From a bacterium (GTDB lineage Bacteria; UBA8248; JACPRG01; G963555815), in NCBI GenBank assembly GCA_965218795.1, contig OZ244653.1:4832001-4896000 (forward strand): a stretch of DNA of 64,000 nucleotides. The letters are read 5' to 3'. Made by a program: the position numbers and the translations under genes. This document shows positions 1 through 64,000 of the stretch, in pieces. Under the pieces are notes generated by a model, which was not told the DNA's origin, made no database searches, and worked only from the letters and a program-made list of their open reading frames with translations. Position 1 is the stretch's first letter. Every line of letters begins with the position of its first letter.

Positions 1-38
1 CGCTTGGCGGCGCCGCGATTGGTCTTTAATTTCGGCAC
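1..38 (-). CDS. rpmI: 50S ribosomal protein L35, N-terminal part (runs off window)
   Basis: GTG at 38 reads MPKLKTNRGAAK(R); lies directly downstream of infC as in the thrS-infC-rpmI operon. Confidence 0.9.
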   Translation of the reverse strand, partial: MPKLKTNRGAAK

Positions 39-63
39 TGGTCAGGTTCTCCTTCCTGGAACA

Positions 64-615
64 TCAGGATCCCTTCGTCGATACGGGAGCCAAAACCATC
101 GACATGTTGCGACCTTCCTGGATCGGCTCTTGTTCGACCTGAGCGATTTCCTGGAGCTCTTCAATCATGCGGGTCATCAGGCGCATGCCCAAATGTTGAT
201 GGGCCATTTCGCGGCCGCGAAACATGATGGTCACCTTCGCCTTGTTTCCTTCCCCCAGGAATCGTCGAATGTGCCGGGCCTTGAACTGAAAGTCATGCTC
301 CTCGGTTTTCGGCCGAAGCTTGACTTCCTTGACGTGAATGACCTTCTGGTTCTTCTTCGCTTCGTTCGACCGTTTGCTTTGCTGGTACTTGAATCGGCCA
401 TAATCCATGATCCGGCAAACCGGTGGATCACTGTTGGGCGATACCTCCACCAAGTCCAGACTCTGAGCATCGGCGGCCGCCAGCGCCTCCTCGATCGGAA
501 GGATCCCCAGTTGCTCCCCATCGTCATCGACGACCCGAACCTCTCTGACCCGAATGTCTCGATTGATGCGCTGTGCCGGCTTCGGTTGGCTCCTGTCCAG
601 GAATCGTCTGGCTAT
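64..615 (-). CDS. infC: Translation initiation factor IF-3 (non-canonical ATA start inferred)
   Basis: Track ORF 64..453 (PPVCRIMDYGRFKY, VKEVKLRP, FRGRE) extends in frame through QRINRDIRVREVRVVDDDGEQLGI to ATA at 615-613, preceded by a G-rich SD. Confidence 0.93.
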   Translation of the reverse strand: MARRFLDRSQPKPAQRINRDIRVREVRVVDDDGEQLGILPIEEALAAADAQSLDLVEVSPNSDPPVCRIMDYGRFKYQQSKRSNEAKKNQKVIHVKEVKLRPKTEEHDFQFKARHIRRFLGEGNKAKVTIMFRGREMAHQHLGMRLMTRMIEELQEIAQVEQEPIQEGRNMSMVLAPVSTKGS

Positions 616-639
616 ATCCCCGTCTCCCTCTCTTTCAGG

Positions 640-2529
640 TTAATTCTTGGTCGACCTCTCTGAGCGCAGTTCCGGCCCGACTCGGTCCAAAAACGCTTCC
701 AGGGTCATCGCGCCCAAGTCGCCCTCGCTTCGATCCCGCACGGCAACGGTGCGCGATTCCTCTTCTCGATCACCCATGACGAACAAATAGGGAATCCGCT
801 CCAGACGACCTTGCCTTATCTTGTAACCCAGCTTTTCATTTCGATCATCGACTTCCACCCGAATCCCCCGGTCTTTAAGGGTATCGGTCACCTCCCGTGC
901 GTACCCGTGATTCCTGTCGGTGATGGGCAGGACCTTGACCTGAACGGGCGCAAGCCATAGGGGAAATGCCCCCGCGGTATGTTCGACCAGGGCGCCCACA
1001 AACCGCTCCAGGGAGCCAAGCAATGCCCGGTGGACCATGTAGGGTGTGTGAAAGCCGCCGTCGGGGCCCACATATTTCAGGTCGAACCGTCTGGGAAGGT
1101 TGAAGTCGAATTGGATGGTGGAGGCCTGCCAGCCCCGTCCAAGGGCATCGACAATCTTGACGTCGATTTTGGGACCATAAAATACGGCTTCCCCCTCGCA
1201 CCGCTTGTAGGGGAGATTCCGCTCCTCCAGGGCGCGCACCAAGGCAACTTCGGCCGATTCCCACTCTTCGTCGCTGCCCGCGTATTTTTCAGGCCGGTCC
1301 GGGTCCCTCACGCTCAGTTCCACATCGAATTCACTGAACCCGAACGTGGAAAGCATGTACAAGGTCAGGTCCAGGACGCCGAGAATCTCTCCCGGAAGCT
1401 GCTCGGGGGTGCAAAAGATGTGGCCGTCATCCTGGGTGAAGCCCCTGACCCGGAGCATTCCGTGGAGCACGCCCGATCGTTCATTGCGGTATACCGTACC
1501 CAACTCGGCGTAGCGGATCGGCAAATCCCGGTAACTTCGCCGTTGATTCTCATAGATCAGGATGTGGCCGGGGCAGTTCATGGGCTTGGCCACGTATTCC
1601 TCTTCGTCGACGGCGAGAGTGAACATGTTTTCCCGGTAATAGTCATAATGCCCCGAGGTGCGGAACAGGTTGGAATGAGCCAAATGCGGAATCACGACCA
1701 GCTCATAACCCGCCTTGACGTGTTCGTCTTCCCAGAATCGCTCGATAATCTTTCGCAACGTGGTGCCTCGCGGCAACCAGTACACCAGGCCGCTTCCCGC
1801 CTGCTCATGAATCAAGAACAGGCCCAGCTCTTTGCCCAGGGTACGGTGGTCCCGCAGGCGGGCCTCTTTCCGGATCTCGATGTACTCATCCAAGGCTTCT
1901 TGCGACGGGAAGGAAGTGCCATAGATGCGCTGAAGCATCTTGTTTCTCTCATCCCCGCGCCAGTAGGCACCTGCGACCGAAAGCAGCTTGACGGCTCCGA
2001 TAACCCCCGTCGATGGAACATGGGGACCCCTGCACAGATCCAGCCACTCCCCTTGGTGATAGACGGACACCGTGGAGTCGGGAATTTCATCAATCAGTTC
2101 CAGCTTATAGGGCTCATTCCGCGCCTTGAAGAGCGAACGGGCTTCCTCCTTCGATAAGGATTCACGCTCGAACGGTCGGTCCTCGCGTATGATCTCTTGC
2201 ATTCTTTTTTCGATCCGCTCCAGATCTTCCGGGGTGAACGGCTCGTCGCGGTCGAAGTCATAATAAAATCCGTTTTCGATGGGGGGTCCAATCGTCAATT
2301 GGATCCCTTCAAACAGATCCTGTACGGCCTCAGCCATGATGTGGGCGGTGCTGTGCCGGTACACTTCCTGGCCTTCCGGATCATCGAAAGTGATCAGGCG
2401 GTTGGCCGGTTCGTCTTCGAGACTGGCAAGATCCCTCATCTCACTGTTCACCTTCCAGACAAGGGGCTCTGCGTATACTTCGGGCTCGGCTTCTTTTTGA
2501 GTGCCCGCGGGAACTTCCGGCGCGCTCAT
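640..2529 (-). CDS. thrS: Threonine--tRNA ligase
   Basis: RHSTAH, DLCRGPH, KPMNCPGH, RVRGFTQDD, FYGPKID motifs. Confidence 0.98.
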   Translation of the reverse strand: MSAPEVPAGTQKEAEPEVYAEPLVWKVNSEMRDLASLEDEPANRLITFDDPEGQEVYRHSTAHIMAEAVQDLFEGIQLTIGPPIENGFYYDFDRDEPFTPEDLERIEKRMQEIIREDRPFERESLSKEEARSLFKARNEPYKLELIDEIPDSTVSVYHQGEWLDLCRGPHVPSTGVIGAVKLLSVAGAYWRGDERNKMLQRIYGTSFPSQEALDEYIEIRKEARLRDHRTLGKELGLFLIHEQAGSGLVYWLPRGTTLRKIIERFWEDEHVKAGYELVVIPHLAHSNLFRTSGHYDYYRENMFTLAVDEEEYVAKPMNCPGHILIYENQRRSYRDLPIRYAELGTVYRNERSGVLHGMLRVRGFTQDDGHIFCTPEQLPGEILGVLDLTLYMLSTFGFSEFDVELSVRDPDRPEKYAGSDEEWESAEVALVRALEERNLPYKRCEGEAVFYGPKIDVKIVDALGRGWQASTIQFDFNLPRRFDLKYVGPDGGFHTPYMVHRALLGSLERFVGALVEHTAGAFPLWLAPVQVKVLPITDRNHGYAREVTDTLKDRGIRVEVDDRNEKLGYKIRQGRLERIPYLFVMGDREEESRTVAVRDRSEGDLGAMTLEAFLDRVGPELRSERSTKN

Positions 2530-2699
2530 ACGTCTTCCTCAAGACATCAAGACGAGAAAAGGCGCCTGGGAATCCACTCGGGCTCCCTTCGGTGCCTACG
2601 GGAACAGTGGCAGTCTTGTGGTTGAAGGCGAGACGATGTATCGGTTGAAATCAGGCTCTTCACCCTGCAAGCGATACCACACTCTTTCAATGATTTCAA

Positions 2700-2774
2700 T
2701 GGTAGGCACGGGCGGTTTCGAACCGCCGACCTCTTGCGCGTCAAGCAAGCGCTCTCCCCCTGAGCTACGTGCCT
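2700..2774 (-). tRNA. tRNA-Val(GAC)
   Basis: Cloverleaf AGGCACGTAGCTCAG...TT-GAC-GC...GGTTCGAAACC...CCA. Confidence 0.95.
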
Positions 2775-2865
2775 ACTGACCACAATCTGTCTATTTCATT
2801 GAATTGTTGAGCCGAACGGCATCATTGTCAAGGAAAAACACGCCCTTTCAGCGTCCACTCGGCCA

Positions 2866-5304
2866 TCAGTTCGGAAGAGCCGCTTTCGTTCGTTCGGCCC
2901 GGTGCCTCGATCGAATCCCCGGTTTTCTTTTCGCCAGACTTTTCTCTGATTTCATCAACGCGAACGGGAGTATCTCATCCACGTGATCGACCAGCCGAAT
3001 ATTTATGGCCCGTCGGATGGCGGGAGGTATTTCCTGCAGATCCCGCTCATTCTCGACGGGAAGGAAGACTGTTTCGCAATCGGCCTGATGGGCGGCCAGA
3101 ATCTTTTCCTTGATCCCGCCCACGGGGAGGATTTTTCCCCTCAGCGTGATTTCGCCCGTCATGCAGATGGATTTCCGGACCTTGCGCCGGGAAAGAGCTG
3201 ATATCAGGGCAATGACCATGGTGACTCCCGCCGACGGACCGTCTTTGGGAATGGCCCCCTCGGGTACATGGATGTGGATGTCCTGTTTTTTGTAAAAATC
3301 CCGAGGAAGATCGAGCGCCTCTGCTTTGGATCGGACATAGCTGACCGCGGCCCTGGCGGATTCCTGAAGGACTTCACCAAGCTTGCCGGTCAGGGTCAGC
3401 CGGCCCGTTCCCGGCATCAGCCCGATTTCCGTCAGGAGTAACTCCCCGCCGTTCTGGGTCCAGGCCAATCCGGTCGCAACGCCGATTTCGGAGGATTCGA
3501 CGCCTTTGGTGATTCGATGCCGAGGAATACCAATGAAGCTTTCAAGGTTGCCCGCATGGATGCGCACCGGCCCCTTGCTTCCCCCGGAAGCCACGCGCTT
3601 CGCCGCCTTTCGGCAGAGGGAGGCGATTTCCCGTTCCAGATTCCGGACCCCCGCTTCACGCGTATACTCCCGCTGGATTCGTTCGACCGTTTTGCGGGAG
3701 ATTCGAACCTGCTCCTGCTTCAGACCGTGTTGTTCAATCTGTTTGGGTAAGAGGAACCGGGTGGCGATTTTTGTTTTTTCATGGTGGGTATAGCCGGGGA
3801 TCCGGATGACTTCCAGCCGGTCCCGAAGGGTGGCCTGGATTCCGTCCAGGATATTGGCGGTCGCAATGAAGAAGACCTGGGACAGATCATAATCCACTTC
3901 CAGGTAATGGTCGCTGAAGGTCTTGTTCTGTTCCGGGTCCAGGACTTCCAGGAGGGCGCTTGTCGGGTCTCCCCGGAAATCGGAAGTCAACTTGTCGATC
4001 TCGTCGAGCATGAGGACCGGATTGATCGTTCCGACCCGATGCATGCTCTGGATAATCCTGCCTGGAAGGGAGCCGATATAGGTACGCCGATGTCCCCGGA
4101 TTTCCGCCTCATCCCGGATCCCGCCCAATGAGATGCGGGCGAATTTCCGGTTTGTCGCCTTTGCGATGGAGCGGCCCAGGGAAGTCTTGCCGACACCGGG
4201 AGGTCCGACCAGGCAGAGGATGGGTCCCCTGGGCTTTCGAACGAGCCGGCGAACCGCCAGGTACTCGAGAATCCGTTCCTTCACCTTTTTCAACCCATGG
4301 TGGTCCTCATCGAGAACGGCCTGCGCGTGGGCGATGTCGAGCTTCTCCCGCGATCGTTTGGCCCAGGGGAGTTCCACGAGCCACTCGATATAGTTTCGTA
4401 CCACCGTGCCTTCAGCGGACATGGGCGGCATGGATTCCAGTCTGCGAATTTCCTTTTCCGTCTTCTCGGCGACTCCAGCGGGCATCTTCGCCTTTTTGGC
4501 CTTCTCCCGCAGTTCCTCCACTTCAGAGTGTAGATCATCGGCCGTCCCAAGCTCTTCTTGGATGGCCCTCATCTGCTCCGTAAGGTAAAATTCCTTCTGA
4601 CTTCGTTCGATACGCTTCTTGACACGCCCTCGGATTTCCCTTTCCACGGACAATACTTCGATTTCCCCGTTGAGGAGCTCCAACAGGTTTTCCAGTCTTT
4701 TCCGTAGATCGAGTTGTTCGAGTATGCGCTGCTTGTCGGCCAGCTTCAGCGTGAGGTTTCCGGCAATGGTATCGGCCATGGCGGCGGAATTCGGGGCGTT
4801 CTCCACCGCGGTCAGGACTTCGGGCGGGATTCGCTGACTGAGTTTCAAATACTCCTCGAATCGGCTGATGACTTGTCGGGCCATCGCCTTCTCTTCCGTG
4901 CCGTCGGCACTGTCTTCCGGAAGATCGACGATATCCGCCCACAGGAATTTTTCCCTTTCATGGATGCGGGCCGCCCCAATCCGCCCGACACCCTCCACAA
5001 GCATCTTGACGGTACCATCCGGCAAATTGGCCGCCTGAACAATCTCCCCCCGGGTTCCGACGGAAAAGAAGTCGCCCTCCAATGGGTCCTCCACCCTCGC
5101 ATCCCGCTGTGCGATGAGAGCGATTTGGGTCCCGTCGTCCATGACTTTTCCGACTGCATTGAGCGATTTCTCCCGCCCGACGAACAGCGGAATCATGATG
5201 TGTGGAAAGACGACGATATCCCGCAGGGGTAGAACGGGAAGGCTGTCATGGGGAGCACGTGGTTCGTCGTGAAATGCTTCGGTCGTGGAGTCGTCAGAGT
5301 GCAT
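2866..5304 (-). CDS. lon: ATP-dependent protease La
   Basis: LPVLPLRD N-domain, GPPGVGKT Walker A, PKDGPSAG catalytic Ser; start placed at ATG 5304 to avoid overlapping clpX. Confidence 0.97.
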
Positions 5305-5323
5305 CAATCGGTGGGCAGGCTCC

Positions 5324-6568
5324 TCAGCTCGCTCGTTTCTTTTCGTACACGAGGATAGGAGGTTCCTTGAGGTGGACCACCTCATCCGTGATGACGCATT
5401 CCTTCACATCGGCGCGAGAGGGGATCTCATACATGGTGTCCAGCATGATTTCCTCGAGGATGGAGCGTAGACCCCGCGCCCCCGTTTTTCGCCTGTGTGC
5501 CTGCTGCGCAATGGCGGTCAAGGCTTCCTCGGTAAAGCGGAGCGCGACGTTCTCAAACTCGAAAAGCTTTGTGTACTGCTTGATGAGGGCGTTCTTCGGT
5601 TCACTCAGGACCTTCACGAGGGATGCCTCATCGAGTTCATCCAGGTAAGCCGTGACGGGGAGGCGGCCCACGAACTCGGGAATGAGACCGTATTTCAGCA
5701 AGTCCTCAGGCTGAACCTTGGAGAAGATCTCCCCAATTGTCATATCGTCCCGGCTTCGGATCTCCGCCCCGAATCCCATCGCGCTCGAACCGACCCGGCG
5801 CTGGATGATCTGCTCCAAGCCGGTAAAGGCCCCGCCACAGATGAAGAACACGTGCGTCGTGTCGACTTGGAGGAATTCCTGGTGAGGGTGTTTGCGTCCG
5901 CCCTGCGGGGGAACGTTGGCGACGCTACCTTCGATGATCTTCAGAAGCGCCTGCTGGACGCCTTCGCCGGATACGTCCCGCGTGATCGAGGGGTTCTCCG
6001 ACTTCCGGCTGATCTTATCGATCTCATCAATGTAAATGATTCCCCGCTCGGCCCGCTGGACGTCATAGTCGGCGTTCTGAAGAAGCTTCAGAACGATATT
6101 TTCGACATCCTCTCCGACATACCCGGCTTCTGTAAGCGTCGTCGCATCTACGATAGCGAAGGGAACGTCCAGGATCCGGGCCATGGTCTGGGCGAGAAGT
6201 GTCTTTCCAGAACCCGTGGGACCGATCAACAGGACGTTGCTCTTTTGAATTTCAATATCGTTCAGATCGATGTTTGCTTCGATCCGCTTATAGTGGTTGT
6301 GGATGGCAACGGAAAGGATGCGCTTCGAGGTTTCCTGTCCGACCACATATTCATCGAGGGTGGATTTGATTTCCTTCGGCTTCGGGAGGCGCTGCATTTC
6401 CCGGGCCTTCTCCTGCGTCCAGTCCTCCACAATGATGTCGTTACAAAGGTCGATGCACTCGTCGCAAATGAAGACGGTGGGCCCGGCGATCAGTTTCTTC
6501 ACATCAGCGTTGCTTTTTCCGCAGAAAGAGCATCTCAAGGTTTGGTCCTGATCGTTTTTCTTTGGCAT
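5324..6568 (-). CDS. clpX: ATP-dependent Clp protease ATP-binding subunit ClpX
   Basis: CSFCGK..CDEC zinc finger, [21 protein letters not shown]. Confidence 0.98.
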
Positions 6569-6611
6569 GGCTCCGTCTTTCGCTCCGGGGCATCAGCCGC
6601 CGATGAGGCTT

Positions 6612-7241
6612 CTAGTCCCCGGAAGAGGCCTTCTCTTTCTTGAGTGGAAGGTCCCTGGAAACGATGACATCATCAATGAGACCATATTTTTTTGCGTCTT
6701 CTCCGCTCATGAAAAAATCACGATCGGTGTCAGTCTGGATTCGGTCCCTGGTCTGACCGGAGTGGCGCACCAGGATTTCATTGAGGGTTTCCCGCATTCG
6801 CAGGATCTCGCGGGCGTGGATGTCGATATCCGTCGCTTGGCCTTGGACCCCCGCGAGAGGCTGGTGAATCATGATCCGGGCGTGGGGGAGGGCGTATCGT
6901 TTTCCCTCGGTGCCCGCGCCGAGCAGCAGCGCACCCATACTGGCCGCCTGCCCGATGCAGATCGTCGAGATGGCGGGCCGAATGTATTGCAAGGTGTCAT
7001 ATATCGCAAGGCCGGCGGTCACAACGCCCCCCGGGCAGTTAATATACAGGTAGATGTCCTGATCGGGATCCTCCGCCTCCAGGAACAGCAGTTGGGCAAC
7101 CAAAAGGTTTGAGATGGCGTCGTCAATGGGGGTGCCCAGGAAGACGATGCGATCCTTCAAAAGCCGCGAGTAGATGTCGTAGGCCCGTTCGCCGCGGGAG
7201 TTCTGCTCGACCACCATGGGTACGAGATGAGCACGTTCCAA
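6612..7241 (-). CDS. clpP: ATP-dependent Clp protease proteolytic subunit
   Basis: [23 protein letters not shown] motifs. Confidence 0.98.
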
Positions 7242-7243
7242 GG

Positions 7244-8608
7244 CTATTCCTCCGCCGCCGATGCGGCCGGCAATGGGGATTCATCTTCGTCGTCGGCGTC
7301 ATGGTCGTGCGTATGCCCGGCCAAAACGCTCTGTTCGTCCTCTATGGATACGATGTGTGCCTTCTCGATGATGTGGTCCAGTGCTTTTTCGCGCCGAATT
7401 TTTTCTGCGATGCCCGCCAGGCCGTCTCTTTTCTCCAGGAAGGCGCGAAATTCAGGATAGGGTCTGCTGTATTGCTTCGCCATTTGGCGAATTTCAGCTT
7501 CCACCTGTGAGGGCGTCACGCGGACGTCCACCTCGCCCGCCACCCGCTCCAAGAGAATTCGCTGCCGTACGTTTTTCCGCGCCTGCGGATCGAGATCGGC
7601 GGACAGTTTCTCCTGATCCAGATTGTCGCGCTCCTCGGGCGACACCATGGCTTGAATTTGCCGGAAGAGTGCATTGGATTCCGATTCGACCAGCCCTTTA
7701 GGCAGTTCAACCTGAATTTCTTCGGCCAGGGTTTCGAGGACATTCTTTCTCAGGGCGGCATCGCCTTGCCGGTCGGCATTTTTCTCCAAATCCTCGCGGA
7801 TGGCTGCCTGGACATCATCAAGGGTTTCGTACTCTCCAAGTGATTTTGCGAATTCGTCATCCAGCTCCGGATAGATCGGCACCTTGATTTCCTTGACGGT
7901 CACTCTGAAATGTACGACCTTCCCCGCCAGTTCGGCGTTGGAATGATTTTCGGGGAAATTCACTTCCACCTGCAGGGACTCGTCGATGACCGCTCCCGGG
8001 AGCGTCTTTTCAATTTCGGGGAGAAGGGTGTTTTTTCCGACCTGGAACGCCTGGTCTTGCGATTTCAGATCGTCGCGCTCGATGCCGTCCAACGCGCCCG
8101 TAATATCGAGGATGACGTAATCTCCGTCCTGGACGGGTCGATCATCCGCGTTCTCAAGTTGGGCGTTCTGTTCCCTGACACGCTCCAGCATGTGCTCCAC
8201 ATCTTCATCCCGAACGCGGGGGATGGGCTTGTCGAATTCGCGGCCTTCAAAGGGGGGTGAATCGAACGGCGGAATCACCTCAATCGTCGCTTTGAAGCTC
8301 AGGGATTTCCCCTCGTCCATCTCTACGGCCTCCACCTTCGGCTGCCCGACCGCTTCAAGCGAGGTCTCCTTCAGCGCAGCCGAATACGACTCGGGGATGA
8401 GGCTTTCCAGAACTTCCCGCTCCACGACATCGCGGTGATTTCGAATGATGATGCTCCGGGGAACCTTCCCCTTGCGGAAGCCGGGGACGCGGATGCTCTT
8501 CTGGAAGCGTTGATACACGCGCTCGAAAGCACGACTGACCTCCTCGGCGGGCACCTCAATGGAAAGCCGCTTGGTGCAAGCGTCGATCTCTTCTATTTCT
8601 AATTGCAT
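7244..8608 (-). CDS. tig: Trigger factor
   Basis: PGFRKGKVP signature; tig-clpP-clpX-lon synteny. Confidence 0.96.
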
Positions 8609-8679
8609 GGGGCTTTCGCAGTATGAAACAGTTCGCGGAAATCAATGGATGCGGGAAAGCCGAATGGCGAATCGGGCGG

Positions 8680-8763
8680 TGGTGCGAGAGGGGGGATTTG
8701 AACCCCCACGCCCGAAGGCACTAGATCCTAAATCTAGCGCGTCTGCCATTCCGCCACCCTCGC
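8680..8763 (-). tRNA. tRNA-Leu(TAG)
   Basis: GCGAGGGTGGCGGAATGGCAGACGCG, anticodon TAG, long variable arm, CCA. Confidence 0.95.
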
Positions 8764-8809
8764 TGACGACCTCGGGACCCGTTCAGAGGGACCGTCGGGT
8801 GAGCTTGTT

Positions 8810-8885
8810 TGGTGAGCCGCCAGGGAATCGAACCCCGAACCCACGGATTAAGAGTCCGTTGCTCTGCCAGTTGAGCTAGCGGCCC
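8810..8885 (-). tRNA. tRNA-Lys(CTT)
   Basis: GGGCCGCTAGCTCAACTGG, anticodon loop CT-CTT-AA, GTTCGATTCC, CCA. Confidence 0.95.
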
Positions 8886-8990
8886 ATCTGAATTCGGTGC
8901 ACCCATTGAGGGGAGGCGTTCCGACAGGCGCGCCGGTGGACATCCATCTTCCCCCCCAATGAGCAGGCGCAGCATCATTTTGCCTGCGAA

Positions 8991-9068
8991 TGGGGTGAGC
9001 GAAGGGATTCGAACCCTCGACCCCTGGGACCACAACCCAGTGCTCTAACCAGCTGAGCTACGCTCACC
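8991..9068 (-). tRNA. tRNA-His(GTG)
   Basis: GGTGAGCGTAGCTCAGCTGG, anticodon GTG, GTTCGAATCC, CCA. Confidence 0.95.
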
Positions 9069-9085
9069 GTAAGCTTCAAATGTCA

Positions 9086-9162
<77 letters not shown>

Positions 9163-9239
9163 ATGGAATCAAGAGTTTCCATCGCGCGGAAAGGGTGGGC
9201 AATCCCTGGTTACATCAGCCCTTCCGGGCCTGGATTGAA

Positions 9240-9268
9240 AATCTAACGCCCTATCGGAGGGTTGTCAA
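9240..9268 (-). promoter_or_regulatory. Putative sigma70 promoter of the tRNA cluster
   Basis: TTGACA-17 bp-TAGATT on the minus strand, ~80 bp upstream of tRNA-Arg. Confidence 0.6.
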
Positions 9269-9455
9269 GGATTCTCCATTCACCTGGGCTTCATCCCTGC
9301 ATTCCAATCCCCGGAGTTGTCAACGGACCGGTGATGCTCTAGGATCACAGCCCGCATCAAGGGCTTCCGAAAAATTCGGACACTCGAGTTCCCTTCCGTT
9401 TCAAGGAGTTCCCTGGTCTTTGGACGATTCCGCCCCTTCCTCTGCGCAGAAGACA

Positions 9456-9875
9456 ATGGCGTATATCCACGCCAACCGTCATCGAATCATCCCTTTCCTC
9501 GTAGTGGGAGGCACGGCTTTCCTGGTGAATTGGGGACTTTTCAAACTGTTTCGGGTAGCGGGGATGACCTCCCGGCCTCAGGTGTTTGGCGCTTTCCTCA
9601 TCTCGATGGAGCTCAGCATCCTCTGTAATTTTGCTCTCCAGTATCAATGGACCTGGAAGGATACGCAGCGGCTGCGGGGGTGGAGCCTTTTCATGAAACT
9701 GGCGGCCTTCCACGGAGCGGTGGGAGCGGGCGCGGTCTTCAGGATGATTCTGTTTCCGATAGGCCAGGTCTTGCGGATTCAGGATGATCTGAATCTGATG
9801 ATCGGCGTCGGAGCCGCAACATTCATAGATTTCCTGCTTTACGACAGAGTCGTTTTCAAAAAGGCTCCGCATTGA
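9456..9875 (+). CDS. GtrA-family membrane protein
   Basis: FLVVGGTAFLVN, SILCNFALQYQWTW, FLLYDRVVF; four hydrophobic segments. Confidence 0.8.
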   Translation: MAYIHANRHRIIPFLVVGGTAFLVNWGLFKLFRVAGMTSRPQVFGAFLISMELSILCNFALQYQWTWKDTQRLRGWSLFMKLAAFHGAVGAGAVFRMILFPIGQVLRIQDDLNLMIGVGAATFIDFLLYDRVVFKKAPH

Positions 9876-9922
9876 GCAGACAGGAGGTTCCTTTTCCACC
9901 TGCAAAGTGCGTCCAGCCTGGA

Positions 9923-10213
9923 TCAGTCGACTCGTTCATTGGCGCCGGTTGCATAGTCGGCATACCTTTGTTCACAAGGTACCGGTCGTTCATATCCAAG
10001 AAACCTTTCCCAATCCATGTGAATGGTTGCATCGACGCCGGCTTCCCGGGCCTTGCTCTGCAGGAAAAGCTGTAATTCCATCAGCACGCCGCTTTCGTCA
10101 AAAAGTTCTTGTTGCGATGAACGCAGCGTTTGAAACAGCGCCCTGTAGATCTCCTTGACCTCTTCGATGGAACACATCAACTGGATACCGACGTCTTTTT
10201 CCTGAATTTCCAT
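9923..10213 (-). CDS. Hypothetical protein (~96 aa)
   Basis: ATG 10213 with purine-rich SD; protein-like composition; family not recognised. Confidence 0.6.
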   Translation of the reverse strand: MEIQEKDVGIQLMCSIEEVKEIYRALFQTLRSSQQELFDESGVLMELQLFLQSKAREAGVDATIHMDWERFLGYERPVPCEQRYADYATGANERVD

Positions 10214-10450
10214 CGTTCGCTCTTCCCTCGGGAGTCTTCTGTTCCGATTGAAAGACCCATGCCGGCTCAAGCGAATTGAGCCTCACGGATCTTCCTCTCG
10301 TTGTGGAAGGCCGATCATCTTCAACGTGAATCCGTCGGATGATGCCAGACGTTCGGGCCGGGTACTATCGTGTGTGGATCGGCCGAGCAGATCAAGGAAA
10401 TCCCGGTCTGTTCGCCTAGGGCCCGGATGAATTCAGCCCTGACGATTCTG

Positions 10451-10900
10451 TTACATGGTCCCCTTTCCCTTCTTATACGGATCCTTGGTATTTCCCGGCG
10501 CTTAAGTCCCGGATGTGCTGCATCACCGCGTCCTTATCACGCCCACACCGGCCTTGATCATCGCCTTGGCCGATCCCTTGCCCTTGGCGACGTCCCACCA
10601 GGAATTGACGAAGACCTGTGTCACCTGGACACAAGGATTCACGGTCTTGGCCGCTTTTTCATAAGCGTCCATCGAGCCCTCAATGACCGGGAAGGGAAAG
10701 GCGCCGATGGTGTCGACCCTGTTGGTCTTGGTGATTAAGCCCGCCATGACGCCGGCATTCCAACCCTGATCATTGATCGGGCCGGGCAGGACCAGCATGA
10801 TCTTGTCTTTCTTGTCGGCCGCTGTCGAAGTTGCGGGCTACGTCATGACCGAAGCCATGACCATGGCAGCCAGTAAGCCGATTATCCGAAACGGCTTCAT
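10451..10900 (-). pseudogene. Internally deleted paralog of the adjacent BMP substrate-binding protein
   Basis: Signal peptide with premature TAG, then PGPINDQGWNA joined to GVMAGL (long deletion relative to 11238..12230), then a second deletion before the C-terminal HIRDLSAGKY..PYKKGKGTM. Confidence 0.85.
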
Positions 10901-11173
10901 TTCTATCCGCTCCACGAAAAAGTGAGGTGAAACACTGAGCGCGGGCACAAGGGTGAAAATTGCGAACTTTCCGGCGTCCAGCGTAAGGAAATTGCATTTC
11001 TGAAGAGCAGGAAAATCATATTTCCAAAGTGGAAATCCAGTCAATGAGGTGTTCAGGCTTGGAGTTCTTCTTTCTCCATAGGGCAACGAATGAACATCAT
11101 CCGAGTCGGGGTTTGAAGAAAACAGCCGAAATTCCTCAAAATCCGCTGCCACCCGTCGGGAGAAGAGCAAGGC

Positions 11174-11209
11174 AAAAAAGCGCCCCCGGCACAAGAGAGC
11201 GGGGGCGCT
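11174..11209 (-). terminator. Rho-independent terminator of the BMP ABC operon
   Basis: GCGCCCCCG stem and loop followed by a T6 run on the minus strand, just after the SBP stop. Confidence 0.75.
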
Positions 11210-11237
11210 CACGGACTTCAGGATGACCTCATGGGAC

Positions 11238-12230
11238 TTACTTCGTTCCCTTCCCGGGCTTGTACGGGTTTTTGTACTTGCCGGCGCTCAGGTCGGCAAT
11301 ATGCCGCTTGACCGCCGCCTTCACCTTCTCAGGCGTGCCCGGGTCATACTTTCCGAGACCGAAGAATTTCTCTTTCCATCCATAGGTCTTGACCTGCGGA
11401 TTCAGTTTCCCTTTGACGTAATCGCTCATGATCGCGGTAAAGAATCTGGGCGTGTAGTAAAGAACGCTCCCAACGACCGTCCCGGGCGCGAGGGAGTGCT
11501 GGTCGGAGATAAATCCGACGGCTTTCACTCCAGCCTCGCGGGCAGCCTGGATGGAGCCGATCCCGACTTGATTGGCAGTCGTCATAATCACGTCCACACC
11601 GGCCTCGATCATCGCCTTCGCCGATTCCTTGCCCTTGGCGACGTCGGACCAGGAGTTGACAAACACCTGTGTCACCTTGACACGAGGATTCACGGTTTTT
11701 GCGCCCTTTTCGAAACCGTCCATCGATCCTTCGATCACCGGGAAGGGAAATCCGCCGATCGTGCCGATCTTATTGCTCTTGGTGCTCAATCCCGCCATGA
11801 CGCCGGCGATCCAGCCGGCTTCCCATTCGCGGAACCCGACCCCCCCAAGGTTTGGCTCGGCCGACTTGATGCCGTTGATGATCCAATACTTGGTCTTGGG
11901 AAACTTCAGAGCGACTTTGGCTGCATAGTCGTTGTACTGGGTCCCATGCGCGATGACCAATTGGTAGCCCTTGGAGCCCAAATCCGTCATGGTGGATTCC
12001 GCATTGGCCGTCTCGATGTTCTCGATGTATTTCATCGTGACGCCAAGGTTCTTTTTGACCTGAAGGAGCCCCTTGTACGCGGTTGCGTTCCAGCTTTGAT
12101 CATTGATGGGACCTGGAAGGACGAGCATGATCTTGTCGCCCTTGCCGGCTGCCGCTACGGTGGAAGGACATGCCCACGCGAGCGACAGGACGAGAACGAA
12201 GAGTACTCCGAGCAGCCGAATTGGTTTCAT
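11238..12230 (-). CDS. BMP-family ABC substrate-binding protein (nucleoside/purine type)
   Basis: Signal peptide, PGPINDQSWN, VNSWSDVAKGKE. Confidence 0.9.
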   Translation of the reverse strand: MKPIRLLGVLFVLVLSLAWACPSTVAAAGKGDKIMLVLPGPINDQSWNATAYKGLLQVKKNLGVTMKYIENIETANAESTMTDLGSKGYQLVIAHGTQYNDYAAKVALKFPKTKYWIINGIKSAEPNLGGVGFREWEAGWIAGVMAGLSTKSNKIGTIGGFPFPVIEGSMDGFEKGAKTVNPRVKVTQVFVNSWSDVAKGKESAKAMIEAGVDVIMTTANQVGIGSIQAAREAGVKAVGFISDQHSLAPGTVVGSVLYYTPRFFTAIMSDYVKGKLNPQVKTYGWKEKFFGLGKYDPGTPEKVKAAVKRHIADLSAGKYKNPYKPGKGTK

Positions 12231-12418
12231 GCGCCGTCCCTCCGGTATGAATTTGTTGGTGGCGGTTCCCCATGAAGCGGTGAATCCTTCAGGGGCTCAC
12301 GCTTGAGGCATCGGTGAGGATGCTTTTCGGGAATTGCGCCGAATCTTATTTCAAGGCCAAAAAACTGTCAAGAAGATTAAAGAGATCATGACGGCTGTGA
12401 AAAGTATCGCTCCTGAAC

Positions 12419-13366
12419 CTAGCTCCCGCGTCTGTAAGGAAGACCGAGCGCCTTGGGGTACTCGGTTTTTCCGACGAGTCCGGCCAGCGCGATAATCGTG
12501 AGAACGTAGGGGAGCATGAACAGGAATTCGTAGGGGACGTCGAAACCTCTGGCCTGAAGGCGCAGAGCGATGGCGTCGGCCGTCCCGAAAATGATGGAAG
12601 CGCCCAATACGCCGAAGGGGTTCCACCTGCCGAAAATAACGGCTGCCAACGCAATGAATCCCCGCCCGGCCGTCATATTGTCCGCGAAAAAGTTCAACTG
12701 GCCGATGGAGAGGAAGCAGCCCCCCACGCCCGCCAAAAGCCCCCCAATGGCGGTGCAGAGATAGCGAATCCGTGTGACGCTGATCCCCACGGTATCCGCT
12801 GCTTTCGGATGTTCTCCCACCGTCCGGATCTTCAACCCCACAGGTGTCTTCATCAGGATGAACCATGTCAAGGGCACCAGAATCAGCGCAATATAGACCA
12901 GAGCGCTTTGCTGAAAGACGACTGGGCCCAGGATGGGGATCTCCGACAATCCCGGGACCTTTATCGGTTTGAAGCTCTTGACCGTGACCGGGAGAATCGT
13001 GATGCCGAACACGCCCCTGAAGATAAACGTTGAGAGGCCCAGGGCGAGAATATTGATCGCGACGCCGCTGACAATCTGATCCGCACGCAGTGTGATCGTT
13101 ACATAGGCGTGAATCAGACTCATCAGGATACCTGCAATCATCCCCAGGAGGAGCCCCGCCCAAGGGCTCCCGGTGAACTTGGAACCCAGGACGCCTGCGA
13201 GCGCGCCGATGAGCATCATCCCCTCCACGCCGATGTTGAGCACTCCTGAACGCTCGGCGAACACCTCTCCGAGGGCGGCGAGCAGGATCGGTGTTCCCAG
13301 GCGAAGCCCCGCTGTGAGGAGGGCGATCAGGAATGTCACGGTGAATAACTCGGCGACCTGGCTCAT
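12419..13366 (-). CDS. Nucleoside-type ABC permease (NupC/YufQ-like)
   Basis: ERSGVLNIGVEG, GRGFIALAAVIFGRW. Confidence 0.92.
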   Translation of the reverse strand: MSQVAELFTVTFLIALLTAGLRLGTPILLAALGEVFAERSGVLNIGVEGMMLIGALAGVLGSKFTGSPWAGLLLGMIAGILMSLIHAYVTITLRADQIVSGVAINILALGLSTFIFRGVFGITILPVTVKSFKPIKVPGLSEIPILGPVVFQQSALVYIALILVPLTWFILMKTPVGLKIRTVGEHPKAADTVGISVTRIRYLCTAIGGLLAGVGGCFLSIGQLNFFADNMTAGRGFIALAAVIFGRWNPFGVLGASIIFGTADAIALRLQARGFDVPYEFLFMLPYVLTIIALAGLVGKTEYPKALGLPYRRGS

Positions 13367-14451
13367 GATGCGCTCTCAGAACTGCGGAGCCTTCTTGCGA
13401 GGAGGACGTTCAGGACCTCCGAGCCCAATACGAAGAGCACCACAAGTCCCTGGAGGATGTAAATCATCGCAACGGGGACCCCTGCGTTGCGCTGGACCGT
13501 GATCGCCCCCACTCGGAGCGCCCCGAAGAACAGAGCCGCGATCACGACCCCGGCGGGGTGTGTCCTGCCCAGCAGGGCGACGGCAATGGCATCGTAGCCG
13601 TAGCCGGTGGTGATTTTGTCCAGGAGTCGGTGGTGAACCCCGTTCACTTCGCCAAAGCCGGCAATCCCCGCCAACGCTCCGCTGATCGCCATGGCGAGGA
13701 AGAAGCTCCGTCCCACGTGGATTCCCGCATACTCGGCGGCTTCCCTGTTCGCGCCGACCGTGCGGAGGCGATATCCCAATGTTGTGTGGGCGATGAGGTA
13801 GTAGACGACCACGGCAGCCGCCAGGGCGACAAAGAGCCCGATGTGGAGTCGGGTATCGGCCACGAGGTTCGGCAGCCAGGAAATTTCGGGAAACGTGTCG
13901 GTCTTGGGATAGAAACCCGATTTTTCCCGCATGGGAACGTTCACCATGTACCGGACCAGGTTCAACGCGACGTAGTTGAGCATGATGGTGACGATGATCT
14001 CATTCACATCGAGGCGCGCCCGCAGCCATCCGGGGATGCCGCCCCAGATTCCACCCGCCACCATTCCCGCAATTCCGGCCAACAGGATCAAAAGGAAGGG
14101 GGGCAATCCCTGGACGTACAGGCTCACCGCCGCGGCGGCCAGCGAGCCCACGAGAATTTGCCCCTCCGCACCGATGTTGAACAAGCCCGCCTTAAAGGCA
14201 AAGGCGATCCCCAGTCCGGCGAGGAGAAGGGGAGTTGCCTTGACCAGGGTTTCGGTAATGCCGAAGACCGTCCCCACTGAGCCCTCGAACAGGTAACCGT
14301 AAGCGACGAGCGGGTCTTTCCCGATGGCGAGCAGGAGGAAGGCCTCCACGATGAGTGCGCCGATGATGGCCACTATCGGCCCGCTCACTCCAATCAGGGA
14401 GCGGATTCCGCTTTCGCGAAGGCGTTTTTGGATTTCCGCGGCTGTCGTCAT
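13363..14451 (-). CDS. Nucleoside-type ABC permease (NupB/YufP-like)
   Basis: FNIGAEGQ, GYGYDAIAVALLG. Confidence 0.92.
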   Translation of the reverse strand: MTTAAEIQKRLRESGIRSLIGVSGPIVAIIGALIVEAFLLLAIGKDPLVAYGYLFEGSVGTVFGITETLVKATPLLLAGLGIAFAFKAGLFNIGAEGQILVGSLAAAAVSLYVQGLPPFLLILLAGIAGMVAGGIWGGIPGWLRARLDVNEIIVTIMLNYVALNLVRYMVNVPMREKSGFYPKTDTFPEISWLPNLVADTRLHIGLFVALAAAVVVYYLIAHTTLGYRLRTVGANREAAEYAGIHVGRSFFLAMAISGALAGIAGFGEVNGVHHRLLDKITTGYGYDAIAVALLGRTHPAGVVIAALFFGALRVGAITVQRNAGVPVAMIYILQGLVVLFVLGSEVLNVLLARRLRSSESAS

Positions 14452-15968
14452 CGAACACCGCCCATCAAGAGACCAATCTGGTCGATATCCACCTGTCCGG
14501 AATCCATGATGTCCATGAACTCCCCTTCGAAGATGACGGCGATCCGATCCGCCAGCGTGAAAACTTCTGTGAGTTCGGTGGAAACGAGAAGGACCGCCAC
14601 GCCCCTGTCCCGCTCTTCAATCAGTCTTCGGTACACATATTCAATGGCGCCTACATCAAGACCCCGTGTGGGCTGGGCCGCAATCAGCAGGCGCGGTTCT
14701 CGGGAAAGCTCTCGTCCGAGAACCAGTTTTTGTTGATTTCCACCCGAGAGAGAGCCTGCCTGAATGTGGATACCAGGGGCTCTGACGTCATAGCCGACGA
14801 GGATTCGTTCGGCGAAATCTCGAATCTCTCCATGGTTGAGACGCCCGCCGCTGGAAAATGGGGGGCTGCCGTGGACCTGCAGGGCGGCATTTTCCGCCAG
14901 GCTCTGGCTGAGAACCAGGCCGCGACGATGGCGGTCCTCCGGGATGTGCGAGATGCCTCTGCGGTAGCGCTCGCCTGTTGATTTCGAGCTGATGTCCTCG
15001 CCCATGAGGCGCACCCGACCGGCTCTGATGGGGCGAAGCCCCGCGAGGGCTTCCACCAGCTCTGCCTGCCCGTTTCCGTCGACCCCCACAACCCCGAAAA
15101 TTTCGCCCGCCGGGATATCGAAACTCAAGCCCTTCACGGCGGAAAGCCCGCGGTCGTCTTCGACGCTCAACCCCTCGACCTCGAGGACCCGTTCTCCTGT
15201 CAATGCGGCTTCTTTCTCGACGCTCAATATGACGTCCCGTCCGACCATCATCCGGGCGAGCGCTCTTTCGTCGGTCTCTGAGGTTTCGACGGTCTGAATC
15301 TTTCGGCCGTCCCGGAGGACGGTCACGCGATCGCTGACAGCGACAACTTCATTGAGTTTGTGTGTGATGAAGATAACGGATTTTCCCTCTTGCGTGAGAC
15401 GGCGAATCATCCCGAAGAGGTCTTCGACTTCACCCGGTGTGAGGACGGAGCTGGGCTCGTCCAGGATCAGGAGGTCGGCCCCCCGGTACAAGGCCTTGAG
15501 GATCTCGACCCGCTGTTGTTCCCCCACCGAGAGCTCCCAGACATAAGCTTTTGGATCGACCTGCAGGCCGAAGCGGTCACCGAGTTCCCGGATCTCCTTT
15601 TCCGCGCGACCCGTCTCCAGGACAAAGCGCCCCGCCGTTTCCATTCCCATGACAACGTTCTCGATGACAGTATGAGCGGGCACCAGCATGAAATGCTGAT
15701 GGACCATGCCGATCCCGTGAGAAATGGCCTGACGGGGGGAACCGATCCGGACAGGCCGACCGCGCAGGAATATTTCACCTTCGTCCGGGTGAATCAGCCC
15801 ATACAGGATGTTCATCAAAGTGGATTTTCCGGCGCCGTTCTCGCCGAGAAGGGCATGGATCTCTCCGGGCTCCACCGTGAGGTCTACGTGATCGTTGGCG
15901 AGAACACCCGGGAAATTCTTGGTGATCCCCCGCATTTCCAAGGTCGATGTGGATGGATGCGTATCCAT
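14448..15968 (-). CDS. Nucleoside/sugar ABC ATPase with two ABC domains
   Basis: GENGAGKST, LSVGEQQRVE, LSGGNQQK. Confidence 0.95.
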   Translation of the reverse strand: MDTHPSTSTLEMRGITKNFPGVLANDHVDLTVEPGEIHALLGENGAGKSTLMNILYGLIHPDEGEIFLRGRPVRIGSPRQAISHGIGMVHQHFMLVPAHTVIENVVMGMETAGRFVLETGRAEKEIRELGDRFGLQVDPKAYVWELSVGEQQRVEILKALYRGADLLILDEPSSVLTPGEVEDLFGMIRRLTQEGKSVIFITHKLNEVVAVSDRVTVLRDGRKIQTVETSETDERALARMMVGRDVILSVEKEAALTGERVLEVEGLSVEDDRGLSAVKGLSFDIPAGEIFGVVGVDGNGQAELVEALAGLRPIRAGRVRLMGEDISSKSTGERYRRGISHIPEDRHRRGLVLSQSLAENAALQVHGSPPFSSGGRLNHGEIRDFAERILVGYDVRAPGIHIQAGSLSGGNQQKLVLGRELSREPRLLIAAQPTRGLDVGAIEYVYRRLIEERDRGVAVLLVSTELTEVFTLADRIAVIFEGEFMDIMDSGQVDIDQIGLLMGGVR

Positions 15969-16166
15969 GTCTCGGTCATCACTTCGCAGGGTTAGTTTGC
16001 CGGTTCAGGGAGAATCCATCCTTATATACCATAAGAATCACGGGTCGCTTCCAGTCGATATTTGGATCCATGCGATTGGGAGAAGTGGGGATTGGCGCCT
16101 TTGCAGATCCGGGCGCCCCCGAATGTTCCCCGTTCAGAATGGTCTTGGGTCAGGAGCCGCAATTCC

Positions 16167-16195
16167 TTGACACGATTTTTTTTCTGACTGAGAAT
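16167..16195 (+). promoter_or_regulatory. Putative sigma70 promoter of the Mo-enzyme operon
   Basis: TTGACA-17 bp-GAGAAT in an AT-richer divergent spacer. Confidence 0.45.
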
Positions 16196-16361
16196 TCAAT
16201 CAAGAGCAATCCGGTCAACCAATGGCGGGTTGGCGTTTCCAGTTCGCCCCGGATGATTCAAAGCCGGCTTCTGGATGCAGCCGCGTTGAAATTCGAGTCG
16301 GACGGTATGCCCAGCCGGCGGGACAAGCCATGAGATATCGATTCCTCCATTCGGGAGTGAG

Positions 16362-18959
16362 TTGATGGTCGGTACACTGGACGCTGAAAAAAAGACTGAG
16401 CTGGCGAAGTCCGACGAAGGCTGGGTCCGCTCCGCGTGCATCATCTGCCTGAACCGGTGCGGCATATTGGCGCATCGGACGGCCGACGGGTATGTCGACA
16501 AGATCGTCGGCGATCCGGACAACCCCCACAATCAAGGGAAGACGTGCGCCAAGGGCAACTCGGGGATGGAAGGAATCTCCCCCGAAATCCGGGTGACGAC
16601 GCCCATGCGCCGGACCCATCCGGACAAGGGCATCGGGGTCGATCCGAAGTTTACGCCGATTTCCTGGGATGAAGCCTTGGATGAGATTGCCAAGCGCCTC
16701 AAGGAGGTGCGCGACGATGATCCGCTCAGGCTTCTTTTCTCGACTTTCGACGCCTTCCAGTTGCGCGGCGCTTTCCTTCCCGCTTTCATCAATGGATTCG
16801 GAGCCCCGGGGTACAGTACTTGGTCCGCCCAGATCTTCTGCGGGAATAACGTCCATGGGATTCATTACATGGCGCAGAACGCCTTCGAGGCGATCCCCGA
16901 CGCAGACCACGCCGAATACATCCTCCACTTCGGATCGCAGTTCGGATCGGTTGTTCATTACGACACAATGAGAAGCACGCGGGAGCTCGCAGGGAGGCGG
17001 CCGGGAAAGCTGAAGCAGGTCGTGATCGATCCGATTTGCAGTGCCGCCGCTTCGCGAGCGGAGGAATGGGTGCCCATCCGGCCGGGGACGGACGCCGCCC
17101 TGATCCTGGGTATCGTAGACCAGATGATCAACCACAATGGCCACTGCGACAGGCAGTTTCTTCGACAATTCACGAATGCTCCCTATCTTATCGGCGACGA
17201 TGAGCACTATGTGCGGGACCCCGAGACCGATAAGCCCCTGGTTTGGGATGCTTCCTCGCAGTCGGCCAAACCGTTCAACGCCAATGTCGGCGAATTCGCC
17301 CTGGAGGGTGCCTACGAAGTCAACGGGAAGTCCGTTCGAACCGCGTTTCAGGCCCTCAAAGATCACGTTGGCCGCTATACCCCGGAGTACGTGGAAGAGA
17401 TCACGACCGTGCCGAAGGATACAGTGGTCCGCCTGGCCCGGGAGTTCGGGGAAGCCGCCAGGATCGGCGAGACCCTTGAAATCGACGGCGTCGAGCTCCC
17501 CTTCCGCCCCGCCACGGTGACTTGGTATCGCGGTCTCTCGGCCCACAAGCACTGCTTTCTTTCGGGACTCGCCATCAACCTCCTCCCGACGTTGATCGGA
17601 GGGATGGACGTGCCGGGCGGGTTGCTGGGCGATCCGTATGCCCTCATGGGCAAGGCGGCTTTTGGCCGAAAGTATCAATGCGCGGAAAGTCCGGACGGCC
17701 TCATTGTCCAGGGGATGATTGGAGGCGGCCGCGTCGGGGGCTGCTACCCGCCTCGCAAGGTCCGCGCGCCCATGACGCCGGAGATGTTCGAGCTGATTCC
17801 CTGCGGTCCCTACGGCGCGATCTTTTACCTGCTGACGTCCGAATTCGAGGAGAAGTACAATCCGCCCCCGTTCCCCAGGATGCTCATGCATTACCACTCC
17901 AACCTGGTCAAGACCTCGGGACCTCCGGAGGTGATGGAGCGGTTCATGAAGCGGATCCCATTCGTGGTCTCGATCGTCCGCCGGATGGAGGAAACAGCAG
18001 AATTTGCGGACATTGTCCTCCCGGATCTCCACCACCTGGAACGTCTGGTTCCCTTCGTTTTTCAGCATTACGGGGCCGGAGAGGGGGATCTGACGACTTA
18101 TGGCGCGAAGCCGGTCGTCCACCCGCCGTTCGACCATCCGTTCGAGCCGGAGTACGTGGACGTTATGCAGATCATGCTGGAGCTGGCGAAGCGCGCTGGA
18201 TTCCTCGGCGATTTCTATGAGGCCATTAATACGATTGCGGGCCTGAAGGACGGACAAGAGCTGGACCTCCAGCGGGAATACACCTACCCGGAAATTGTCG
18301 ACCGGCTGCTGAAGAATGAGCTGGGCCCGGAGAAGGGCCTCGACTGGTTCCTGAAAGACGGCCTCTGGACGGATCAAAAGTCCGTCGAAGAGAAGTACCC
18401 GCGTCCCTTCGTTACGGCTCGAACCCACCTCTACTATGAATTCATGAAACGGGCGGGAGAAGACGTGAAAAACGTCACCGAACAGTGCGGCATTCCCTGG
18501 GATACCCAGGATTACCAGACCCTGCCCGACTGGAAGCCGGGACCCGCCTACAAGCGGGAGCCCCCTTACAATCTGTATGTCATCAACATGAAGGTCCCGA
18601 ACCACGCCCTGTCGCACACGCATAAGAACCCGATGCTGCTTTCGCTGTCGGCGAGACATGACGATCTTCGGACGGTTTGGATCAACTCCAAAACCGCGGC
18701 TGAGTGCAGGATTGAGGATGGCGATTCGGTGATCATCGAGACGTTCGAGAAGAGGCGGCAGACGGCAGTGGCCCGGGTGACCGAGCTCGTTCATCCCGAA
18801 GTGCTGGCCACGCAGGGTTGCGGAGGCGGATGGGTGGACGCGACGACCCGGCAGGAGGTGAACTTCAACGCCCTGCTGGCCATCGATGAAGACCATATCG
18901 ATTTTGTGAGCGGCGCGCTCGATTGCGCCATCTCCGCCCGCGTCATCAAGGCCGCATAG
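16362..18959 (+). CDS. DMSO-reductase-family (Mo-bisPGD) oxidoreductase catalytic subunit, PadB-like
   Basis: CIICLNRC...CAKG FS0 motif, RTHPDKGIGVDP..ISWDEALDEIA, IRPGTDAAL, ADIVLP; no twin-arginine signal. Confidence 0.92.
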   Translation: MMVGTLDAEKKTELAKSDEGWVRSACIICLNRCGILAHRTADGYVDKIVGDPDNPHNQGKTCAKGNSGMEGISPEIRVTTPMRRTHPDKGIGVDPKFTPISWDEALDEIAKRLKEVRDDDPLRLLFSTFDAFQLRGAFLPAFINGFGAPGYSTWSAQIFCGNNVHGIHYMAQNAFEAIPDADHAEYILHFGSQFGSVVHYDTMRSTRELAGRRPGKLKQVVIDPICSAAASRAEEWVPIRPGTDAALILGIVDQMINHNGHCDRQFLRQFTNAPYLIGDDEHYVRDPETDKPLVWDASSQSAKPFNANVGEFALEGAYEVNGKSVRTAFQALKDHVGRYTPEYVEEITTVPKDTVVRLAREFGEAARIGETLEIDGVELPFRPATVTWYRGLSAHKHCFLSGLAINLLPTLIGGMDVPGGLLGDPYALMGKAAFGRKYQCAESPDGLIVQGMIGGGRVGGCYPPRKVRAPMTPEMFELIPCGPYGAIFYLLTSEFEEKYNPPPFPRMLMHYHSNLVKTSGPPEVMERFMKRIPFVVSIVRRMEETAEFADIVLPDLHHLERLVPFVFQHYGAGEGDLTTYGAKPVVHPPFDHPFEPEYVDVMQIMLELAKRAGFLGDFYEAINTIAGLKDGQELDLQREYTYPEIVDRLLKNELGPEKGLDWFLKDGLWTDQKSVEEKYPRPFVTARTHLYYEFMKRAGEDVKNVTEQCGIPWDTQDYQTLPDWKPGPAYKREPPYNLYVINMKVPNHALSHTHKNPMLLSLSARHDDLRTVWINSKTAAECRIEDGDSVIIETFEKRRQTAVARVTELVHPEVLATQGCGGGWVDATTRQEVNFNALLAIDEDHIDFVSGALDCAISARVIKAA

Positions 18960-18973
18960 GGAAGGAGTTCGCG

Positions 18974-19633
18974 ATGCCTCGATGGGGAATGGTGATTGAT
19001 CTGACGAAATGCGTCGGGTGCGACGCCTGCACCGTGGCCTGCAAAGTCGAGAATCAGACGCCCGGCGACATCTGGTACGCTCCGGTCATTCAGGAAGAGG
19101 TCGGACAGTACCCCAACGCCCGCATGGTGTTTGTCCCCACGCTGTGCATGCATTGCGAAGACGCCCCGTGCGTGCGGGCCTGCCCGACGAAAGCCTTGAT
19201 GCGCCGGGACGACGGCATCGTCATGTATGAGGAAGACAAGTGTTGCGGCTCGCGCGCGTGCGTGACCGCCTGCCCGTACGACGCCGCCAAGTTTTTCGAG
19301 GGCGAGACGGGCGAAAGCCTGTTCGGCGATGAGCATACGCCGCCCACCGTGGCGGACCGCGGCGCGCGGGAGAAATACGATGCGGGGACGGTCCAAAAGT
19401 GCACGTTCTGCGCACACCGCGTGGATCACGGGATGGACCAGGGCCTCCAAGTCGGCGTCGACCGGGAAGCCACCCCCGCCTGTGTCGTTACCTGCCCGGC
19501 GGAATGCCGAATCTTTGGCGACCTGGATGATCCGGCAAGCAACGCCAGCCGGTATCTGCAGGAGCGGAGAAGCAACGAGGTGCTGCGGCCCGACGCCCAG
19601 ACCCGACCCAAAGTCATTTATGTGGTGGATTGA
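18974..19633 (+). CDS. 4Fe-4S electron-transfer subunit (DmsB/PadC-like)
   Basis: CVGCDACTVAC, CMHCEDAPCVRACP, KCTFC, PACVVTCP. Confidence 0.95.
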   Translation: MPRWGMVIDLTKCVGCDACTVACKVENQTPGDIWYAPVIQEEVGQYPNARMVFVPTLCMHCEDAPCVRACPTKALMRRDDGIVMYEEDKCCGSRACVTACPYDAAKFFEGETGESLFGDEHTPPTVADRGAREKYDAGTVQKCTFCAHRVDHGMDQGLQVGVDREATPACVVTCPAECRIFGDLDDPASNASRYLQERRSNEVLRPDAQTRPKVIYVVD

Positions 19634-20616
19634 GTGATGGCTTCTGCTGCGCAGCCGGGCGCGATAGTCGCATGACGGTTGGCTCCCCGCACGGGGATTA
19701 CGTGGGGGAATGGAGGATGCGCCCCCGTGTCCAGCGTGTCTGGGACGTTCCCCATGCGAGCTGGTTCACGCTGATGGGGATTGGAGGCGGTCTCTTCGTG
19801 ATCTCCCGCCTGATGGGGATCTCGCATGACCTGGGCCTTTGGTTCGGTCTTCCCGCAGTGGAAATCGTGAGCTTCCTGGCCATTGGCGTGGGTGGGTTGA
19901 TCCTCCTGGCCGACCTGGGAAAACCCTTCCGCTTTCTGCGGGCACTGCTGAATGTGCGCACCTCATGGATATCCCGCGGAGCGGTGGCCGATTTTGTTTT
20001 CCTCGTGCTCGCCGCCTTGCTGATCCTTCCCAATTTGAAATTCGGGGCGGCAATGCCTTTTTCGGCGCTGCCCTGGAAGTCCGAGGCTGTCTCCGGGTTC
20101 GGGCGGTTTTTGGAATTCGTGTCCATCCTTGCCGCGATCATCGTGATGTATTATGCGGGGGCCGTCCTTTCCGACCCGAAATCCATCCCCTATTGGAATT
20201 CCCCGCTGGTCCCGACGCAGTTTGTCCTGTCCTCGGCCGTCATGTCGACGGGGATTCTCTTGATGTTCTACCTGGCGGCTGGAAAGCCCGTCTCGACGGG
20301 CTTGATCGTGACGCAGGCCATCTTCGTCGGATTGCTTCTGGCGGCGCTGGTTTGGCACCTCTCCACACGGAGAGAGAATCCCGGAAAGGCGGAGAGCGTA
20401 AAGCTCCTGTTGCGGGGGAAGTACCGCGGCCTGTTTATCGGGGTCGTCCTCGTCCTGGGAGCGCTGGTTCCTTTTATATCGAGTTGGGCGGCCGCCGTGA
20501 CATCGGGAGCCGCGCAGGTCGCCTGGCTGGTGATCTCCGCGATTCTGTTGTTGGTTCAGGGATATTACCTGCGGCTCCTTACGCTCCGCGTCGGCATCTA
20601 TCCTCCTCTCCGGTAA
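19630..20616 (+). CDS. NrfD/PsrC-type membrane anchor subunit
   Basis: DLGKPFRFLRA, RTSWISRG, IPYWNS; about eight TM helices; start may be ATG 19672. Confidence 0.88.
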   Translation: MSDGFCCAAGRDSRMTVGSPHGDYVGEWRMRPRVQRVWDVPHASWFTLMGIGGGLFVISRLMGISHDLGLWFGLPAVEIVSFLAIGVGGLILLADLGKPFRFLRALLNVRTSWISRGAVADFVFLVLAALLILPNLKFGAAMPFSALPWKSEAVSGFGRFLEFVSILAAIIVMYYAGAVLSDPKSIPYWNSPLVPTQFVLSSAVMSTGILLMFYLAAGKPVSTGLIVTQAIFVGLLLAALVWHLSTRRENPGKAESVKLLLRGKYRGLFIGVVLVLGALVPFISSWAAAVTSGAAQVAWLVISAILLLVQGYYLRLLTLRVGIYPPLR

Positions 20617-20626
20617 ACGGTTCCGG

Positions 20627-20926
20627 TTGAACGCGGTGGATCTCAAGATCAGCTACATGGGCCCGCTCCGGCGGGTGATGCGATGCAACGAGGAAAGTCT
20701 CCAGCTCGCGCCCCCGATTACCGTCCGGTCCATATTGGATGAATTGATCCGGGAGCACGGGGAGCATCTGAGGGACGTCTTCTACAGCACCCAAGGCTGG
20801 ATCGATTCTCGGATCCTGTTTCTGATTGACGGGCAAAGACCGGAGGCGCGGGAGGGCCTGGACACGCCGATCAGCGGAGAAGAGAAAATTCAGATTCTCA
20901 TGGGTATCCCGATGTCCGGGGGTTGA
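20627..20926 (+). CDS. MoaD/ThiS-family ubiquitin-like sulfur carrier
   Basis: ~99 aa beta-grasp pattern (GLDTPISGEEKIQIL) ending in Gly-Gly. Confidence 0.8.
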   Translation: MNAVDLKISYMGPLRRVMRCNEESLQLAPPITVRSILDELIREHGEHLRDVFYSTQGWIDSRILFLIDGQRPEAREGLDTPISGEEKIQILMGIPMSGG

Positions 20927-20954
20927 GGGTCTCCCCGGCGGAACAGGATGAGAA

Positions 20955-21455
20955 ATGCGCGATAGCGCCGTTCAACGGGTCATCGGTGGACTGAAAGAGG
21001 CCGGCGTCAGCGTGGCCTGCTACCTGCCGGATTCTTTGTTGAAAGAACTCTATCCCGCGTTGGAGCAGGATCCGGAGATTCGGACCATTCCCGTGACCAA
21101 CGAGGGCGAGGGCGCGGCGATCTGCGGAGGGATCTGGTTGTCGGGGAAGCGTTCCGTCCTCGTCATGGAGAACTCCGGCTTGCGGGCGTCGATTGAGCCC
21201 TTGGCGCGAATGGGGCTCGGCGCGGGTATCCCCGTGATCATGATCATGAGCTATCGGGGAGACCTGGGCGAGAACAACTGGTGGGCCATTCCGCACGGAC
21301 AGACCATGGAACCGCTCCTGCAAGCCATGCGAATCCCTTACCGGATCGTCAACGAGGAAAGCGGCATCGAGCAGGCCATCGTGGACGCCTACGAGTGGTC
21401 CTGTACCGCCTATTATCACTCGGCCGTGGTGCTGGGGGGGAGCGTGGTGCGGTGA
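20955..21455 (+). CDS. ThDP-dependent decarboxylase alpha subunit (ComD/phosphonopyruvate decarboxylase-like)
   Basis: LPDS, VTNEGEGAAICGG, MENSGL, MSYRGDLGE. Confidence 0.88.
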   Translation: MRDSAVQRVIGGLKEAGVSVACYLPDSLLKELYPALEQDPEIRTIPVTNEGEGAAICGGIWLSGKRSVLVMENSGLRASIEPLARMGLGAGIPVIMIMSYRGDLGENNWWAIPHGQTMEPLLQAMRIPYRIVNEESGIEQAIVDAYEWSCTAYYHSAVVLGGSVVR

Positions 21456-22057
21456 GACGTTACGACTGCATGAAGATCCTGGGCTCCAGGCTCAGGGAGG
21501 AACTGGTCATCCTGGCGCTCGGCGGGAGCGTGGATGAATGGTACAACGCCGCGCCGCATATGCGGGATGCGAGCCTCTTTCAGCAGCAGCTCGGCTGCGT
21601 GACCCCCCAGGCGTTCGGGCTCGCCGTCGGGCTGCCGCACCGGAAGATCGTCTCGCTCGATACGGACGGCGGAATGCTCTTCAACCTCGGGATCCTGGCG
21701 ACTCTGGTCAATGAGCAGCCGAAAAACCTCTTCGTCGTCGTCTGGGACAATCAATGCTATTTGTCCATCGGAGGGCCGCCCACCCACACGTCCAGGCGCG
21801 CGGATATCGCGGGGATGGCCCGCGGCACCGGAATCGAGCGCGCCTATACGGTTGACAATCTGGAGGACTTCGAGCGGCTGTGCGACGAAGGTCTTCCGGC
21901 GGACGAGCTCTATCTCATCGTCGCCAAGGTCGAGCCCTCGGTCCATTCGGAGTTGAAACGGAAGCACAGCGACGGGCAGGAGGACAAGTATATCTTCGTC
22001 CGACACGTCGAGGAGACCGAGGGCGTGGTCATCATGGGACCCAGCGAGCACAACTGA
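21452..22057 (+). CDS. ThDP-dependent decarboxylase beta subunit (ComE-like)
   Basis: GTG overlaps the alpha stop; DTDGGMLFNLG...VVWDN ThDP-binding motif variant. Confidence 0.86.
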   Translation: MRRYDCMKILGSRLREELVILALGGSVDEWYNAAPHMRDASLFQQQLGCVTPQAFGLAVGLPHRKIVSLDTDGGMLFNLGILATLVNEQPKNLFVVVWDNQCYLSIGGPPTHTSRRADIAGMARGTGIERAYTVDNLEDFERLCDEGLPADELYLIVAKVEPSVHSELKRKHSDGQEDKYIFVRHVEETEGVVIMGPSEHN

Positions 22058-22238
22058 CTGGGATTCGAGGTTCAGGTTCCTTTTCCATGGTGTGAGCCTG
22101 AAGCCGATTTCGATGGATTCCTTCCTGCTGGCGTGATTCCGGTCTATTCGAGAACCCTGTCTTCCGGGCTTGCGCCTGGATACGCACGGCTGCGCTGTCG
22201 AAGACATAAAGCGCGTTATTTCATCAGTTCAGGGTTTG

Positions 22239-22737
22239 TGTACAGCCAGGCGTCTTCCCGAACAAATGATATTTTGCAAAGGGGAAACGAGCTCCCCCGG
22301 ATGCCTGCCCTCGAATGTCTTCGTCGGGGGCAGAGGGGAGGAGCCGTGACAACGGCAGAGTAGGTGGACTCCCGCCCCCGGCGTAAGGCCAGGGGGAATG
22401 ACAGATGGGTGGGGTTGCGTGACGCTGTTTCGTCATTCCTGCCTCCTGTCGGAACCATGCAGGGGCAGGCCGCGGGAAGGACGGGTTTGGGGACGCCTCG
22501 TCAAGCGTCCTTCCCCTGGATTCCTGTTGCAGCCTGCCCTTGAATGTCTTGGTCGGGGCGGGAATGGCCGGGTTGGAGGTCGCGCGGCCCATGTTCGTCA
22601 TTCCTGCTTGCCTGCCAGCCTGTCCCCCTGGATTGCTGCAGGAGCCTGTCCTCGAAGGCTTTTATCGGGAGCGGGAATGACCGGGTTGGAGGTCACGCGG
22701 CCCATGTTCGTCATTCCTGCGAAAGCAGGAATCCAGG
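22239..22737. repeat. Cluster of palindromic GTCATTCCTGC-N-GCAGGAATCCAG repeats plus a 73-bp conserved module
   Basis: Tandem units at 22516-22606 and 22628-22737; modules shared with 25640-25875, 52300-52635 and 61662-62080. Confidence 0.85.
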
Positions 22738-22863
22738 AAGTTGTACGCTTTCGGTTACGGATATCTCCACATCGTCCGTCCCGACAGGCATACGCCGCGG
22801 TGCGCCCCGGTCTGCTTTCATGCGTTGACTGTATCGAGGCGGGCGTCGGCGGAAGATCCCGCG

Positions 22864-25302
22864 TCACTTCCAGCAAACGACAGGAACCGTGAAGCGGCGC
22901 GCGCGGCTTGCCGCGCCCTCGCCTCCGATCCCTTTTCCGGGACTGGCCGTGTTGTAGTCGATGCCGTGAATGTCGAGGAAGCCGCGCACGATGGCCCCCT
23001 TGATCGCGAAGTTCACGTTTTGAGGGATGTCGCCGACCAGTAGCATCGTTTTCAGCGCGTTGAGCTTGGCCACCACGATCCCGATCACGTTGCCGCCCGC
23101 GTCGAGCAGCGGGCCGCCGCTGTTTCCGGGTTGGACGGGAGCCGTGATCTGGAGAACGCGCGGGTTGTCGCCGGGGCCGGCGAGCGCGCTGACAGCGCCG
23201 TCCGTGACGTTGAGGTCGCTCGCGAGCAGGCCGCGGAGAGGGAAGCCGGAGACCGTCACCGGCTCGCCGAGCTTCGCGCGGGTCGATCGGAACGCCGCGC
23301 CCATGCCGTCCGTCCGGCTGGTGGACAGCAGGGCGAGATCATCCGCCTCGCTCACCGCGCGAACGGCGGCGTCCCGGTCTTTCCCCTCGAAGGTGACGGT
23401 GAGCCGCGCGCAGCCGTCGATGACGTGACGGTTGGTGAGAACGTGGCCGCGCGCGTCGGCGAAGAACCCGCTGCCGCTCGCGGCTTTCTCGAGGTCTTGT
23501 CGTCGTTCGCCCTTGCCGGCGGGCGGACTGTCGGCCTTGCGCCCGGTCCCGCCCTCGATGCGGCGCAAAAGCGACGCGCTGAGTTCCTGCGCCCGTGAGA
23601 TCTGGGAGAGGGTCATGCGCCGCCGGATGCTGTCCTTGTTCGTGACGGCGGCTTCGCTTCCTTGCGCCGCGGCAAGGTTGTACCAGGCGTAGGCGCGGAC
23701 GTCATCCTCCGGCACGCCCTCGCCGTTGGCGTACATCACGCCGAGGTTGAGCTGGGCGTTGGCGTGTCCCTGCTCGGCGGCTCGTCGGTACCACTTCACC
23801 GCTTCTCGGTCATCCTCCGGCACGCCCTCGCCATTGGCGTACATCAGGCCGAGGTTGAATTGGGCGTCGGCGAACCCCTGCCCGGCGGCTCGTCGGAACC
23901 ACTTCACGGCTTCGCGGTCATCCTTCGGCACGCCCTCGCCGTTGTCGTACATATTGCCGAGGTTGAACTGGGCGTCGGCGTTCCCCTGCTCGGCTGCTTG
24001 TCGGTACCACTTCACGGCTTCGCGGTCGTCCTCCGGCACGCCCTCGCCATTGTCGTACATATTGCCGAGGTTGAACTGGGCGTCGGCGTTCCCCTGCTCG
24101 GCTGCTTGTCGGTACCACTTCACGGCTTCGCGGTCGTCCTTCGGCACGCCCACGCCTCCGTGGTACATCACGCCGAGCAAGTGCTGGGCAGAGGCGTTCC
24201 CCTGCTCGGCTGCACGTCGGTACCACTTCACGGCTTCGCGGTCGTCCTCCGGCACGCCCTTGCCTATGTGGTACATCAGGCCGAGGATGAGTTGGGCGCC
24301 GGCGTTCCCCTGCCCGGCGGCTCGTCGGTACCATTTCACTGCTTCGCGGTCGTCCTTCGGCACGCCCTCGCCGTTGTAGTACATCCCGCCGAGGTAGAGT
24401 TGGGCGCCGGCATCCCCCTGCCCGGCGGCTCGTCGGTACCACTTCACTGCTTCGCGGTCGTCCTTCGGCACGCCCCTGCCATTGGCGTACATCCCGCCGA
24501 GGGCAACCTGGGCGAGGGCGTTCCCCTGCCCGGCGGCTCGTCGGTACCACTTCACCGCTTCGCGGTCGTCCTTCGGCACGCCCCTGCCATTGGCGTACAT
24601 CGCGCCGAGGGTAGCCTGGGCGCTAGCGTGTCCCTGCCCGGCGGCCTTGCGGAACCACTTCACGGCCTCGCGGTCATCCTTCGGCACGCCCCTGCCCTTG
24701 ACGTACATCCCGCCGAGGGTAGCCTGGGCGAGGGCATCCCCCTGCCCGGCGGCTCGTCGGTACCACTTCACCGCTTCGCGGTCGTCCTTCGGCACGCCGC
24801 TGCCATTGGCGTACATCACGCCGAGGGCAACCTGGGCGAGGGCGAACCCCTTCTCGGCGGCTCGTCGATACCATTTCACCGCTTCGCGGTCATCCTTCGG
24901 CACGCCCCTGCCCTTGGCGTACATCGCGCCGAGGGTAGCCTGGGCGCTAGCGATCCCCTGCCCGGCGGCCTTGCGGAACCACTTCACGGCCTCGCGGTCA
25001 TCCTTCGGCACGCCCTCGCCGTTGGCGTACATCAGGCCGAGGATAGCCTGGGCGAGGGCGAACCCCTTCTCGGCGGCTCGGCGGAACAACTTCGCAGCGG
25101 CAGCGTCATCGCCCCGGTCTCGGTCTTCGATGCCCGCCTGCAAGTCGTCCGAACCCGCCTTCAGGCCCTCCGGCGTCCGGGTCCGGGGCGCCGCGCGGTC
25201 TTCCTCAAGGCCCCGCGTTGGCGGGGAACACGCTGTGAGTCCCAGAAACAGGACAAGGAGCGCGACAGCGCGGCGCGATGCGGAACGGAAATTCACTCTC
25301 AT
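22864..25302 (-). CDS. Lipoprotein with 13 Sel1-like repeats and a C-terminal trypsin-like serine protease
   Basis: Lipobox LTAC after ATG 25302; 36-aa repeats AQxxLGxMYxxGxGVPKDDREAVKW; triad motifs TNRHV, DLALL, GNSGGP. Confidence 0.92.
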   Translation of the reverse strand: MRVNFRSASRRAVALLVLFLGLTACSPPTRGLEEDRAAPRTRTPEGLKAGSDDLQAGIEDRDRGDDAAAAKLFRRAAEKGFALAQAILGLMYANGEGVPKDDREAVKWFRKAAGQGIASAQATLGAMYAKGRGVPKDDREAVKWYRRAAEKGFALAQVALGVMYANGSGVPKDDREAVKWYRRAAGQGDALAQATLGGMYVKGRGVPKDDREAVKWFRKAAGQGHASAQATLGAMYANGRGVPKDDREAVKWYRRAAGQGNALAQVALGGMYANGRGVPKDDREAVKWYRRAAGQGDAGAQLYLGGMYYNGEGVPKDDREAVKWYRRAAGQGNAGAQLILGLMYHIGKGVPEDDREAVKWYRRAAEQGNASAQHLLGVMYHGGVGVPKDDREAVKWYRQAAEQGNADAQFNLGNMYDNGEGVPEDDREAVKWYRQAAEQGNADAQFNLGNMYDNGEGVPKDDREAVKWFRRAAGQGFADAQFNLGLMYANGEGVPEDDREAVKWYRRAAEQGHANAQLNLGVMYANGEGVPEDDVRAYAWYNLAAAQGSEAAVTNKDSIRRRMTLSQISRAQELSASLLRRIEGGTGRKADSPPAGKGERRQDLEKAASGSGFFADARGHVLTNRHVIDGCARLTVTFEGKDRDAAVRAVSEADDLALLSTSRTDGMGAAFRSTRAKLGEPVTVSGFPLRGLLASDLNVTDGAVSALAGPGDNPRVLQITAPVQPGNSGGPLLDAGGNVIGIVVAKLNALKTMLLVGDIPQNVNFAIKGAIVRGFLDIHGIDYNTASPGKGIGGEGAASRARRFTVPVVCWK
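23660..25063 (-). repeat. 108-bp coding tandem repeat (13 Sel1 units)
   Basis: Near-identical GTGCCGAAGGACGACCGCGAAGC framework every 108 bp; boundaries approximate. Confidence 0.92.
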
Positions 25303-25639
25303 GCGGCATTCCCCGAATGGCTCCCGGCTTCGGCTCCGATGGTAGCGGAACATGCTGTTTGACGGGAACCTGAAACGCATGTTGGCCGGATTCGCCTGGT
25401 TTTGGGCAAATATATCTGCTTTCGCGGCCCGGTTCCGACCGGTTTCGTCCCGTCCGGACATCACTGCTCCCTTCACCGTCTCGTTACCCTTCGGTTCGAC
25501 CTGCCGCCGGGAGCGTCCATAACGTGTATGACCAGGCTTCTTCCCTCACAGTTTGGATAAACTCCCTGACCGTGCGATGGGACGCCTCCCCATGTTGCGG
25601 CAGCCCTGATGAGGCCGCTCGGTGTTGTAGAACTCGACG

Positions 25640-25875
25640 AAGCGTCTCGACGAGGCGTGTCTTGACGAGGCGTCTTCAGGTGCGCGTTCAGGTCCTTCCC
25701 TCGCAACCCGCCCCGTGCTGCCTGGATTCCTGCTGGAGCCTGTCCTCGAAGGCTTTTATCGGGGGCAGGAATGACCGGGTTGGAGGTCACGCGGCCCATG
25801 TTCGTCATTCCTGCGAAAGCAGGAATCCAGGGAAAGGAACGCTTGACGAGGCGTCCCCAAACCACGCGCCCCCTC
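25640..25875. repeat. Palindromic repeat cluster containing a 110-bp direct repeat of 22628-22737
   Basis: 25722-25831 matches 22628-22737 with 4 mismatches; GACGAGGCGTC modules also present. Confidence 0.88.
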
Positions 25876-26590
25876 AACTTCCACGCACCCAGGCCGGTTG
25901 TCAGCGATCAGCAACCAGTTCCTTGGATAACGTTTGAATCCGGGTTCGCAAGATTTCCCGGCTTCCCGTTCACAGAAACCAGTACGCGGCCTCCGTCCAT
26001 CCCTGTTCTATGGCATCCCTTCGTCCCGGAGAACCTCGGGTATCGTCAGGAAGGCATTTTCTTTTCCGAATCACCATTTTGACCGGAGCGATCCAATTGT
26101 CAATCCTGTCCAGGGACACGGTCCGGCGCGTTTTTTCGCTTGAACCCTCCGATTCGTATGGGACGGTATCGGCGGGCCGAACAGCCGGGAACTTCTTGCG
26201 TCAAAGCGCCGCCGGCGTGGCGAGGCGTGGCGGGAGGGCCGGTCGCCGGCTCCCGGCAAGGGTGGAGCAAAAGGTTTTTGAATCAGAGGGATTTCTTGAC
26301 CTCAAGCCTCGCAATCCACGATAATTCAACCCCCGGAAAAGATATGCCGGTTTGTTGCGCCGGCCCCATAACGGGATAGCTCATGGATGGGCGCCGCACT
26401 CCTTATTGGGATATCCTGCGATACCCTGTGTCTTGGGGTTTTCTCACCGCCGAGCTTTTCAGCGGGTCATCCCGCCGCCGTCCACATCCGTGGCCCCGGC
26501 CTGAACCAATGGAGAACGCCGGGGCAGGGGACGACGAAACGTCATTTTGAATGGAACCCGGAATCGGACCCACAAAGGGAGGTGAATTCT

Positions 26591-27760
26591 ATGTTCAGGA
26601 AATCCATCGCGGCAATGGCCGGACTGCTGGCCCTGGTGTTCTCGGGTCAGGCGCAGGCGGCGGATCCGGTCCGGATTGGATACTCGATCGCGAAGACCGG
26701 CCTGTTCTCCAAGGCGGCCCCGTCACAGATTACGGCCTATGAGCTCTGGCGGGATCAGGTGAACGCGGCGGGAGGATTGAACGTCGCCGGGGTCAAGCGT
26801 CCCGTGAAGCTCGTCTGGTACGACGACGAGTCGAACCCTGCGAAAGCGGCCCATATTTATGAAAAGCTCATCACGGACGACAAGGTGGACCTCCTGCTGG
26901 CCCCCTGGGGCACCCCCCACCACCTGAACGTGGCCGGCGTGGTGGAGAAGTACAGGTTCCCGATGGTCGGCAACACGGCCGCTTCCGTGGCCATTCGCAA
27001 GGTATCGCCGGGCTACATCTGGTTTCCGACCTCCGCCATCCCGGACCGGATCGGCAATGAGCTGGCGGCCCTGGCCAAGGCCAACGGGGTCAAGAGTGCC
27101 GCGGTGATCTCGAACGTCCTGCCGTTCTCGCAGGAGAACCGGCAGTTCCTCATTCCCGCCTTGAAGAAGGCCGGCATCGAGGTCAAGGTCAACGCGCAGT
27201 ACCCGCCCGATGTGAAAGACATGACGACGATGCTGGCGAACATCAAGAACGCGGGCGTGGACGCCGTCATCGGTCTCTCCTATCCCGCCGACTCGTTCCT
27301 CTACATGGGGCAGGCCAAAGAGCTCGGCATCCAGGCGCCGTTTCAATTTCTGCTCGTCGGGCCGACGATCGATGCGTTCGGCAAGGCCTTCGGGAAATTC
27401 GCGAACGGGATTGTAACGATTGGCCACTGGAGCCCTCATCAGAAGGCCTGGCCCAGGGGAAAGGCGTTCTTCGACGCTTACAGGGCGAAATTCAAGGGTG
27501 CGTCGCCGGACTATCTGGACACGGCCCTGGCTTACATATCGTGCGAGATCCTCCAGCAGGCGGTCGCCAAGGCGGGCCTCAATCGCCAAAAGCTGCGGGA
27601 GGTCATTGCGAACGGGACGTTCGAGACCATCAACGGCCCCATTCGATTCAAAGGCGTTCAGAACACGGTTACGCCGACCGCCTTTCTTCAAATGCAAGGC
27701 GGCGAGATGCACTTGATCTGGCCCAAGAGCATCTCGACGAGCAAGTTCCAGCCGCGGTAA
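26591..27760 (+). CDS. Liv-type (aromatic/amino-acid) ABC substrate-binding protein
   Basis: Signal peptide, VRIGYSIAKTG, YDDESNP, DKVDLLLAPWGT. Confidence 0.9.
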   Translation: MFRKSIAAMAGLLALVFSGQAQAADPVRIGYSIAKTGLFSKAAPSQITAYELWRDQVNAAGGLNVAGVKRPVKLVWYDDESNPAKAAHIYEKLITDDKVDLLLAPWGTPHHLNVAGVVEKYRFPMVGNTAASVAIRKVSPGYIWFPTSAIPDRIGNELAALAKANGVKSAAVISNVLPFSQENRQFLIPALKKAGIEVKVNAQYPPDVKDMTTMLANIKNAGVDAVIGLSYPADSFLYMGQAKELGIQAPFQFLLVGPTIDAFGKAFGKFANGIVTIGHWSPHQKAWPRGKAFFDAYRAKFKGASPDYLDTALAYISCEILQQAVAKAGLNRQKLREVIANGTFETINGPIRFKGVQNTVTPTAFLQMQGGEMHLIWPKSISTSKFQPR

Positions 27761-27895
27761 TCCGTCGGATGGCTCGTGCCGATGAAGCGGGGGCGGGCGG
27801 CCGTTCGCCCGAAATGCCCGCCCGCCCCCGTCGCTGAATGATCCCGCGGCCACAGTCCGCCCCTTCCCAACCCTTCATCGGGAGTCGCGGGAACG

Positions 27896-28786
27896 TTGGA
27901 CATCATGTTTTCCGGACAATTGCTCTTTTCCGCCTTGGTGCTGGGATCCCTCTATGCCCTCATCGCCCTGGGGCTGAATCTGGTTTATGGGACCATGCAG
28001 CTGTTAAACGTCGCACACGGCGATCTGATCATGATCGGCGCGTACACCTCCTTCTGGCTGTTCACGGTGGCCGACATTCCGCCGCCGGTCTCCATGGTTC
28101 TGGCGGTCGGGATTGCCGCGGGATTCGGGGCGGCGGCCTACTACGGTTTATTCCGCCGCCAGTTGGGCTCGACCCTCACAGTTCAACGTCTGGAGGCGAA
28201 TTCGCTGCTTTTGTTCTTCGGCCTGTCCGTCGTGCTTCAAAATCTCGCGTCTCTCGCCTTCACGGCTTCCCCCCGGGCGTATCCATATCTGGACGGCGTG
28301 TACAGGTTCGGAGGGATTGCCATGACGGGCAACCGCCTCTTGGCGCTCCTGGTGAGCGTCCTGCTTTGCGTCGCCGTGATTGCGTTTCTGCGCGTGAGCA
28401 TTTACGGCCTGGCCATCAAGGCCCTGATCCAGAATCGGACCGCCGCCGCGGTGGTCGGGGTCAATGTGGGGCGCGTTCAGCTGCTGAGCTTCTGCATCGG
28501 CTTCGGCGTGGCGGGCCTCGCCGGCTCTCTCCTCAGCATGACGGAGCAAATCACGCCTTTCATGGGTTTCCCTTTCACGATTGCGGCCTTCGTCGTCATC
28601 ATTCTGGGGGGTCTGGGAAATTTATTGGGGGGCATGTTGGCGGGTCTGTTCCTGGGCTTCCTGCAGATTTACGGAGTTGCGCTGACTTCGCCGATCTACG
28701 GGGCCATCCTTCACTACGGGACTTTCGTGGCGATTCTCCTCCTGCTGCCGCAAGGGCTGCTCGGGGGCCGGAGGATCGGACGGTGA
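27896..28786 (+). CDS. LivH-type ABC permease
   Basis: YALIALGLNLVYG..NVAHGD, IILGGLG. Confidence 0.92.
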   Translation: MDIMFSGQLLFSALVLGSLYALIALGLNLVYGTMQLLNVAHGDLIMIGAYTSFWLFTVADIPPPVSMVLAVGIAAGFGAAAYYGLFRRQLGSTLTVQRLEANSLLLFFGLSVVLQNLASLAFTASPRAYPYLDGVYRFGGIAMTGNRLLALLVSVLLCVAVIAFLRVSIYGLAIKALIQNRTAAAVVGVNVGRVQLLSFCIGFGVAGLAGSLLSMTEQITPFMGFPFTIAAFVVIILGGLGNLLGGMLAGLFLGFLQIYGVALTSPIYGAILHYGTFVAILLLLPQGLLGGRRIGR

Positions 28787-29691
28787 ACGGCGGATGGACG
28801 CTGACTGCGGCAGCTGTCGTCTTGACGGGCGCGCTTCTCATTCCGTGGATCGTCGGACCTTATTATCTGACAGCCGCCCTTTCGCTCTGGATGTGGGTGG
28901 CCCTGACCCAGAGCTGGATCATCCTTTCCGGCATGGGGGGTTACATTTCCCTGGGGCATGTGGTGTTTTACGGATTGGGCGCCTATGCCTCCGTTGTTTC
29001 CTGGAAGGTGCTGCCGCTCTACCTGACGATTCCACTCGCGGGTCTCGCGACCGGAATGTTCGCCTTGTGCATCGGTCCGCCCGTCCTTCGCGTGCGCGGC
29101 CCCTACTTTGTCATCTTGACATTCGGTCTGGCCGAGCTGATCAAGTTCATCGTCGTCAACGTGGAGACGGCCCTGGGACAGGCGAGTCGGCTCCTGTTCG
29201 GTACGCCGGACGTTTCCGATCTCTATTTCGTCATGCTGGGTCTGGCGGCGGCTTCGAGCCTGATGGCCTATCTCGCTCGGCGATCACGGCTCGGGCGGGG
29301 GCTCTTGGCGATCCGAGAGGACGAGGAGGCGGCCGAGACGATCGGTATCCCCGTGGCGAAGTACAAGGTCTTCGCCTACGCCGTCTCCGCCGTGATCCCG
29401 GGAATGGTCGGGGCGGTGATGGCGCTTCGATCGACCTATTTCGAGCCGTTGCAGGTCTTCAGCCCCGCGGTCTCTTTCACGGTCGTCACGATGGCCGTCA
29501 TCGGCGGCAGCGACGACGCTCGCGGTCCTCTCGTCGGTGCGGTCTTCTTGGTGGTCCTCTCCGAATTGTTGTGGGCCAACGCCCCGCAGCTTTACATGAT
29601 CATTCTCGGTGGGCTTCTCGTGGGCTTTGTCCTTTTCGCTCCTCAGGGAATCGTCGGGCGGATGACCGGACGGCGGAGGGCGCCCGGATGA
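28783..29691 (+). CDS. LivM-type ABC permease
   Basis: GYISLGH, RVRGPYF, AIREDEEAA; GTG overlaps the upstream stop. Confidence 0.92.
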   Translation: MNGGWTLTAAAVVLTGALLIPWIVGPYYLTAALSLWMWVALTQSWIILSGMGGYISLGHVVFYGLGAYASVVSWKVLPLYLTIPLAGLATGMFALCIGPPVLRVRGPYFVILTFGLAELIKFIVVNVETALGQASRLLFGTPDVSDLYFVMLGLAAASSLMAYLARRSRLGRGLLAIREDEEAAETIGIPVAKYKVFAYAVSAVIPGMVGAVMALRSTYFEPLQVFSPAVSFTVVTMAVIGGSDDARGPLVGAVFLVVLSELLWANAPQLYMIILGGLLVGFVLFAPQGIVGRMTGRRRAPG

Positions 29692-30416
29692 GCTTGATCG
29701 AGATACAAGAGATCAGCAAGTCTTTCGGCGGTCTCCACGCGCTGAGGGCGGTTTCTGTCGCCGTCGAACCTCATGAAACCGTCGGGGTCATGGGCGCGAA
29801 CGGCGCCGGGAAGACGACCCTTTTCGGATTGATTGCCGGCCACCAGCGCCCGAGCGGCGGGGATATCCTCTTCGAGGGGCGTCGGCTGAACGGCTTGCGG
29901 CCGGATCAGATCTGTCGCCTTGGAATCGCCCGCACGTTTCAGATCGTCCGGCCGTTTCGCGGCCTGACCGTACTCGACAATGTGGCCACCGCAGCCTTGT
30001 TCGGCTCCATCACCGCTTCGACTCAGGCGGCAGCGGGCGCGAGGGCGCGGGAAGTCCTGGCCGACGTCGGGTTGGGCGACCGGGCGGACGATGCGGCCGG
30101 AGCACTCACCTTGTCTGGACAGAAGCGGCTGGAGGTGGCCAAAGCGGTCGCGACCGGCCCGAAGCTCTTGATGCTCGACGAGGTGATGGGGGGTCTGACA
30201 CCGTCCGAAGTCGGGGCGATGCTGGAGACGATCCGCGCGCTCAAAGCCAAGCACGGGCTGACGTTGTTGGTGATCGAGCACATGATGCGGGCCCTGATGG
30301 AACTGTCGGACCGAATCGTCGTACTGCACCATGGAGAGCTGATCGCGGAAGGTCAGCCGAAGCATATCGCTGACAATCCGCGTGTGCTGGAAGCCTACGT
30401 GGGGAAGACGCCATGA
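29688..30416 (+). CDS. LivG-type ABC ATPase
   Basis: GANGAGKTT, ARTFQIVRPF, LDE. Confidence 0.93.
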   Translation: MSLIEIQEISKSFGGLHALRAVSVAVEPHETVGVMGANGAGKTTLFGLIAGHQRPSGGDILFEGRRLNGLRPDQICRLGIARTFQIVRPFRGLTVLDNVATAALFGSITASTQAAAGARAREVLADVGLGDRADDAAGALTLSGQKRLEVAKAVATGPKLLMLDEVMGGLTPSEVGAMLETIRALKAKHGLTLLVIEHMMRALMELSDRIVVLHHGELIAEGQPKHIADNPRVLEAYVGKTP

Positions 30417-31129
30417 CCGGCGGGAGCCTGGATATCCAGGGATTGGTGAGCGGGTACGGGAAAGTCAGGACGGTGCACGGAATTGATGTGAGCGTCCTCG
30501 CGGGCCGGGTCACCGCGCTGGTCGGCAGCAACGGTGCCGGCAAGAGCACGACGATGCGCGCCGTTGTCGGTCTGTTGCCGGTCCAGGCCGGTGCGATCCA
30601 CTTCGACGGAGAGCCCGTCCACGGGTTGACGTCCGACCAGCGGGTGAATCTCGGTCTGGTGATGGTACCGGAAGGGCGTTTGATCTTCTCACGCATGACG
30701 GTCGAGGAAAACCTGAGGATCGGCGCCTTCGCCCCCCGCGCGCGGGATCGGGTTCGGGAAAACCTCAGCCTCGTCTATGACCTGTTGCCCCGGCTGGCGG
30801 AGCGGCGTCGACAGCTGGGGGGAACCCTCTCCGGCGGAGAACAGCAGATGCTGGCCCTCGGCCGGGGGCTGATGTCAGAACCCCGGCTCCTCCTTTTGGA
30901 TGAGCCGACTCTCGGTCTGGCCCCGGTGATGGCGCAGAAAATATTCGAGACGATTGAGAGCTTGGCGCAATCCGGTTTGACCATCGTCCTTGCGGAGCAG
31001 AACCTCCAGATGACGCTCTCGCTGGCCGCGGCCGGTTACGTCATGGAAAACGGCAGGATCGCGCTCCAGGGCACGGGGCGGGAACTGCTGGAAAATCCGG
31101 ATATCCGTCGGGCTTATCTGGGAGTATAG
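30413..31129 (+). CDS. LivF-type ABC ATPase
   Basis: GSNGAGKST, LSGGEQQM, LLLDEP. Confidence 0.94.
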   Translation: MTGGSLDIQGLVSGYGKVRTVHGIDVSVLAGRVTALVGSNGAGKSTTMRAVVGLLPVQAGAIHFDGEPVHGLTSDQRVNLGLVMVPEGRLIFSRMTVEENLRIGAFAPRARDRVRENLSLVYDLLPRLAERRRQLGGTLSGGEQQMLALGRGLMSEPRLLLLDEPTLGLAPVMAQKIFETIESLAQSGLTIVLAEQNLQMTLSLAAAGYVMENGRIALQGTGRELLENPDIRRAYLGV

Positions 31130-31177
31130 AAAGTGACGATGGAAATTGATCTCGGAGCTTTCCCGCTGCGCCGCAAG

Positions 31178-33487
31178 TCAGCCCGAAGCGCCTTCTTCCT
31201 CGAGTGCGGCGAGGACCTTCTCCGGGGTCAACGGCAGATCCTTGATGCGAACCCCTACAGCGTCGTAGACGGCATTGGCCACGGCGGGGGCTGTGGCCAC
31301 AAGTCCAGGCTCTCCCACGCCCTTGGCGCCGAAGGGTCCGTTCGGATCGGGGTCTTCTATGATAATAGGGATCATCTCCTCAGGAACGTCATATACGCTG
31401 GGAATTTTGTAATCGATGAATGATGCATTGACCGTCTGCCCGCCTTCGGTCACGAGGTCTTCCATCAAGGCGTAGCCCAGTCCCTGGGCGAATCCTCCTT
31501 CGATCTGCCCTTCGACAACCGTCGGGTTGATGGCCTGACCGACGTCGTGCGCTGCAATCGCTCTGATGACGCGCACGTCACCGGTCTCCGTGTCCACCTC
31601 CACCTCGACAATGTGCACCCCGAATATGAACGCCGTCAACGCGCCAAAGGGAAAGCCGTTCAGGACGGCCCGCTTGGGATCGAAGGCTTGACCTTCGACC
31701 AGGAACGAACCCTTGCCCAGAATCGGGCCCCCGCTCACCCAGTGGCTGATGGCCCCCAGGTCGCGATAAGGCAGAGCCCGCTGCGGGGCGCCTTTGACGC
31801 GGATGGTTCGATCGTGGAGCTCCAGGTCCGCGACATCCGCTTCCAGCGTCTTCGCGGCCAGATCGAGAAGCTGATTCTTTGCGTCTTCGGCGGCCAGCTT
31901 GACGGCGTTGCCGACCGTGAAGGTGGTGCGGCTGCCCGCGGTCCCCCAGTTGAACGGTGAGGTGTCGGAATCGATCGAAGCGTAGTGAATGTCCGACATC
32001 GGGACGCCGAGTTCTTCCGCCGCGATCTGGGAGAGCACGGTCTCGCATCCCTGGCCGATGTCCACGGCGCCGGCTACGAGCCCCATCGTTCCATCCTCAT
32101 TGACCTTGACGAAGGCCCCCGCTGACAAAAGTCCGCTGATGTGATGGAGTGCGGCAATGCCCATCCCGCGCATCGTCCCTGGTTTCGCGGAACCGGATGT
32201 TCTCCAGCCCGCCCGAGAAGCGGCTTCATCGAAGCAGCGTTTCAGTCCCACGCTGGTGAATTTCGTTCCCCCGAGGGCCGCATCTCCGACCCCTACGGCG
32301 TTCTTGAGACGAATGTCCAGGGGATCGATCCCCAGCCGATCGGCAATCATGTCGAGTTGGGATTCGGATGCGAACGTGGCCTGGGGGTTGCCGAACCCGC
32401 GGAAAGCCCCGGACTTCGGCAGGTTCGTGTACACGCAATAGCCGTCGACCTGGACGTTGGGAATCCTGTAAGGCCCGCGGGCCATCATTGCTCCGAAGCC
32501 CGTGATTCCCGGCCCGTCGTCGGCATAGGCGCCGGTGTTGTAATAAAGCCTCACCTGCTTCGCCGTGATGCACCCGTCCTTTTTCACCCCCGTCTTGATC
32601 TCGATCCGGCAGCTGTGGCGGGGTTTCGAGAAGATAAACTCTTCCTGGCGGTTCAGGTAAAGCTTCACCTTGGCGCCGCACTTCAGAGCCAGCGCGCCGG
32701 CCATCGGTTGGACGGTGGGCTCCATGCGTCCTCCGAACCCGCCACCGACACGCGTGTTGATCACGTGGATTCTCGACTGGGGGATGACCAGCGATTCCGA
32801 TATCCGGATCTGCGTCAAATGAACGGACTGCGTGTTGCTCCAGATGATCAACCTGCCGGAGGCGTCCACGTCTGCGACAGCCCCGCTGCGCTCCATGTAG
32901 GTCTGGTGAACGCGCGGAGTCGTGAACGTATCCTCAAAGATTTCGTCGGCTTCGGAAAACCCTTTTTCCAGGTCTCCCTCGAGGAACGTCGTATGGGAAC
33001 ACACGTTTCCATCCTGCACCGCCGGGTAGATGGTGATGTAATCTTTGAGGTCCGGATGCAGGACAGGCGCGTCCGGGGCCATGGCCTGATCGACGGTGAA
33101 TACCGCGGGAAGCTCTTCGTATTGGACTTCAATGAGCTGGATCGCTTCGGCCGCCGCCTCGTCGGTTCTGGCCGCCACGACCGCCACCGGCTCTCCGACG
33201 TACAGGGCGATGCCTCTTGCGATGGCCGGCTCGTCCTTGATAAACGGCCCCATTCGGCCCTCGGGCAGGTCTTCCCCGGTCAGGACCGCCTTCACGCCCG
33301 GAACGCGCAGCGCCTTCTCGGCGTTCACGGCGGCGATTCGGGCGTGCGGATACGGACTCCACACGACACGAGCGACGAGGGCCTCGTCATGCCGCTCGTC
33401 GTCGAAATACCGTGAGCGTCCGGTCACCTTCTCTGCGGCGTCGACCTTTACGACCCGGGTACCGACCAGCGCATGGGTTGTCGTCAT
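31178..33487 (-). CDS. Xanthine-dehydrogenase-family molybdopterin subunit
   Basis: GGGFGG, AFRGFG, DIGQG, GQIEGG, AKGVGE. Confidence 0.95.
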   Translation of the reverse strand: MTTTHALVGTRVVKVDAAEKVTGRSRYFDDERHDEALVARVVWSPYPHARIAAVNAEKALRVPGVKAVLTGEDLPEGRMGPFIKDEPAIARGIALYVGEPVAVVAARTDEAAAEAIQLIEVQYEELPAVFTVDQAMAPDAPVLHPDLKDYITIYPAVQDGNVCSHTTFLEGDLEKGFSEADEIFEDTFTTPRVHQTYMERSGAVADVDASGRLIIWSNTQSVHLTQIRISESLVIPQSRIHVINTRVGGGFGGRMEPTVQPMAGALALKCGAKVKLYLNRQEEFIFSKPRHSCRIEIKTGVKKDGCITAKQVRLYYNTGAYADDGPGITGFGAMMARGPYRIPNVQVDGYCVYTNLPKSGAFRGFGNPQATFASESQLDMIADRLGIDPLDIRLKNAVGVGDAALGGTKFTSVGLKRCFDEAASRAGWRTSGSAKPGTMRGMGIAALHHISGLLSAGAFVKVNEDGTMGLVAGAVDIGQGCETVLSQIAAEELGVPMSDIHYASIDSDTSPFNWGTAGSRTTFTVGNAVKLAAEDAKNQLLDLAAKTLEADVADLELHDRTIRVKGAPQRALPYRDLGAISHWVSGGPILGKGSFLVEGQAFDPKRAVLNGFPFGALTAFIFGVHIVEVEVDTETGDVRVIRAIAAHDVGQAINPTVVEGQIEGGFAQGLGYALMEDLVTEGGQTVNASFIDYKIPSVYDVPEEMIPIIIEDPDPNGPFGAKGVGEPGLVATAPAVANAVYDAVGVRIKDLPLTPEKVLAALEEEGASG

Positions 33488-33527
33488 TCCCGACCTCTCT
33501 TGTTCTACGATTCCAGAATGCCGAGCG

Positions 33528-34004
33528 TCAGCGGCCGCCGGCGGACGTTTGGGCGGCGACCTCAATCGCTTCAAGAATCTTGACGTAACCCGTGCAGCGG
33601 CACAGGTTTCCCGCGATATGAGTCTTGATTTCCTCCCTGGATGGCTGCGGGTTCGCATTCAACAGCGCTTTCGCGGCGAGGATCATCCCGGGTATGCAGA
33701 ACCCGCACTGAACCGCGCCGGTCTGCATAAACGCCTCCTGAAGCGGGTCCAGTTTGCCGTCTCTCGCCAGCCCTTCAATCGTCGTCACCTCTTTCCCCAC
33801 GGCATCGAACGCGAACATGAGACAGGAACGGACCGCCGTGCCGTTCAGGAGTACGGTGCACGATCCGCACTCACCGACTTCGCATGCCTCCTTCGTTCCC
33901 GTCAGATGCAGCCGGTCCCGCAGCACCTCGATGAGGAGCTCGTTGGCCTTTGCGTCGACCACCTCACGCTCGCCGTTGATCTCCAGGTTCAGCTGAATCT
34001 GCAT
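33528..34004 (-). CDS. XDH-family 2x[2Fe-2S] subunit
   Basis: CEVGECGSC, QCGFCIPG, NLCRCTGY. Confidence 0.96.
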   Translation of the reverse strand: MQIQLNLEINGEREVVDAKANELLIEVLRDRLHLTGTKEACEVGECGSCTVLLNGTAVRSCLMFAFDAVGKEVTTIEGLARDGKLDPLQEAFMQTGAVQCGFCIPGMILAAKALLNANPQPSREEIKTHIAGNLCRCTGYVKILEAIEVAAQTSAGGR

Positions 34005-34012
34005 CGGGTGAC

Positions 34013-34900
34013 CTAAGCCTCCAGCTTCACACCGTTGGATTCCAGGGCGTTCAGCAACCCCCGCCGGACGAGGACCCGGACCATCTTGCGCCGATATTCG
34101 GCCGAGCCCCGGAGATCCGAGAGCGGAGCGGCTTCTTCAGCCGCCGCGGTCGCCGTCTCATTGATGAGTCCAGCGACCGGCCGCTGACCCCGCAGCGCCT
34201 CTTCCGCCCGGGGGCAGCGAATCGGTCTCGGGGCCGCCGCCGCCAGTCCGATTCGAACGTCTTCCACCGCTGCTCCATCTTCGCAGGCGATCGTGACCGA
34301 CGCGGAGACGACCGGTATATCCGTAGCGTTCTTTCGCAGCTTCTCATGGGCGCCGCTGCGTTCGGCAAGCTCCGGGGCGACGGTGATCCGGGTCAGGATT
34401 TCATCTTCGGCCAGCTGCGTTTCAAAGGTGTCGACGAAGAAGTCCTCCACGGCCATGACCCGCTCGCCGTCCGCGCTTTGCAGGTGGACCTGAGCGCCCG
34501 CGGCGATGAGTGCCGAGGCCATGTCGGTTGCCGGGTCGGCATGGGCGATGCTGCCGCCCACGGTCCCCATGTTGCGAATGGGCAGGGAGGCCACATATCC
34601 CGCCGCTATGGAAAGCACGGGGTAATGCTCGGCCACGACCTCGGAGTCTGCGATCCATTGATGCCGGACGAGTGCTCCCACGTCCAGGCCCTGTTCAGGT
34701 TGGAAATCAATTTGATCAATGCCCGGAATGGTTTTGATATTGATGAGAAATCGCGGCTGGATGAGATCGTACTTCATCAGGATGGCGAGGGCGATCCCGC
34801 CCGCGATAAGCTTGGCTTCTCCGGCGTGCTCCCGGAGGAGCGCGCAGGCTTCCTCGGTCGAGCCGGCTTCGATGTACTCGAACTCACGAATCCTGGCCAT
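34013..34900 (-). CDS. XDH-family FAD-binding subunit
   Basis: IAGG, IRNMGTVGGS, DLRGSAEYR. Confidence 0.94.
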   Translation of the reverse strand: MARIREFEYIEAGSTEEACALLREHAGEAKLIAGGIALAILMKYDLIQPRFLINIKTIPGIDQIDFQPEQGLDVGALVRHQWIADSEVVAEHYPVLSIAAGYVASLPIRNMGTVGGSIAHADPATDMASALIAAGAQVHLQSADGERVMAVEDFFVDTFETQLAEDEILTRITVAPELAERSGAHEKLRKNATDIPVVSASVTIACEDGAAVEDVRIGLAAAAPRPIRCPRAEEALRGQRPVAGLINETATAAAEEAAPLSDLRGSAEYRRKMVRVLVRRGLLNALESNGVKLEA

Positions 34901-35013
34901 CACGATCTCTCGGGTCAGGGTCCCTGCCGGGCCCGGTTGCCGGCGCTCCACACTCCATCCGGCCGCATTCGCTTCGATAGCGGTTTTCGCGCTCGCCCGT
35001 ATTTCCCGATGGT

Positions 35014-36510
35014 CTAAGCCGACCCGGCGCTTCCCCTGCTTCCCGATGGCAGATGCGTGATCTCCTCGTCCGTAATCTTGTCGTCGGGCGGCAGTTCAAT
35101 CAGCGGCTTGTCGTACGTATCCACGAACCCATCGATGTAGTCGCCCAGATTGATGGTGTGCGTTGGGAAGTAGCAGGGCTGGTTCATCATCGGGGAGACG
35201 GTCTTGTCGATTCCAATCGGGCGCGTGCAGTCGAAGCCCATCTTCGTTACCACCGAATCGACCGTCGTGGGATCGAGCGGGATGCCGAGGCTGTCCTGGA
35301 TGAAGACGACGTCGTCCCTTCCTCGGCAGCGGGTCGCGAAGGCCCATTCGACCTGAACGTGGTTGCGGGCATCGATGTCCTCGTCCACGACCCATACGTT
35401 CTTCACGCCCTGATAGGAAAGCACGTTCGAGATGACCTGCTTTCCATGGCCCGGGTAAACCTTCTTGATGCGGACCACACAATCGAAGTACGTGCAGCCG
35501 CCCGGCGTGAGATAGACGTCGCGGATACATTCCTCGGGAAATACCCGGGCCAGCGCTTGATAGACTTCCACTTGGTTCGTGATGAGCATCGGCTGGTTCT
35601 CGTCGGGCGGCGGGCCGGTGACGATGTCGTTGTAGATGGGTTCGTTGCGGTGCGTGATGGCGGTCACGTTGAAGACCGGCGCCAGCCGTTCGTCACCGTA
35701 GTAGCCCGTAAACTCCACGAATGGGGCCTCGGGCTTGCGCTCGCGAGGCGGGATGAGTCCTTCGAGGATGATCTCGGCGTTCGCCGGCGCCTCGACGTCG
35801 ATGGTCTCACAGCGCACCATCTCGACGGCCTTGCCCCGCTGCGCCCCGGCGAAGGCGAACTCATCATCGTCGAGCGGCATGCTGGTCGAGGCCGCGATCA
35901 TGGAGGCTGGATCGGCGCCTATGGCGACGGCCATGGGGCACGGCTCGTCGCGCTCCCAGTACATCATGATGATCTGCCAAAGATTGAACGGGCTCATCCA
36001 CAACCCGGTCTGGTTTTTCTCGTGGATATAGAGGCGATGAACAGAGGCATTGTGGACCCGGGTAACGGGGTGCTGGACGATGCAGCACGCGGCGTCGATG
36101 TACCAGCCTCTGTCTTTCTTCGCGTGCCAGGTGATGGGGAACATGTTCAAGTCGATATCGTCCCCCTGAATGATGTTTTCTTTGCAGGGCCCCTCCTTCA
36201 CCACCTTTGGCTGGAATTCGCCCATCCGTTTGGAACGCTCGAAGTAATCATGCGTGAAGTTTTCCGGCGTCGTGTCGAGGCCCATGCAGACGCGCTTCTG
36301 TGTGCCGTATACGGCCACGGTCAGAGGAATACGGTTGTCTTTTCCTTTGACCTTCTCGAACCAGAGAGCCGGTCCCTGAAAATCGATGGATTTCTTGGCC
36401 ACCAGCGTGGATTCGAGGTATGGGTCCACTTCTCTTGATACGCGTTTGAGCTCGCCTTCGGATTCAAGACATTCAAGATAGGTACGAAAATCGTCGAACG
36501 ACATACTCAC
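35014..36510 (-). CDS. UbiD-family prFMN-dependent (de)carboxylase
   Basis: NASVHRL, EIILEG, EAPFVEFTGYY, VVDEDID, KMGFDCT. Confidence 0.93.
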   Translation of the reverse strand: MSMSFDDFRTYLECLESEGELKRVSREVDPYLESTLVAKKSIDFQGPALWFEKVKGKDNRIPLTVAVYGTQKRVCMGLDTTPENFTHDYFERSKRMGEFQPKVVKEGPCKENIIQGDDIDLNMFPITWHAKKDRGWYIDAACCIVQHPVTRVHNASVHRLYIHEKNQTGLWMSPFNLWQIIMMYWERDEPCPMAVAIGADPASMIAASTSMPLDDDEFAFAGAQRGKAVEMVRCETIDVEAPANAEIILEGLIPPRERKPEAPFVEFTGYYGDERLAPVFNVTAITHRNEPIYNDIVTGPPPDENQPMLITNQVEVYQALARVFPEECIRDVYLTPGGCTYFDCVVRIKKVYPGHGKQVISNVLSYQGVKNVWVVDEDIDARNHVQVEWAFATRCRGRDDVVFIQDSLGIPLDPTTVDSVVTKMGFDCTRPIGIDKTVSPMMNQPCYFPTHTINLGDYIDGFVDTYDKPLIELPPDDKITDEEITHLPSGSRGSAGSA

Positions 36511-36689
36511 CCCTCCCGCGTAATCGCCTGGATTCAGAATCTCCCCCTCGACCGGCGTTCAAGCCTCGGGCGGGTCTTGAAATCCTCCCCCTGCGCCGGC
36601 AGGCAACATGAAAATAAGGATATCTTGTCTAATGGTTCGAGTGTGCATCCTAAGATGGGCTTCAATTCGATGTCAACGGAGGGCCCGGC

Positions 36690-37122
36690 CCGTTCGGTTT
36701 CAGCCGCCTGAATCACAACAGCCATTGCCGTACCGCCCGCGGCGCAACCGGCGAACAGGCCGGCTCCTCCACCGCGCATCGCGGGTTCTCCAATCATCTC
36801 GATGATCATACACATACCGGTCAGGCCCTGCGGGTGATCCCAAATCAATGAGCAATCATCGTTGTTCATGCGATCGAGATCGATGCCGGTTTCCTTTGAG
36901 ACCGGTGGGCCAGGGAAGTCCGTCAAAGGAATGCCGCTGGGGGACGGTCATCCCGAGAACTCCAAAGTCGAATGCGTTCGGGAGGATACTGCGCCGTCAG
37001 CTCTTGTTTCGCTGCATGGGCCGCAAATTCGATGCTGTGCAGTCTGGCGAAGCCGCCCTGCCGCTTGGTGAAGGGCGAACAACCCAATAGGCGCCATAAG
37101 GAATTTCGCCTTGAAAGGGCAA
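36690..37122 (-). pseudogene. Collapsed thiolase-family gene (termini only)
   Basis: Frameshifted N-terminus (EIPYGAYW, LHSIEFAAH, GMTVPQ) joined to C-terminus (LIWDHPQGLTG, GLFAGCAAGGTAMAVV). Confidence 0.75.
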
Positions 37123-37182
37123 CGTGACGTCTCCCTTCCGATGAACTGAGCCGGTCCCCCTGTCTCCTCCATCTCGTGCGGC

Positions 37183-38718
37183 TTACGATTCTCTCAGTGC
37201 CTTTTTGTCGATCTTGCCGACCGTTGTCTTGGGGATGTCCTCCTGGACATTGATGACAACGGGTACTTTGTATTTGGCGAGGTGCTCCCGGCAGTGTGTC
37301 ATGAGATCATCCGCCGTGGTTTCGGCGTCCGTCCGAAGTACAACGTACGCCTTGATGACTTCGCCCCGGTAGTCGTCGGGCACGCCGACGGCAGCGGCTT
37401 CCTGAACGGCGGAATGCATGTAGAGAACCTCGTCGATCTCGCGGGGATAAACGTTGAAGCCCCCGACGATGGCCATGTCCTTCTTGCGGTCCCGGATAAA
37501 GAGGTCGCCCTCCTCGTCGAACTCGCCGATGTCCCCGGTGTACAACCAACCATCGCGCAGGGTTTCAGCGGTCTCCTCCGGCCGGTTCCGGTACCCCGAC
37601 ATGATCTGAGGTCCGCGAGCGCGAATCTCGCCCCGGAGTCCTGTCTCCAGGACGTTGGTCCCTGTCTCCACGTCGACAATCTGCACTTCGGTCCGGGGCA
37701 GCGGCCGGCCCACTGAGCCCGGCTTCATCGTCCGTCCCTCTGCGATATAGGTGAGCACCGGACCGGCTTCGGACTGGCCGTAGCCTTCCAGGACGGGACA
37801 ACCCGTCAGCTCCTGCCAGCGCTTGAGGGTTTCCTCGGGCAGCGGGGCGGACCCGGAATAGGCGGTGCGCAATGTGGACAAGTCGGCTTCCTGACACCCT
37901 TCGCAGGCCAGCAGTCCGTTGAAAACGGTCGGCCCCGCTGGCAGGCGGGTGATCCTTTCCCTTTCGACGGCCTCCAGCACCCGGTCGGGCCGGTAGCGCG
38001 GGAGGATCACGAGACGACCCCGGCAGTACACCGACAGGTGAAGGCACATGGCGGAGGCGAACACATGGAACAAGGGCATCATGCACAGGATGGATTCTTC
38101 ATCCTTCAGCGTCGGCAAGGCCGCTTCGCGCTGGCTGATGTTGACCGACAATTGGCCGTGGGTGATGTTGACGCCCTTGGGCAGGCCGGTCGTCCCTCCT
38201 GTGTATTGAAGCGTGGCGAGGTCTTCCGCCCGGGGTTGGGGCAGGCCGGCGGATGGGTCTTCCCTCCAGACGTCCAGCAGCCTCCCATTGGGGTGACCGA
38301 CCTTGATCCCATGCGGGATCTGGAGCTCCGCCAGGAGGGGTTCCACGGTAGAGGCGGTTTCCTGGTCGTAGACGACGGCGGTCGGTTCAGCGTCGCTCAG
38401 GATGTGCGTCAGTTCGCGAGCCGTATAGACGGGATTGATGGGCACGGCCTGTGCAGTCGCCGCATGCACGGCAAACATGGCGACAGCGATTTCGATCGAG
38501 TTGCCGCAAATCAAAGCCACCCGGCCGCCGCGTGCGCCCAGATCGACGAGCTCAGCCGCGAAACCTCCGACACATCGGACCCATTCCGTGTAGGTCAGCC
38601 GGCGGTCCTCAAAGAGCAGTGCGGTGGCGTCCCCGGCCTGCTCCTCCGCATCCGCAAGCATATGGACGACCGTCTCGAATACCCTGGGCAAATGTCCTTT
38701 CGCCGTCTCCTGAACCAT
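37183..38718 (-). CDS. Acyl/aryl-CoA ligase (AMP-forming)
   Basis: YTGGTTGLPKG, GYGQSE, GWLYTGD, VGKID. Confidence 0.94.
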   Translation of the reverse strand: MVQETAKGHLPRVFETVVHMLADAEEQAGDATALLFEDRRLTYTEWVRCVGGFAAELVDLGARGGRVALICGNSIEIAVAMFAVHAATAQAVPINPVYTARELTHILSDAEPTAVVYDQETASTVEPLLAELQIPHGIKVGHPNGRLLDVWREDPSAGLPQPRAEDLATLQYTGGTTGLPKGVNITHGQLSVNISQREAALPTLKDEESILCMMPLFHVFASAMCLHLSVYCRGRLVILPRYRPDRVLEAVERERITRLPAGPTVFNGLLACEGCQEADLSTLRTAYSGSAPLPEETLKRWQELTGCPVLEGYGQSEAGPVLTYIAEGRTMKPGSVGRPLPRTEVQIVDVETGTNVLETGLRGEIRARGPQIMSGYRNRPEETAETLRDGWLYTGDIGEFDEEGDLFIRDRKKDMAIVGGFNVYPREIDEVLYMHSAVQEAAAVGVPDDYRGEVIKAYVVLRTDAETTADDLMTHCREHLAKYKVPVVINVQEDIPKTTVGKIDKKALRES

Positions 38719-38798
38719 CCTTGGCCCCTATCCCGTGGTCGCGACGGAGAATCGATGTGCAGGCTGTGGAGAACCCTCCATCTGGGCAGGCAACGAGC

Positions 38799-40748
38799 CT
38801 ACCAACCCGGCGGGCGTGAAACGGTGATGTGCGGCTGGACCTCCTCCTCGGTCGGAATCCATTTGGGCGTGATGAGTTTTCCCTGCGGATGCAGCTCGTG
38901 CGCGCCGGTTCCTTCTGTGAACCCCTTCTGTTTCAGATGCTCCCGCAGGGCACGGGATTCATCCTCGTTGATACGATAGTCGCAGGCCTCCGCGTCGATC
39001 TCTTCGATGACGACGCCGTAGTAATTTCGCGCCGCCTCGATACTGAGCCATTCGTCCATCACATCGGTCAAAACCAGCTGGGGGTCCCGTTCCATCGGAT
39101 TGCCGAACCCGCCCCCTCCGCTGGACGAGTAGTAAATGACGTCGCTCTTCTTCAGCTCCACGCCGGTGGCGTACATCCCCGCATTGAACTCCCGGTCCGT
39201 GTCTTTGTTGACGACGAGCATGCTGCCCCCGGCATTGAGCCCTCCGTAGATGCCCCAGGGCGGAAATTTTTCCCGGTCGCCGTGGATGGTCATGGTGACG
39301 TCTGTCTGGATCTCGAGCTCCCGCACGAGAGCGAAGCCGCCCCGATACATGCCGTGACCGCAGCTGTCCGTGCGGGCCTCGTACTTCGTGTAGATGACCG
39401 GGAACCATCGCTCCTCCAGTTCCTGCGGAATCGTCCTGGCGTTGCAAAAGCGCATGAAGATGAGGGATTTCCCGTCCTTGAACGACCTGGCGTTCTCACC
39501 GCCCACCGCATAGGTGTATTGGACGAACTGCTTCTTCGTCCGCGGATTGTAGCCGCCCATGCAAAGGTTGGTCAGGCTCACCGCCGCGGGGTAGACTCGC
39601 CATGGCTGGACTTGGCTCATGGGACCGGCCAGGCAGCCGATAGTGACCGCCTCGACCTTGTCAAAGGCGCCGGAGCAGTAACCCGTCGTCGGCGTCGGCT
39701 CCAGGACGTGCACGCATGACCCGGGCTTCGAGATGATCTCCAGGTTTCGGATGATCCCGTGGTTCAGCGGAAACAGCGCGGGGAAGCAAATCATGAAGCC
39801 CAGATAGTTCGCCCCGATCAGTGTAGGGCGCGCGGCGCCCCAGGAGGCCCGGGGCTGCGGGTCGGATTGGGTCCAATCAAAGGAGAGCTTCGTTCCTGTT
39901 TTCGTCAACTTGCAGTGGACGTAGATGGGAGGCTTGCCTTCGGCCATGACGTCCTGGTCGCCGTAGTCGCTGAACTCCCATTCCCCGTCCGGCAACTCTT
40001 CGAGTCCGGCAAGCATCAAGCGCTCGGTGTAATTGAACTGCTCTTCATACGCCAGGAAAAGGGTTTCTTTGCCGTAGCGCCCGGCCAGCTCGACCACCCG
40101 ACGGTCGATCAGCCGGGCAGCCTCGACCTGGGCCTGAAGGTCCGCCCGCCGCTCGACGGCGCCCCGGATATTGATCTCGATCAGGCTGAAGAGTTCTTCG
40201 TCCAATTCGTCGTTCTTGAACAGGCGGATGGGCGGGATGCGGAGCCCTTCGGCGAAGCAGGTGGTGGCCTCGGGGTTGAAGGTTCCGGGCATCGGTCCGC
40301 CGATGTCGGCCCAATGGATGACCGTGCAGGCAAAGGCGACAATCTCGTCTTCATAGAAGATGGGCCGGATGAGGCGGACGTCGTTGACGTGCGAACCCGT
40401 CCGGTACGGATCGCTGAAGATGAAGGTGTCGCCGGGCTTCATCGTTTCCCTGGAGAACACCTTGAGCAACTCCGCCACGGAGGGCTCAAAGGATGCGTAA
40501 TGGGCGGCCGCATCGGTGTGACCGTGGGCGACCAGACGGGCGTCGGGGGTCAGAATGGCGTTTGAGCGATCACGCCCCATGCCCACCACCGGGTGGTAGG
40601 CGATTCGCTCAATTGTCGAGGATGCTTCGTAGCAGGCCGCCACGAAGGCGTTCCGCATGACCTCAAACGTGATGAGGTCCATCTTCAAATCCTGAATCTC
40701 CGTAAGGGTTTCTTTGACGCTCAGATTGTCTTGACGCTGTTCGTCCAT
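38799..40748 (-). CDS. Hydantoinase B/oxoprolinase-family subunit
   Basis: SDPYRTGSHVND, HWADIGG, EGLRIPP, GGGGFGNPMERDP. Confidence 0.94.
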   Translation of the reverse strand: MDEQRQDNLSVKETLTEIQDLKMDLITFEVMRNAFVAACYEASSTIERIAYHPVVGMGRDRSNAILTPDARLVAHGHTDAAAHYASFEPSVAELLKVFSRETMKPGDTFIFSDPYRTGSHVNDVRLIRPIFYEDEIVAFACTVIHWADIGGPMPGTFNPEATTCFAEGLRIPPIRLFKNDELDEELFSLIEINIRGAVERRADLQAQVEAARLIDRRVVELAGRYGKETLFLAYEEQFNYTERLMLAGLEELPDGEWEFSDYGDQDVMAEGKPPIYVHCKLTKTGTKLSFDWTQSDPQPRASWGAARPTLIGANYLGFMICFPALFPLNHGIIRNLEIISKPGSCVHVLEPTPTTGYCSGAFDKVEAVTIGCLAGPMSQVQPWRVYPAAVSLTNLCMGGYNPRTKKQFVQYTYAVGGENARSFKDGKSLIFMRFCNARTIPQELEERWFPVIYTKYEARTDSCGHGMYRGGFALVRELEIQTDVTMTIHGDREKFPPWGIYGGLNAGGSMLVVNKDTDREFNAGMYATGVELKKSDVIYYSSSGGGGFGNPMERDPQLVLTDVMDEWLSIEAARNYYGVVIEEIDAEACDYRINEDESRALREHLKQKGFTEGTGAHELHPQGKLITPKWIPTEEEVQPHITVSRPPGW

Positions 40749-40757
40749 GGCGGTCTC

Positions 40758-42815
40758 CTACCGATCCACCTGAATCGCAAGGTTCCCGTAATCATCCACA
40801 GTGCAACGGGTACCGGGCGGCATGACGGTCGTCGTGTCGGGTTGTTCGATGATGGCGGGTCCGTCTACCGCGGCGCCGACGCCAAGCCTCTGCCGTTCGT
40901 AGATACCAGCATCCACGAATCCAGCGTCCCGGAACCACACCTTCCGGGAGGGTTTCCGCGCTTCATCGAGTGAACCCTTCCGGTCGATCCTGGGGAGGTC
41001 GGGTTTTTGAATCAGCCCCAGCGCGACGATGCGCAGGTTGACGATTTCCACAGGCGCGTAACCGGTCGGCAGCGTATAGCCGTACGCTTCTTTCATCGTG
41101 GCCTGAAAATCCTGGGTGATCCGATCGAGGCCCTCGACTCGTCCGGGAGGGATCTCGACAGTGAAAAAGCTGCTCTGGCTGAAGAATTTCACGTCGAAGT
41201 AGCGCTGGATGACCACCACCTCCTTCCCGATCCCCTCTCCCGTCAACATATCAAAGGCCCGCTGAGCGAGGCCGTCCAGTTCACCGTTCAATTCTTCGAA
41301 GTCGATCTCCTCTTCCATCTTATGGACCGCCGCGGTGAACTCATGCTTCACATCGACGCGAATGGCTCCCCAGGCGGATGCGTAACCCGGCAGGGGGGGG
41401 ATGATCACGGAAGTCGAGCCGATCTCTTTGGCAAGGTCGCAGGCGTACATCGCCCCGCCGCCTCCGTAAGGCACGATGGCGAAGTCCCGCGGATCCCAAC
41501 CGCGCGAGACGGTTTGAATCCGCATGGCCATCATCAGGTTGGTCATCGCCACCATATACATGTTGGCGGCGGCCTCCTCGGCGCTCCATCCGTAGTGTTT
41601 TCCGACCTTTTCCTTCAGTGCGTTGTAGGAGAGGCGTCCGTCCACCTTCATCTCGCCCCCCAGGAAGTAGTCGGGATCGATCCGGCCCAGGACAATTTGG
41701 CAGTCGGTGTTCGTGGCTTCCTCACCGCCCATGTTATAGCAGGCCGGACCGGGCACCGCCCCCATGCTTTGCGGCCCGACGTTCAGGATCTGCCCCTTGT
41801 CCACCCAGCCGATGCTCCCGCCCCCGGCGCCGATGTACACAGTGTCCACCGAAGGCAGGCAGCAGGGCACATTCCAAAGAATCTTCCATTCATGGGTGAT
41901 CGCGGGAGATCCCTTGTAGATCATCGACACATTATTGGTCGTGCCGCCGGTCTCGAACGCAATCACGTTTTCGAATCCCGCGAGGGATCCGATGTATCCC
42001 GCCATTCCGACGGCTCCGGACACGGGGGAGGAATGGAATGTCCGAGCCGGGAGCTTGAGGGCCTCCGCAACGCTGGTCACCCCTCCACCGCTGGTCGTGA
42101 CCAGGATGGGTCCTTCATAGGCCCAATCCTCCTTCAAACGCACGGCGAGACCGCGAAGGTAGTTTTTCAGAATGGGAGAGACGTAGGCGTTGAGAACGGT
42201 GGTGCACGTCCGCTCGAACTCGAGCATTTGAGGCAGCACTTCGAAGGAGATCGTAAGGTCCACGTCCGGAAGCTCTTCTTGAAGGATCTCACGCGTTCGC
42301 TGTTCGTGGCTGGGGTTCATGAATGAGTCGATATAGACGATCGCCACCGATTCGATGCCGCGCTTCTTGCACTTTCTCGCCGCCACGCGGACATCCTCTT
42401 CGTTCAGTGGGACGACCACTTCGCCGTACGGGCTGACCCGTTCCCGGACCGTGAGCACGTTACGCCGGGGGACGATCAGCTCAGGCGGGTCCCAGTCCAG
42501 CTCGAATGCAGAAATCCTCTCCGCCCTTCCTCCGCCCAGCACGTCCCGAAACCCGTCCGTGGTGATGAGGGCGGTCTTCACGCCCTTTCGCTCCAGGATG
42601 GCATTCGTTGAAACGGTTGCGCCATGCCGAAAGGAAATCGTCTCTTCACCCGACAGATTGGCCTTTCTGAGCCCATTGATGACGCCATCGAAGAATGTCG
42701 GCGGGGTCGACGGGACCTTCCCGAGTCGCTGCTCTCCGGTTTCGGTGTTGACTCCGATGACATCGGTAAAAGTCCCCCCGATATCGGTGCCGACGATCCA
42801 TTTTCCATTGACCAC
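40758..42815 (-). CDS. Hydantoinase A/oxoprolinase-family ATP-binding subunit
   Basis: DIGGTFTD, IGAGGGSI, GAVPGPACY. Confidence 0.94.
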   Translation of the reverse strand: MVNGKWIVGTDIGGTFTDVIGVNTETGEQRLGKVPSTPPTFFDGVINGLRKANLSGEETISFRHGATVSTNAILERKGVKTALITTDGFRDVLGGGRAERISAFELDWDPPELIVPRRNVLTVRERVSPYGEVVVPLNEEDVRVAARKCKKRGIESVAIVYIDSFMNPSHEQRTREILQEELPDVDLTISFEVLPQMLEFERTCTTVLNAYVSPILKNYLRGLAVRLKEDWAYEGPILVTTSGGGVTSVAEALKLPARTFHSSPVSGAVGMAGYIGSLAGFENVIAFETGGTTNNVSMIYKGSPAITHEWKILWNVPCCLPSVDTVYIGAGGGSIGWVDKGQILNVGPQSMGAVPGPACYNMGGEEATNTDCQIVLGRIDPDYFLGGEMKVDGRLSYNALKEKVGKHYGWSAEEAAANMYMVAMTNLMMAMRIQTVSRGWDPRDFAIVPYGGGGAMYACDLAKEIGSTSVIIPPLPGYASAWGAIRVDVKHEFTAAVHKMEEEIDFEELNGELDGLAQRAFDMLTGEGIGKEVVVIQRYFDVKFFSQSSFFTVEIPPGRVEGLDRITQDFQATMKEAYGYTLPTGYAPVEIVNLRIVALGLIQKPDLPRIDRKGSLDEARKPSRKVWFRDAGFVDAGIYERQRLGVGAAVDGPAIIEQPDTTTVMPPGTRCTVDDYGNLAIQVDR

Positions 42816-43054
42816 TGGACTGGCTTCCTTTTCCCTTTCAGCCCCCGACCGAATCTCGAGTTCAAACGATGGAGGAGCGATTCATCCACGCATGGGGCGC
42901 GCTTCGTACCCCAGCCGGCAACTCAACCCCGGAGCGCAATCCCCGGGTCTTCCCGCTCGCAAAGGGCTTCATGAACGCCTCCGATCACAGCCATCGAAAA
43001 AGGATTGAATCAGGCCGGAACGGATGGAGCGATCCTCTCCGCCGCCTCCCGGCC

Positions 43055-43336
43055 TCAGCCCTCGGCGCTGCTTTTTTCCTTTTGGGCGGCATGTATTTCA
43101 TGGCGCGTGGCTCTCTCGGCCATGATGTGCTTGATGTAAACCTTCTGCTTGGGCCGTTTCCCCTTCAAGTAACGGTTCATGACGTCGCCCCCGAGACGGC
43201 CCCAGGCGGCCGGGTTCAAAACGACGGTCAGGTCGATATCTCCCTTCGCCGTCGCAACCAGCGCGAGAGGGGCACCGTTCATCCCGGTGATGATGCTTTC
43301 CCGGTTTTTTGCCGTCGCGGCGACCGCCTGGGTCAC
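43055..43336 (-). pseudogene. C-terminal fragment of a sugar-type ABC substrate-binding protein
   Basis: ITGMNGAPLAL...GDIDLTVVLNPAAWG..KVYIKH; no N-terminal part. Confidence 0.55.
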
Positions 43337-43459
43337 TTCCCGGATTCAGCGATTGGCTCTTGTGTTCTTCTTCCTCATCGCATAAAAAAGAATACTATTC
43401 TTTTTTTGATCGGTAGGTCAACATGTAAATCCCGGCTTGTTTGACGAAAATATAACGAA

Positions 43460-44056
43460 ATGCCACAGGTCAAAAAGGCTGCGGTACGAGACGCGATCAT
43501 GAACAGCGCTTGTGAATTGTTCATGGAGCGGGGCTATGCGAACACAACCCTCGCCGACATCGGAGACGCGGCAGGGGTGACCATTTCCAACATCTACAAT
43601 TACTTCGAATCAAAGCTCGATATTCTGTTCGCCGTCTACGCCCCCTGGCTGGACGAACGCCTGGACCGCCTTGTCGCCGAAGTAGAAGCCATCCATGAAC
43701 CTCGCGACAGGCTGCGCAAGGTATTCCTGACCCTGTTGCGTGATATCCCCGCGGAGAACGGGGGGTTCACCAACAACCTCCTGCAAGCGCTCTCCACCCG
43801 CAAGGAGGATGAGGTCTATTCGAGAGACCTGTTGCTCCGGTCCGAAGCCAAGGTCTCCTCCATCTTTCTCGAGATCCTTCCTCAACCCACTCGCCGGTTT
43901 GCCGATGGCAACCTGCTCTCCCATTTGCTCTTCATGGCCTTTGACGGGTTCGCCATCAACTATAAGCTGAATGGTGGATCCCAACAGGCGGAAGCCATAT
44001 CCGATATGCTGTCGGATCTCATCCTCAGCTCTCCCCCAGACGTAGACACTCGCTGA
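43460..44056 (+). CDS. TetR-family regulator
   Basis: N-terminal HTH LFMERGYANTTLADIGDAAGVTISNIYNYFESK. Confidence 0.93.
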   Translation: MPQVKKAAVRDAIMNSACELFMERGYANTTLADIGDAAGVTISNIYNYFESKLDILFAVYAPWLDERLDRLVAEVEAIHEPRDRLRKVFLTLLRDIPAENGGFTNNLLQALSTRKEDEVYSRDLLLRSEAKVSSIFLEILPQPTRRFADGNLLSHLLFMAFDGFAINYKLNGGSQQAEAISDMLSDLILSSPPDVDTR

Positions 44057-44084
44057 ATTTCCCTGAATCACCCGGTTTCGGGGA

Positions 44085-44290
44085 CGGTTCGGCCCGCCAC
44101 CCGCCTCGTTCAACAAAGTCGCGATGTTTTGGAAGACTTGACGGGCTTGGCCTGCAAAATTTTCGGATTCGAACTCCTCTTTTTCGTTCCAGCCCACCAT
44201 GCCGGCGAGGAAGATCATTTTGCCTTTTGCCGTCATTCCGTTGCTGTACCCTCTGGGGCGAGGCCAATCCGGGGGCTGAAGTATCTCCAC
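44085..44290 (-). pseudogene. Truncated RidA/YjgF-family gene
   Basis: LQPPDWPRPRGYSNG, FLAGMVGWN, QARQVFQNI; C-terminal half missing. Confidence 0.8.
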
Positions 44291-44384
44291 GATTAACTCT
44301 TTGTGCTTGATTTGTTGAGGTCGCGTTTCATTTCGATACTGCGCCACATGATGGGTCGTGCTCTGCGCAAAACTTCCTGTCGCC

Positions 44385-44452
44385 CGAAAATTATATTTCA
44401 TAAATAAATATTATAAAAATAAAAATTTTAAGATTATAATAAATTTGGGATA
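44385..44452. promoter_or_regulatory. Very AT-rich divergent promoter/operator region (probable MarR target)
   Basis: TAAATAAATATTATAAAAATAAAAATTTTAAGATTATAATAAATTT between ridA' and SDR-marR in an otherwise GC-rich window. Confidence 0.55.
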
Positions 44453-44475
44453 TTCGACGAGGGAAGCGAAGCCAA

Positions 44476-45285
44476 ATGTCCAAATCGGAATCCAACGCTG
44501 AAGGATCAAAGCCTCTGGATGATTGCCATGCTCTGATCACTGGAGGGTCCCGGGGGATCGGTGCGGCTTGTGCCGAGGCGATTGCCGGGGCAGGCGGATC
44601 GGTCACTCTCGTAGGGCGGACGGAGAAGACCTTGCAGATCCGATGCAATGAGCTGAGGGCGGGCTACGGGGTCAAGACCTCATCCGTTGTCTGTGATGTC
44701 ACCGATATGGAAAAGATTCCAGATGCCGTTGAGCGCGCCCGGGCAGACCTTGGACCGATCAGCATCCTCGTGAACAACGCGGGTGGAGTTCAAAGCGCTC
44801 CGTTTTCCCGGACCACGAGCGAGAATTGGGAAGAAACCCTCGCCCTGAATTTGACGAGCACGTTCGCTTTCACCCGGTCCGTGCTGCCCGACATGCTTGC
44901 GCAGGATTTCGGGCGGGTCGTGAACATTGCGTCGACGGCCGGCCTCAGGGGGTATGCCTACGTCACCGCTTATTGCGCGGCCAAGCACGGGGTGATCGGC
45001 ATGACGCGGGCCCTCGCAAGGGAGCTGGCCCGGACAAGGGTTACGGTCAACGCGGTCTGCCCCGGTTTTACCGACACCGATTTGATCGGGCAGACCGTGG
45101 ACACAATCACGTCAGCGACCGGCCGGAGCCGGGAGGAGGCCCTCGGGGCATTGAAAGCCATGAATCCTCAGGGGCGCCTCATCCGGCCAGGGGAAGTGGG
45201 AGATGTCGTCGCCTGGTTGTGCCATCCGAACTCCGGGTCCATGACGGGCTTGTCCGTTCCCGTGGATGGAGGCGAATTATCGTAA
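44476..45285 (+). CDS. Short-chain dehydrogenase/reductase
   Basis: TGGSRGIG, NNAG, YCAAK. Confidence 0.94.
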   Translation: MSKSESNAEGSKPLDDCHALITGGSRGIGAACAEAIAGAGGSVTLVGRTEKTLQIRCNELRAGYGVKTSSVVCDVTDMEKIPDAVERARADLGPISILVNNAGGVQSAPFSRTTSENWEETLALNLTSTFAFTRSVLPDMLAQDFGRVVNIASTAGLRGYAYVTAYCAAKHGVIGMTRALARELARTRVTVNAVCPGFTDTDLIGQTVDTITSATGRSREEALGALKAMNPQGRLIRPGEVGDVVAWLCHPNSGSMTGLSVPVDGGELS

Positions 45286-45812
45286 TGGCCGAAATGGCGG
45301 ACAGTCTGACCGACACCCTGGATCTTGAATCCTCCGTAACGAAGGACGACCATCTGCAGTTGCGCGTCTGGCTTCGTCTCTTGACCTGCGCGACTCTGAT
45401 CGAACGGGAAATACGCAAAGGGTTGCGGGAGGATTTCACCACAACGCTTCCCCGGTACGATGCCCTCGCCCAACTGGAGCGCAGCCCCAACGGACTGACG
45501 ATGGGGCAGTTGTCCCGGCGGATGATGGTCAGCAACGGAAATGTGACCGGGGTGGTTGACGGACTCGTGAGCGAGGGCCTCGCCGAACGGCTGGCTGTGC
45601 CGGGCGATCGTCGGGCCAGCTACGTCCGGATGACGCGCAAGGGGAACCAGGAATTCAACCGGATCACGCCCATCCACCATTCCTGGATTCGCGATATGCT
45701 GGAGGAGATGGGCCGGTCGGAGCTGACTCTTCTGTTCAACGCGCTCGGCGATCTCAAGTCATCCATATTGACCCATCTGGAGCAGGAGAAAGGGAATCCG
45801 GAGGCGACGTAG
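45285..45812 (+). CDS. MarR-family regulator
   Basis: LRVWLRLL, TTLPRYDALAQLER, MVSNGNVTG, DRRA. Confidence 0.92.
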   Translation: MAEMADSLTDTLDLESSVTKDDHLQLRVWLRLLTCATLIEREIRKGLREDFTTTLPRYDALAQLERSPNGLTMGQLSRRMMVSNGNVTGVVDGLVSEGLAERLAVPGDRRASYVRMTRKGNQEFNRITPIHHSWIRDMLEEMGRSELTLLFNALGDLKSSILTHLEQEKGNPEAT

Positions 45813-46199
45813 ATGAAAAAGCTGAAAGGCGCTGAGTTCAAGCCCGGGTACTTCCGGTGGGAGGTCCGAGACCGTGTTGCCACGATCAGGACGGGTGGAA
45901 CATCACGGGAGACGTATGCACCCGGGCCCGGAGTCGAAAGCGCCTTGCTCGAGCATCACAAGGTCAAGGAATGCGCGGTCGTCGCCGCCCCGGATCCCGT
46001 TCGCGGACACATCGTCAAGGCCTTTGTCGTGTTGGAAAATCCGGGAGAGAGGACGCCCGAAACCGTCGAAGAGCTCCAAACCTTCGTCAAGAGCCGAATC
46101 GCGCCTTACGAATATCCACGGGGGGTTGAATTCCTCGATAGTCTCCCAAAAACGCAGAGCGGCAAGTTGCAGCGATTCAAGCTGCGGGAGCCCTCATGA
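45813..46199 (+). pseudogene. Deletion chimera of an enoyl-CoA hydratase N-terminus and aryl-CoA ligase C-terminal fragments
   Basis: FRWEVRDRVATI, out-of-frame DGWNITGD, then VESALLEH..GHIVKAFVVL..LPKTQSGKLQRFKLR. Confidence 0.78.
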
Positions 46200-46226
46200 G
46201 TCGGAGGGGGGGAGTGGTCGCAGGCG

Positions 46227-46395
46227 ATGAAGATTGCGTGTATCGCCGCCGGCCGCGCCGACACCTGCGTGATTGCCCGGATGCATCTTGTTCGATCCCT
46301 ATTGGACACGCCACGCGGCCAACGGGTTCGGCTACCCCCTCCCCATGCCCAACCAGTACAAAGCCGTCGAGGTCTGCACGCCGAGATGGATGTAA
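46227..46395 (+). pseudogene. Collapsed AbmA/salicylyl-CoA 5-hydroxylase-like gene (termini only)
   Basis: MKIACI joined to AAGRADTCVIARMHL, then frameshifted FDPYWTRHAA..PNQY; not in the ORF track. Confidence 0.65.
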
Positions 46396-46439
46396 TCTGA
46401 CCCGGTTCCCTGGACCAGGAACACAGCCCGAGAGAGAAC

Positions 46440-47981
46440 CTACTTGGGCAGGTCCCAGCTTTCCTCCATCGGGTATGTCAGCCGGTCGAGTTTTCGGGGA
46501 AGATAACGGCCGTGGCCGTGCTCGCCGGAGACCTGGTCCCCTTCGAATATGACCTTTCCCCTGCAGATCGTCATCGAGGGCCACCCCTTGATCTGTCGCC
46601 CTTCGTAAATCGTAAAGTCGGCATAGGACCGCATCCTATCCGCCGTAAAGGTCATTTCCTTATCCATGTCCAGGATCACCAGATCGGCGTCCGCGCCCGC
46701 CCGCAAGGATCCCTTTTTCGGGAACAGGCCGAATGTCTTGGCTGGGTTCTCGCAGCAAATCTCCACAACGCGCTCCAGGGAGAGCCGGCCTTTGTGGACG
46801 CCTTCACTCAGCATGAGAGGAAGCAGGGTCTGCATCCCCACGAAGCCCGAGCCGGTCGACCATACGTCATCCCGCGGATCCGTGGTCCGGTCCCCGGTAT
46901 CCCCGCGGACAAATTTTTCATGGATGCTCGTGACCACGTGGTCCGTCCCCATGCAGGCGACCCGTCCGTCCTGGACCCCTTCCCAGAGCGCCGCATTGTG
47001 GGATTCGTCGCGAATGGGGGGGTTGACCTTGAGCGCCCGGGCGTTGGGCTGGCCGCCGATCTTCGGTTCATCGTTCTTGGTCATGATGAGATACTGAGGA
47101 CAGGTCTCCACGATGATTTGACAGCCCTTTTTTCTCATCTCGTCACAGGCCTCAAGGCCGTCCGCAGTGGACAGGTGGAGGATATAAAAACGGCACCCCG
47201 CCTTCATGGAGAAGAGACCGTAACGGTAGATATGCTCGGCCTCGCACCATGGCGGACAGCGGTCCGTCCACGCGGGACCGTCCGTCCGGCCCTCCTTCCG
47301 CAGCCGGTTCATCACGGCGGTCGCGACTTCGGTGTTCTCATTGTGAATCAGGGCCAGCCCGGCCGGTCCGAGCTTTCCGATGTGCTCGAACCCGGTCCAG
47401 AACAATCCGTCGTCGTAATCCCCCGGCATCCCCATCCGATATTTCCATTTGGGCGCAACGTTCGCCGTCTTCGGCTCCCGCAGATTCGCGTAGAATTTCC
47501 ACGAAGGAATCCCGTACTGATGCGCCGCATTCGGGATATCGTCGCATTGCTCATCGGTGCTGATGTATGGAGTGTAGAAGAAGTCGATGATGGAGGACTC
47601 CTCCCCGATGTCCCTGGCCACGGGAAGGCGTTCCGTCCACGGACGGGCGTCCTCTTCGGTGACGAATTCCTTGTATTCCCGGTCCGCCCTTCCCGCGCCG
47701 TGCATGACTCCCATGGTCGTCACGCCGCCGACGGCGGCCCCGGGAGTCTCGGTGGTGAAATCCTGCTCCAGAAGATATTTTCCGCCGATATGGGTGTGAG
47801 GGTCGACGACGCCCGGGATGACGTAGCTTCCCTCGGCGTCGATGACCCGCTCGGCGGGAGGAAGATCCGAACCCGTGGTGATGCTCGAGATGCGATCGCC
47901 CTCGATGACGATACTCGCCATTTGGCTGCCGGCGGGTGAGACAATCCGCGCGTTGCGCACGATCAGATCAGCTCCTGCCAT
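46440..47981 (-). CDS. Cyclic amidohydrolase (dihydropyrimidinase/allantoinase-like)
   Basis: DPHTH, IHNEN, LHLST, KVNPPIR, GTDH, GADADLV. Confidence 0.9.
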   Translation of the reverse strand: MAGADLIVRNARIVSPAGSQMASIVIEGDRISSITTGSDLPPAERVIDAEGSYVIPGVVDPHTHIGGKYLLEQDFTTETPGAAVGGVTTMGVMHGAGRADREYKEFVTEEDARPWTERLPVARDIGEESSIIDFFYTPYISTDEQCDDIPNAAHQYGIPSWKFYANLREPKTANVAPKWKYRMGMPGDYDDGLFWTGFEHIGKLGPAGLALIHNENTEVATAVMNRLRKEGRTDGPAWTDRCPPWCEAEHIYRYGLFSMKAGCRFYILHLSTADGLEACDEMRKKGCQIIVETCPQYLIMTKNDEPKIGGQPNARALKVNPPIRDESHNAALWEGVQDGRVACMGTDHVVTSIHEKFVRGDTGDRTTDPRDDVWSTGSGFVGMQTLLPLMLSEGVHKGRLSLERVVEICCENPAKTFGLFPKKGSLRAGADADLVILDMDKEMTFTADRMRSYADFTIYEGRQIKGWPSMTICRGKVIFEGDQVSGEHGHGRYLPRKLDRLTYPMEESWDLPK

Positions 47982-48076
47982 TGTTCTTTCTCCCAGGAAT
48001 CTCGGGGTTCAGGTGAGTCCAGCGAATGTTTGCACTGCGTGCAATCCACGCTGACGGCCTGCTGATGGGTAATAAT

Positions 48077-49438
48077 TCATTTTTCCGTGAATGTCGAAAG
48101 GTCCGGAACGTTCTCCACTCCGGGAACATAGGTTACATCCGCAAACGACTGACCGAAAGGCCGCGTCGCATCCATTCCCATCACGGCCGAGTAACCCGGC
48201 AAAGGGGTCGAAGGATCCTCCGGGGCTGCCCCCACGGCGGGAACGATGATGACGTCCCGGTCCGGCTGAACCCGGGTCGTGATGGCCCAGTTCATCTGAA
48301 ATTCATCGTAGATATCGATGTCTTCGTCTACGGCCACCGCCATCTTGGGACGCTTCGCGCTTCCCAGCGATGCCAGAATCACGTTTCTCGGTTGCCCCTT
48401 GTACCGTGGGGTCAAAGAAACGTAACAAGTGTACTCGCAGCAGCCGGAGGCCGGAAAGTGAACCGCCTGGACCTCGGGAAACTTCTGCTTCAACTCACCG
48501 TACACGGTCACCTCGTTCGGGAGCTGCTTCAGGAAGTGATTGTCCGACATCGGCATGCCGCTCAGTCCGGCATGGAAGACGGGATTTTCTCGATGCGTAA
48601 TGGCCGTGACCTCGATGACAGGCTTCGGCGCTTTCCCGCAGTAGTACCCGCAGAACTCGGCGAAGGGCCCCTCGTCCTCGCGCACGTGGGGTGAAAGACG
48701 GCCCTCGATGACAATCTCGCTCGTGGCCGGGACTTCCAAATCCACGGTTCGGCAACGAACAACTTCCACGGGCCTGCCCCGCAGCCCGCCGGCCAAAGAA
48801 AGCTCATTCACCCCGTAGGGCGCCTTGATCTGCGTCGCCATGAGAATGGCCGGATCGACCCCGAGGGCTACGGCGATTTCCAGAGGCTCCCCCTTCGCTT
48901 CCGCCTTACGATACATCAGCGAGGCGTCTTGAAAGACCGCCGCCGCGAAGCCCAGACGATGGTTTCCCATGAGCTGGTTGATGTAGATGGCGGCGTTTTT
49001 GCCGCCGGTCTCGGCGTCCTTCGTTATGTGCACCCCCAGGGTAATGTAAGGTCCGCCGTCTTTTTCGTAATACGTCGGGATGGGCAGGCGGCGAAGGTCC
49101 GCGGCCTCACCCTCCAGGACGACTTCCTGACACGGTCCCTGATCGAACAGAACGGGATCGAGGGGGGAGCGAATCCCATCGTAGAATCGGTCGAGCGCCT
49201 CATCATGGGAAAATTCGAGTCCGCGAAGGGTCCGCCGCCTCGTCGCAAAGACGGCTCCGACGACCGGCATGTCATAGCCTTTGACGTTTTCGAACCACAG
49301 GGCCGGTCCCTGTTCGTTCGAAGTCTTTCGCAGATAAGCGGCGATTTCGTGAGAGACGTCAACCGGCTCCGTCACCCGGACGATTTCCCCCTCCTGCTCT
49401 AAAGATTCCAGAAAATCCCTGGGATCATCAAAGGGCAT
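48077..49438 (-). CDS. UbiD-family protein, divergent
   Basis: PALWFENV, EIVIEG, EGPFAEFCGYY, VDEDID, MGMDAT. Confidence 0.92.
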   Translation of the reverse strand: MPFDDPRDFLESLEQEGEIVRVTEPVDVSHEIAAYLRKTSNEQGPALWFENVKGYDMPVVGAVFATRRRTLRGLEFSHDEALDRFYDGIRSPLDPVLFDQGPCQEVVLEGEAADLRRLPIPTYYEKDGGPYITLGVHITKDAETGGKNAAIYINQLMGNHRLGFAAAVFQDASLMYRKAEAKGEPLEIAVALGVDPAILMATQIKAPYGVNELSLAGGLRGRPVEVVRCRTVDLEVPATSEIVIEGRLSPHVREDEGPFAEFCGYYCGKAPKPVIEVTAITHRENPVFHAGLSGMPMSDNHFLKQLPNEVTVYGELKQKFPEVQAVHFPASGCCEYTCYVSLTPRYKGQPRNVILASLGSAKRPKMAVAVDEDIDIYDEFQMNWAITTRVQPDRDVIIVPAVGAAPEDPSTPLPGYSAVMGMDATRPFGQSFADVTYVPGVENVPDLSTFTEK

Positions 49439-49561
49439 CGTTGGTATGCCTTGCTCGATAGAGTCCGGGGTCCCCCTGGCGGGTGACGGTGAGTATCAGC
49501 ATTTCGAGAGAATCAGGGGAGGACGCCGTTCGCGGCGAGGATCTGCATTCGCCGCACCCCG

Positions 49562-50326
49562 CTACTGGCCCTGGGTCTGCAGGCGCTCCAGCGACTCCCC
49601 ATAAGTCGGCTTCTTACCCGCGGTGACATCCAGCCGGCGCAGCCGGTGAAAGGCGGCCAGTACCTCGTTGCTCTCGGCGAATCGTGCGATCTCGACGCAG
49701 TACCGTTCAATCTTGTCGCCCGGCAGAGCCCACAGCCCGACGTCATCGGACAGCGTGTCCAGGTAGGCGCGGGCTCCGCAGCACCCCAGACTCAGGGCGG
49801 CCCGATTCGCGTTGATGGCTTGGGGGACAACCGCGCAGGCTGGGCGGCCCATGGCGGGGGGAACCCCGTCGTCCACCCGCTGCACGGCCTCGGCGATGAC
49901 GAGTCCCTGCTGGGAATGGGCGAACAACATCACCACGTCGGGCGGAAGCGGCGTCTCTGCGAGGGGCGCGTAGATGACGTGTTTGACGGCGCGTTGAATC
50001 ACCGGCAGTGCTGCGACTTCGCTCTCGCGCACGTAATCCAGCTCTCCCATCACTTGGAGCGCGGTCTTCAGTTCTGTCTCGAGAGTTTCCGAGGGCGCGG
50101 CCAGATGGTGTGTGTGGACCCCAATCGCGCACAACTCGTGATCGGAAGTGGAAGTGGCCAGGGCGCCCCGGGCCCCCTCCTGCCAGAAAACGCAACCGGC
50201 GGGAACGGCTTCCTGAGGTTCACCCACCCCCTCGGGAACGGTTTCCGATATGCAAATGGCAATCGGCGGATGGGCGAGATGCAGCGAATCTTGCAGTGTC
50301 TGTGCGTGCGTGGCGTAGTCGGTCAT
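49562..50326 (-). CDS. DUF169-family protein
   Basis: Cys-rich pattern GCVFW, LCAIG, RPAC, SLGCCGAR. Confidence 0.75.
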   Translation of the reverse strand: MTDYATHAQTLQDSLHLAHPPIAICISETVPEGVGEPQEAVPAGCVFWQEGARGALATSTSDHELCAIGVHTHHLAAPSETLETELKTALQVMGELDYVRESEVAALPVIQRAVKHVIYAPLAETPLPPDVVMLFAHSQQGLVIAEAVQRVDDGVPPAMGRPACAVVPQAINANRAALSLGCCGARAYLDTLSDDVGLWALPGDKIERYCVEIARFAESNEVLAAFHRLRRLDVTAGKKPTYGESLERLQTQGQ

Positions 50327-50493
50327 GAGGGTCCTTTCTTTATGAGTTGTGACAGAGCTTCTGCAACATACCATACTCGCGGCCTGAATCGCTCGGTTTG
50401 CCGCCCTGCTTTCTCACCCGGGGCAAAAACGATATGATTGCTTTTCGTGTGAATCCATCTTGCATTGCATTGACCGTTTCGGAGTCGAATCGA

Positions 50494-52275
50494 ATGTCCC
50501 AACCTGATTCCCGGATCCGTGTGGACCCGATGGACGTCGCCGTCCTTCGGCACAAGATCCTCTATGTATCCGACATGATGGGAAACATCCTCAAGCACTC
50601 AGGGCAATGCTTCATCCTGATGGAGTGCAACGATTTCTCCCCAGGCGTTTTCGATGCCCGGGGCCGGCTTCTGTCCGTCAAGACCTGGATGCCCCTGCAC
50701 GTGGCCGTGGCCAAGGAACAGGTCAGGCCCATCGTCGAGCGATTCAAGGGGAACATTCATCCCGGCGATGTCTTCCTGGCCAACGACCCGTACCTGGCCA
50801 GCGGTTCTCACCTGCCCGACTGGTCCCTCATCCGGCCGGTTTTCTACGAAGACGAGCTGATGTTTTTCACCCTGCTCAAGGGACACATGCAGGACACGGG
50901 GGGCGCATTTCCGGGCGGATACTATCCCGGCGCATACGACATCCACAGCGAAGGGATCCGGATCGATTATGTGAAGATCTACGAACGGGGCGAGCGGCAG
51001 CCCGTCTATGACTTCATCCTGAACAACGTGCGCTGGCCTGACGTGGTCGCCATGGACAATCTGTCCATGATGGGGGCGACCCAGCGCGGAGCGGACGAAT
51101 TGGTCGAGGTCTGCAGGAAGCTGGGGACGGAGAACGCGCGGACGTGCATCGAGGCCCTGCTGGATTCCTCAGAGCAGTCGATGCGCGCCGAAATCGCCGA
51201 AATCCCGGACGGCGCCTATTACGGCGAGCACGCCTGTGATTGGGACGGGACGACCGACAAACCGGTCTGGGTGAGACTCAACCTCACCATCCGGGGGGAC
51301 GAGATGGTCGTCGACTGGTCGGAGAGCGACAGGCAGGTTGACTTCATCAATACGCCCACTGCCGTGGCCCACGCCTGCACCTACATCCCCATCCTCATGT
51401 CGGTCAACCCGGACATCAATTTCAATGCGGGCAGTTGCCGGCCCATCGAGATCATCACGCCCAAGGGGACCGTGGTGAATCCGAGCTACCCGGTCAACAT
51501 CGGAGCTTGCAACAACCATTTGGGAAACGAGCTCATCTTCGCGGTCTTCATGGCTCTGGGAAAGGCGATGCCCCGAAAGGTGAGCGCCATGTGGGCCAAT
51601 CACGTTTCGTTCGTGACGTTTGGGGACGATACGCGAGAGGTGGACCCGGATACCGGAATGTACAAAAGGTTTTTCTTCACCGTTTTCGGTCCGGGCGGGG
51701 GAAGCGGGGCCATCTGGGGCCACGACGGCTGGCCGCATGTGGCCCCCCCGATCATGGCCGGGGGGCTGATGAAGAATACGGTGGAAATTACAGAAATCAT
51801 GACGCCGTGGCGAATCGACCAGTACGGCTTTCTTCAGGACTCCGCAGGGGCGGGCCGATGGCGCGGCGGCCTCGGCACGCACTATGAAATGGTCGACGAT
51901 CACGGCGGCAGGGTCTTCGTCAACACCGGCACCTGCTCGGGACAGAAATTCCGCCCCTTCGGACAGGACGGCGGAAAGGAGGGGATCTATCACGATCTGT
52001 ACTTCGTCAGAGAGGGGGAGCGGATCCCCTTCCGCACCATGTCCCAGGTCCGCTACGAAAACGGCGATATCCTCGTCGGAAAGACAAGCGGGGGCGGAGG
52101 TGTCGGCGATCCCCATGAGAGGCCGGCGGAGCTTGTGCGGGACGATGTTTTGAACGATCTGGTCTCGATCCAGGCGGCTCGGGAGGATTACGGCGTGGTC
52201 ATGGATCCCGACACCCTGGAAGTAGACGGTGAAACCACACAGGAGCTCCGGGCCAGGGGAGGGGACTCGGACTAG
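50494..52275 (+). CDS. Hydantoinase B/oxoprolinase-family subunit (stand-alone)
   Basis: NDPYLASGSHLPD, HMQDTGG, GAGRWRGG, GGGGVGDPHERP. Confidence 0.92.
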   Translation: MSQPDSRIRVDPMDVAVLRHKILYVSDMMGNILKHSGQCFILMECNDFSPGVFDARGRLLSVKTWMPLHVAVAKEQVRPIVERFKGNIHPGDVFLANDPYLASGSHLPDWSLIRPVFYEDELMFFTLLKGHMQDTGGAFPGGYYPGAYDIHSEGIRIDYVKIYERGERQPVYDFILNNVRWPDVVAMDNLSMMGATQRGADELVEVCRKLGTENARTCIEALLDSSEQSMRAEIAEIPDGAYYGEHACDWDGTTDKPVWVRLNLTIRGDEMVVDWSESDRQVDFINTPTAVAHACTYIPILMSVNPDINFNAGSCRPIEIITPKGTVVNPSYPVNIGACNNHLGNELIFAVFMALGKAMPRKVSAMWANHVSFVTFGDDTREVDPDTGMYKRFFFTVFGPGGGSGAIWGHDGWPHVAPPIMAGGLMKNTVEITEIMTPWRIDQYGFLQDSAGAGRWRGGLGTHYEMVDDHGGRVFVNTGTCSGQKFRPFGQDGGKEGIYHDLYFVREGERIPFRTMSQVRYENGDILVGKTSGGGGVGDPHERPAELVRDDVLNDLVSIQAAREDYGVVMDPDTLEVDGETTQELRARGGDSD

Positions 52276-52299
52276 GCCTCTCCCTCCGCTCCGTTCGAA

Positions 52300-52635
52300 G
52301 TCCCGTGGATCCGGGCTTCCATAGGAAATGATACGCTTGACGAGCCAGGCCTTTTGGGGGATTCCCGCCCTCTGACGAAAGCCTTCGGGGATAAGTCCCG
52401 CAGGAATGACAGGCTGTTGTGCGGGGACCTCGTTTGCCATTCCCGCCCCCGATTAAAGCCTTCGAGGGCAGGCTGCAGCGGGAATCCACTCCCTAACTGA
52501 AACACTCGGGGACAAGCCCCCGACTAAAGCCTTCGGGGACAGGCGAGATCCGGTCGCCCCTGCGTGCCTCTGGGCAGGGGTCCACATCCCCCTCCCTCTG
52601 CATCCACCGGGGGGCAGGCCAGCGGGAATCCATCT
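52300..52635. repeat. Palindromic repeat cluster, inverted relative to the 22.6 and 25.7 kb copies
   Basis: Three AAAGCCTTCG(G/A)GG modules; CCCGATTAAAGCCTTCGAGGGCAGGCTGCAGCGGGAATCCA closely matches the reverse complement of the 25.7 kb unit. Confidence 0.8.
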
Positions 52636-52828
52636 CGACGGAGAAACCGACTTACGCGGCGCCTGACGGTCTCGAGGCGGGGTACGGGTCCACGGCAATC
52701 TCCGGAGAACGATATTCCTGGCCGGTCAAGCGTATCATTCCCATTTTCTTCTTGATCCGATGATCGGCATGTTTGACGCTTTGTATCGGCTTTTTTGTTC
52801 ACGCGTATGGAAAAGAGGAAACATTTGA

Positions 52829-53821
52829 TTGAAGGAGGACGAATCCTACACGTTCCGGGCGGGTGACAAGGATCAGGGGCAAAGGCTGGACATCTTCCTG
52901 GCCATGCACCCGGAGGCCCCGGATTGGTCACGGGCCGGCGTTCAGCGGCTCATTCGGACGCGACAGGTGCGCGTGGAAAGTCCGGGAGTCAAAGGGGCGC
53001 CGGTTGCTGGGTTCGAGGAATCCAGTCGAAAGCAGAAGGCCCCCAGGCCGGGAATGCTCCTCCATGCGGGAGATTGCGTCTTTGTAACGCTTCCCCCTCC
53101 CGAGCCGATGGAGGCCGTGCCGGAGGAAATCCCCCTTGAGGTGCTGTATGAGGACGATCATCTGGTTGTTGTGAACAAGCCCCCCGGCCTGGTCGTTCAT
53201 CCGGCGGCGGGTCATGCGCGGGGGACACTGGTGAATGCCTTGTTGGCTCGAATCCCCGATTTGGCGGGAATCGGAGGAAAGGTTCGTCCCGGCCTCGTCC
53301 ATAGGCTGGATAAGGACACCTCCGGGCTGATGGTGGCCGCAAAAAACGAGCGGACGCTGAAATCCCTGCAATCGGCGTTACAACAAAGACGAATCGGACG
53401 TCTTTACCGGGCGCTCGCCTGGGGGAGGTTTCCTGAGGAGGGGCGGGTCGAAGGAGATATTGGCCGGCATCCGCTCCACCGAAAGAAAATGGCCGTGGTG
53501 GAGGGGGGGAAACCCTCTGTGACGCACTTTCGTGTGCTGGAGCGGTTCGGTCAGCGGGTCCTGCTGGAGGTCCGTCTGGAAACCGGACGTACGCATCAGA
53601 TTCGCGTTCATCTGGCGCACCGGGGAACGCCTGTGATCGGAGACAAGGTGTACGGCGTTTCCCACCGGGGGGACCCGCCCATGGACCGGCAGGCCCTTCA
53701 CGCCTATCGGTTGACGTTCGATCATCCCGCAACCGGACAGCCTTTGGGATTCGAGGCGCCTCCGCCCGGGGATTTTCAACAGGCCCTTGATTTTCTTCGG
53801 TCGAAGGGTCCGGCCGACTGA
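52829..53821 (+). CDS. rluD: RluA/RluD-family pseudouridine synthase
   Basis: S4-like N-terminus, NKPPGLVVHP, HRLDKDTSG, TGRTHQIRVH. Confidence 0.9.
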   Translation: MKEDESYTFRAGDKDQGQRLDIFLAMHPEAPDWSRAGVQRLIRTRQVRVESPGVKGAPVAGFEESSRKQKAPRPGMLLHAGDCVFVTLPPPEPMEAVPEEIPLEVLYEDDHLVVVNKPPGLVVHPAAGHARGTLVNALLARIPDLAGIGGKVRPGLVHRLDKDTSGLMVAAKNERTLKSLQSALQQRRIGRLYRALAWGRFPEEGRVEGDIGRHPLHRKKMAVVEGGKPSVTHFRVLERFGQRVLLEVRLETGRTHQIRVHLAHRGTPVIGDKVYGVSHRGDPPMDRQALHAYRLTFDHPATGQPLGFEAPPPGDFQQALDFLRSKGPAD

Positions 53822-53894
53822 CGCTTCGGCGGGATGACGGGGATCAGCCCAATTGAATATCGGGACATCCGAGAGGAACAGAGCGGTTTCCAAC

Positions 53895-54328
53895 CCTGAT
53901 AAGGACCCGGGGGCATTTTCCCCGCCCGTTCTCCTGCATTGCAGGAACCCGGAGTCCGCCGATGCGGTCCACCGAGTGGAAGTGTTCGGTCCGGTGGCGA
54001 CCGTAATGGGATTTGCGGACGCGGAATCGGCCATCCGGCTCGCCCGGATGGGGGGAGTCCGGCGGCTTCCGTTTTCAGCGAGGACGAAGAATTCGTTCAC
54101 ACCCTCACGTTCGGCATGGCCCCTTACCACGGCCGGCTGATGGTCACGAACGAGGCGGGGTCCAGGGAATCCACGCGGCACGGTACAGCGATGCCCCAGT
54201 TGGTCCACGGCGGACCGGGCCGCGCGGGCGGCGAGGAGCTCGGCGGGCTCCGCTGCGTTCACCGGTTCACGTTGCGCGCGGCCCTGCAAGGGAGCCCGGA
54301 GAGGCTTGAGGCGCTTTGCTCGGGATGA
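53895..54328 (+). pseudogene. C-terminal relic of a BoxD/PaaZ-type CoA-semialdehyde dehydrogenase
   Basis: VHRVEVFGPVAT, frameshift, APYHGRL, HGTAMPQLVHGGPGRAGGEELGGLR. Confidence 0.78.
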
Positions 54329-54499
54329 GAATGGATGAGGGCGGACACGGCCTGCTTCGGTCTCGCCGGGCATAGGATTCGGATGATCCCCGATGCTTTC
54401 GTCCGGCCCGGCTGAGGCGCGTCGCCTCAGCCGCGAAATCGCAGGGGCGCATTGCCCCCAAAGAGCGCCCCCGGAAGATGAGGCATTTCTCTATCGAAA

Positions 54500-54688
54500 T
54501 CATTTTTTCGGTTCAATCACTTCAATGTATCGTTTCTCCAGTGCCTCCGCTTCATCGACCAGCACCTGAAGCCGTTCACGATCCTCCGGCGTCTTGGAGA
54601 AATCCTCCTTGTACAGTTGAAGCTGTGCGATGAGGCTCTTCAGTTGTGACTGAATCGCGGTTCGGGCGGTGTCCCTGCGCTTGCTCAT
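54500..54688 (-). CDS. Small hypothetical helical protein
   Basis: GGAG SD, 62-aa coiled-coil-like ORF. Confidence 0.55.
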   Translation of the reverse strand: MSKRRDTARTAIQSQLKSLIAQLQLYKEDFSKTPEDRERLQVLVDEAEALEKRYIEVIEPKK

Positions 54689-54825
54689 GGCGTTCTCCGG
54701 CTCCTGGAGATCTTGTCCGGATCATCGTTTCCGTTGGTCCGTTCATTCATCATAAGCCTCCGGGCGGCCCGTGTCTTGGCCCTCGGGGATGCCGGTCCAT
54801 TGCCGTTGGGGGATGACGCGGGCTG

Positions 54826-55692
54826 TTGGCGGTGAAACCGGCCTCCTGCGACGCCCCGTCACCTGAAGGAACACGGGTATTGCTGATTCCGGATTTCGAA
54901 ACCGGTCTGTATCTGGATGAGTTTCCATATCTCCGGATAGGCCGGGGGGCCGGGAAACTTGTCGTTCTCCCGGGACTCGGCGACGGCCTTCAGGACGTTC
55001 GGAAGGGACCGCGGAGGACCGCCTGGTTTTACCGAAGGTATACCCGCGATTTCACAGTCTTCCTCGTCAGCCGGCGGCGCGGGCTGCATGACGGAATGAC
55101 CATTGGCCTCATGGCGGATGATTACGCCCGCGTGATGACGGAATGCATCGGCCCGGCCAGCGTCATGGGCATCTCGATGGGAGGGCTCATCGCCGAGGAC
55201 TTGGCGGCGGAATGCCCCCATCTCGTTCGCCGCCTGGTTCTGGCGGCCACGGCCCACCGCGCGGGTCCCAACGGTGAAGAGCTTGGAGGGCGTTGGATCG
55301 CCTGGGCCAGGGAGGGGAGATGGCCGGACGTCTGCCGGGAACTCGCCGAGGTCACCTTCAACGGCTGCCGGAAGGGGCTCTACACGCGGCGGCTGCCGCT
55401 GCTCGTTCGATGCAAGGGCCAAAAACCGGCAAATCCGGCCGACTTCGCCACATCCGTCCGGGCCTGCCTGACGCACGATGCCGCGGAACGGCTCTCCTCC
55501 ATTCAGGCCCCCACGCTGGTCATCGCCGGAACGCGGGACGGGTTTTTCCCCGAAGTCCTGATCCGGGAGATGGCGAAGCATATTCCCGATGTTCAGGTTT
55601 TCTTGATGGAAGGTACGGGTCACGGCCTGTTTGTGGAACGGAAACGCAGATTCGACCGCATCGTTGCAGCGTTTCTGAGCGACCGCGCTTGA
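54826..55692 (+). CDS. Alpha/beta hydrolase
   Basis: GISMGG nucleophile elbow, GTRD, GHG; start uncertain. Confidence 0.85.
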   Translation: MAVKPASCDAPSPEGTRVLLIPDFETGLYLDEFPYLRIGRGAGKLVVLPGLGDGLQDVRKGPRRTAWFYRRYTRDFTVFLVSRRRGLHDGMTIGLMADDYARVMTECIGPASVMGISMGGLIAEDLAAECPHLVRRLVLAATAHRAGPNGEELGGRWIAWAREGRWPDVCRELAEVTFNGCRKGLYTRRLPLLVRCKGQKPANPADFATSVRACLTHDAAERLSSIQAPTLVIAGTRDGFFPEVLIREMAKHIPDVQVFLMEGTGHGLFVERKRRFDRIVAAFLSDRA

Positions 55693-55867
55693 TGCAGGCA
55701 TGGTCCGATTTTCGTGTCCATATACGGACCCGCCAAGCCTGGGTCCGTGCAGATCCGGGCCATTTTCACCTTGACCACCAGCTTTTCCATTCTCTAGACT
55801 AATTGATTATGGGATACTCTTGACAACGTGAAACCCCCGTGGTTCGGACCGACCAGGAGGAATCTCG

Positions 55868-56911
55868 ATGCAGGAAGGCGCGCTTTGGCCGGTGCTTCGA
55901 GAGTACTGGCACCCGGTCGCCTTTGCCGACGACCTGAATGACGGGCCGATTTCCGTCCATCTCCTGGATGAGCGGGTGGCCGTTTGCCGGCTGGGGGACG
56001 ACGTCAAGGCCTTCTATGACCTGTGCATCCACCGGGGAACCCCGCTCTCGCTGGGCTGGGTCGACGGGGACCAGCTCGTCTGCGCCTACCACGGCTGGAG
56101 CTATACGGGAGACGGCAGATGCACGCGGATTCCGTCCGTTCCTGATGAGCATCCGATTCCCAAGAAGGCGTGCCTGACCCCTTATCACGCCGCCGAGCGC
56201 TACGGCCTCGTCTGGGTCTGCATGGCGGATGAGCCAAGGGCCCCCATCCCTGATTTCCCGGAATACGGCGACCCCGATTGCACCATCTTCTTTCGGCAAA
56301 GGAAGCACTGGGGCTGCACCGCGGCCCGGTCCATCGAGAATTTCGTCGACTTCGGGCACTTCCCCTGGGTGCATGAGGGGATCCTGGGCGATCGCGCAGA
56401 ATCGCTTGTCGATCTAGTGGAGATCCGGCGCGAGGAGGAATCTCTTCTATTCGGAATCCAGAACATCCCCGACGCCCTCCATGCCGTTTCCCATTCGCGA
56501 AACTACCGGCTGACCCGGCCGTTTACGATTTACCAATGGAAGATTGAAGAGAGCGGACAGAGGGAAGTCTACTTCTATTGCAATACGCCCCATACGAAAC
56601 AGAGTTGCACGCGATATCTGATCGTGGGCCGGAACTACGACCTGGACGCCCCGGAGATCACCCGGGGGCCGTTCAAGATCGAGGGAGATCGACTCCAATC
56701 GGAGCGGAACGGCGGGGGCGCGCCGATTCCGCACTACGTGCAAAGGCTGGATATCATCGCGGACCAGGATCAGCCGATTGTCGAGAACCAGCGGCCTTGG
56801 GAGCTGCCGCTGGATCTCGCGGAGGAGCTTCATCTCAAAGGTCCGGATGCCGTCGCCGTTGCGTACCGGCGTTTCATGCGGGAGTTGGGCGTTGATGTGG
56901 ATGAGGCCTAG
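55868..56911 (+). CDS. Rieske non-heme iron oxygenase alpha subunit (VanA/NdmA-like)
   Basis: CIHRG...CAYHGW Rieske motif, ENFVDFGHFPWVH mononuclear Fe motif. Confidence 0.93.
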   Translation: MQEGALWPVLREYWHPVAFADDLNDGPISVHLLDERVAVCRLGDDVKAFYDLCIHRGTPLSLGWVDGDQLVCAYHGWSYTGDGRCTRIPSVPDEHPIPKKACLTPYHAAERYGLVWVCMADEPRAPIPDFPEYGDPDCTIFFRQRKHWGCTAARSIENFVDFGHFPWVHEGILGDRAESLVDLVEIRREEESLLFGIQNIPDALHAVSHSRNYRLTRPFTIYQWKIEESGQREVYFYCNTPHTKQSCTRYLIVGRNYDLDAPEITRGPFKIEGDRLQSERNGGGAPIPHYVQRLDIIADQDQPIVENQRPWELPLDLAEELHLKGPDAVAVAYRRFMRELGVDVDEA

Positions 56912-56972
56912 TCAGGGGACGGACGCCCGGCTTCGGCTTCCGGCAGGTCGAGTATTTCATGGAGGGTGGAAA

Positions 56973-58034
56973 ATGAGAGGACGATTAACGTTTCGGGTGG
57001 CTTTTCTGTTTCTGGCCTTGTCCGCGTTCGTGTTTTCGCGGGCGGGCACTGCGTCAGCCGAGAAGGTGACGCTTGCCTTCGACTGGCTGACGTACGGGAA
57101 GATGGCGCCTTTCTACACCGGAAACACCCAGGGGTTCTATAAGAAGGAAAACCTGGAAGTCAAAATGGTCCGGGGGTTCGGGTCCATTGACACGGCCAAG
57201 CGCGTCGGGGCCAAGCAGCTGGAGTTCGGGATGAGCACCCTGACCGACACCATCGAGATCCGCACGCGCGGCAGTAAAGTCAAGACGATTTGGATCTTTT
57301 TCCACGACACCCCGGGCGTTGTGCTCTTCCTCAAGGGGAAGGGGATCAACAAACCCAAGGACCTCGAAGGACGGACCATCGGCGGACCCCTGGCGACGGA
57401 TTCATGGGTGCTGTTTCCGCTCTTTGCCAAGGCGCAGGGAATCGACCTGGCCAAGGTGAAACACATCAACATGCGGCCCTCGGACGTCTATCCGGCGCTG
57501 GCGGGCGGCAGGGTCGATTCCGTCCACAGTTGGGTCACGGTCATCCCGGCGGTGTCGCGGATCATCAAGCAGAAAGGGATGAGCGAGAAAGACCTTGGCA
57601 TGTTCCGGTATGTGGAAGGCGGCGTGAGTCTCTACTCTCAGGATGTTGTGGCCCATGAAGACACGATCAATAACAATCCGGACTTGGTCAGGCGCATGGT
57701 TCGCGCGCTCACGCGGTCGAAGGTCTGGTCCATCGAGAATCCCGAGGGGGCGCTGGAGGCCTTTTGGAAGACGAAACCGGCGCTGAAGGCCACCTCCGCA
57801 GCGGCCAACCGGGCGGAGCTCAAAGTGAGCATGGCCCTCTTCAAGGACAAGTACGTAGAGAAGTTTGGGCAGGGGTTCCCGGTCCGGGAGAAGGTGGTCT
57901 TCACCCAAAATGCTTTCACTGATGCCAAGGGCCTGCCGAAGGAGCCCGTGGACAACATCTATACCGACAAATTTGTCAAGGGTCTGTCCAAGGCGGACAA
58001 GTTCCCGAAGAAATGGGGGGTGTTCAAGAACTAA
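56973..58034 (+). CDS. SsuA/THI5(NMT1)-like ABC substrate-binding protein
   Basis: Signal peptide, FDW, GFYKKENLEV, KPKDLEGRTIG. Confidence 0.88.
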   Translation: MRGRLTFRVAFLFLALSAFVFSRAGTASAEKVTLAFDWLTYGKMAPFYTGNTQGFYKKENLEVKMVRGFGSIDTAKRVGAKQLEFGMSTLTDTIEIRTRGSKVKTIWIFFHDTPGVVLFLKGKGINKPKDLEGRTIGGPLATDSWVLFPLFAKAQGIDLAKVKHINMRPSDVYPALAGGRVDSVHSWVTVIPAVSRIIKQKGMSEKDLGMFRYVEGGVSLYSQDVVAHEDTINNNPDLVRRMVRALTRSKVWSIENPEGALEAFWKTKPALKATSAAANRAELKVSMALFKDKYVEKFGQGFPVREKVVFTQNAFTDAKGLPKEPVDNIYTDKFVKGLSKADKFPKKWGVFKN

Positions 58035-58145
58035 TTCAGAGAAGAGCTTAGGGATGTTGAAATGGAGGGCTTTCCGGCCGCCCGGTGAATCGGCGCGGGC
58101 GGCCGGGAAACTCCTCCTTTGCCCTTTCGGGAGAGTGGCGCGCTG

Positions 58146-58928
58146 ATGTCCAATCGAAAGTTCATCCTGCCGATCGTCTTCTTCGTAGTCAGTGTTCTTT
58201 TGTGGGAAGGTGTCGTCCGGTTTTTTGGCGTGCCGGAATTCATATTTCCTACGCCGAGCAAGGTCGTCAAGTTTTACTACGAGCTCGGGTATACCCTGAT
58301 GTGGGACACGGTGGCGACGGTCTCAGAAACCTTGCTAGGGTTTGCGCTCGCCGCGGTGCTCGGTGTTCTGCTGGCGATTGCGCTGGTCTATTCCTCTTTT
58401 CTGTATGATTTGATGTATCCGCCCCTGGTGGTGCTTCAGGTTACGCCCAAGATTGCCATCGCGCCCCTGCTCCTCCTGTGGTTCGGGTATGGCTACCTGC
58501 CGAAGATCATGATCGGCTTCTTCATCTCTTTCTTTCCCGTTGTCGTCACGACCGTCCACGGGTTGACCTCGGTCGAGCCCGAGATGCTGGATCTGCTCCA
58601 CTCGCTGCGGGCGAGCAAGTGGAAGATCTTCCGGAAGGCCCGAATTCCCCACGCCCTGCCGTACATGTTCAGCGGGTTCCAGATCGCGATCACCCTGTCG
58701 CTCATCGGGGCGATCGTGGCGGAGTTCGTCGGCGCCGAGCTCGGGCTGGGCTTCAAGATCGTGTACTCCCAGTATTCGGCCAACACGCCGATGCTCTTCT
58801 CGGCCCTGGGCCTGCTCGCGGTCGCTGGGTTGATTCTCTTCTATCTGGTTCAGTTGATAGAGCGCCTGGCGACTCCCTGGCGGACGCTGAAAAAGGAAAA
58901 AGAGTTCGGGGCGACGGGCTTCCTGTAG
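58146..58928 (+). CDS. NitT/TauT-type ABC permease
   Basis: PKIAIAPL, IGAIVAEFVGAELGLG. Confidence 0.92.
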   Translation: MSNRKFILPIVFFVVSVLLWEGVVRFFGVPEFIFPTPSKVVKFYYELGYTLMWDTVATVSETLLGFALAAVLGVLLAIALVYSSFLYDLMYPPLVVLQVTPKIAIAPLLLLWFGYGYLPKIMIGFFISFFPVVVTTVHGLTSVEPEMLDLLHSLRASKWKIFRKARIPHALPYMFSGFQIAITLSLIGAIVAEFVGAELGLGFKIVYSQYSANTPMLFSALGLLAVAGLILFYLVQLIERLATPWRTLKKEKEFGATGFL

Positions 58929-58968
58929 GTCCTTACATCCGGATGGATGGGTTCTCTGTTGCAATGAG

Positions 58969-59778
58969 GTGAGAATCGTCGTGGCGGGACGAGCCGTCAT
59001 CGAGCTTGAAAAGGTCAAGATGCTCTACGAATCCAAGGTGGCGCGCCGGGAGGCCGTCTTGGCCCTGGAGGATGCGTCGTTCGACGTCCGGGAAGGGGAA
59101 TTCGTGGCGCTCGTGGGTCCCAGCGGCTGCGGCAAGAGCACGATCCTCAAGCTCGTCTCCGGGCTGATGCCTCCCACCGCGGGAGCCGTCCGGGTGAACG
59201 GACATGAGGTGCGGGGCCCCCAGCCGGACCTCGGGATCGTTTTTCAGATGCCGGTCCTGATGGAATGGAGGCGCGTCATCGATAACATCCTCCTGCCCAT
59301 CGAGGTCCTGGAATACAACGATACCGATTACAAGAACCGGGCCCAGGACCTGGTGGACCTGGTCGGCCTCCGGGGGTTCGAGGACCGTTACCCCTTCGAG
59401 CTCTCCGGCGGGATGCAGCAGCGGGTCTCGATCTGCCGCTCTCTTATTCACGACCCGCCCGGGCTCATCATGGACGAGCCCTTCAGCGCGCTCGACGAGA
59501 TGACCCGGGATCATATGAACGTCGAGCTTCAGCGTATCTGGCTCGAGCGAAGGAAAACCGTCCTGTACATCACGCACAGCATCAGCGAGTCGGTCTTCCT
59601 GGCCGACAGGGTGGCCGTGATGTCGCCGCGTCCGGGGCGCATCCTGAAGGTTGTCGATATCCGGTTCCCTCGTCCCAGGAGCCTTCGGGTGCGAGCTACG
59701 CAGGAGTTCGTGGAGAAGGTGGAGAATATCCGCGAGATGCTGGGGTTGAACGAGGAGCCGGGGGGAGCGGAAGGATAA
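58969..59778 (+). CDS. NitT/TauT-type ABC ATPase
   Basis: GPSGCGKST, LSGGMQQR, DEPFSALD. Confidence 0.94.
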   Translation: MRIVVAGRAVIELEKVKMLYESKVARREAVLALEDASFDVREGEFVALVGPSGCGKSTILKLVSGLMPPTAGAVRVNGHEVRGPQPDLGIVFQMPVLMEWRRVIDNILLPIEVLEYNDTDYKNRAQDLVDLVGLRGFEDRYPFELSGGMQQRVSICRSLIHDPPGLIMDEPFSALDEMTRDHMNVELQRIWLERRKTVLYITHSISESVFLADRVAVMSPRPGRILKVVDIRFPRPRSLRVRATQEFVEKVENIREMLGLNEEPGGAEG

Positions 59779-59814
59779 CCCCCTCTCCGAATCCCGGAAA
59801 AATCGAGATACACA

Positions 59815-60020
59815 GCGGCGGCCGCCGCGGCCTGCGAAAACTGGAACACCAAGGCTTTTTCAAGGCCGCCACGCTTGAGGTCGTAGCGAATTGCCTCAAG
59901 GTCGGGGCGAGACCAAACGCGCGGAACAAACACGGCCGCACCCCTCTGCACTTGTCGGCCACGCTCAACCAAAACCCCGCTATCATCACCGTGCTGGTCA
60001 AGGCCGGAGCCGCCCCCGAC
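59815..60020 (+). pseudogene. Frameshifted ankyrin-repeat protein relic
   Basis: Across frames: CENWNT(K)AFFKAATLEVVANCLKVGA, PNARNKHGRTPLHLSA, AIITVLVKAGA. Confidence 0.7.
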
Positions 60021-60072
60021 AGCGGCGGAACGGAACGCTCTTGTGGCACAGAAAACCCTCCGCCGAGAGTAA

Positions 60073-60720
60073 TCCTTAGTCGCAATCGATGCAGACGAAC
60101 CCCCGTTTAAGGTCCCGAGCGGATGGGAATGGTCACGCATCGGAGATGCGGTGCTTTTCACCCAGTACGGCACATCAACAAAGGCCTCCCCTTCGGAGCA
60201 AGGCGTTCCCGTGCTTACCATGGGCAATATCCAGGACGGCTTGGTCGTTTGGTGGAATGAAAAGAGGATTCCGGACACGGCGGAAGAACTTCCCGCATTG
60301 TACCTGAAGCAGTTTGACTTGCTATATAACCGGACCAACAGTGCGGAACCTGTGGGGAAGACAGGCATCTACCTCGGCGAAGATGATTGTCGGACGTTTG
60401 CCTCTTCTCTGATTCGCATACGGGTTTCCTGTGAGCACTTCTCCCCCCATTTCCTTAATTTGACAATGAACACGTCTGGGTTTCGTGAAACCCAGATCGT
60501 GCCGCTGATTAAGAAGCAAACGGGACAAGCGAATGTTAACGGGACTGCATTGAAGCACATGTTGGTTCCCGTTTCACCCCTTGCCGAGCAGTACCGCATC
60601 GTCGCCAAGGTCGATGAACTGATGGCCGTCTGCGACCGGCTGGAAGCAAGCCTCGCCACCGGGGAGGAGGCCTGCAGCCTCCTGATCGACGCCCTTTTGC
60701 ACGAGGCGCTTGCCGCCTAA
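60073..60720 (+). pseudogene. C-terminal half of a type I restriction-modification specificity subunit (HsdS)
   Basis: PFKVPSGWEWSRIG, one TRD, PLAEQYRIVAKVDELMAVCDRLE; in-frame TAA at 60070; no hsdM or hsdR nearby. Confidence 0.82.
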
Positions 60721-60835
60721 CGCCCCTCCCGACTTCCACATCCGCGCACGCCTGAAAACCATATCGCGGGGCGAGTTCCCGCTTGACCTCTTCCGTAGTG
60801 GACCTCCGCTTAATGCCGCGGGGGTGACAAGATGC

Positions 60836-60865
60836 TTGTCCAGATTTTATGACTGGTCGTATAAT
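60836..60865 (+). promoter_or_regulatory. Promoter of the toxin-antitoxin operon with overlapping imperfect palindrome
   Basis: TTGTCC-18 bp-TATAAT; TATGAC-TG-GTCGTA imperfect inverted repeat. Confidence 0.55.
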
Positions 60866-60891
60866 ATGGCTATTCAAGACGGAGGAGCGAT

Positions 60892-61116
60892 ATGAAAACG
60901 ATTGGAGCCGCAAAGTTCAAGGAGCAGTGCCTGGCGTTGTTGGACCGGCTTGACGCGGAAGGCTTGATCGTCACCAAGCACGGCAAGCCGGTCGCGCGCG
61001 TCGTTCCCTATGAGCAGCAGTGCGCCGACCTGATCGGCAGCCTGCAACACAAGATCGAACTCCGTGGCGATATCTTTACGACCGGCCTCCGCTGGGATGC
61101 AGATGCTCAATCTTGA
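60892..61116 (+). CDS. Phd/YefM-family antitoxin
   Basis: AAKFKEQCLALLD, VTKHGKPVARVVP. Confidence 0.9.
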   Translation: MKTIGAAKFKEQCLALLDRLDAEGLIVTKHGKPVARVVPYEQQCADLIGSLQHKIELRGDIFTTGLRWDADAQS

Positions 61117-61465
61117 CACGCACATTCTCGTCCTCGCGGTCGGTGGTGAGCTCCGGCCGTCCGAGCGGACCCTTTTGGCGCGGAGCAGGTGGTCCGTTTC
61201 CGCCATCGTGTTGTGGGAACTGGCCAAGCTCGTTCAACTCGGCCGGATGGATATCGACCTCGACGACCGTGAGGTCGTCCGCGTATTGAACCGCGTGCAC
61301 GTTTGGCCGATTGACCTCGCCATTGCGTGCGCATCGACCCGCCTCGACTTCGAGGGCGACCCGGCGGACGAGATCATTGCCGCTACCAGCGTCGTGCATA
61401 ACGTGCCGCTGCTCACACGCGACCGAGTCATCCGGGGGTCGAAGATTGTTCCGCTGGCCGCGTAG
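61103..61465 (+). CDS. VapC/PIN-domain toxin
   Basis: LDTH, SAIVLWE, DPADEIIAAT, LLTRD; overlaps the antitoxin end. Confidence 0.92.
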   Translation: MLNLDTHILVLAVGGELRPSERTLLARSRWSVSAIVLWELAKLVQLGRMDIDLDDREVVRVLNRVHVWPIDLAIACASTRLDFEGDPADEIIAATSVVHNVPLLTRDRVIRGSKIVPLAA

Positions 61466-61528
61466 ACCCAAACGCGGATCCGTAGGATGAAGAAGCACCT
61501 GAGCGCACCGAAGTAAAAGGTCAATAAA

Positions 61529-61655
61529 ACGGGAGCAGCACACTTCACCGTAACCGTTGGCGGAAAGATCGCATTCGGCGACACCGACGCTGAACCGTTG
61601 CTCGGGGTGACCGCCTTGGAGTCGGTGCGGTAGAGAGGTGGACCCGCGCAATCAG
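61529..61655 (+). pseudogene. Collapsed clan-AA (retropepsin-like) aspartic protease relic
   Basis: GAAHFTVTV joined to FGDTDAEPLLGVTALESV, then frameshifted EVDPRNQ; catalytic DTG segment absent. Confidence 0.55.
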
Positions 61656-61661
61656 ATCATA

Positions 61662-62080
61662 TGTACGACCAGGCATCTTCCCGAACAAATGATATCTTGC
61701 AAAGGGGAAACGAGCTCCCCCGGAGGCCTGCCCTTGGCGGTCATTCCTGCGCAAGCAGGAATCCAGAGCATTTGAGTAGGGGGGTCGGGAGGGATGGACG
61801 AAGCAGAAGGGGAGCGGCGGTGTTCTGAGCGACTGCGATGCCCGGACTTCCTCGGACAAGGCGCCCGAGCGCGCTGCGGCGGTGGTTCACAACGATGTTG
61901 CCGCCCCAGTACGAGGCCCGGGCAATCTCCGTGAATGACGGTCCTGACCGACAACGGCCGGGAGTCCCACGGGAAGGACGGGTTGAGGGGGCGCGTGGTT
62001 TGGGGACGCCTCGTCAAGCGGTCCTTTTCCTGGATTCCTGCGGAAGCAGGAATCCAGGGGGTAGGCAAGCAGGCGGCAGA
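61662..62080. repeat. Composite repeat cluster (73-bp module plus palindromes)
   Basis: 61662-61734 matches 22239-22311 with 5 mismatches; GTCATTCCTGCGCAAGCAGGAATCCAG; GGTTTGGGGACGCCTCGTCAAGCG module. Confidence 0.85.
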
Positions 62081-62165
62081 CAGTCTCTGAAGTTCTACAA
62101 CAACGAGCGCCCTCATCAGGGCTGCCCCAACATGGGCAGCCGGCCCATCGTCACGGTAGGGAAGA
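61845..62165 (+). mobile_element. Degraded IS481-like (rve integrase) transposase remnant interrupted by repeats
   Basis: Fragments HNDV..QYEA..VLTDNGRE and FYNNERPHQG..NMGSRPI. Confidence 0.65.
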
Positions 62166-62169
62166 AACC

Positions 62170-62643
62170 CTATTCTTTTCCATCCGCGACGGCCTGGACG
62201 GCCTCGATGATTTTGGCGTATCCGGTGCAGCGACAGAGGTTGCCCGCCAGGTAGTGCTTGATCTCATCCTCGCTGGGGTGGGGGTTCTCCTCCAGCAACT
62301 GAATCGAGGCCATGATCATCCCCGGCGTGCAGTACCCGCACTGGATCGCCCAGCGCTTGATGAAGCTCTCCTGCATCGGGTGCAGTCCCCCGTCCGGTCC
62401 CTTCACCCCCTCGATCGTCTCCACCGGCTTGTCCTTCACCCGAACCGCCAGCGTCAAGCAACCGCTCACCAACTCACCGTCCACCTTCACCGTGCACGTC
62501 CCGCACACACCCATGTCGCAGCCCTTCTTCGCACCCGTCAGATGAAGGTCCTCGCGAAGGGTGTCCAGCAGGCTCTTCTTCGGCTCGATGGCCGCCTCGC
62601 GCTCCTCGCCGTTCACATGCAACGTCACCAACCGCTTCGCCAT
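62170..62643 (-). CDS. XDH/CoxS-family 2x[2Fe-2S] subunit
   Basis: CDMGVCGTC, QCGYCTPG, NLCRCTGY. Confidence 0.95.
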   Translation of the reverse strand: MAKRLVTLHVNGEEREAAIEPKKSLLDTLREDLHLTGAKKGCDMGVCGTCTVKVDGELVSGCLTLAVRVKDKPVETIEGVKGPDGGLHPMQESFIKRWAIQCGYCTPGMIMASIQLLEENPHPSEDEIKHYLAGNLCRCTGYAKIIEAVQAVADGKE

Positions 62644-62664
62644 CGCCTCGTCCCTTTTCCCCGC

Positions 62665-63537
62665 TCAGTGAGAACCGTTCCCCGAAAGCGCCGCCTGCAA
62701 CGTGCGACGCAAGAACACCCCCACCATCGCTCGCTTGTACTCCGCCGAACCACGAATGTCGCTGATCGGCTCCACCGAACCCTTCGCCAGCTCACCCGCC
62801 TCGGAAAGCACCGATTCACTCAACTCCTTGCCCCGCAAATACGACTCCGCCTCGCTCAGCCGCTGCGGCGTCGCCACCGCCGCGCCCACCGACAGACGGA
62901 CATCCTTGCACGTCCGACCGTCCGACTCCGTCAACACCGCAGCGCCCACCGACAGCGCCGGCTTGTCCTCCTTCGAGCGCGTCGTGAACTTGGTGTAGGA
63001 CGTCCGCCAGCCCGGCCCCAGACGCGGCACACGTATCTCCGTCAACAACTCGTCCGCCTCCACGCACGTCTCGTAGTAGTCGGTGAAAAAATCGTTGATC
63101 GATACCCGACGCTCACCGCCCTTCTTCTTCAACACCAACTCCGCCTCCATCGCCATCAGCGCCGCAGGAGGGTCCGCCGCAGGCTCGGCAAAACACAGGT
63201 TCCCGCCAATCGTCCCCTGGTTGCGAATCCGTATCGTCCCCACCCGGTGAAACGCCTCCGACAACAACGGGTAGCCCGACGCCACCGCCGCGTCGTTCTC
63301 GATCACTCGGTGAGGCGTCAAGGCCCCGATCGACAGCGCCTCCCCCTCCTCACGAACGTAACGCAACCCGGACAACTCACCAATGTCGATCAGGTAGGCA
63401 GGAGAAAAGAGCCGCTGCTTCAGCACGATCAACAACGCCACCCCGCCGGCAATCAGCTTGCCGTCATCGGCGTGCTCGCTCAGCGCGTCCAGCGCCTCCG
63501 ACTCGCTCGTGCAACTCAATAACTCAAAATTCCGCAT
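62665..63537 (-). CDS. XDH/CoxM-family FAD subunit
   Basis: IAGG, IRNQGTIGGN, DIRGSAEYK. Confidence 0.93.
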   Translation of the reverse strand: MRNFELLSCTSESEALDALSEHADDGKLIAGGVALLIVLKQRLFSPAYLIDIGELSGLRYVREEGEALSIGALTPHRVIENDAAVASGYPLLSEAFHRVGTIRIRNQGTIGGNLCFAEPAADPPAALMAMEAELVLKKKGGERRVSINDFFTDYYETCVEADELLTEIRVPRLGPGWRTSYTKFTTRSKEDKPALSVGAAVLTESDGRTCKDVRLSVGAAVATPQRLSEAESYLRGKELSESVLSEAGELAKGSVEPISDIRGSAEYKRAMVGVFLRRTLQAALSGNGSH

Positions 63538-63827
63538 GATGTCGCCTCTTGACGCCGATTGAGCAACCGGCCGTTCGGGTATTGAGACAGGGTAATACGC
63601 ATGTGGGGATTCCTCACAACAGCGTATGACCTGATTCGAAGGCAATTTCGAGACAAGTTGAAGGTTAGCGAATTCAGCGGAAATCTGTCAACCCCGTCAA
63701 GGGAGGCGCTCCGGCCGGGTATCTTGGAAGCGCCTCTCAGGTCGAACGGGTCCGCTCTCTCCGGTTGGCCGAAAATTATGATAGAGTATCGTCTCTTCAA
63801 ATTCGGGCGGGCGGAGAATTCCAGGGC

Positions 63828-64000
63828 ATGAGCGACTTGGACCAGTATCGCGTGGGGGTGGACACCGGTGGAACCTTCACCGACGTGGTGATCATTCACG
63901 AAGGGACGGGAGAGTTCTTCAGCACGAAAGTGTCCAGTACCCCCGAGGACCCCTCCCTGGCTTTGGTTCAAGGAATCCGGAAGGCCATGACCCAGATGGG
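63828..64000 (+). CDS. Hydantoinase A/oxoprolinase-family subunit, N-terminal part (runs off window)
   Basis: MSDLDQYRVGVDTGGTFTDVV...KVSSTPEDPS. Confidence 0.88.
   Translation, partial: MSDLDQYRVGVDTGGTFTDVVIIHEGTGEFFSTKVSSTPEDPSLALVQGIRKAMTQM

Follow-up and report, generated by a model that had tools for sequence, protein, structure and literature searches.

A candidate catabolic redox module joining a Tat-less molybdoenzyme, a MoaD-like protein and a split ThDP decarboxylase in one bacterial operon

Why should a molybdenum oxidoreductase without an export signal be encoded together with a MoaD-like protein and a decarboxylase in two pieces? This question is raised by six open reading frames, all on the + strand and all confirmed present, at positions 16362-22057 of the window, the 64,000-nucleotide stretch of DNA that we analyzed. 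The features referred to below are as follows.

11238..15968, - strand: divergent Bmp/PnrA-family ABC importer (ATPase, 14448-15968; permeases, 13363-14451 and 12419-13366; binding protein, 11238-12230)
16167..16195, + strand: promoter-like site, TTGACA-17-GAGAAT, identified by consensus match alone (10 of 12), in the 394-nt divergent spacer
16362..18959, + strand: MoA, Mo-bisPGD catalytic subunit (865 aa)
18971..19633, + strand: FeSB, four-cluster ferredoxin-type subunit (220 aa, 17 Cys, no signal peptide)
19630..20616, + strand: NrfD/PsrC-type membrane anchor, presumed quinone site (328 aa, about eight hydrophobic segments)
20627..20926, + strand: MoaD-like protein (MoaD/ThiS-like beta-grasp), predicted partner of MoA (99 aa, C-terminus ...SGG)
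20955..21455, + strand: TPPa, N-terminal (pyrimidine-binding) half of a ThDP enzyme, ComD/RhiE-like (166 aa)
21452..22057, + strand: TPPb, C-terminal (diphosphate-binding) half of a ThDP enzyme, ComE/RhiF-like

All six genes are genuine and show translational coupling, with successive intergenic gaps of 11, -4, 10, 28 and -4 nt. The start of TPPb is placed at a GTG, which shares the sequence GTGA with the TPPa stop codon, in preference to an internal ATG. The conserved start of MoA is probably the ATG at 16365, since the closest match is 864 aa long. Third-codon-position GC is 0.75-0.78 in all six genes, which indicates that they are coding; an 893-aa antisense ORF at 16215-18896 is a shadow frame and not a gene. 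Pfam domains were found in MoA (Molybdop_Fe4S4, 45.8 bits; Molybdopterin, 70.2; Molydop_binding, 30.8), FeSB (Fer4_11, 65.3), the anchor (NrfD, 78.7), TPPa (TPP_enzyme_N, 29.5) and TPPb (TPP_enzyme_C, 50.2). The ORFs, Pfam matches and coupling bear out the six-gene anatomy given in a preliminary description of this DNA. None of the six proteins reaches a curated NCBIfam cut-off. Short contigs in RNA libraries cover all six genes at 95-100% identity; these are consistent with, rather than proof of, expression of the operon, and they could originate in contaminating DNA.

We tentatively favor a reading of the operon as a catabolic redox module that combines an inward-facing Mo oxidoreductase, a MoaD-like partner, a split ThDP decarboxylase and Bmp-type import. 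The substrate would be imported by the divergent ABC system. MoA, FeSB and the anchor would form a cytoplasm-facing, membrane-anchored Mo-bisPGD oxidoreductase that probably oxidizes the imported small organic compound with oxygen from water, and electrons would pass from MoA to quinone by way of five Fe-S clusters. As a dedicated partner of MoA, the MoaD-like protein would dock above the substrate funnel and extend its Gly-Gly tail to the Mo site; its likeliest role would be in maturation or in capping of the enzyme. TPPa and TPPb would together act as a split ThDP-dependent enzyme on a 2-oxo acid from the same pathway, decarboxylating it non-oxidatively to an aldehyde. The gene layout, the missing export signals, the clade placement and the conserved linkages are shown directly, whereas we infer which way the electrons flow, which enzyme acts first and what kind of substrate is used (probably a polar compound, N-heterocyclic or arylacetate-like); in the order adopted here the Mo enzyme would produce the 2-oxo acid, ahead of the decarboxylase.

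The neighborhood of the module makes a role in catabolism look likely, since it is rich in importers, amidohydrolases, UbiD and XDH-type enzymes. Among 142 neighbor proteins from 24 loci there are 12 NMT1-type binding proteins, eight Amidohydro_1 proteins, six UbiD proteins, five F420-type luciferase-like oxidoreductases and four XDH small subunits. A Bmp/PnrA-type transporter also adjoins the module in loci L009 and L053. Module-bearing bacteria occur in samples labeled sponge metagenome. Hence, the module, which lies in catabolic islands of these bacteria, may mark an oxygen-independent route for the breakdown of host-derived heterocycles.

The proposed orientation toward the cytoplasm, already suggested in the preliminary description, is supported by both redox subunits. 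MoA has an N-terminal 4Fe-4S motif (C26, C29, C33 and C62) and a Cys160 Mo ligand, and no twin-arginine motif precedes its first Fe-S cysteine; the same search pattern was positive in PhsA and DmsA-family controls. FeSB likewise lacks a signal peptide, its sequence opening straight at the first cluster. To our knowledge, very few cytoplasm-facing complex iron-sulfur molybdoenzymes have been characterized; the examples considered here are SoeABC and PadBCD. In trees of MoA, the window clade (100% support) is nested in an uncharacterized, Tat-less 20-27-row clade (98-99%), itself nested in a 28-40-row clade (97%) that also contains PadB. The SoeA clade (100%) and PhsA fall outside the latter. 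The trees were built without acetylene hydratase, ArrA, PsrA, TtrA and catechol-dehydroxylase references, and the MoA clade could therefore adjoin one of these. A C-x4-H active-site motif is common to MoA and PadB and is absent from SoeA and PhsA.

The window's subclade alone comprises about fifty 90%-identity clusters. More distant relatives of MoA number in the hundreds, in Acidimicrobiia, Binatia, Chloroflexota, non-ammonia-oxidizing Thaumarchaeota and the window's own lineage, and among the matches listed none of the MoA-clade relatives has a name beyond a generic one. The nearest paralogs of MoA (72-80% identical) lack FeSB and NrfD; thus, quinone coupling is not fixed in the MoA family.

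Is the operon a variant of PadBCD? PadBCD oxidizes phenylacetyl-CoA, a CoA ester, to phenylglyoxylate. Our reference for it was the Azoarcus sp. Aa7 locus L089, where PadBCD is named by position beside PadEFGHI and the adjacent PadI scores over its NCBIfam cut-off. Each system combines a Mo subunit with a 4Fe-4S subunit and an NrfD-type anchor, and none of the subunits carries an export signal in either. The label "PadB-like" used in the preliminary description holds for the wider clade and for the Cys-x4-His at the Mo ligand, but it does not extend to orthology, which we reject. PadB and MoA are 28.8% identical over 850 residues, PadB sits on a separate long branch (100% support) beside L030 and L077 rather than with the window clade, and PadB, unlike MoA, lacks the canonical C-x2-C-x3-C motif of the first Fe-S cluster. 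With an identity of only 29%, the operon is not PadBCD. Furthermore, the genes after PadBCD encode the oxidative PadEFGHI; in our operon their place is taken by a MoaD-like protein and a putative split ThDP decarboxylase of the non-oxidative kind. No PadEFGHI families occur among the window's neighbors and no phenylacetate-CoA ligase lies near its module. Although PadBCD uses a CoA ester, no conserved CoA ligase or transferase was found beside the module, which counts against the favored reading as well.

Across several bacterial phyla the Mo enzyme and the split decarboxylase stay paired. Of 80 related loci, 10 have TPPa and TPPb linked to the MoA gene; all 10 fall within the window's subclade or next to it, and they come from Acidimicrobiia, one member of Binatia and one of Actinomycetota. 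Where MoA is at least 62% identical, eight of 11 loci show the linkage, and so do L010 (45%) and L053. The preliminary description would have been overturned by a MoA in a characterized respiratory clade and an unconserved linkage to the ComDE-like genes; this did not come about, as MoA falls outside the Soe and Phs clades and the linkage is kept within the subclade. The window's genome has 11 paralogs of TPPa.

An alternative explanation for this pairing reverses the order of the enzymes: TPPa and TPPb would decarboxylate a 2-oxo acid, and MoA with its two partner subunits would oxidize the resulting aldehyde to an acid with quinone as acceptor, a PoxB-like oxidative decarboxylation by two enzymes. 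The invariable linkage is indeed that of these two enzymes only, and an aldehyde dehydrogenase occurs in just one of 11 linked loci. However, that locus (L009) does carry a separate aldehyde dehydrogenase, beside TPPb, and 70 of the 80 loci with MoA relatives have no ThDP partner. We also know of no aldehyde-oxidizing member of MoA's superfamily. We consider the reverse order unlikely, while noting in its favor that MoaD-type genes are otherwise known beside aldehyde:ferredoxin oxidoreductases (PMC1779556).

What is the role of the MoaD-like protein? Its profile scores are low (Pfam ThiS, 20.4 bits, just below the cut-off of 22.5; moaD_arch, 24.8; SAMP1, 27.3), and it qualifies as a ThiS/MoaD beta-grasp protein with a C-terminal Gly-Gly. 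G98 and G99 are invariant in all 14 aligned sequences. A MoaD-like gene lies within 1.8 kb of the MoA gene in 19 of 112 stretches scanned; the Gly-Gly is terminal in 14 of these 19 loci and is followed by 1-9 extra residues in the other five. The window's genome has exactly three MoaD-like copies, each adjoining a MoA paralog (three of the four paralogs). The sole MoaE of the genome (C1:3392108-3392440) lies away from the MoA loci, beside a canonical MoaD (66 bits) that is missed by the MoaD-like family profile. The MoaD-like protein, which is not encoded with MoaE, is thus rejected as the small subunit of molybdopterin synthase. The gene travels with the Mo subunit and not with the decarboxylase; its product goes with MoA and does not serve the decarboxylase as a pathway carrier. 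Among Acidimicrobiia with the three Mo-enzyme genes and TPPab, one chromosome-level assembly and one further genome have no MoaD-like match and two more have weak matches; hence, the MoaD-like protein is not essential to the two-enzyme module.

A complex of MoA with the MoaD-like protein was predicted with a score of 0.85, the best of three controls scoring 0.00. Of 80 solved complexes 58 attain this mark, as do two of 110 mismatched pairs; these counts are only approximate, because the alignments used were those of our own analysis. The prediction runs share at least 86% of contacts, with a pLDDT of at least 83 for the MoaD-like protein. The predicted interface places residues 93-99 of the MoaD-like protein, which include the Gly-Gly tail, against MoA residues 156-157, 160-161 and 165, at the Mo-ligand Cys. 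The MoaD-like protein is therefore predicted to plug the active site of MoA, in a model computed without cofactors.

A similar arrangement has been described before: passages of Iyer, Burroughs and Aravind (2006; PMC1779556) on such genes place a MoaD-type gene, distinct from the copy in the cofactor operon, strictly beside another pterin-dependent enzyme, aldehyde:ferredoxin oxidoreductase (AOR), and assign it to cofactor synthesis. In contrast, the MoaD-like protein of our operon is paired with a bis-PGD enzyme rather than AOR, and we predict that the two bind directly, with the tail at the metal site; those passages state no such complex for the AOR-linked genes. A role of this protein as a cap, maturation factor or carrier of substrate would be a new principle for the enzyme superfamily. 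It could also explain why MoaD genes lie beside tungsten aldehyde oxidoreductases, an association long known but unexplained. The analysis outlines a large Tat-less molybdoenzyme clade in which two partners were not expected: the split ThDP decarboxylase and a MoaD-like protein of its own, which is predicted to reach the metal site.

The MoaD-like protein could instead be a macromolecular substrate or handle, with the Mo site acting on the (thio)carboxylate of its C-terminal glycine or on a tethered metabolite. The meeting of its tail with Cys160, Gly161 and His165 of MoA fits this proposal, as do the invariant glycines, the separation of the family from the housekeeping MoaD, and one ThiF/MoeB-type activating enzyme in the genome. 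However, Acidimicrobiia have the same module without it, and activating enzymes, JAMM peptidases and sulfurtransferases are all absent from the 25 commonest neighbor families. No fused forms were found, which points weakly in the same direction, and, since the model holds no cofactor, the position given to the tail could be an artifact of an empty funnel. We regard a substrate role as distinctly improbable. A fuller version, in which the activated glycine is threaded into the bis-PGD Mo site, redox chemistry occurs on the protein thiocarboxylate or tethered metabolite, and the ThDP decarboxylase processes the released product, seems to us quite improbable.

Returning to the favored reading of a catabolic module, the nature of the ThDP enzyme bears on its substrate. 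The best family and structure matches of TPPa and TPPb are ComDE and RhiEF (PDB 9IZ3), which likewise consist of separate N- and C-terminal halves and have no middle domain; RhiEF is described in PMC12141560 as a split ThDP phosphonopyruvate decarboxylase. The two proteins fall below the equivalog cut-offs for ComDE (105.9 versus 147.95 and 87.7 versus 221.5 bits) and for phosphonopyruvate decarboxylase (64.1 and 82.1 versus 312.5 bits), and neither identity is supported. The coenzyme M or phosphonate context of ComDE and RhiEF is absent at the window's module. In the window's genome neither Xsc (best model score 338 bits, cut-off 676) nor PEP mutase (131.8, cut-off 319.55) exceeds its cut-off, and the sulfo- and phosphono-substrates offered in the preliminary description are therefore weakened.

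These scores also bear on an organosulfonate route, in which ComDE would make sulfoacetaldehyde from sulfopyruvate and a Soe-like enzyme would oxidize the freed sulfite. The best NCBIfam match of TPPa is the sulfopyruvate decarboxylase alpha subunit, and SoeABC, which adjoins xsc in Azospirillum, has the same cytoplasm-facing build of Mo, Fe-S and membrane-anchor subunits with a Cys ligand. However, SoeA is 29-32% identical to MoA over the first ~590 residues only, is longer (~970 aa), lacks Cys-x4-His and forms its own clade, from which MoA is excluded; none of 21 Soe-clade loci has a MoaD-like partner. Furthermore, the resemblance of the NMT1-type binding proteins to SsuA is weak (65-79 versus 163.5 bits), and the luciferase-like neighbors are of the F420 type. 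Together with the scores of the two ThDP halves and of Xsc, this makes the route very doubtful.

An ordinary Psr/Phs/Ttr/Arr respiratory reductase beside unrelated genes is the most improbable reading of all: PhsA, ArrA and PsrA give the top NCBIfam and PDB scores, but these lie far below cut-offs (PhsA, 181 versus 694 bits; ArrA, 110 versus 1600; TtrA, 57 versus 1750), MoA has no RR motif and is 23% identical to PhsA, and its genes are joined to TPPab by a conserved linkage and overlapping starts and stops.

Positions 16362–22057 hold six open reading frames on one strand, spaced by 11, −4, 10, 28 and −4 nt, with a GTGA overlap at the last junction that can be read straight from the DNA. These spacings, together with the Pfam and NCBIfam identities below, confirm the six-gene operon of the preliminary description.

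16362–18959, +: MoA, Mo-bisPGD catalytic subunit, 865 aa
18971–19633, +: FeSB, four-cluster ferredoxin subunit, 17 Cys
19630–20616, +: NrfD-type anchor, ~8 hydrophobic segments
20627–20926, +: MoaD-like protein, ThiS/MoaD-type, 99 aa, Gly-Gly at its end
20955–21455, +: TPPa, one half of a split ThDP enzyme
21452–22057, +: TPPb, the other half

No operon protein reaches the curated cut-off of an NCBIfam model. MoA scores 181 bits with the PhsA model (cut-off 694), and the split ThDP halves score 105.9 bits with ComD (147.95), 87.7 with ComE (221.5) and 64–82 with phosphonopyruvate decarboxylase (312.5). The first Fe-S motif of MoA is complete (C26, C29, C33, C62) and invariant among 18 sequences. 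Upstream of it, a pattern search that was positive on PhsA, DmsA-family and Eggerthellaceae enzymes found no twin-arginine motif. Cys160 of MoA aligns with a cysteine of ArrA and one of acetylene hydratase, both of them metal ligands. A 394-nt spacer containing a promoter-like site separates the operon from a divergent Bmp/PnrA-family ABC importer (11238–15968, − strand). A 92-aa ORF at 10523–10798 (−), 440 nt from the gene of the Bmp binding protein, groups with that protein and may be a duplicated fragment or remnant.

Eighteen contigs of 156–247 nt were placed on the operon, 16 at ≥99% identity and 2 at 95–99%. Their sources are two metatranscriptomic runs from a single study and two further runs guessed to be RNA. 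The contigs fall on all six genes, and two span gene junctions. This is consistent with transcription of the operon; the contigs could also be DNA carry-over. The bins 15900–16541 and 22106–22300 have no such contig, which is not evidence for transcript ends. In thirteen runs from several studies, half or more of the words sampled from the stretch are present, and some matching runs are labelled sponge metagenome. Immediately 3ʹ of the operon, 22864–25476 (−) encodes a protein of 870 aa that combines 13 Sel1 repeats with a trypsin-like peptidase domain. This repeat protein is eukaryote-like, and DNA of its genome occurs in runs bearing the sponge metagenome label.

MoA belongs to a large and little-named group. 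A protein search gave 4364 matches among 8000 scored candidates; the first ~50 clusters are 62–97% identical, identity then falls to ≤49%, and names are generic throughout, as they are for the ESM Atlas matches. The PDB relatives (ArrA 6CZ7, PsrA-type 2VPW, Nap and acetylene hydratase) align mostly over the first ~250 residues. Among species-representative genomes, 577 relatives turned up in 600 matched stretches, and the best 80 were kept as loci. A metagenome scan gave 7 loci, the majority too short for synteny. The contig of locus L003 is the same stretch as L093.

We built three MoA trees, with 71 and 52 rows (LG+G4) and 36 rows (C20 mixture model), the second after taking out 21 near-duplicate or long rows and the third after taking out all but 36. 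Each came from a quick search, carries SH-aLRT support and is rooted on a DmsA-family row; none holds acetylene hydratase, ArrA, PsrA, TtrA or SreA rows. The references were PhsA and the DmsA-family enzyme from annotated plasmids, a SoeA-like enzyme adjoining xsc in Azospirillum, and PadB, the catalytic subunit of phenylacetyl-CoA:acceptor oxidoreductase, from Azoarcus sp. Aa7 and a Magnetospirillum MAG, taken as the gene immediately upstream of PadI (875 and 834 bits, cut-off 700). In all three trees, the window MoA, L001 and the Acidimicrobiia enzymes form one group with 100% support, which the Binatia locus L010 joins next (99–100%). This group is nested in an uncharacterised clade of 20–27 rows (98–99%). 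Two Eggerthellaceae enzymes and the long-branched PadB are added in a wider clade of 28–40 rows (97%), which in each tree excludes SoeA (100%) and PhsA. A Cys-x4-His at the metal ligand is common to the wider clade, PadB included, and is absent from SoeA and PhsA. PadB, as identified by context (L089 5924–8683 and L090), differs in that its first 200 residues contain no canonical first Fe-S motif (C-x2-C-x3-C...C), whereas the window MoA, SoeA and PhsA have one.

PadB is 28.8% identical to the window MoA and PhsA 23%, while the SoeA-like enzyme reaches 29–32% in the N-terminal part only. The L021 type, from Azoarcus sp. Aa7, is closer at 35%. L021 is not PadBCD, whose genes were located at another place in that genome. 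It is a second, non-Pad complex (8001–12267) resembling MoA-FeSB-NrfD (MoABC), with two acyl-CoA dehydrogenases, a KstD-like FAD protein, an SDR and the sulfurtransferase FdhD as neighbours. Two Steroidobacteraceae MAGs (L020, L026) have an enzyme of this type too.

Linkage to the ThDP pair was sought by tblastn and iterated profile search across all collected stretches. TPPa and TPPb adjoin MoA in 10 of the 80 loci, themselves the best 80 of 577 relatives (L002, L004, L005, L007, L008, L009, L010, L011, L018 and L053). Where MoA is ≥62% identical, the pair is linked in 8 of 11 loci; it was not found at L001 in full 8-kb flanks, at L003 (one side just 4.3 kb) or at L006 (8 kb upstream only). 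The pair is also linked at L010, which branches deeply (45%), and at L053, where frameshifts abound. Six Acidimicrobiia loci have the order MoA-FeSB-NrfD-TPPa-TPPb; the pair is divergent and upstream at L008, L009 and L053; and L010 reads MoA-MoaD-HAD hydrolase-TPPa-TPPb, without FeSB or NrfD. The linkage is thus conserved in a subclade, and MoA lies outside the SoeA and PhsA clades, so the findings that would refute the preliminary description were not obtained. At L053 (8001–12565), from an Actinomycetota MAG, MoA, FeSB and NrfD match only as several out-of-frame pieces, which could be sequencing error or decay, and the MoaD-like and TPPa/TPPb genes appear intact.

The window's genome, one contig (C1) of 5.17 Mb, has four MoA paralogs, 100, 75, 72 and 43% identical. 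The three further copies (L109–L111) lie at C1:921831–924410 (75%), 1563257–1565860 (72%) and 2390442–2392976 (43%). Two of them have their own MoaD-like gene, and FeSB with NrfD accompanies only the 43% copy. Genes for XDH, amidohydrolase, F420-type oxidoreductase and hydantoinase A/B surround the 75% copy. Split TPPa paralogs number 11, three of them 57–63% identical and located in other catabolic islands (L129–L131). One, at L130, has Bmp-type ABC transporter, UbiD, XDH and Rieske-type genes as neighbours and no Mo-bisPGD enzyme. Among structures, TPPa is closest to PDB 9U8Q/9U8R. The split phosphonopyruvate decarboxylase RhiEF is described as PDB 9IZ3 in PMC12141560.

What is the role of the MoaD-like protein? 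In an iterated search, its gene accompanied MoA: it turned up in 19 of 112 stretches, each time ≤1.8 kb from a MoA gene and always in the uncharacterised clade. The 21 Soe-clade loci, PadB and PhsA gave none. Gly-Gly is the very C-terminus in 14 of these 19 MoaD-like proteins, and 5 have 1–9 extra residues. The window's genome has exactly three, each adjoining one MoA paralog. Its canonical MoaD (66 bits) lies beside the sole MoaE, 1.4 Mb away, and its one ThiF/MoeB-type enzyme is not close by. The prediction of a complex with MoA scored 0.85, against 0.00 for the best of 3 controls, using one alignment per protein and no cofactor. This mark is reached by 58 of 80 solved complexes and 2 of 110 mismatched pairs, counts that are rough owing to the custom alignments. 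Runs agreed in ≥86% of contacts, with MoaD-like pLDDT ≥83. The confident predicted interface comprises MoA residues 143–153, 156–157, 160–161, 165 and 456–468 and MoaD-like residues 50–74 plus the tail 93–99, and excludes MoA's recognisable dinucleotide-binding motifs. The model suggests that the tail would enter the MoA substrate funnel. We know of no solved complex of this kind.

Counting against an essential role, a chromosome-level Acidimicrobiia assembly with MoABC-TPPab and one further such genome gave 0 MoaD-like matches, and two others gave matches of 23–26 bits only. A search for fused MoaD-like proteins gave none, which is weak evidence. Elsewhere, MoaD genes strictly next to aldehyde:ferredoxin oxidoreductases have been assigned to tungsten-cofactor synthesis, according to PMC1779556.

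We tentatively propose, at a little short of even confidence, that the operon is a catabolic module. An inward-facing Mo dehydrogenase would be linked to quinone, the private MoaD-like protein would be its cap or maturation partner, and the split ThDP enzyme would act as a 2-oxo-acid decarboxylase. The preliminary description had joined the same three components in one pathway module; that interpretation is partly supported, and the phosphonate option it named is not. The reverse order, in which TPPab acts first and MoABC second, remains as a rival. So does a mechanism in which the MoaD-like protein, as a carrier, would itself be the substrate. We found no paper in which a bis-PGD enzyme is linked with either a ComDE-like pair or a MoaD-like partner. 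PMC10100899 enumerates the recognised families of the superfamily, and the term “phenylacetyl-CoA” is absent from it.

Neighbours of the clade suggest the kind of substrate. Pfam was run on 142 neighbour proteins at 24 clade loci (GC3-based gene calls; 13 of 155 left out for size). The commonest families are NMT1-type binding proteins (12), their permeases (9), ABC ATPases (8), Amidohydro_1 (8), UbiD (6), luciferase-like oxidoreductases (5), XDH-type 2Fe-2S subunits (4) and TctC (4). MoA paralogs in the window's genome adjoin chlorohydrolase-family and dihydropyrimidinase-like proteins. Together they point to a family of cytoplasmic Mo enzymes that has diversified around the degradation of small polar compounds, often N-heterocyclic, and of which the TPPab-linked subclade is one branch. 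A sulfonate route is kept as a rival to the proposed module, although as a theme of these neighbourhoods it was rejected: the binding proteins are weakly SsuA-like, the luciferase-like enzymes are F420-class and not SsuD, and no Xsc scores above cut-off in the window's genome. The phosphonate theme was rejected for want of a PEP mutase above cut-off there. Urate is kept as a lead only, from L009, which has TRZ/ATZ-type deaminases and, above their cut-offs, 8-oxoguanine deaminase and PucD xanthine dehydrogenase; in the window's genome, neither uricase nor OHCU decarboxylase gave a match. Against the idea, it concerns a single locus, no step requires a ThDP enzyme, and the window XDH is not PucD-like.

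A second catabolic cluster lies at 31178–42815 (−). It encodes XDH-family large, small and FAD subunits, the large subunit best matching 4-hydroxybenzoyl-CoA reductase alpha (613 bits, cut-off 995), a UbiD-family decarboxylase above cut-off (35014–36510, −), an acyl-CoA ligase (37183–38718, −) and a caprolactamase/oxoprolinase-like alpha/beta pair (38799–42815, −).

Follow-up and report, generated by a model that had tools for sequence, protein, structure and literature searches.

The analyzed stretch of 64,000 nt of bacterial DNA (GCA_965218795.1 OZ244653.1:4832001-4896000; hereafter the window) contains, at 26591-46395, a decaying copy of an unstudied, co-regulated gene set that is common to many uncultured bacteria. 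Judged by sequence comparison, an importer, a Mo hydroxylase, a two-subunit lactamase, a CoA ligase, a UbiD and an operator form one conserved unit. The core genes are intact, and deletions have reduced a thiolase gene, an RbsB-type transporter and an abm operon to relics. We consider it probable, with some reservation, that the unit is a TetR-repressed regulon for degrading an N-heteroaromatic compound without oxygen. That compound would most likely be benzo-fused and imported as an acid. The chemistry, consisting of Mo hydroxylation to a lactam, ATP-driven opening, CoA ligation and removal of carbon by UbiD and/or a thiolase, is well supported. In such a pathway the Mo enzyme would place a water-derived oxygen onto the ring carbon adjacent to the nitrogen, HydA would phosphorylate the lactam and HydB would open the ring. 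The acid would receive CoA before or after ring opening, a carbon unit would leave via UbiD (CO2) and/or thiolase (acetyl-CoA), and the product would be an o-aminoaryl-CoA such as 2-aminobenzoyl-CoA. This lineage has lost its thiolase, its RbsB-type importer and the neighboring abm operon, and a UbiD from another clade now separates the thiolase relic from the XDH genes.

Pfam/NCBIfam scans and translations of the window were used for gene calling, and they bear out the co-oriented run described in an earlier, sequence-only reading. The minus-strand order is hydA, hydB, CoA ligase, thiolase relic, ubiD and the XDH FAD, FeS and Mo genes, with successive gaps of 9, 80, 60, 185, 113, 8 and 40 nt. 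The seven core genes translate without a frameshift, and comparison of hydA, hydB and the ligase with the related locus L001 gave dN of 0.058-0.119 vs dS of 1.17-1.29 (dN/dS 0.05-0.10). Further decay and repeats are present elsewhere in the window.

HydA (40758..42815, minus strand; 685 aa), the ATP-binding subunit, has a canonical P1 motif (DIGGTFTD) and a variant P2 motif (FETGGTTNNV). HydB (38799..40748, minus strand; 649 aa), the metal subunit of an ATP-dependent lactamase, carries D60-H120-D123-H145, a tetrad invariant in alignment A2 and of the Asp-His-Asp-His type defined in PMC8453981. The P2 variant AFETGGTTNNV recurs in 51 of the 54 full-length clade I HydA proteins counted (clades are defined below); its Glu replaces an Asp that is essential in CapA, a deviation that counts against our best explanation. 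Both in the window and in the survey loci hydA-hydB is a pair of genes with no gamma, alpha' or epsilon subunit. Section 7 of PMC5214803 gives the two-gene arrangement without gamma as the pattern of a lactamase and not of a carboxylase, and we therefore favor a lactamase. Gene order, P1 motif and tetrad are shared with CapAB and the N-methylhydantoinases, but the window proteins score 481 and 243 bits, under the NCBIfam cut-offs (1000), and differ in P2 (ETGGTTNN), in a beta subunit ~70 aa longer and in other pocket residues, with HydB Ala80/Ala82 aligning with Ile60/Ile62 of the CapB pocket.

The intact XDH Mo subunit (31178..33487, minus strand; 769 aa) contains HQTYMER, GGGFGG, GAFRGFG and AKGVGEPG with a catalytic-type Glu, and groups in our tree with cluster-linked XDHs (45-row clade, support 98). 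It is accompanied by a 2Fe-2S subunit (33528..34004, minus strand; 158 aa; Pfam and translation) and a FAD subunit (34013..34900, minus strand; 295 aa). Among solved structures the Mo subunit is closest to the alpha subunit of 4-hydroxybenzoyl-CoA reductase (HcrCAB; 439 bits, next PDB match 279), but the window proteins fall under the HcrA, HcrB and HcrC cut-offs (613/995, 99/405 and 181/258 bits; TIGR03195 cut-off for the FAD subunit, 404.55) and the FAD (beta) subunit lacks the HcrB-type 4Fe-4S insert.

The UbiD-family (de)carboxylase (35014..36504, minus strand; TIGR00148 356 bits, cut-off 244.85) belongs to a small clade, other than that usual in the survey clusters, and stands directly behind the dead thiolase; its triad R157/E259/E264 is invariant in alignment A1. 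Against the PDB, HmfF and E. coli UbiD reach 247-249 bits and the indole-3-carboxylate decarboxylase AnInD 154 (rank 19/40); with the usual clade AnInD falls to 101 bits (rank 39/40), and for both clades no solved relative outscores HmfF. AnInD shares the family and the R-E-E triad, but its indole-binding D169 is apparently missing from the window UbiD, which has Ser 14 residues past the catalytic Arg (placed by offset only). These scores speak against indole-3-carboxylate, the substrate suggested earlier. No UbiX was found within the 64-kb window, a point against the best explanation; it adjoins the cluster in 4/58 clade I loci. A sigma70-like TTGACA-18-TAGGAT ahead of ubiD (36647..36676, minus strand), a consensus match only, is a possible internal promoter; the search returned 8 sites, against a shuffled mean of 4.6 (sd 2.3).

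Comparison with intact orthologs confirms the thiolase relic (36690..37122, minus strand), in which codons ~1-80, interrupted by a stop and by a break in the frame, are fused to ~333-400 after the internal loss of ~250 codons. L001 retains a stub of the same gene after its ligase, and across the survey two unrelated thiolase families lie beside the ligase or hydB, the commoner one keeping classical catalytic motifs. The AMP-forming CoA ligase (37183..38718, minus strand; 511 aa) is intact by Pfam/NCBIfam and translation; its best PDB matches are a malonyl-CoA synthetase chimera (248 bits) and feruloyl-CoA synthetase (245 bits). Plasmid matches to the window enzymes reach 36-40% identity at best, and no enzyme has a close characterized relative, which counts against the best explanation.

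Pfam also supports two further features of the sequence-only reading, the divergent TetR repressor (43460..44056, plus strand) and the livKHMGF-type ABC importer (26591..31129, plus strand), which runs convergently toward the operon. To these we add an operator palindrome and a relic of an RbsB-type binding protein, identified by comparison with relatives (43333-43112, minus strand; last ~70 codons); relatives have an ABC importer with such a protein between tetR and hydA. The predicted TetR operator, a perfect 23-bp palindrome (43384..43406; core GAATACTATTC), lies over the -10 of a leftward promoter (TTGACC at 43421) and scores 28.8, vs 16.4 for the best of 20 shuffles; it is the only such site in the window, and the region upstream of the liv operon has no strong operator. 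The model, GAAT-N3-ATTC, derives from 13 training sites, which came from 12 of the 26 regions upstream of tetR. Independently of these, the operator was found ahead of hydA in 23/30 loci with the window-type ligase, in 0/17 PaaK-type loci and in 0/52 coding-region controls, and also ahead of ubiD, coxG-ubiD, xdh and transporter operons (L052, L034, L024 and L032). The palindrome is probably bound by the window-type TetR.

The pattern-based survey kept the best 80 of 112 matches and yielded 76 loci with HydAB (58 clade I, 18 clade II); within this sample the window's HydAB subfamily, clade I, comprises 58 MAG loci in eight phyla. hydA is present in 56/58 clade I loci and a CoA ligase in 50/58, either of the window family (orthologs at least 60%; 32/58) or of the PaaK family (18/58), never both. 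Orthologs of TetR (38-62% identity) occur in 27/58, of LivK (43-62%) in 21/58, the XDH Mo subunit (at least 44%) in 23/58, UbiD in 21/58 and thiolase in 14/58, with ligase, UbiD and XDH subunit together in 13/58. Because it is conserved in related genomes, the grouping exceeds chance; the earlier claim of one unit including UbiD, XDH, TetR and Liv, co-conserved and, in relatives, co-regulated, is upheld. Within 10 kb, XDH is absent from 25/58 and UbiD from 37/58 clade I loci (14 of the loci are <14 kb long), which counts against the best explanation.

PMC4539516 lists four anthranilate routes, three of which are represented beside hydAB (raw neighbor counts): abm genes in the window, L065 and L066 (0/58 clade I, 2/18 clade II), a 3-HAO-family gene in L060 and gentisate-dioxygenase-family genes in L023 and L047. 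A cupin occurs in 2/58 clade I loci under both family cut-offs. The rarity of such neighbors counts against the best explanation. Together with the PaaK-family ligases, the V4R-domain sensor kinases among the neighbors and the XDH nearest to 4-hydroxybenzoyl-CoA reductase, anthranilate-route genes point to an aromatic substrate.

The abm-like relic is also real. A full-length SDR (44476..45285, plus strand) and a MarR regulator (45285..45812, plus strand) are 53% and 45% identical to their counterparts in the annotated abm 2-aminobenzoyl-CoA operon CP052127.1. RidA/YjgF (44090..44290, lower end approximate, minus strand) is cut near the tetR 3' end and keeps only its N-terminal part. A deletion scar (45813..46199, plus strand) joins a short N-terminus, enoyl-CoA-hydratase-like judging by its position only, to a C-terminal domain that matches the abm CoA ligase (46% over residues 426-535). 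Last comes a frameshifted C-terminal scrap of AbmA, the 2-aminobenzoyl-CoA monooxygenase/reductase (46242..46395, plus strand; a weak match with 39% identity and an E of 0.001 when 3.2 kb was searched). The hydratase and dehydrogenase of the CP052127.1 operon have no match beside the relic. The operon being mostly deleted here, the comparison marks these genes as a relic and not a working operon.

IaaIJK is an XDH-family enzyme and IaaA the thiolase of the iaa pathway, and HmfABCD combines a CoA ligase with an XDH-family hydroxylase acting on a heteroaromatic ring. The iaa locus of Aromatoleum aromaticum/A. evansii resembles the window in its XDH-family enzyme, two-subunit lactamase, CoA ligase and binding protein; the pathway ends in 2-aminobenzoyl-CoA according to PMC9613470 and PMC8360864, and CoA activation comes first in the Fig. 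1 legend of the latter. The window unit differs in having UbiD and TetR, and the B12 mutase, acyl-CoA dehydrogenase IaaF and CoA transferase IaaL are absent from the window. No hydratase is present there either, in line with the suggested lack of B12 mutase and beta-oxidation steps; among clade I loci a mutase occurs in 2/58 (in L004 behind its own TetR) and an acyl-CoA dehydrogenase in 1/58. Closeness to Iaa proteins is not supported: HydB has 649 aa vs 564 for IaaE (PMC8453981 Table 1), and, as an indirect indication from the pattern-based survey, 0/76 loci, among the best 80 of 112 matches, come from Aromatoleum, Thauera or Azoarcus. Of the earlier interpretation, a catabolic unit with iaa-like logic is supported; Iaa closeness, indole-3-carboxylate, the link to a Pad-like operon and 2-aminophenylacetyl-CoA are not. 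Coupling of UbiD to an XDH-family hydroxylase is not new in kind: the furan hmf pathway of Cupriavidus basilensis (HmfABCDE + HmfF/G) offers a precedent, with HmfF as the UbiD decarboxylase (PMC6644310). Likeness there is at family level (UbiD, ligase, hydroxylase), HmfF being the closest solved UbiD at 247 bits; hmf acts on an O-heterocycle without an ATP-dependent lactamase, and the window lacks UbiX (HmfG).

A benzo-fused substrate is somewhat favored overall. The leading alternative, an N-heteroaromatic acid with a single ring (of the pyridine, pyrrole, pyrimidine or imidazole type), is plausible at a clearly lower level; as with 2-furoate in hmf, CoA ligation would come first, XDH hydroxylation and lactam opening would follow, and the resulting aliphatic CoA ester would then be decarboxylated or thiolysed. 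The HmfF relationship, CoxG in 11/58 clade I loci and a ligase close to malonyl-CoA synthetase are consistent with it. So are survey neighbors, namely NMT1-type, NCS1 and RbsB-type transporters, TenA, RidA, amidohydrolase_2 and amidinotransferase-like proteins, all of which except TenA would fit a pyridine or pyrimidine too and count against the best explanation. Yet an aromatic pyridone normally requires ring reduction ahead of hydrolysis and a flavin reductase occurs in just 2/58 clade I loci, and the PaaK-type ligases and V4R sensors suggest a benzenoid ring.

Within the benzo-fused class, a 4-quinolone/kynurenate type is a tentative choice, an indole type rather doubtful and any other type improbable. 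For the first, UbiD would convert kynurenate or a 4-quinolone to 4-hydroxyquinoline, XDH would give 2,4-dihydroxyquinoline, HydAB 2-aminobenzoylacetate, and ligase and thiolase 2-aminobenzoyl-CoA plus acetyl-CoA. Every conserved enzyme is used, the hydratase and dehydrogenase missing from the loci are unneeded, and two unrelated thiolase families, the commoner with catalytic motifs, were recruited; the last two steps match the CoA ester formation and thiolysis of benzoylacetate described for the acetophenone pathway in PMC5214803. The end product is the abm substrate, hydroxylated analogs would feed 3-HAO or gentisate-type enzymes, and the HydB alanines hint at a larger pocket. Against this, UbiD and thiolase, expected together, share 1/58 loci, both thiolase and abm are dead in the window so that other copies would be needed, and quinoline-2-carboxylates have no close characterized UbiD and are rejected by AnInD.

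The indole route would run from indole-3-carboxylate through indole (UbiD), oxindole (XDH) and 2-aminophenylacetate (HydAB) to its CoA ester and the Pad-like/ThDP operon at 16-22 kb. It is chemically minimal, oxindole being the first intermediate of anaerobic indole breakdown (PMC6221969). PaaK-family ligases stand in for the window ligase, an aldehyde:ferredoxin oxidoreductase (5 loci) could supply the acid from its aldehyde, and UbiD and thiolase rarely co-occur (Fisher p 0.011), although phylogenetic pairing removes significance (median p 0.125). AnInD is remote, as above, and the thiolase, intact in the 14 relatives, has no role in the 2-aminophenylacetyl-CoA route; a lone thiolase fits the 4-quinolone/kynurenate route better. 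Orthologs of the Pad-like/ThDP genes occur in 0/76 loci (best 23-37%, partial; best 80 of 112 matches), and that operon has no operator. As to PadB orthology, the Pad-like genes there match no NCBIfam family above cut-off, and the best plasmid match is 26%.

That this is not a lactam pathway at all is unlikely. One such scheme, in which, on the model of anaerobic phenol/acetophenone metabolism, HydAB would be an ATP-dependent activator/carboxylase and XDH would carry out reductive dehydroxylation, is still less credible: the XDH alpha relationship, HcrB-like beta subunits (4 loci), a second phenylphosphate-carboxylase-like UbiD (2 loci), the odd P2 motif and a HydB exceeding typical Hyd beta length are set against the missing gamma, alpha' and epsilon subunits, the absent 4Fe-4S insert and the low HcrA score. 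That the island came together by chance, or is by now debris without function, is very improbable given the conserved gene set and operator, the dN and dS values and the unshifted core genes, despite three relic blocks in 20 kb, the decay and repeats elsewhere and a UbiD of non-standard clade.

Returning to the benzo-fused reading, the unit could, though this is less likely than not, represent an undescribed oxygen-independent quinoline-type route (kynurenate, xanthurenate, 4-quinolones) to anthraniloyl-CoA in uncultured bacteria of eight phyla. UbiD and thiolase would then be exchangeable modules, and the window a swap caught in the act, its thiolase deleted and a foreign-clade UbiD in place. 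If so, the substrate would be decarboxylated and then hydroxylated at C2, after which ATP would drive the opening of 2,4-dihydroxyquinoline and a thiolysis would follow.

Relatives of HydB were abundant: at least 115 near-full-length sequences at 62–96% identity were present among the 120 matches listed. The GTDB genomes were scanned once with a 30-sequence HydB alignment, which returned 112 relatives; the best 80 of these define 76 loci, all in metagenome-assembled genomes (MAGs). Locus genes were predicted by script and annotated with BLAST and Pfam/NCBIfam, and family scans took in 98 + 85 chosen ORFs plus 61 representatives of unlabelled locus ORFs. Clade I comprises 58 loci (44 of at least 14 kb) under eight phylum labels, with HydB at 65–91%, and sister clade II comprises 18 at 42–46%. 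Within clade I, hydA is found in 56/58 loci and a CoA ligase in 50, as either an ortholog of the window ligase (32) or a PaaK-family enzyme (18), never both together. The XDH Mo subunit (at least 44%) occurs in 23 loci and any XDH subunit in 33; UbiD (21), TetR (27), LivK (21), RbsB-type binding protein (18), thiolase (14), CoxG (11), aldehyde:ferredoxin oxidoreductase (5), UbiX (4), and mutase (2) complete the tallies. Ligase, UbiD, and XDH are all present in 13 of the 58. The unit is thus conserved across clade I, importer and regulator included, and the lack of co-conservation that would have counted against the sequence-only reading was not what we found. On plasmids, no tblastn match to HydB, HydA, the XDH Mo subunit, the ligase, either UbiD clade, or the Pad-like subunit exceeded family level (26–40%).

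In the window itself, the ORF listing, family scans, and translations agree with the proposed minus-strand run of hydA, hydB, CoA ligase, thiolase relic, ubiD, and XDH FAD, FeS, and Mo genes, flanked by a divergent tetR and a convergent livKHMGF. All seven core genes are full length and free of frameshifts. Of the thiolase, only codons ~1–80 (with a stop) and ~333–400 remain. Comparison with an annotated 2-aminobenzoyl-CoA (abm) operon recovered a whole SDR (53%), a whole MarR (45%), a ligase C-terminus (46%), a cut RidA, and a weakly matching C-terminal scrap of AbmA; the abm hydratase and dehydrogenase had no match in the window. At 43333–43112 lies what is left of an RbsB-type binding protein, its final ~70 codons. 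Erosion therefore falls on accessory genes, and the window copy is a degraded, atypical member of the regulon. Against the nearest genome, a Nitrospinota MAG (L001, HydB 91%), hydA, hydB, and the ligase have dN of 0.058–0.119 and dS of 1.17–1.29; its thiolase is likewise reduced to a stub. A terminator scan of the window was uninformative (12 found versus a shuffled mean of 17.4). As for the importers, a PDB search with LivK returned distant binding proteins only. The RbsB-type protein is nearest to ribose-binding proteins, but several sugar-binding residues are apparently missing, and ribose was therefore not accepted as its substrate.

The palindrome GAAT-N3-ATTC is common to tetR upstream regions, and an operator matrix was built from 13 sites in 12 of 26 such regions. 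The window palindrome at 43387 scores 28.8, against 12.4 for the next window site and 16.4 for the best of 20 shuffles, and overlaps the -10 element of a leftward sigma70-like promoter. Without weighting, GAAYNNNRTTC occurs no more often in the window than chance would give (4 found versus 5.45 expected); the weighted matrix alone picks out 43387. Sites scoring at least 14 lie no more than 260 bp from hydA in 23/30 loci with a window-type ligase, compared with 0/17 PaaK-type loci, 2/5 other loci, and 0/52 coding controls. Several PaaK-type loci carry sigma54/V4R two-component or IclR regulators instead. In relatives, ubiD, coxG-ubiD, xdh, and transporter operons have upstream sites as well; in the window, the matrix scan found none ahead of livK, ubiD, the second ubiD, or the operon at 16–22 kb. 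From these sequence patterns, we infer that the palindrome is a predicted TetR binding site.

The suggestion that the island feeds the Pad-like 16–22 kb operon found no backing, as neither co-conservation nor an operator connects them, and they are separated by 4.5 kb that includes a Sel1 gene and repeats. That operon (16362–22057, plus strand) encodes a Mo-bisPGD/FeS/NrfD trimer, a MoaD-like protein, and a two-subunit ComDE-like ThDP decarboxylase. Its genes score above no family cut-off, and the best plasmid match is 26%. The operon may have to do with sulfonates or aryl-oxoacids and is itself an orphan. Dispersed non-coding MITE/REP-like repeats (50–124 nt, 86–93% alike, both orientations) occur at 22239–22750, 25575–25878, 52438–52488, and 61662–62150, and two blocks border the Sel1-repeat/trypsin-like gene (13 × 108 nt). 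Elsewhere, a partial duplicate relic (10529–10900, minus strand) of the Bmp/PnrA binding-protein gene at 11238–12230 (55–77% at the amino acid level) adjoins a tRNA cluster. A lone hydB (50398–52275, plus strand) has no adjoining hydA, XDH FAD and FeS genes (62170–63645, minus strand) have no adjoining Mo subunit, and another hydA starts at the window edge (63843–64000, plus strand). A VanA-like Rieske oxygenase followed by an NMT1-type ABC importer occupies 55868–59778 (plus strand).

HydAB is encoded by two genes, as in lactamases (PMC5214803), and HydB carries the metal tetrad that is essential in CapB of caprolactamase (PMC8453981). The HydA P2 motif is specific to clade I. The best solved relatives of both subunits are PDB 7HK5/9H03, and an ESM Atlas search with HydB returned generic hydantoinase clusters only. 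A clade II hydAB adjoins RidA-like genes in a Nitrosopumilales archaeon MAG (L061:7925–11878). The working logic of the regulon resembles that of the hmf furan pathway, which comprises HmfABCDE. Its HmfF/G pair is described in PMC6644310. A similar logic is seen in the anaerobic indoleacetate (iaa) locus (PMC8360864, PMC9613470, and PMC12852158). HydB differs in length class from its iaa counterpart, and known iaa hosts are absent among the 76 loci (best 80 of 112 HydB relatives); both count against Iaa orthology. We discounted the mutase in L004 and L006 as a mark of iaa, since a PaaK-type ligase of its own accompanies it (and, in L004, its own TetR). By the features tested, the regulon belongs to neither system. 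No description of the cluster was found in the open-access literature, with kynurenate degradation outside the search scope. An oxindole/2-aminophenylacetate route is reportedly present in Thauera.

The XDH Mo subunit is nearest to 4-hydroxybenzoyl-CoA reductase, yet falls below HCR family cut-offs, and the family scan found no 4Fe-4S beta insert in the window XDH; FastTree places the subunit inside a supported clade with cluster-linked XDHs. Six anaerobe loci (L003, L011, L015, L040, L045, and L048) have a cytoplasmic ~700-aa Mo/W-bisPGD enzyme, Fdh/acetylene-hydratase-like, directly upstream of hydA, which might add or substitute a hydroxylation step. The window UbiD, its catalytic triad intact, is part of a small clade (14 clusters at ≥64%); in a quick IQ-TREE, this is separate from the tight clade, 20 strong, of the clade I loci. 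The sole genome-located clade mate of the window UbiD (L062, 73%) also adjoins hydAB, together with a PaaK-type ligase. In L001 and L002, the nearest relatives by HydB, the genes run hydA-hydB-ligase-thiolase; by gene order, the window therefore reads as a putative thiolase-type locus that has lost its thiolase and carries a non-standard UbiD. A second UbiD (48077–49438, minus strand) has Ile in place of the conserved catalytic Arg and is flanked by a DUF169 gene and a dihydropyrimidinase-like amidohydrolase (46440–47981), neighbours with no match in the 76 loci. Three anaerobe loci (L038:13572–17815, L041:13569–17817, and L054:5930–10239) share a compact operon of hydAB, ubiD, PaaK-type ligase, ferredoxin, aldehyde:ferredoxin oxidoreductase, and moaD, which implies an aldehyde intermediate upstream or downstream.

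PaaK-family ligases and V4R sensors point to a benzo-fused ring as substrate. Scattered neighbour genes from three anthranilate routes (as listed in PMC4539516), counted as raw occurrences, point the same way. Of the beta-oxidation enzymes, the loci keep thiolase alone, drawn from two families, which suggests that ring opening already yields a 3-oxo acid. By analogy with benzoylacetate, conversion of 2,4-dihydroxyquinoline to 2-aminobenzoylacetate would fit this requirement. Against this quinoline-type reading, UbiD and thiolase occur together in only 1/58 clade I loci. Naive Fisher tests of this exclusion give p = 0.011 (58 loci) and 0.003 (44 loci ≥14 kb); independent pairs give a non-significant median p of 0.125 (56 rows, both clades, with L066 scored as thiolase-bearing although its thiolase sits in another operon). 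The 10-kb flanks end several loci just past the thiolase, which bears on the exclusion, and we treat it as a lead only. A monocyclic substrate in place of the benzo-fused one is the less likely alternative. Indole-3-carboxylate, proposed earlier for the UbiD, is not supported, as the strictly specific indole-3-carboxylate decarboxylase AnInD (PMC8988006) is remote from both UbiD clades. Five loci (L019, L038, L040, L063, and L071) share an arginine-deiminase/DDAH-like (amidinotransferase) gene that benzo-fused models do not explain.

Taken together, these data confirm the observed gene run and partly support the sequence-only interpretation. The picture is of a widespread orphan regulon, decaying in the window, with testable candidate substrates. 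To our knowledge, most enzymes for oxygen-independent opening of indoles and quinolines have yet to be assigned. A 2018 review refers to anaerobic indole degradation as a “black box” (PMC6221969). The regulon adds a new subfamily of ATP-dependent lactamases and two UbiD clades, as yet uncharacterised, that are of interest for biocatalysis. Intact loci (L002, L016, L018, L034, and L050) are better study objects than the window copy. The regulon is compact and conserved, known so far from MAGs alone, and comes with a repressor and a predicted operator; its substrate could be named directly through ligand screening of TetR or the binding proteins.
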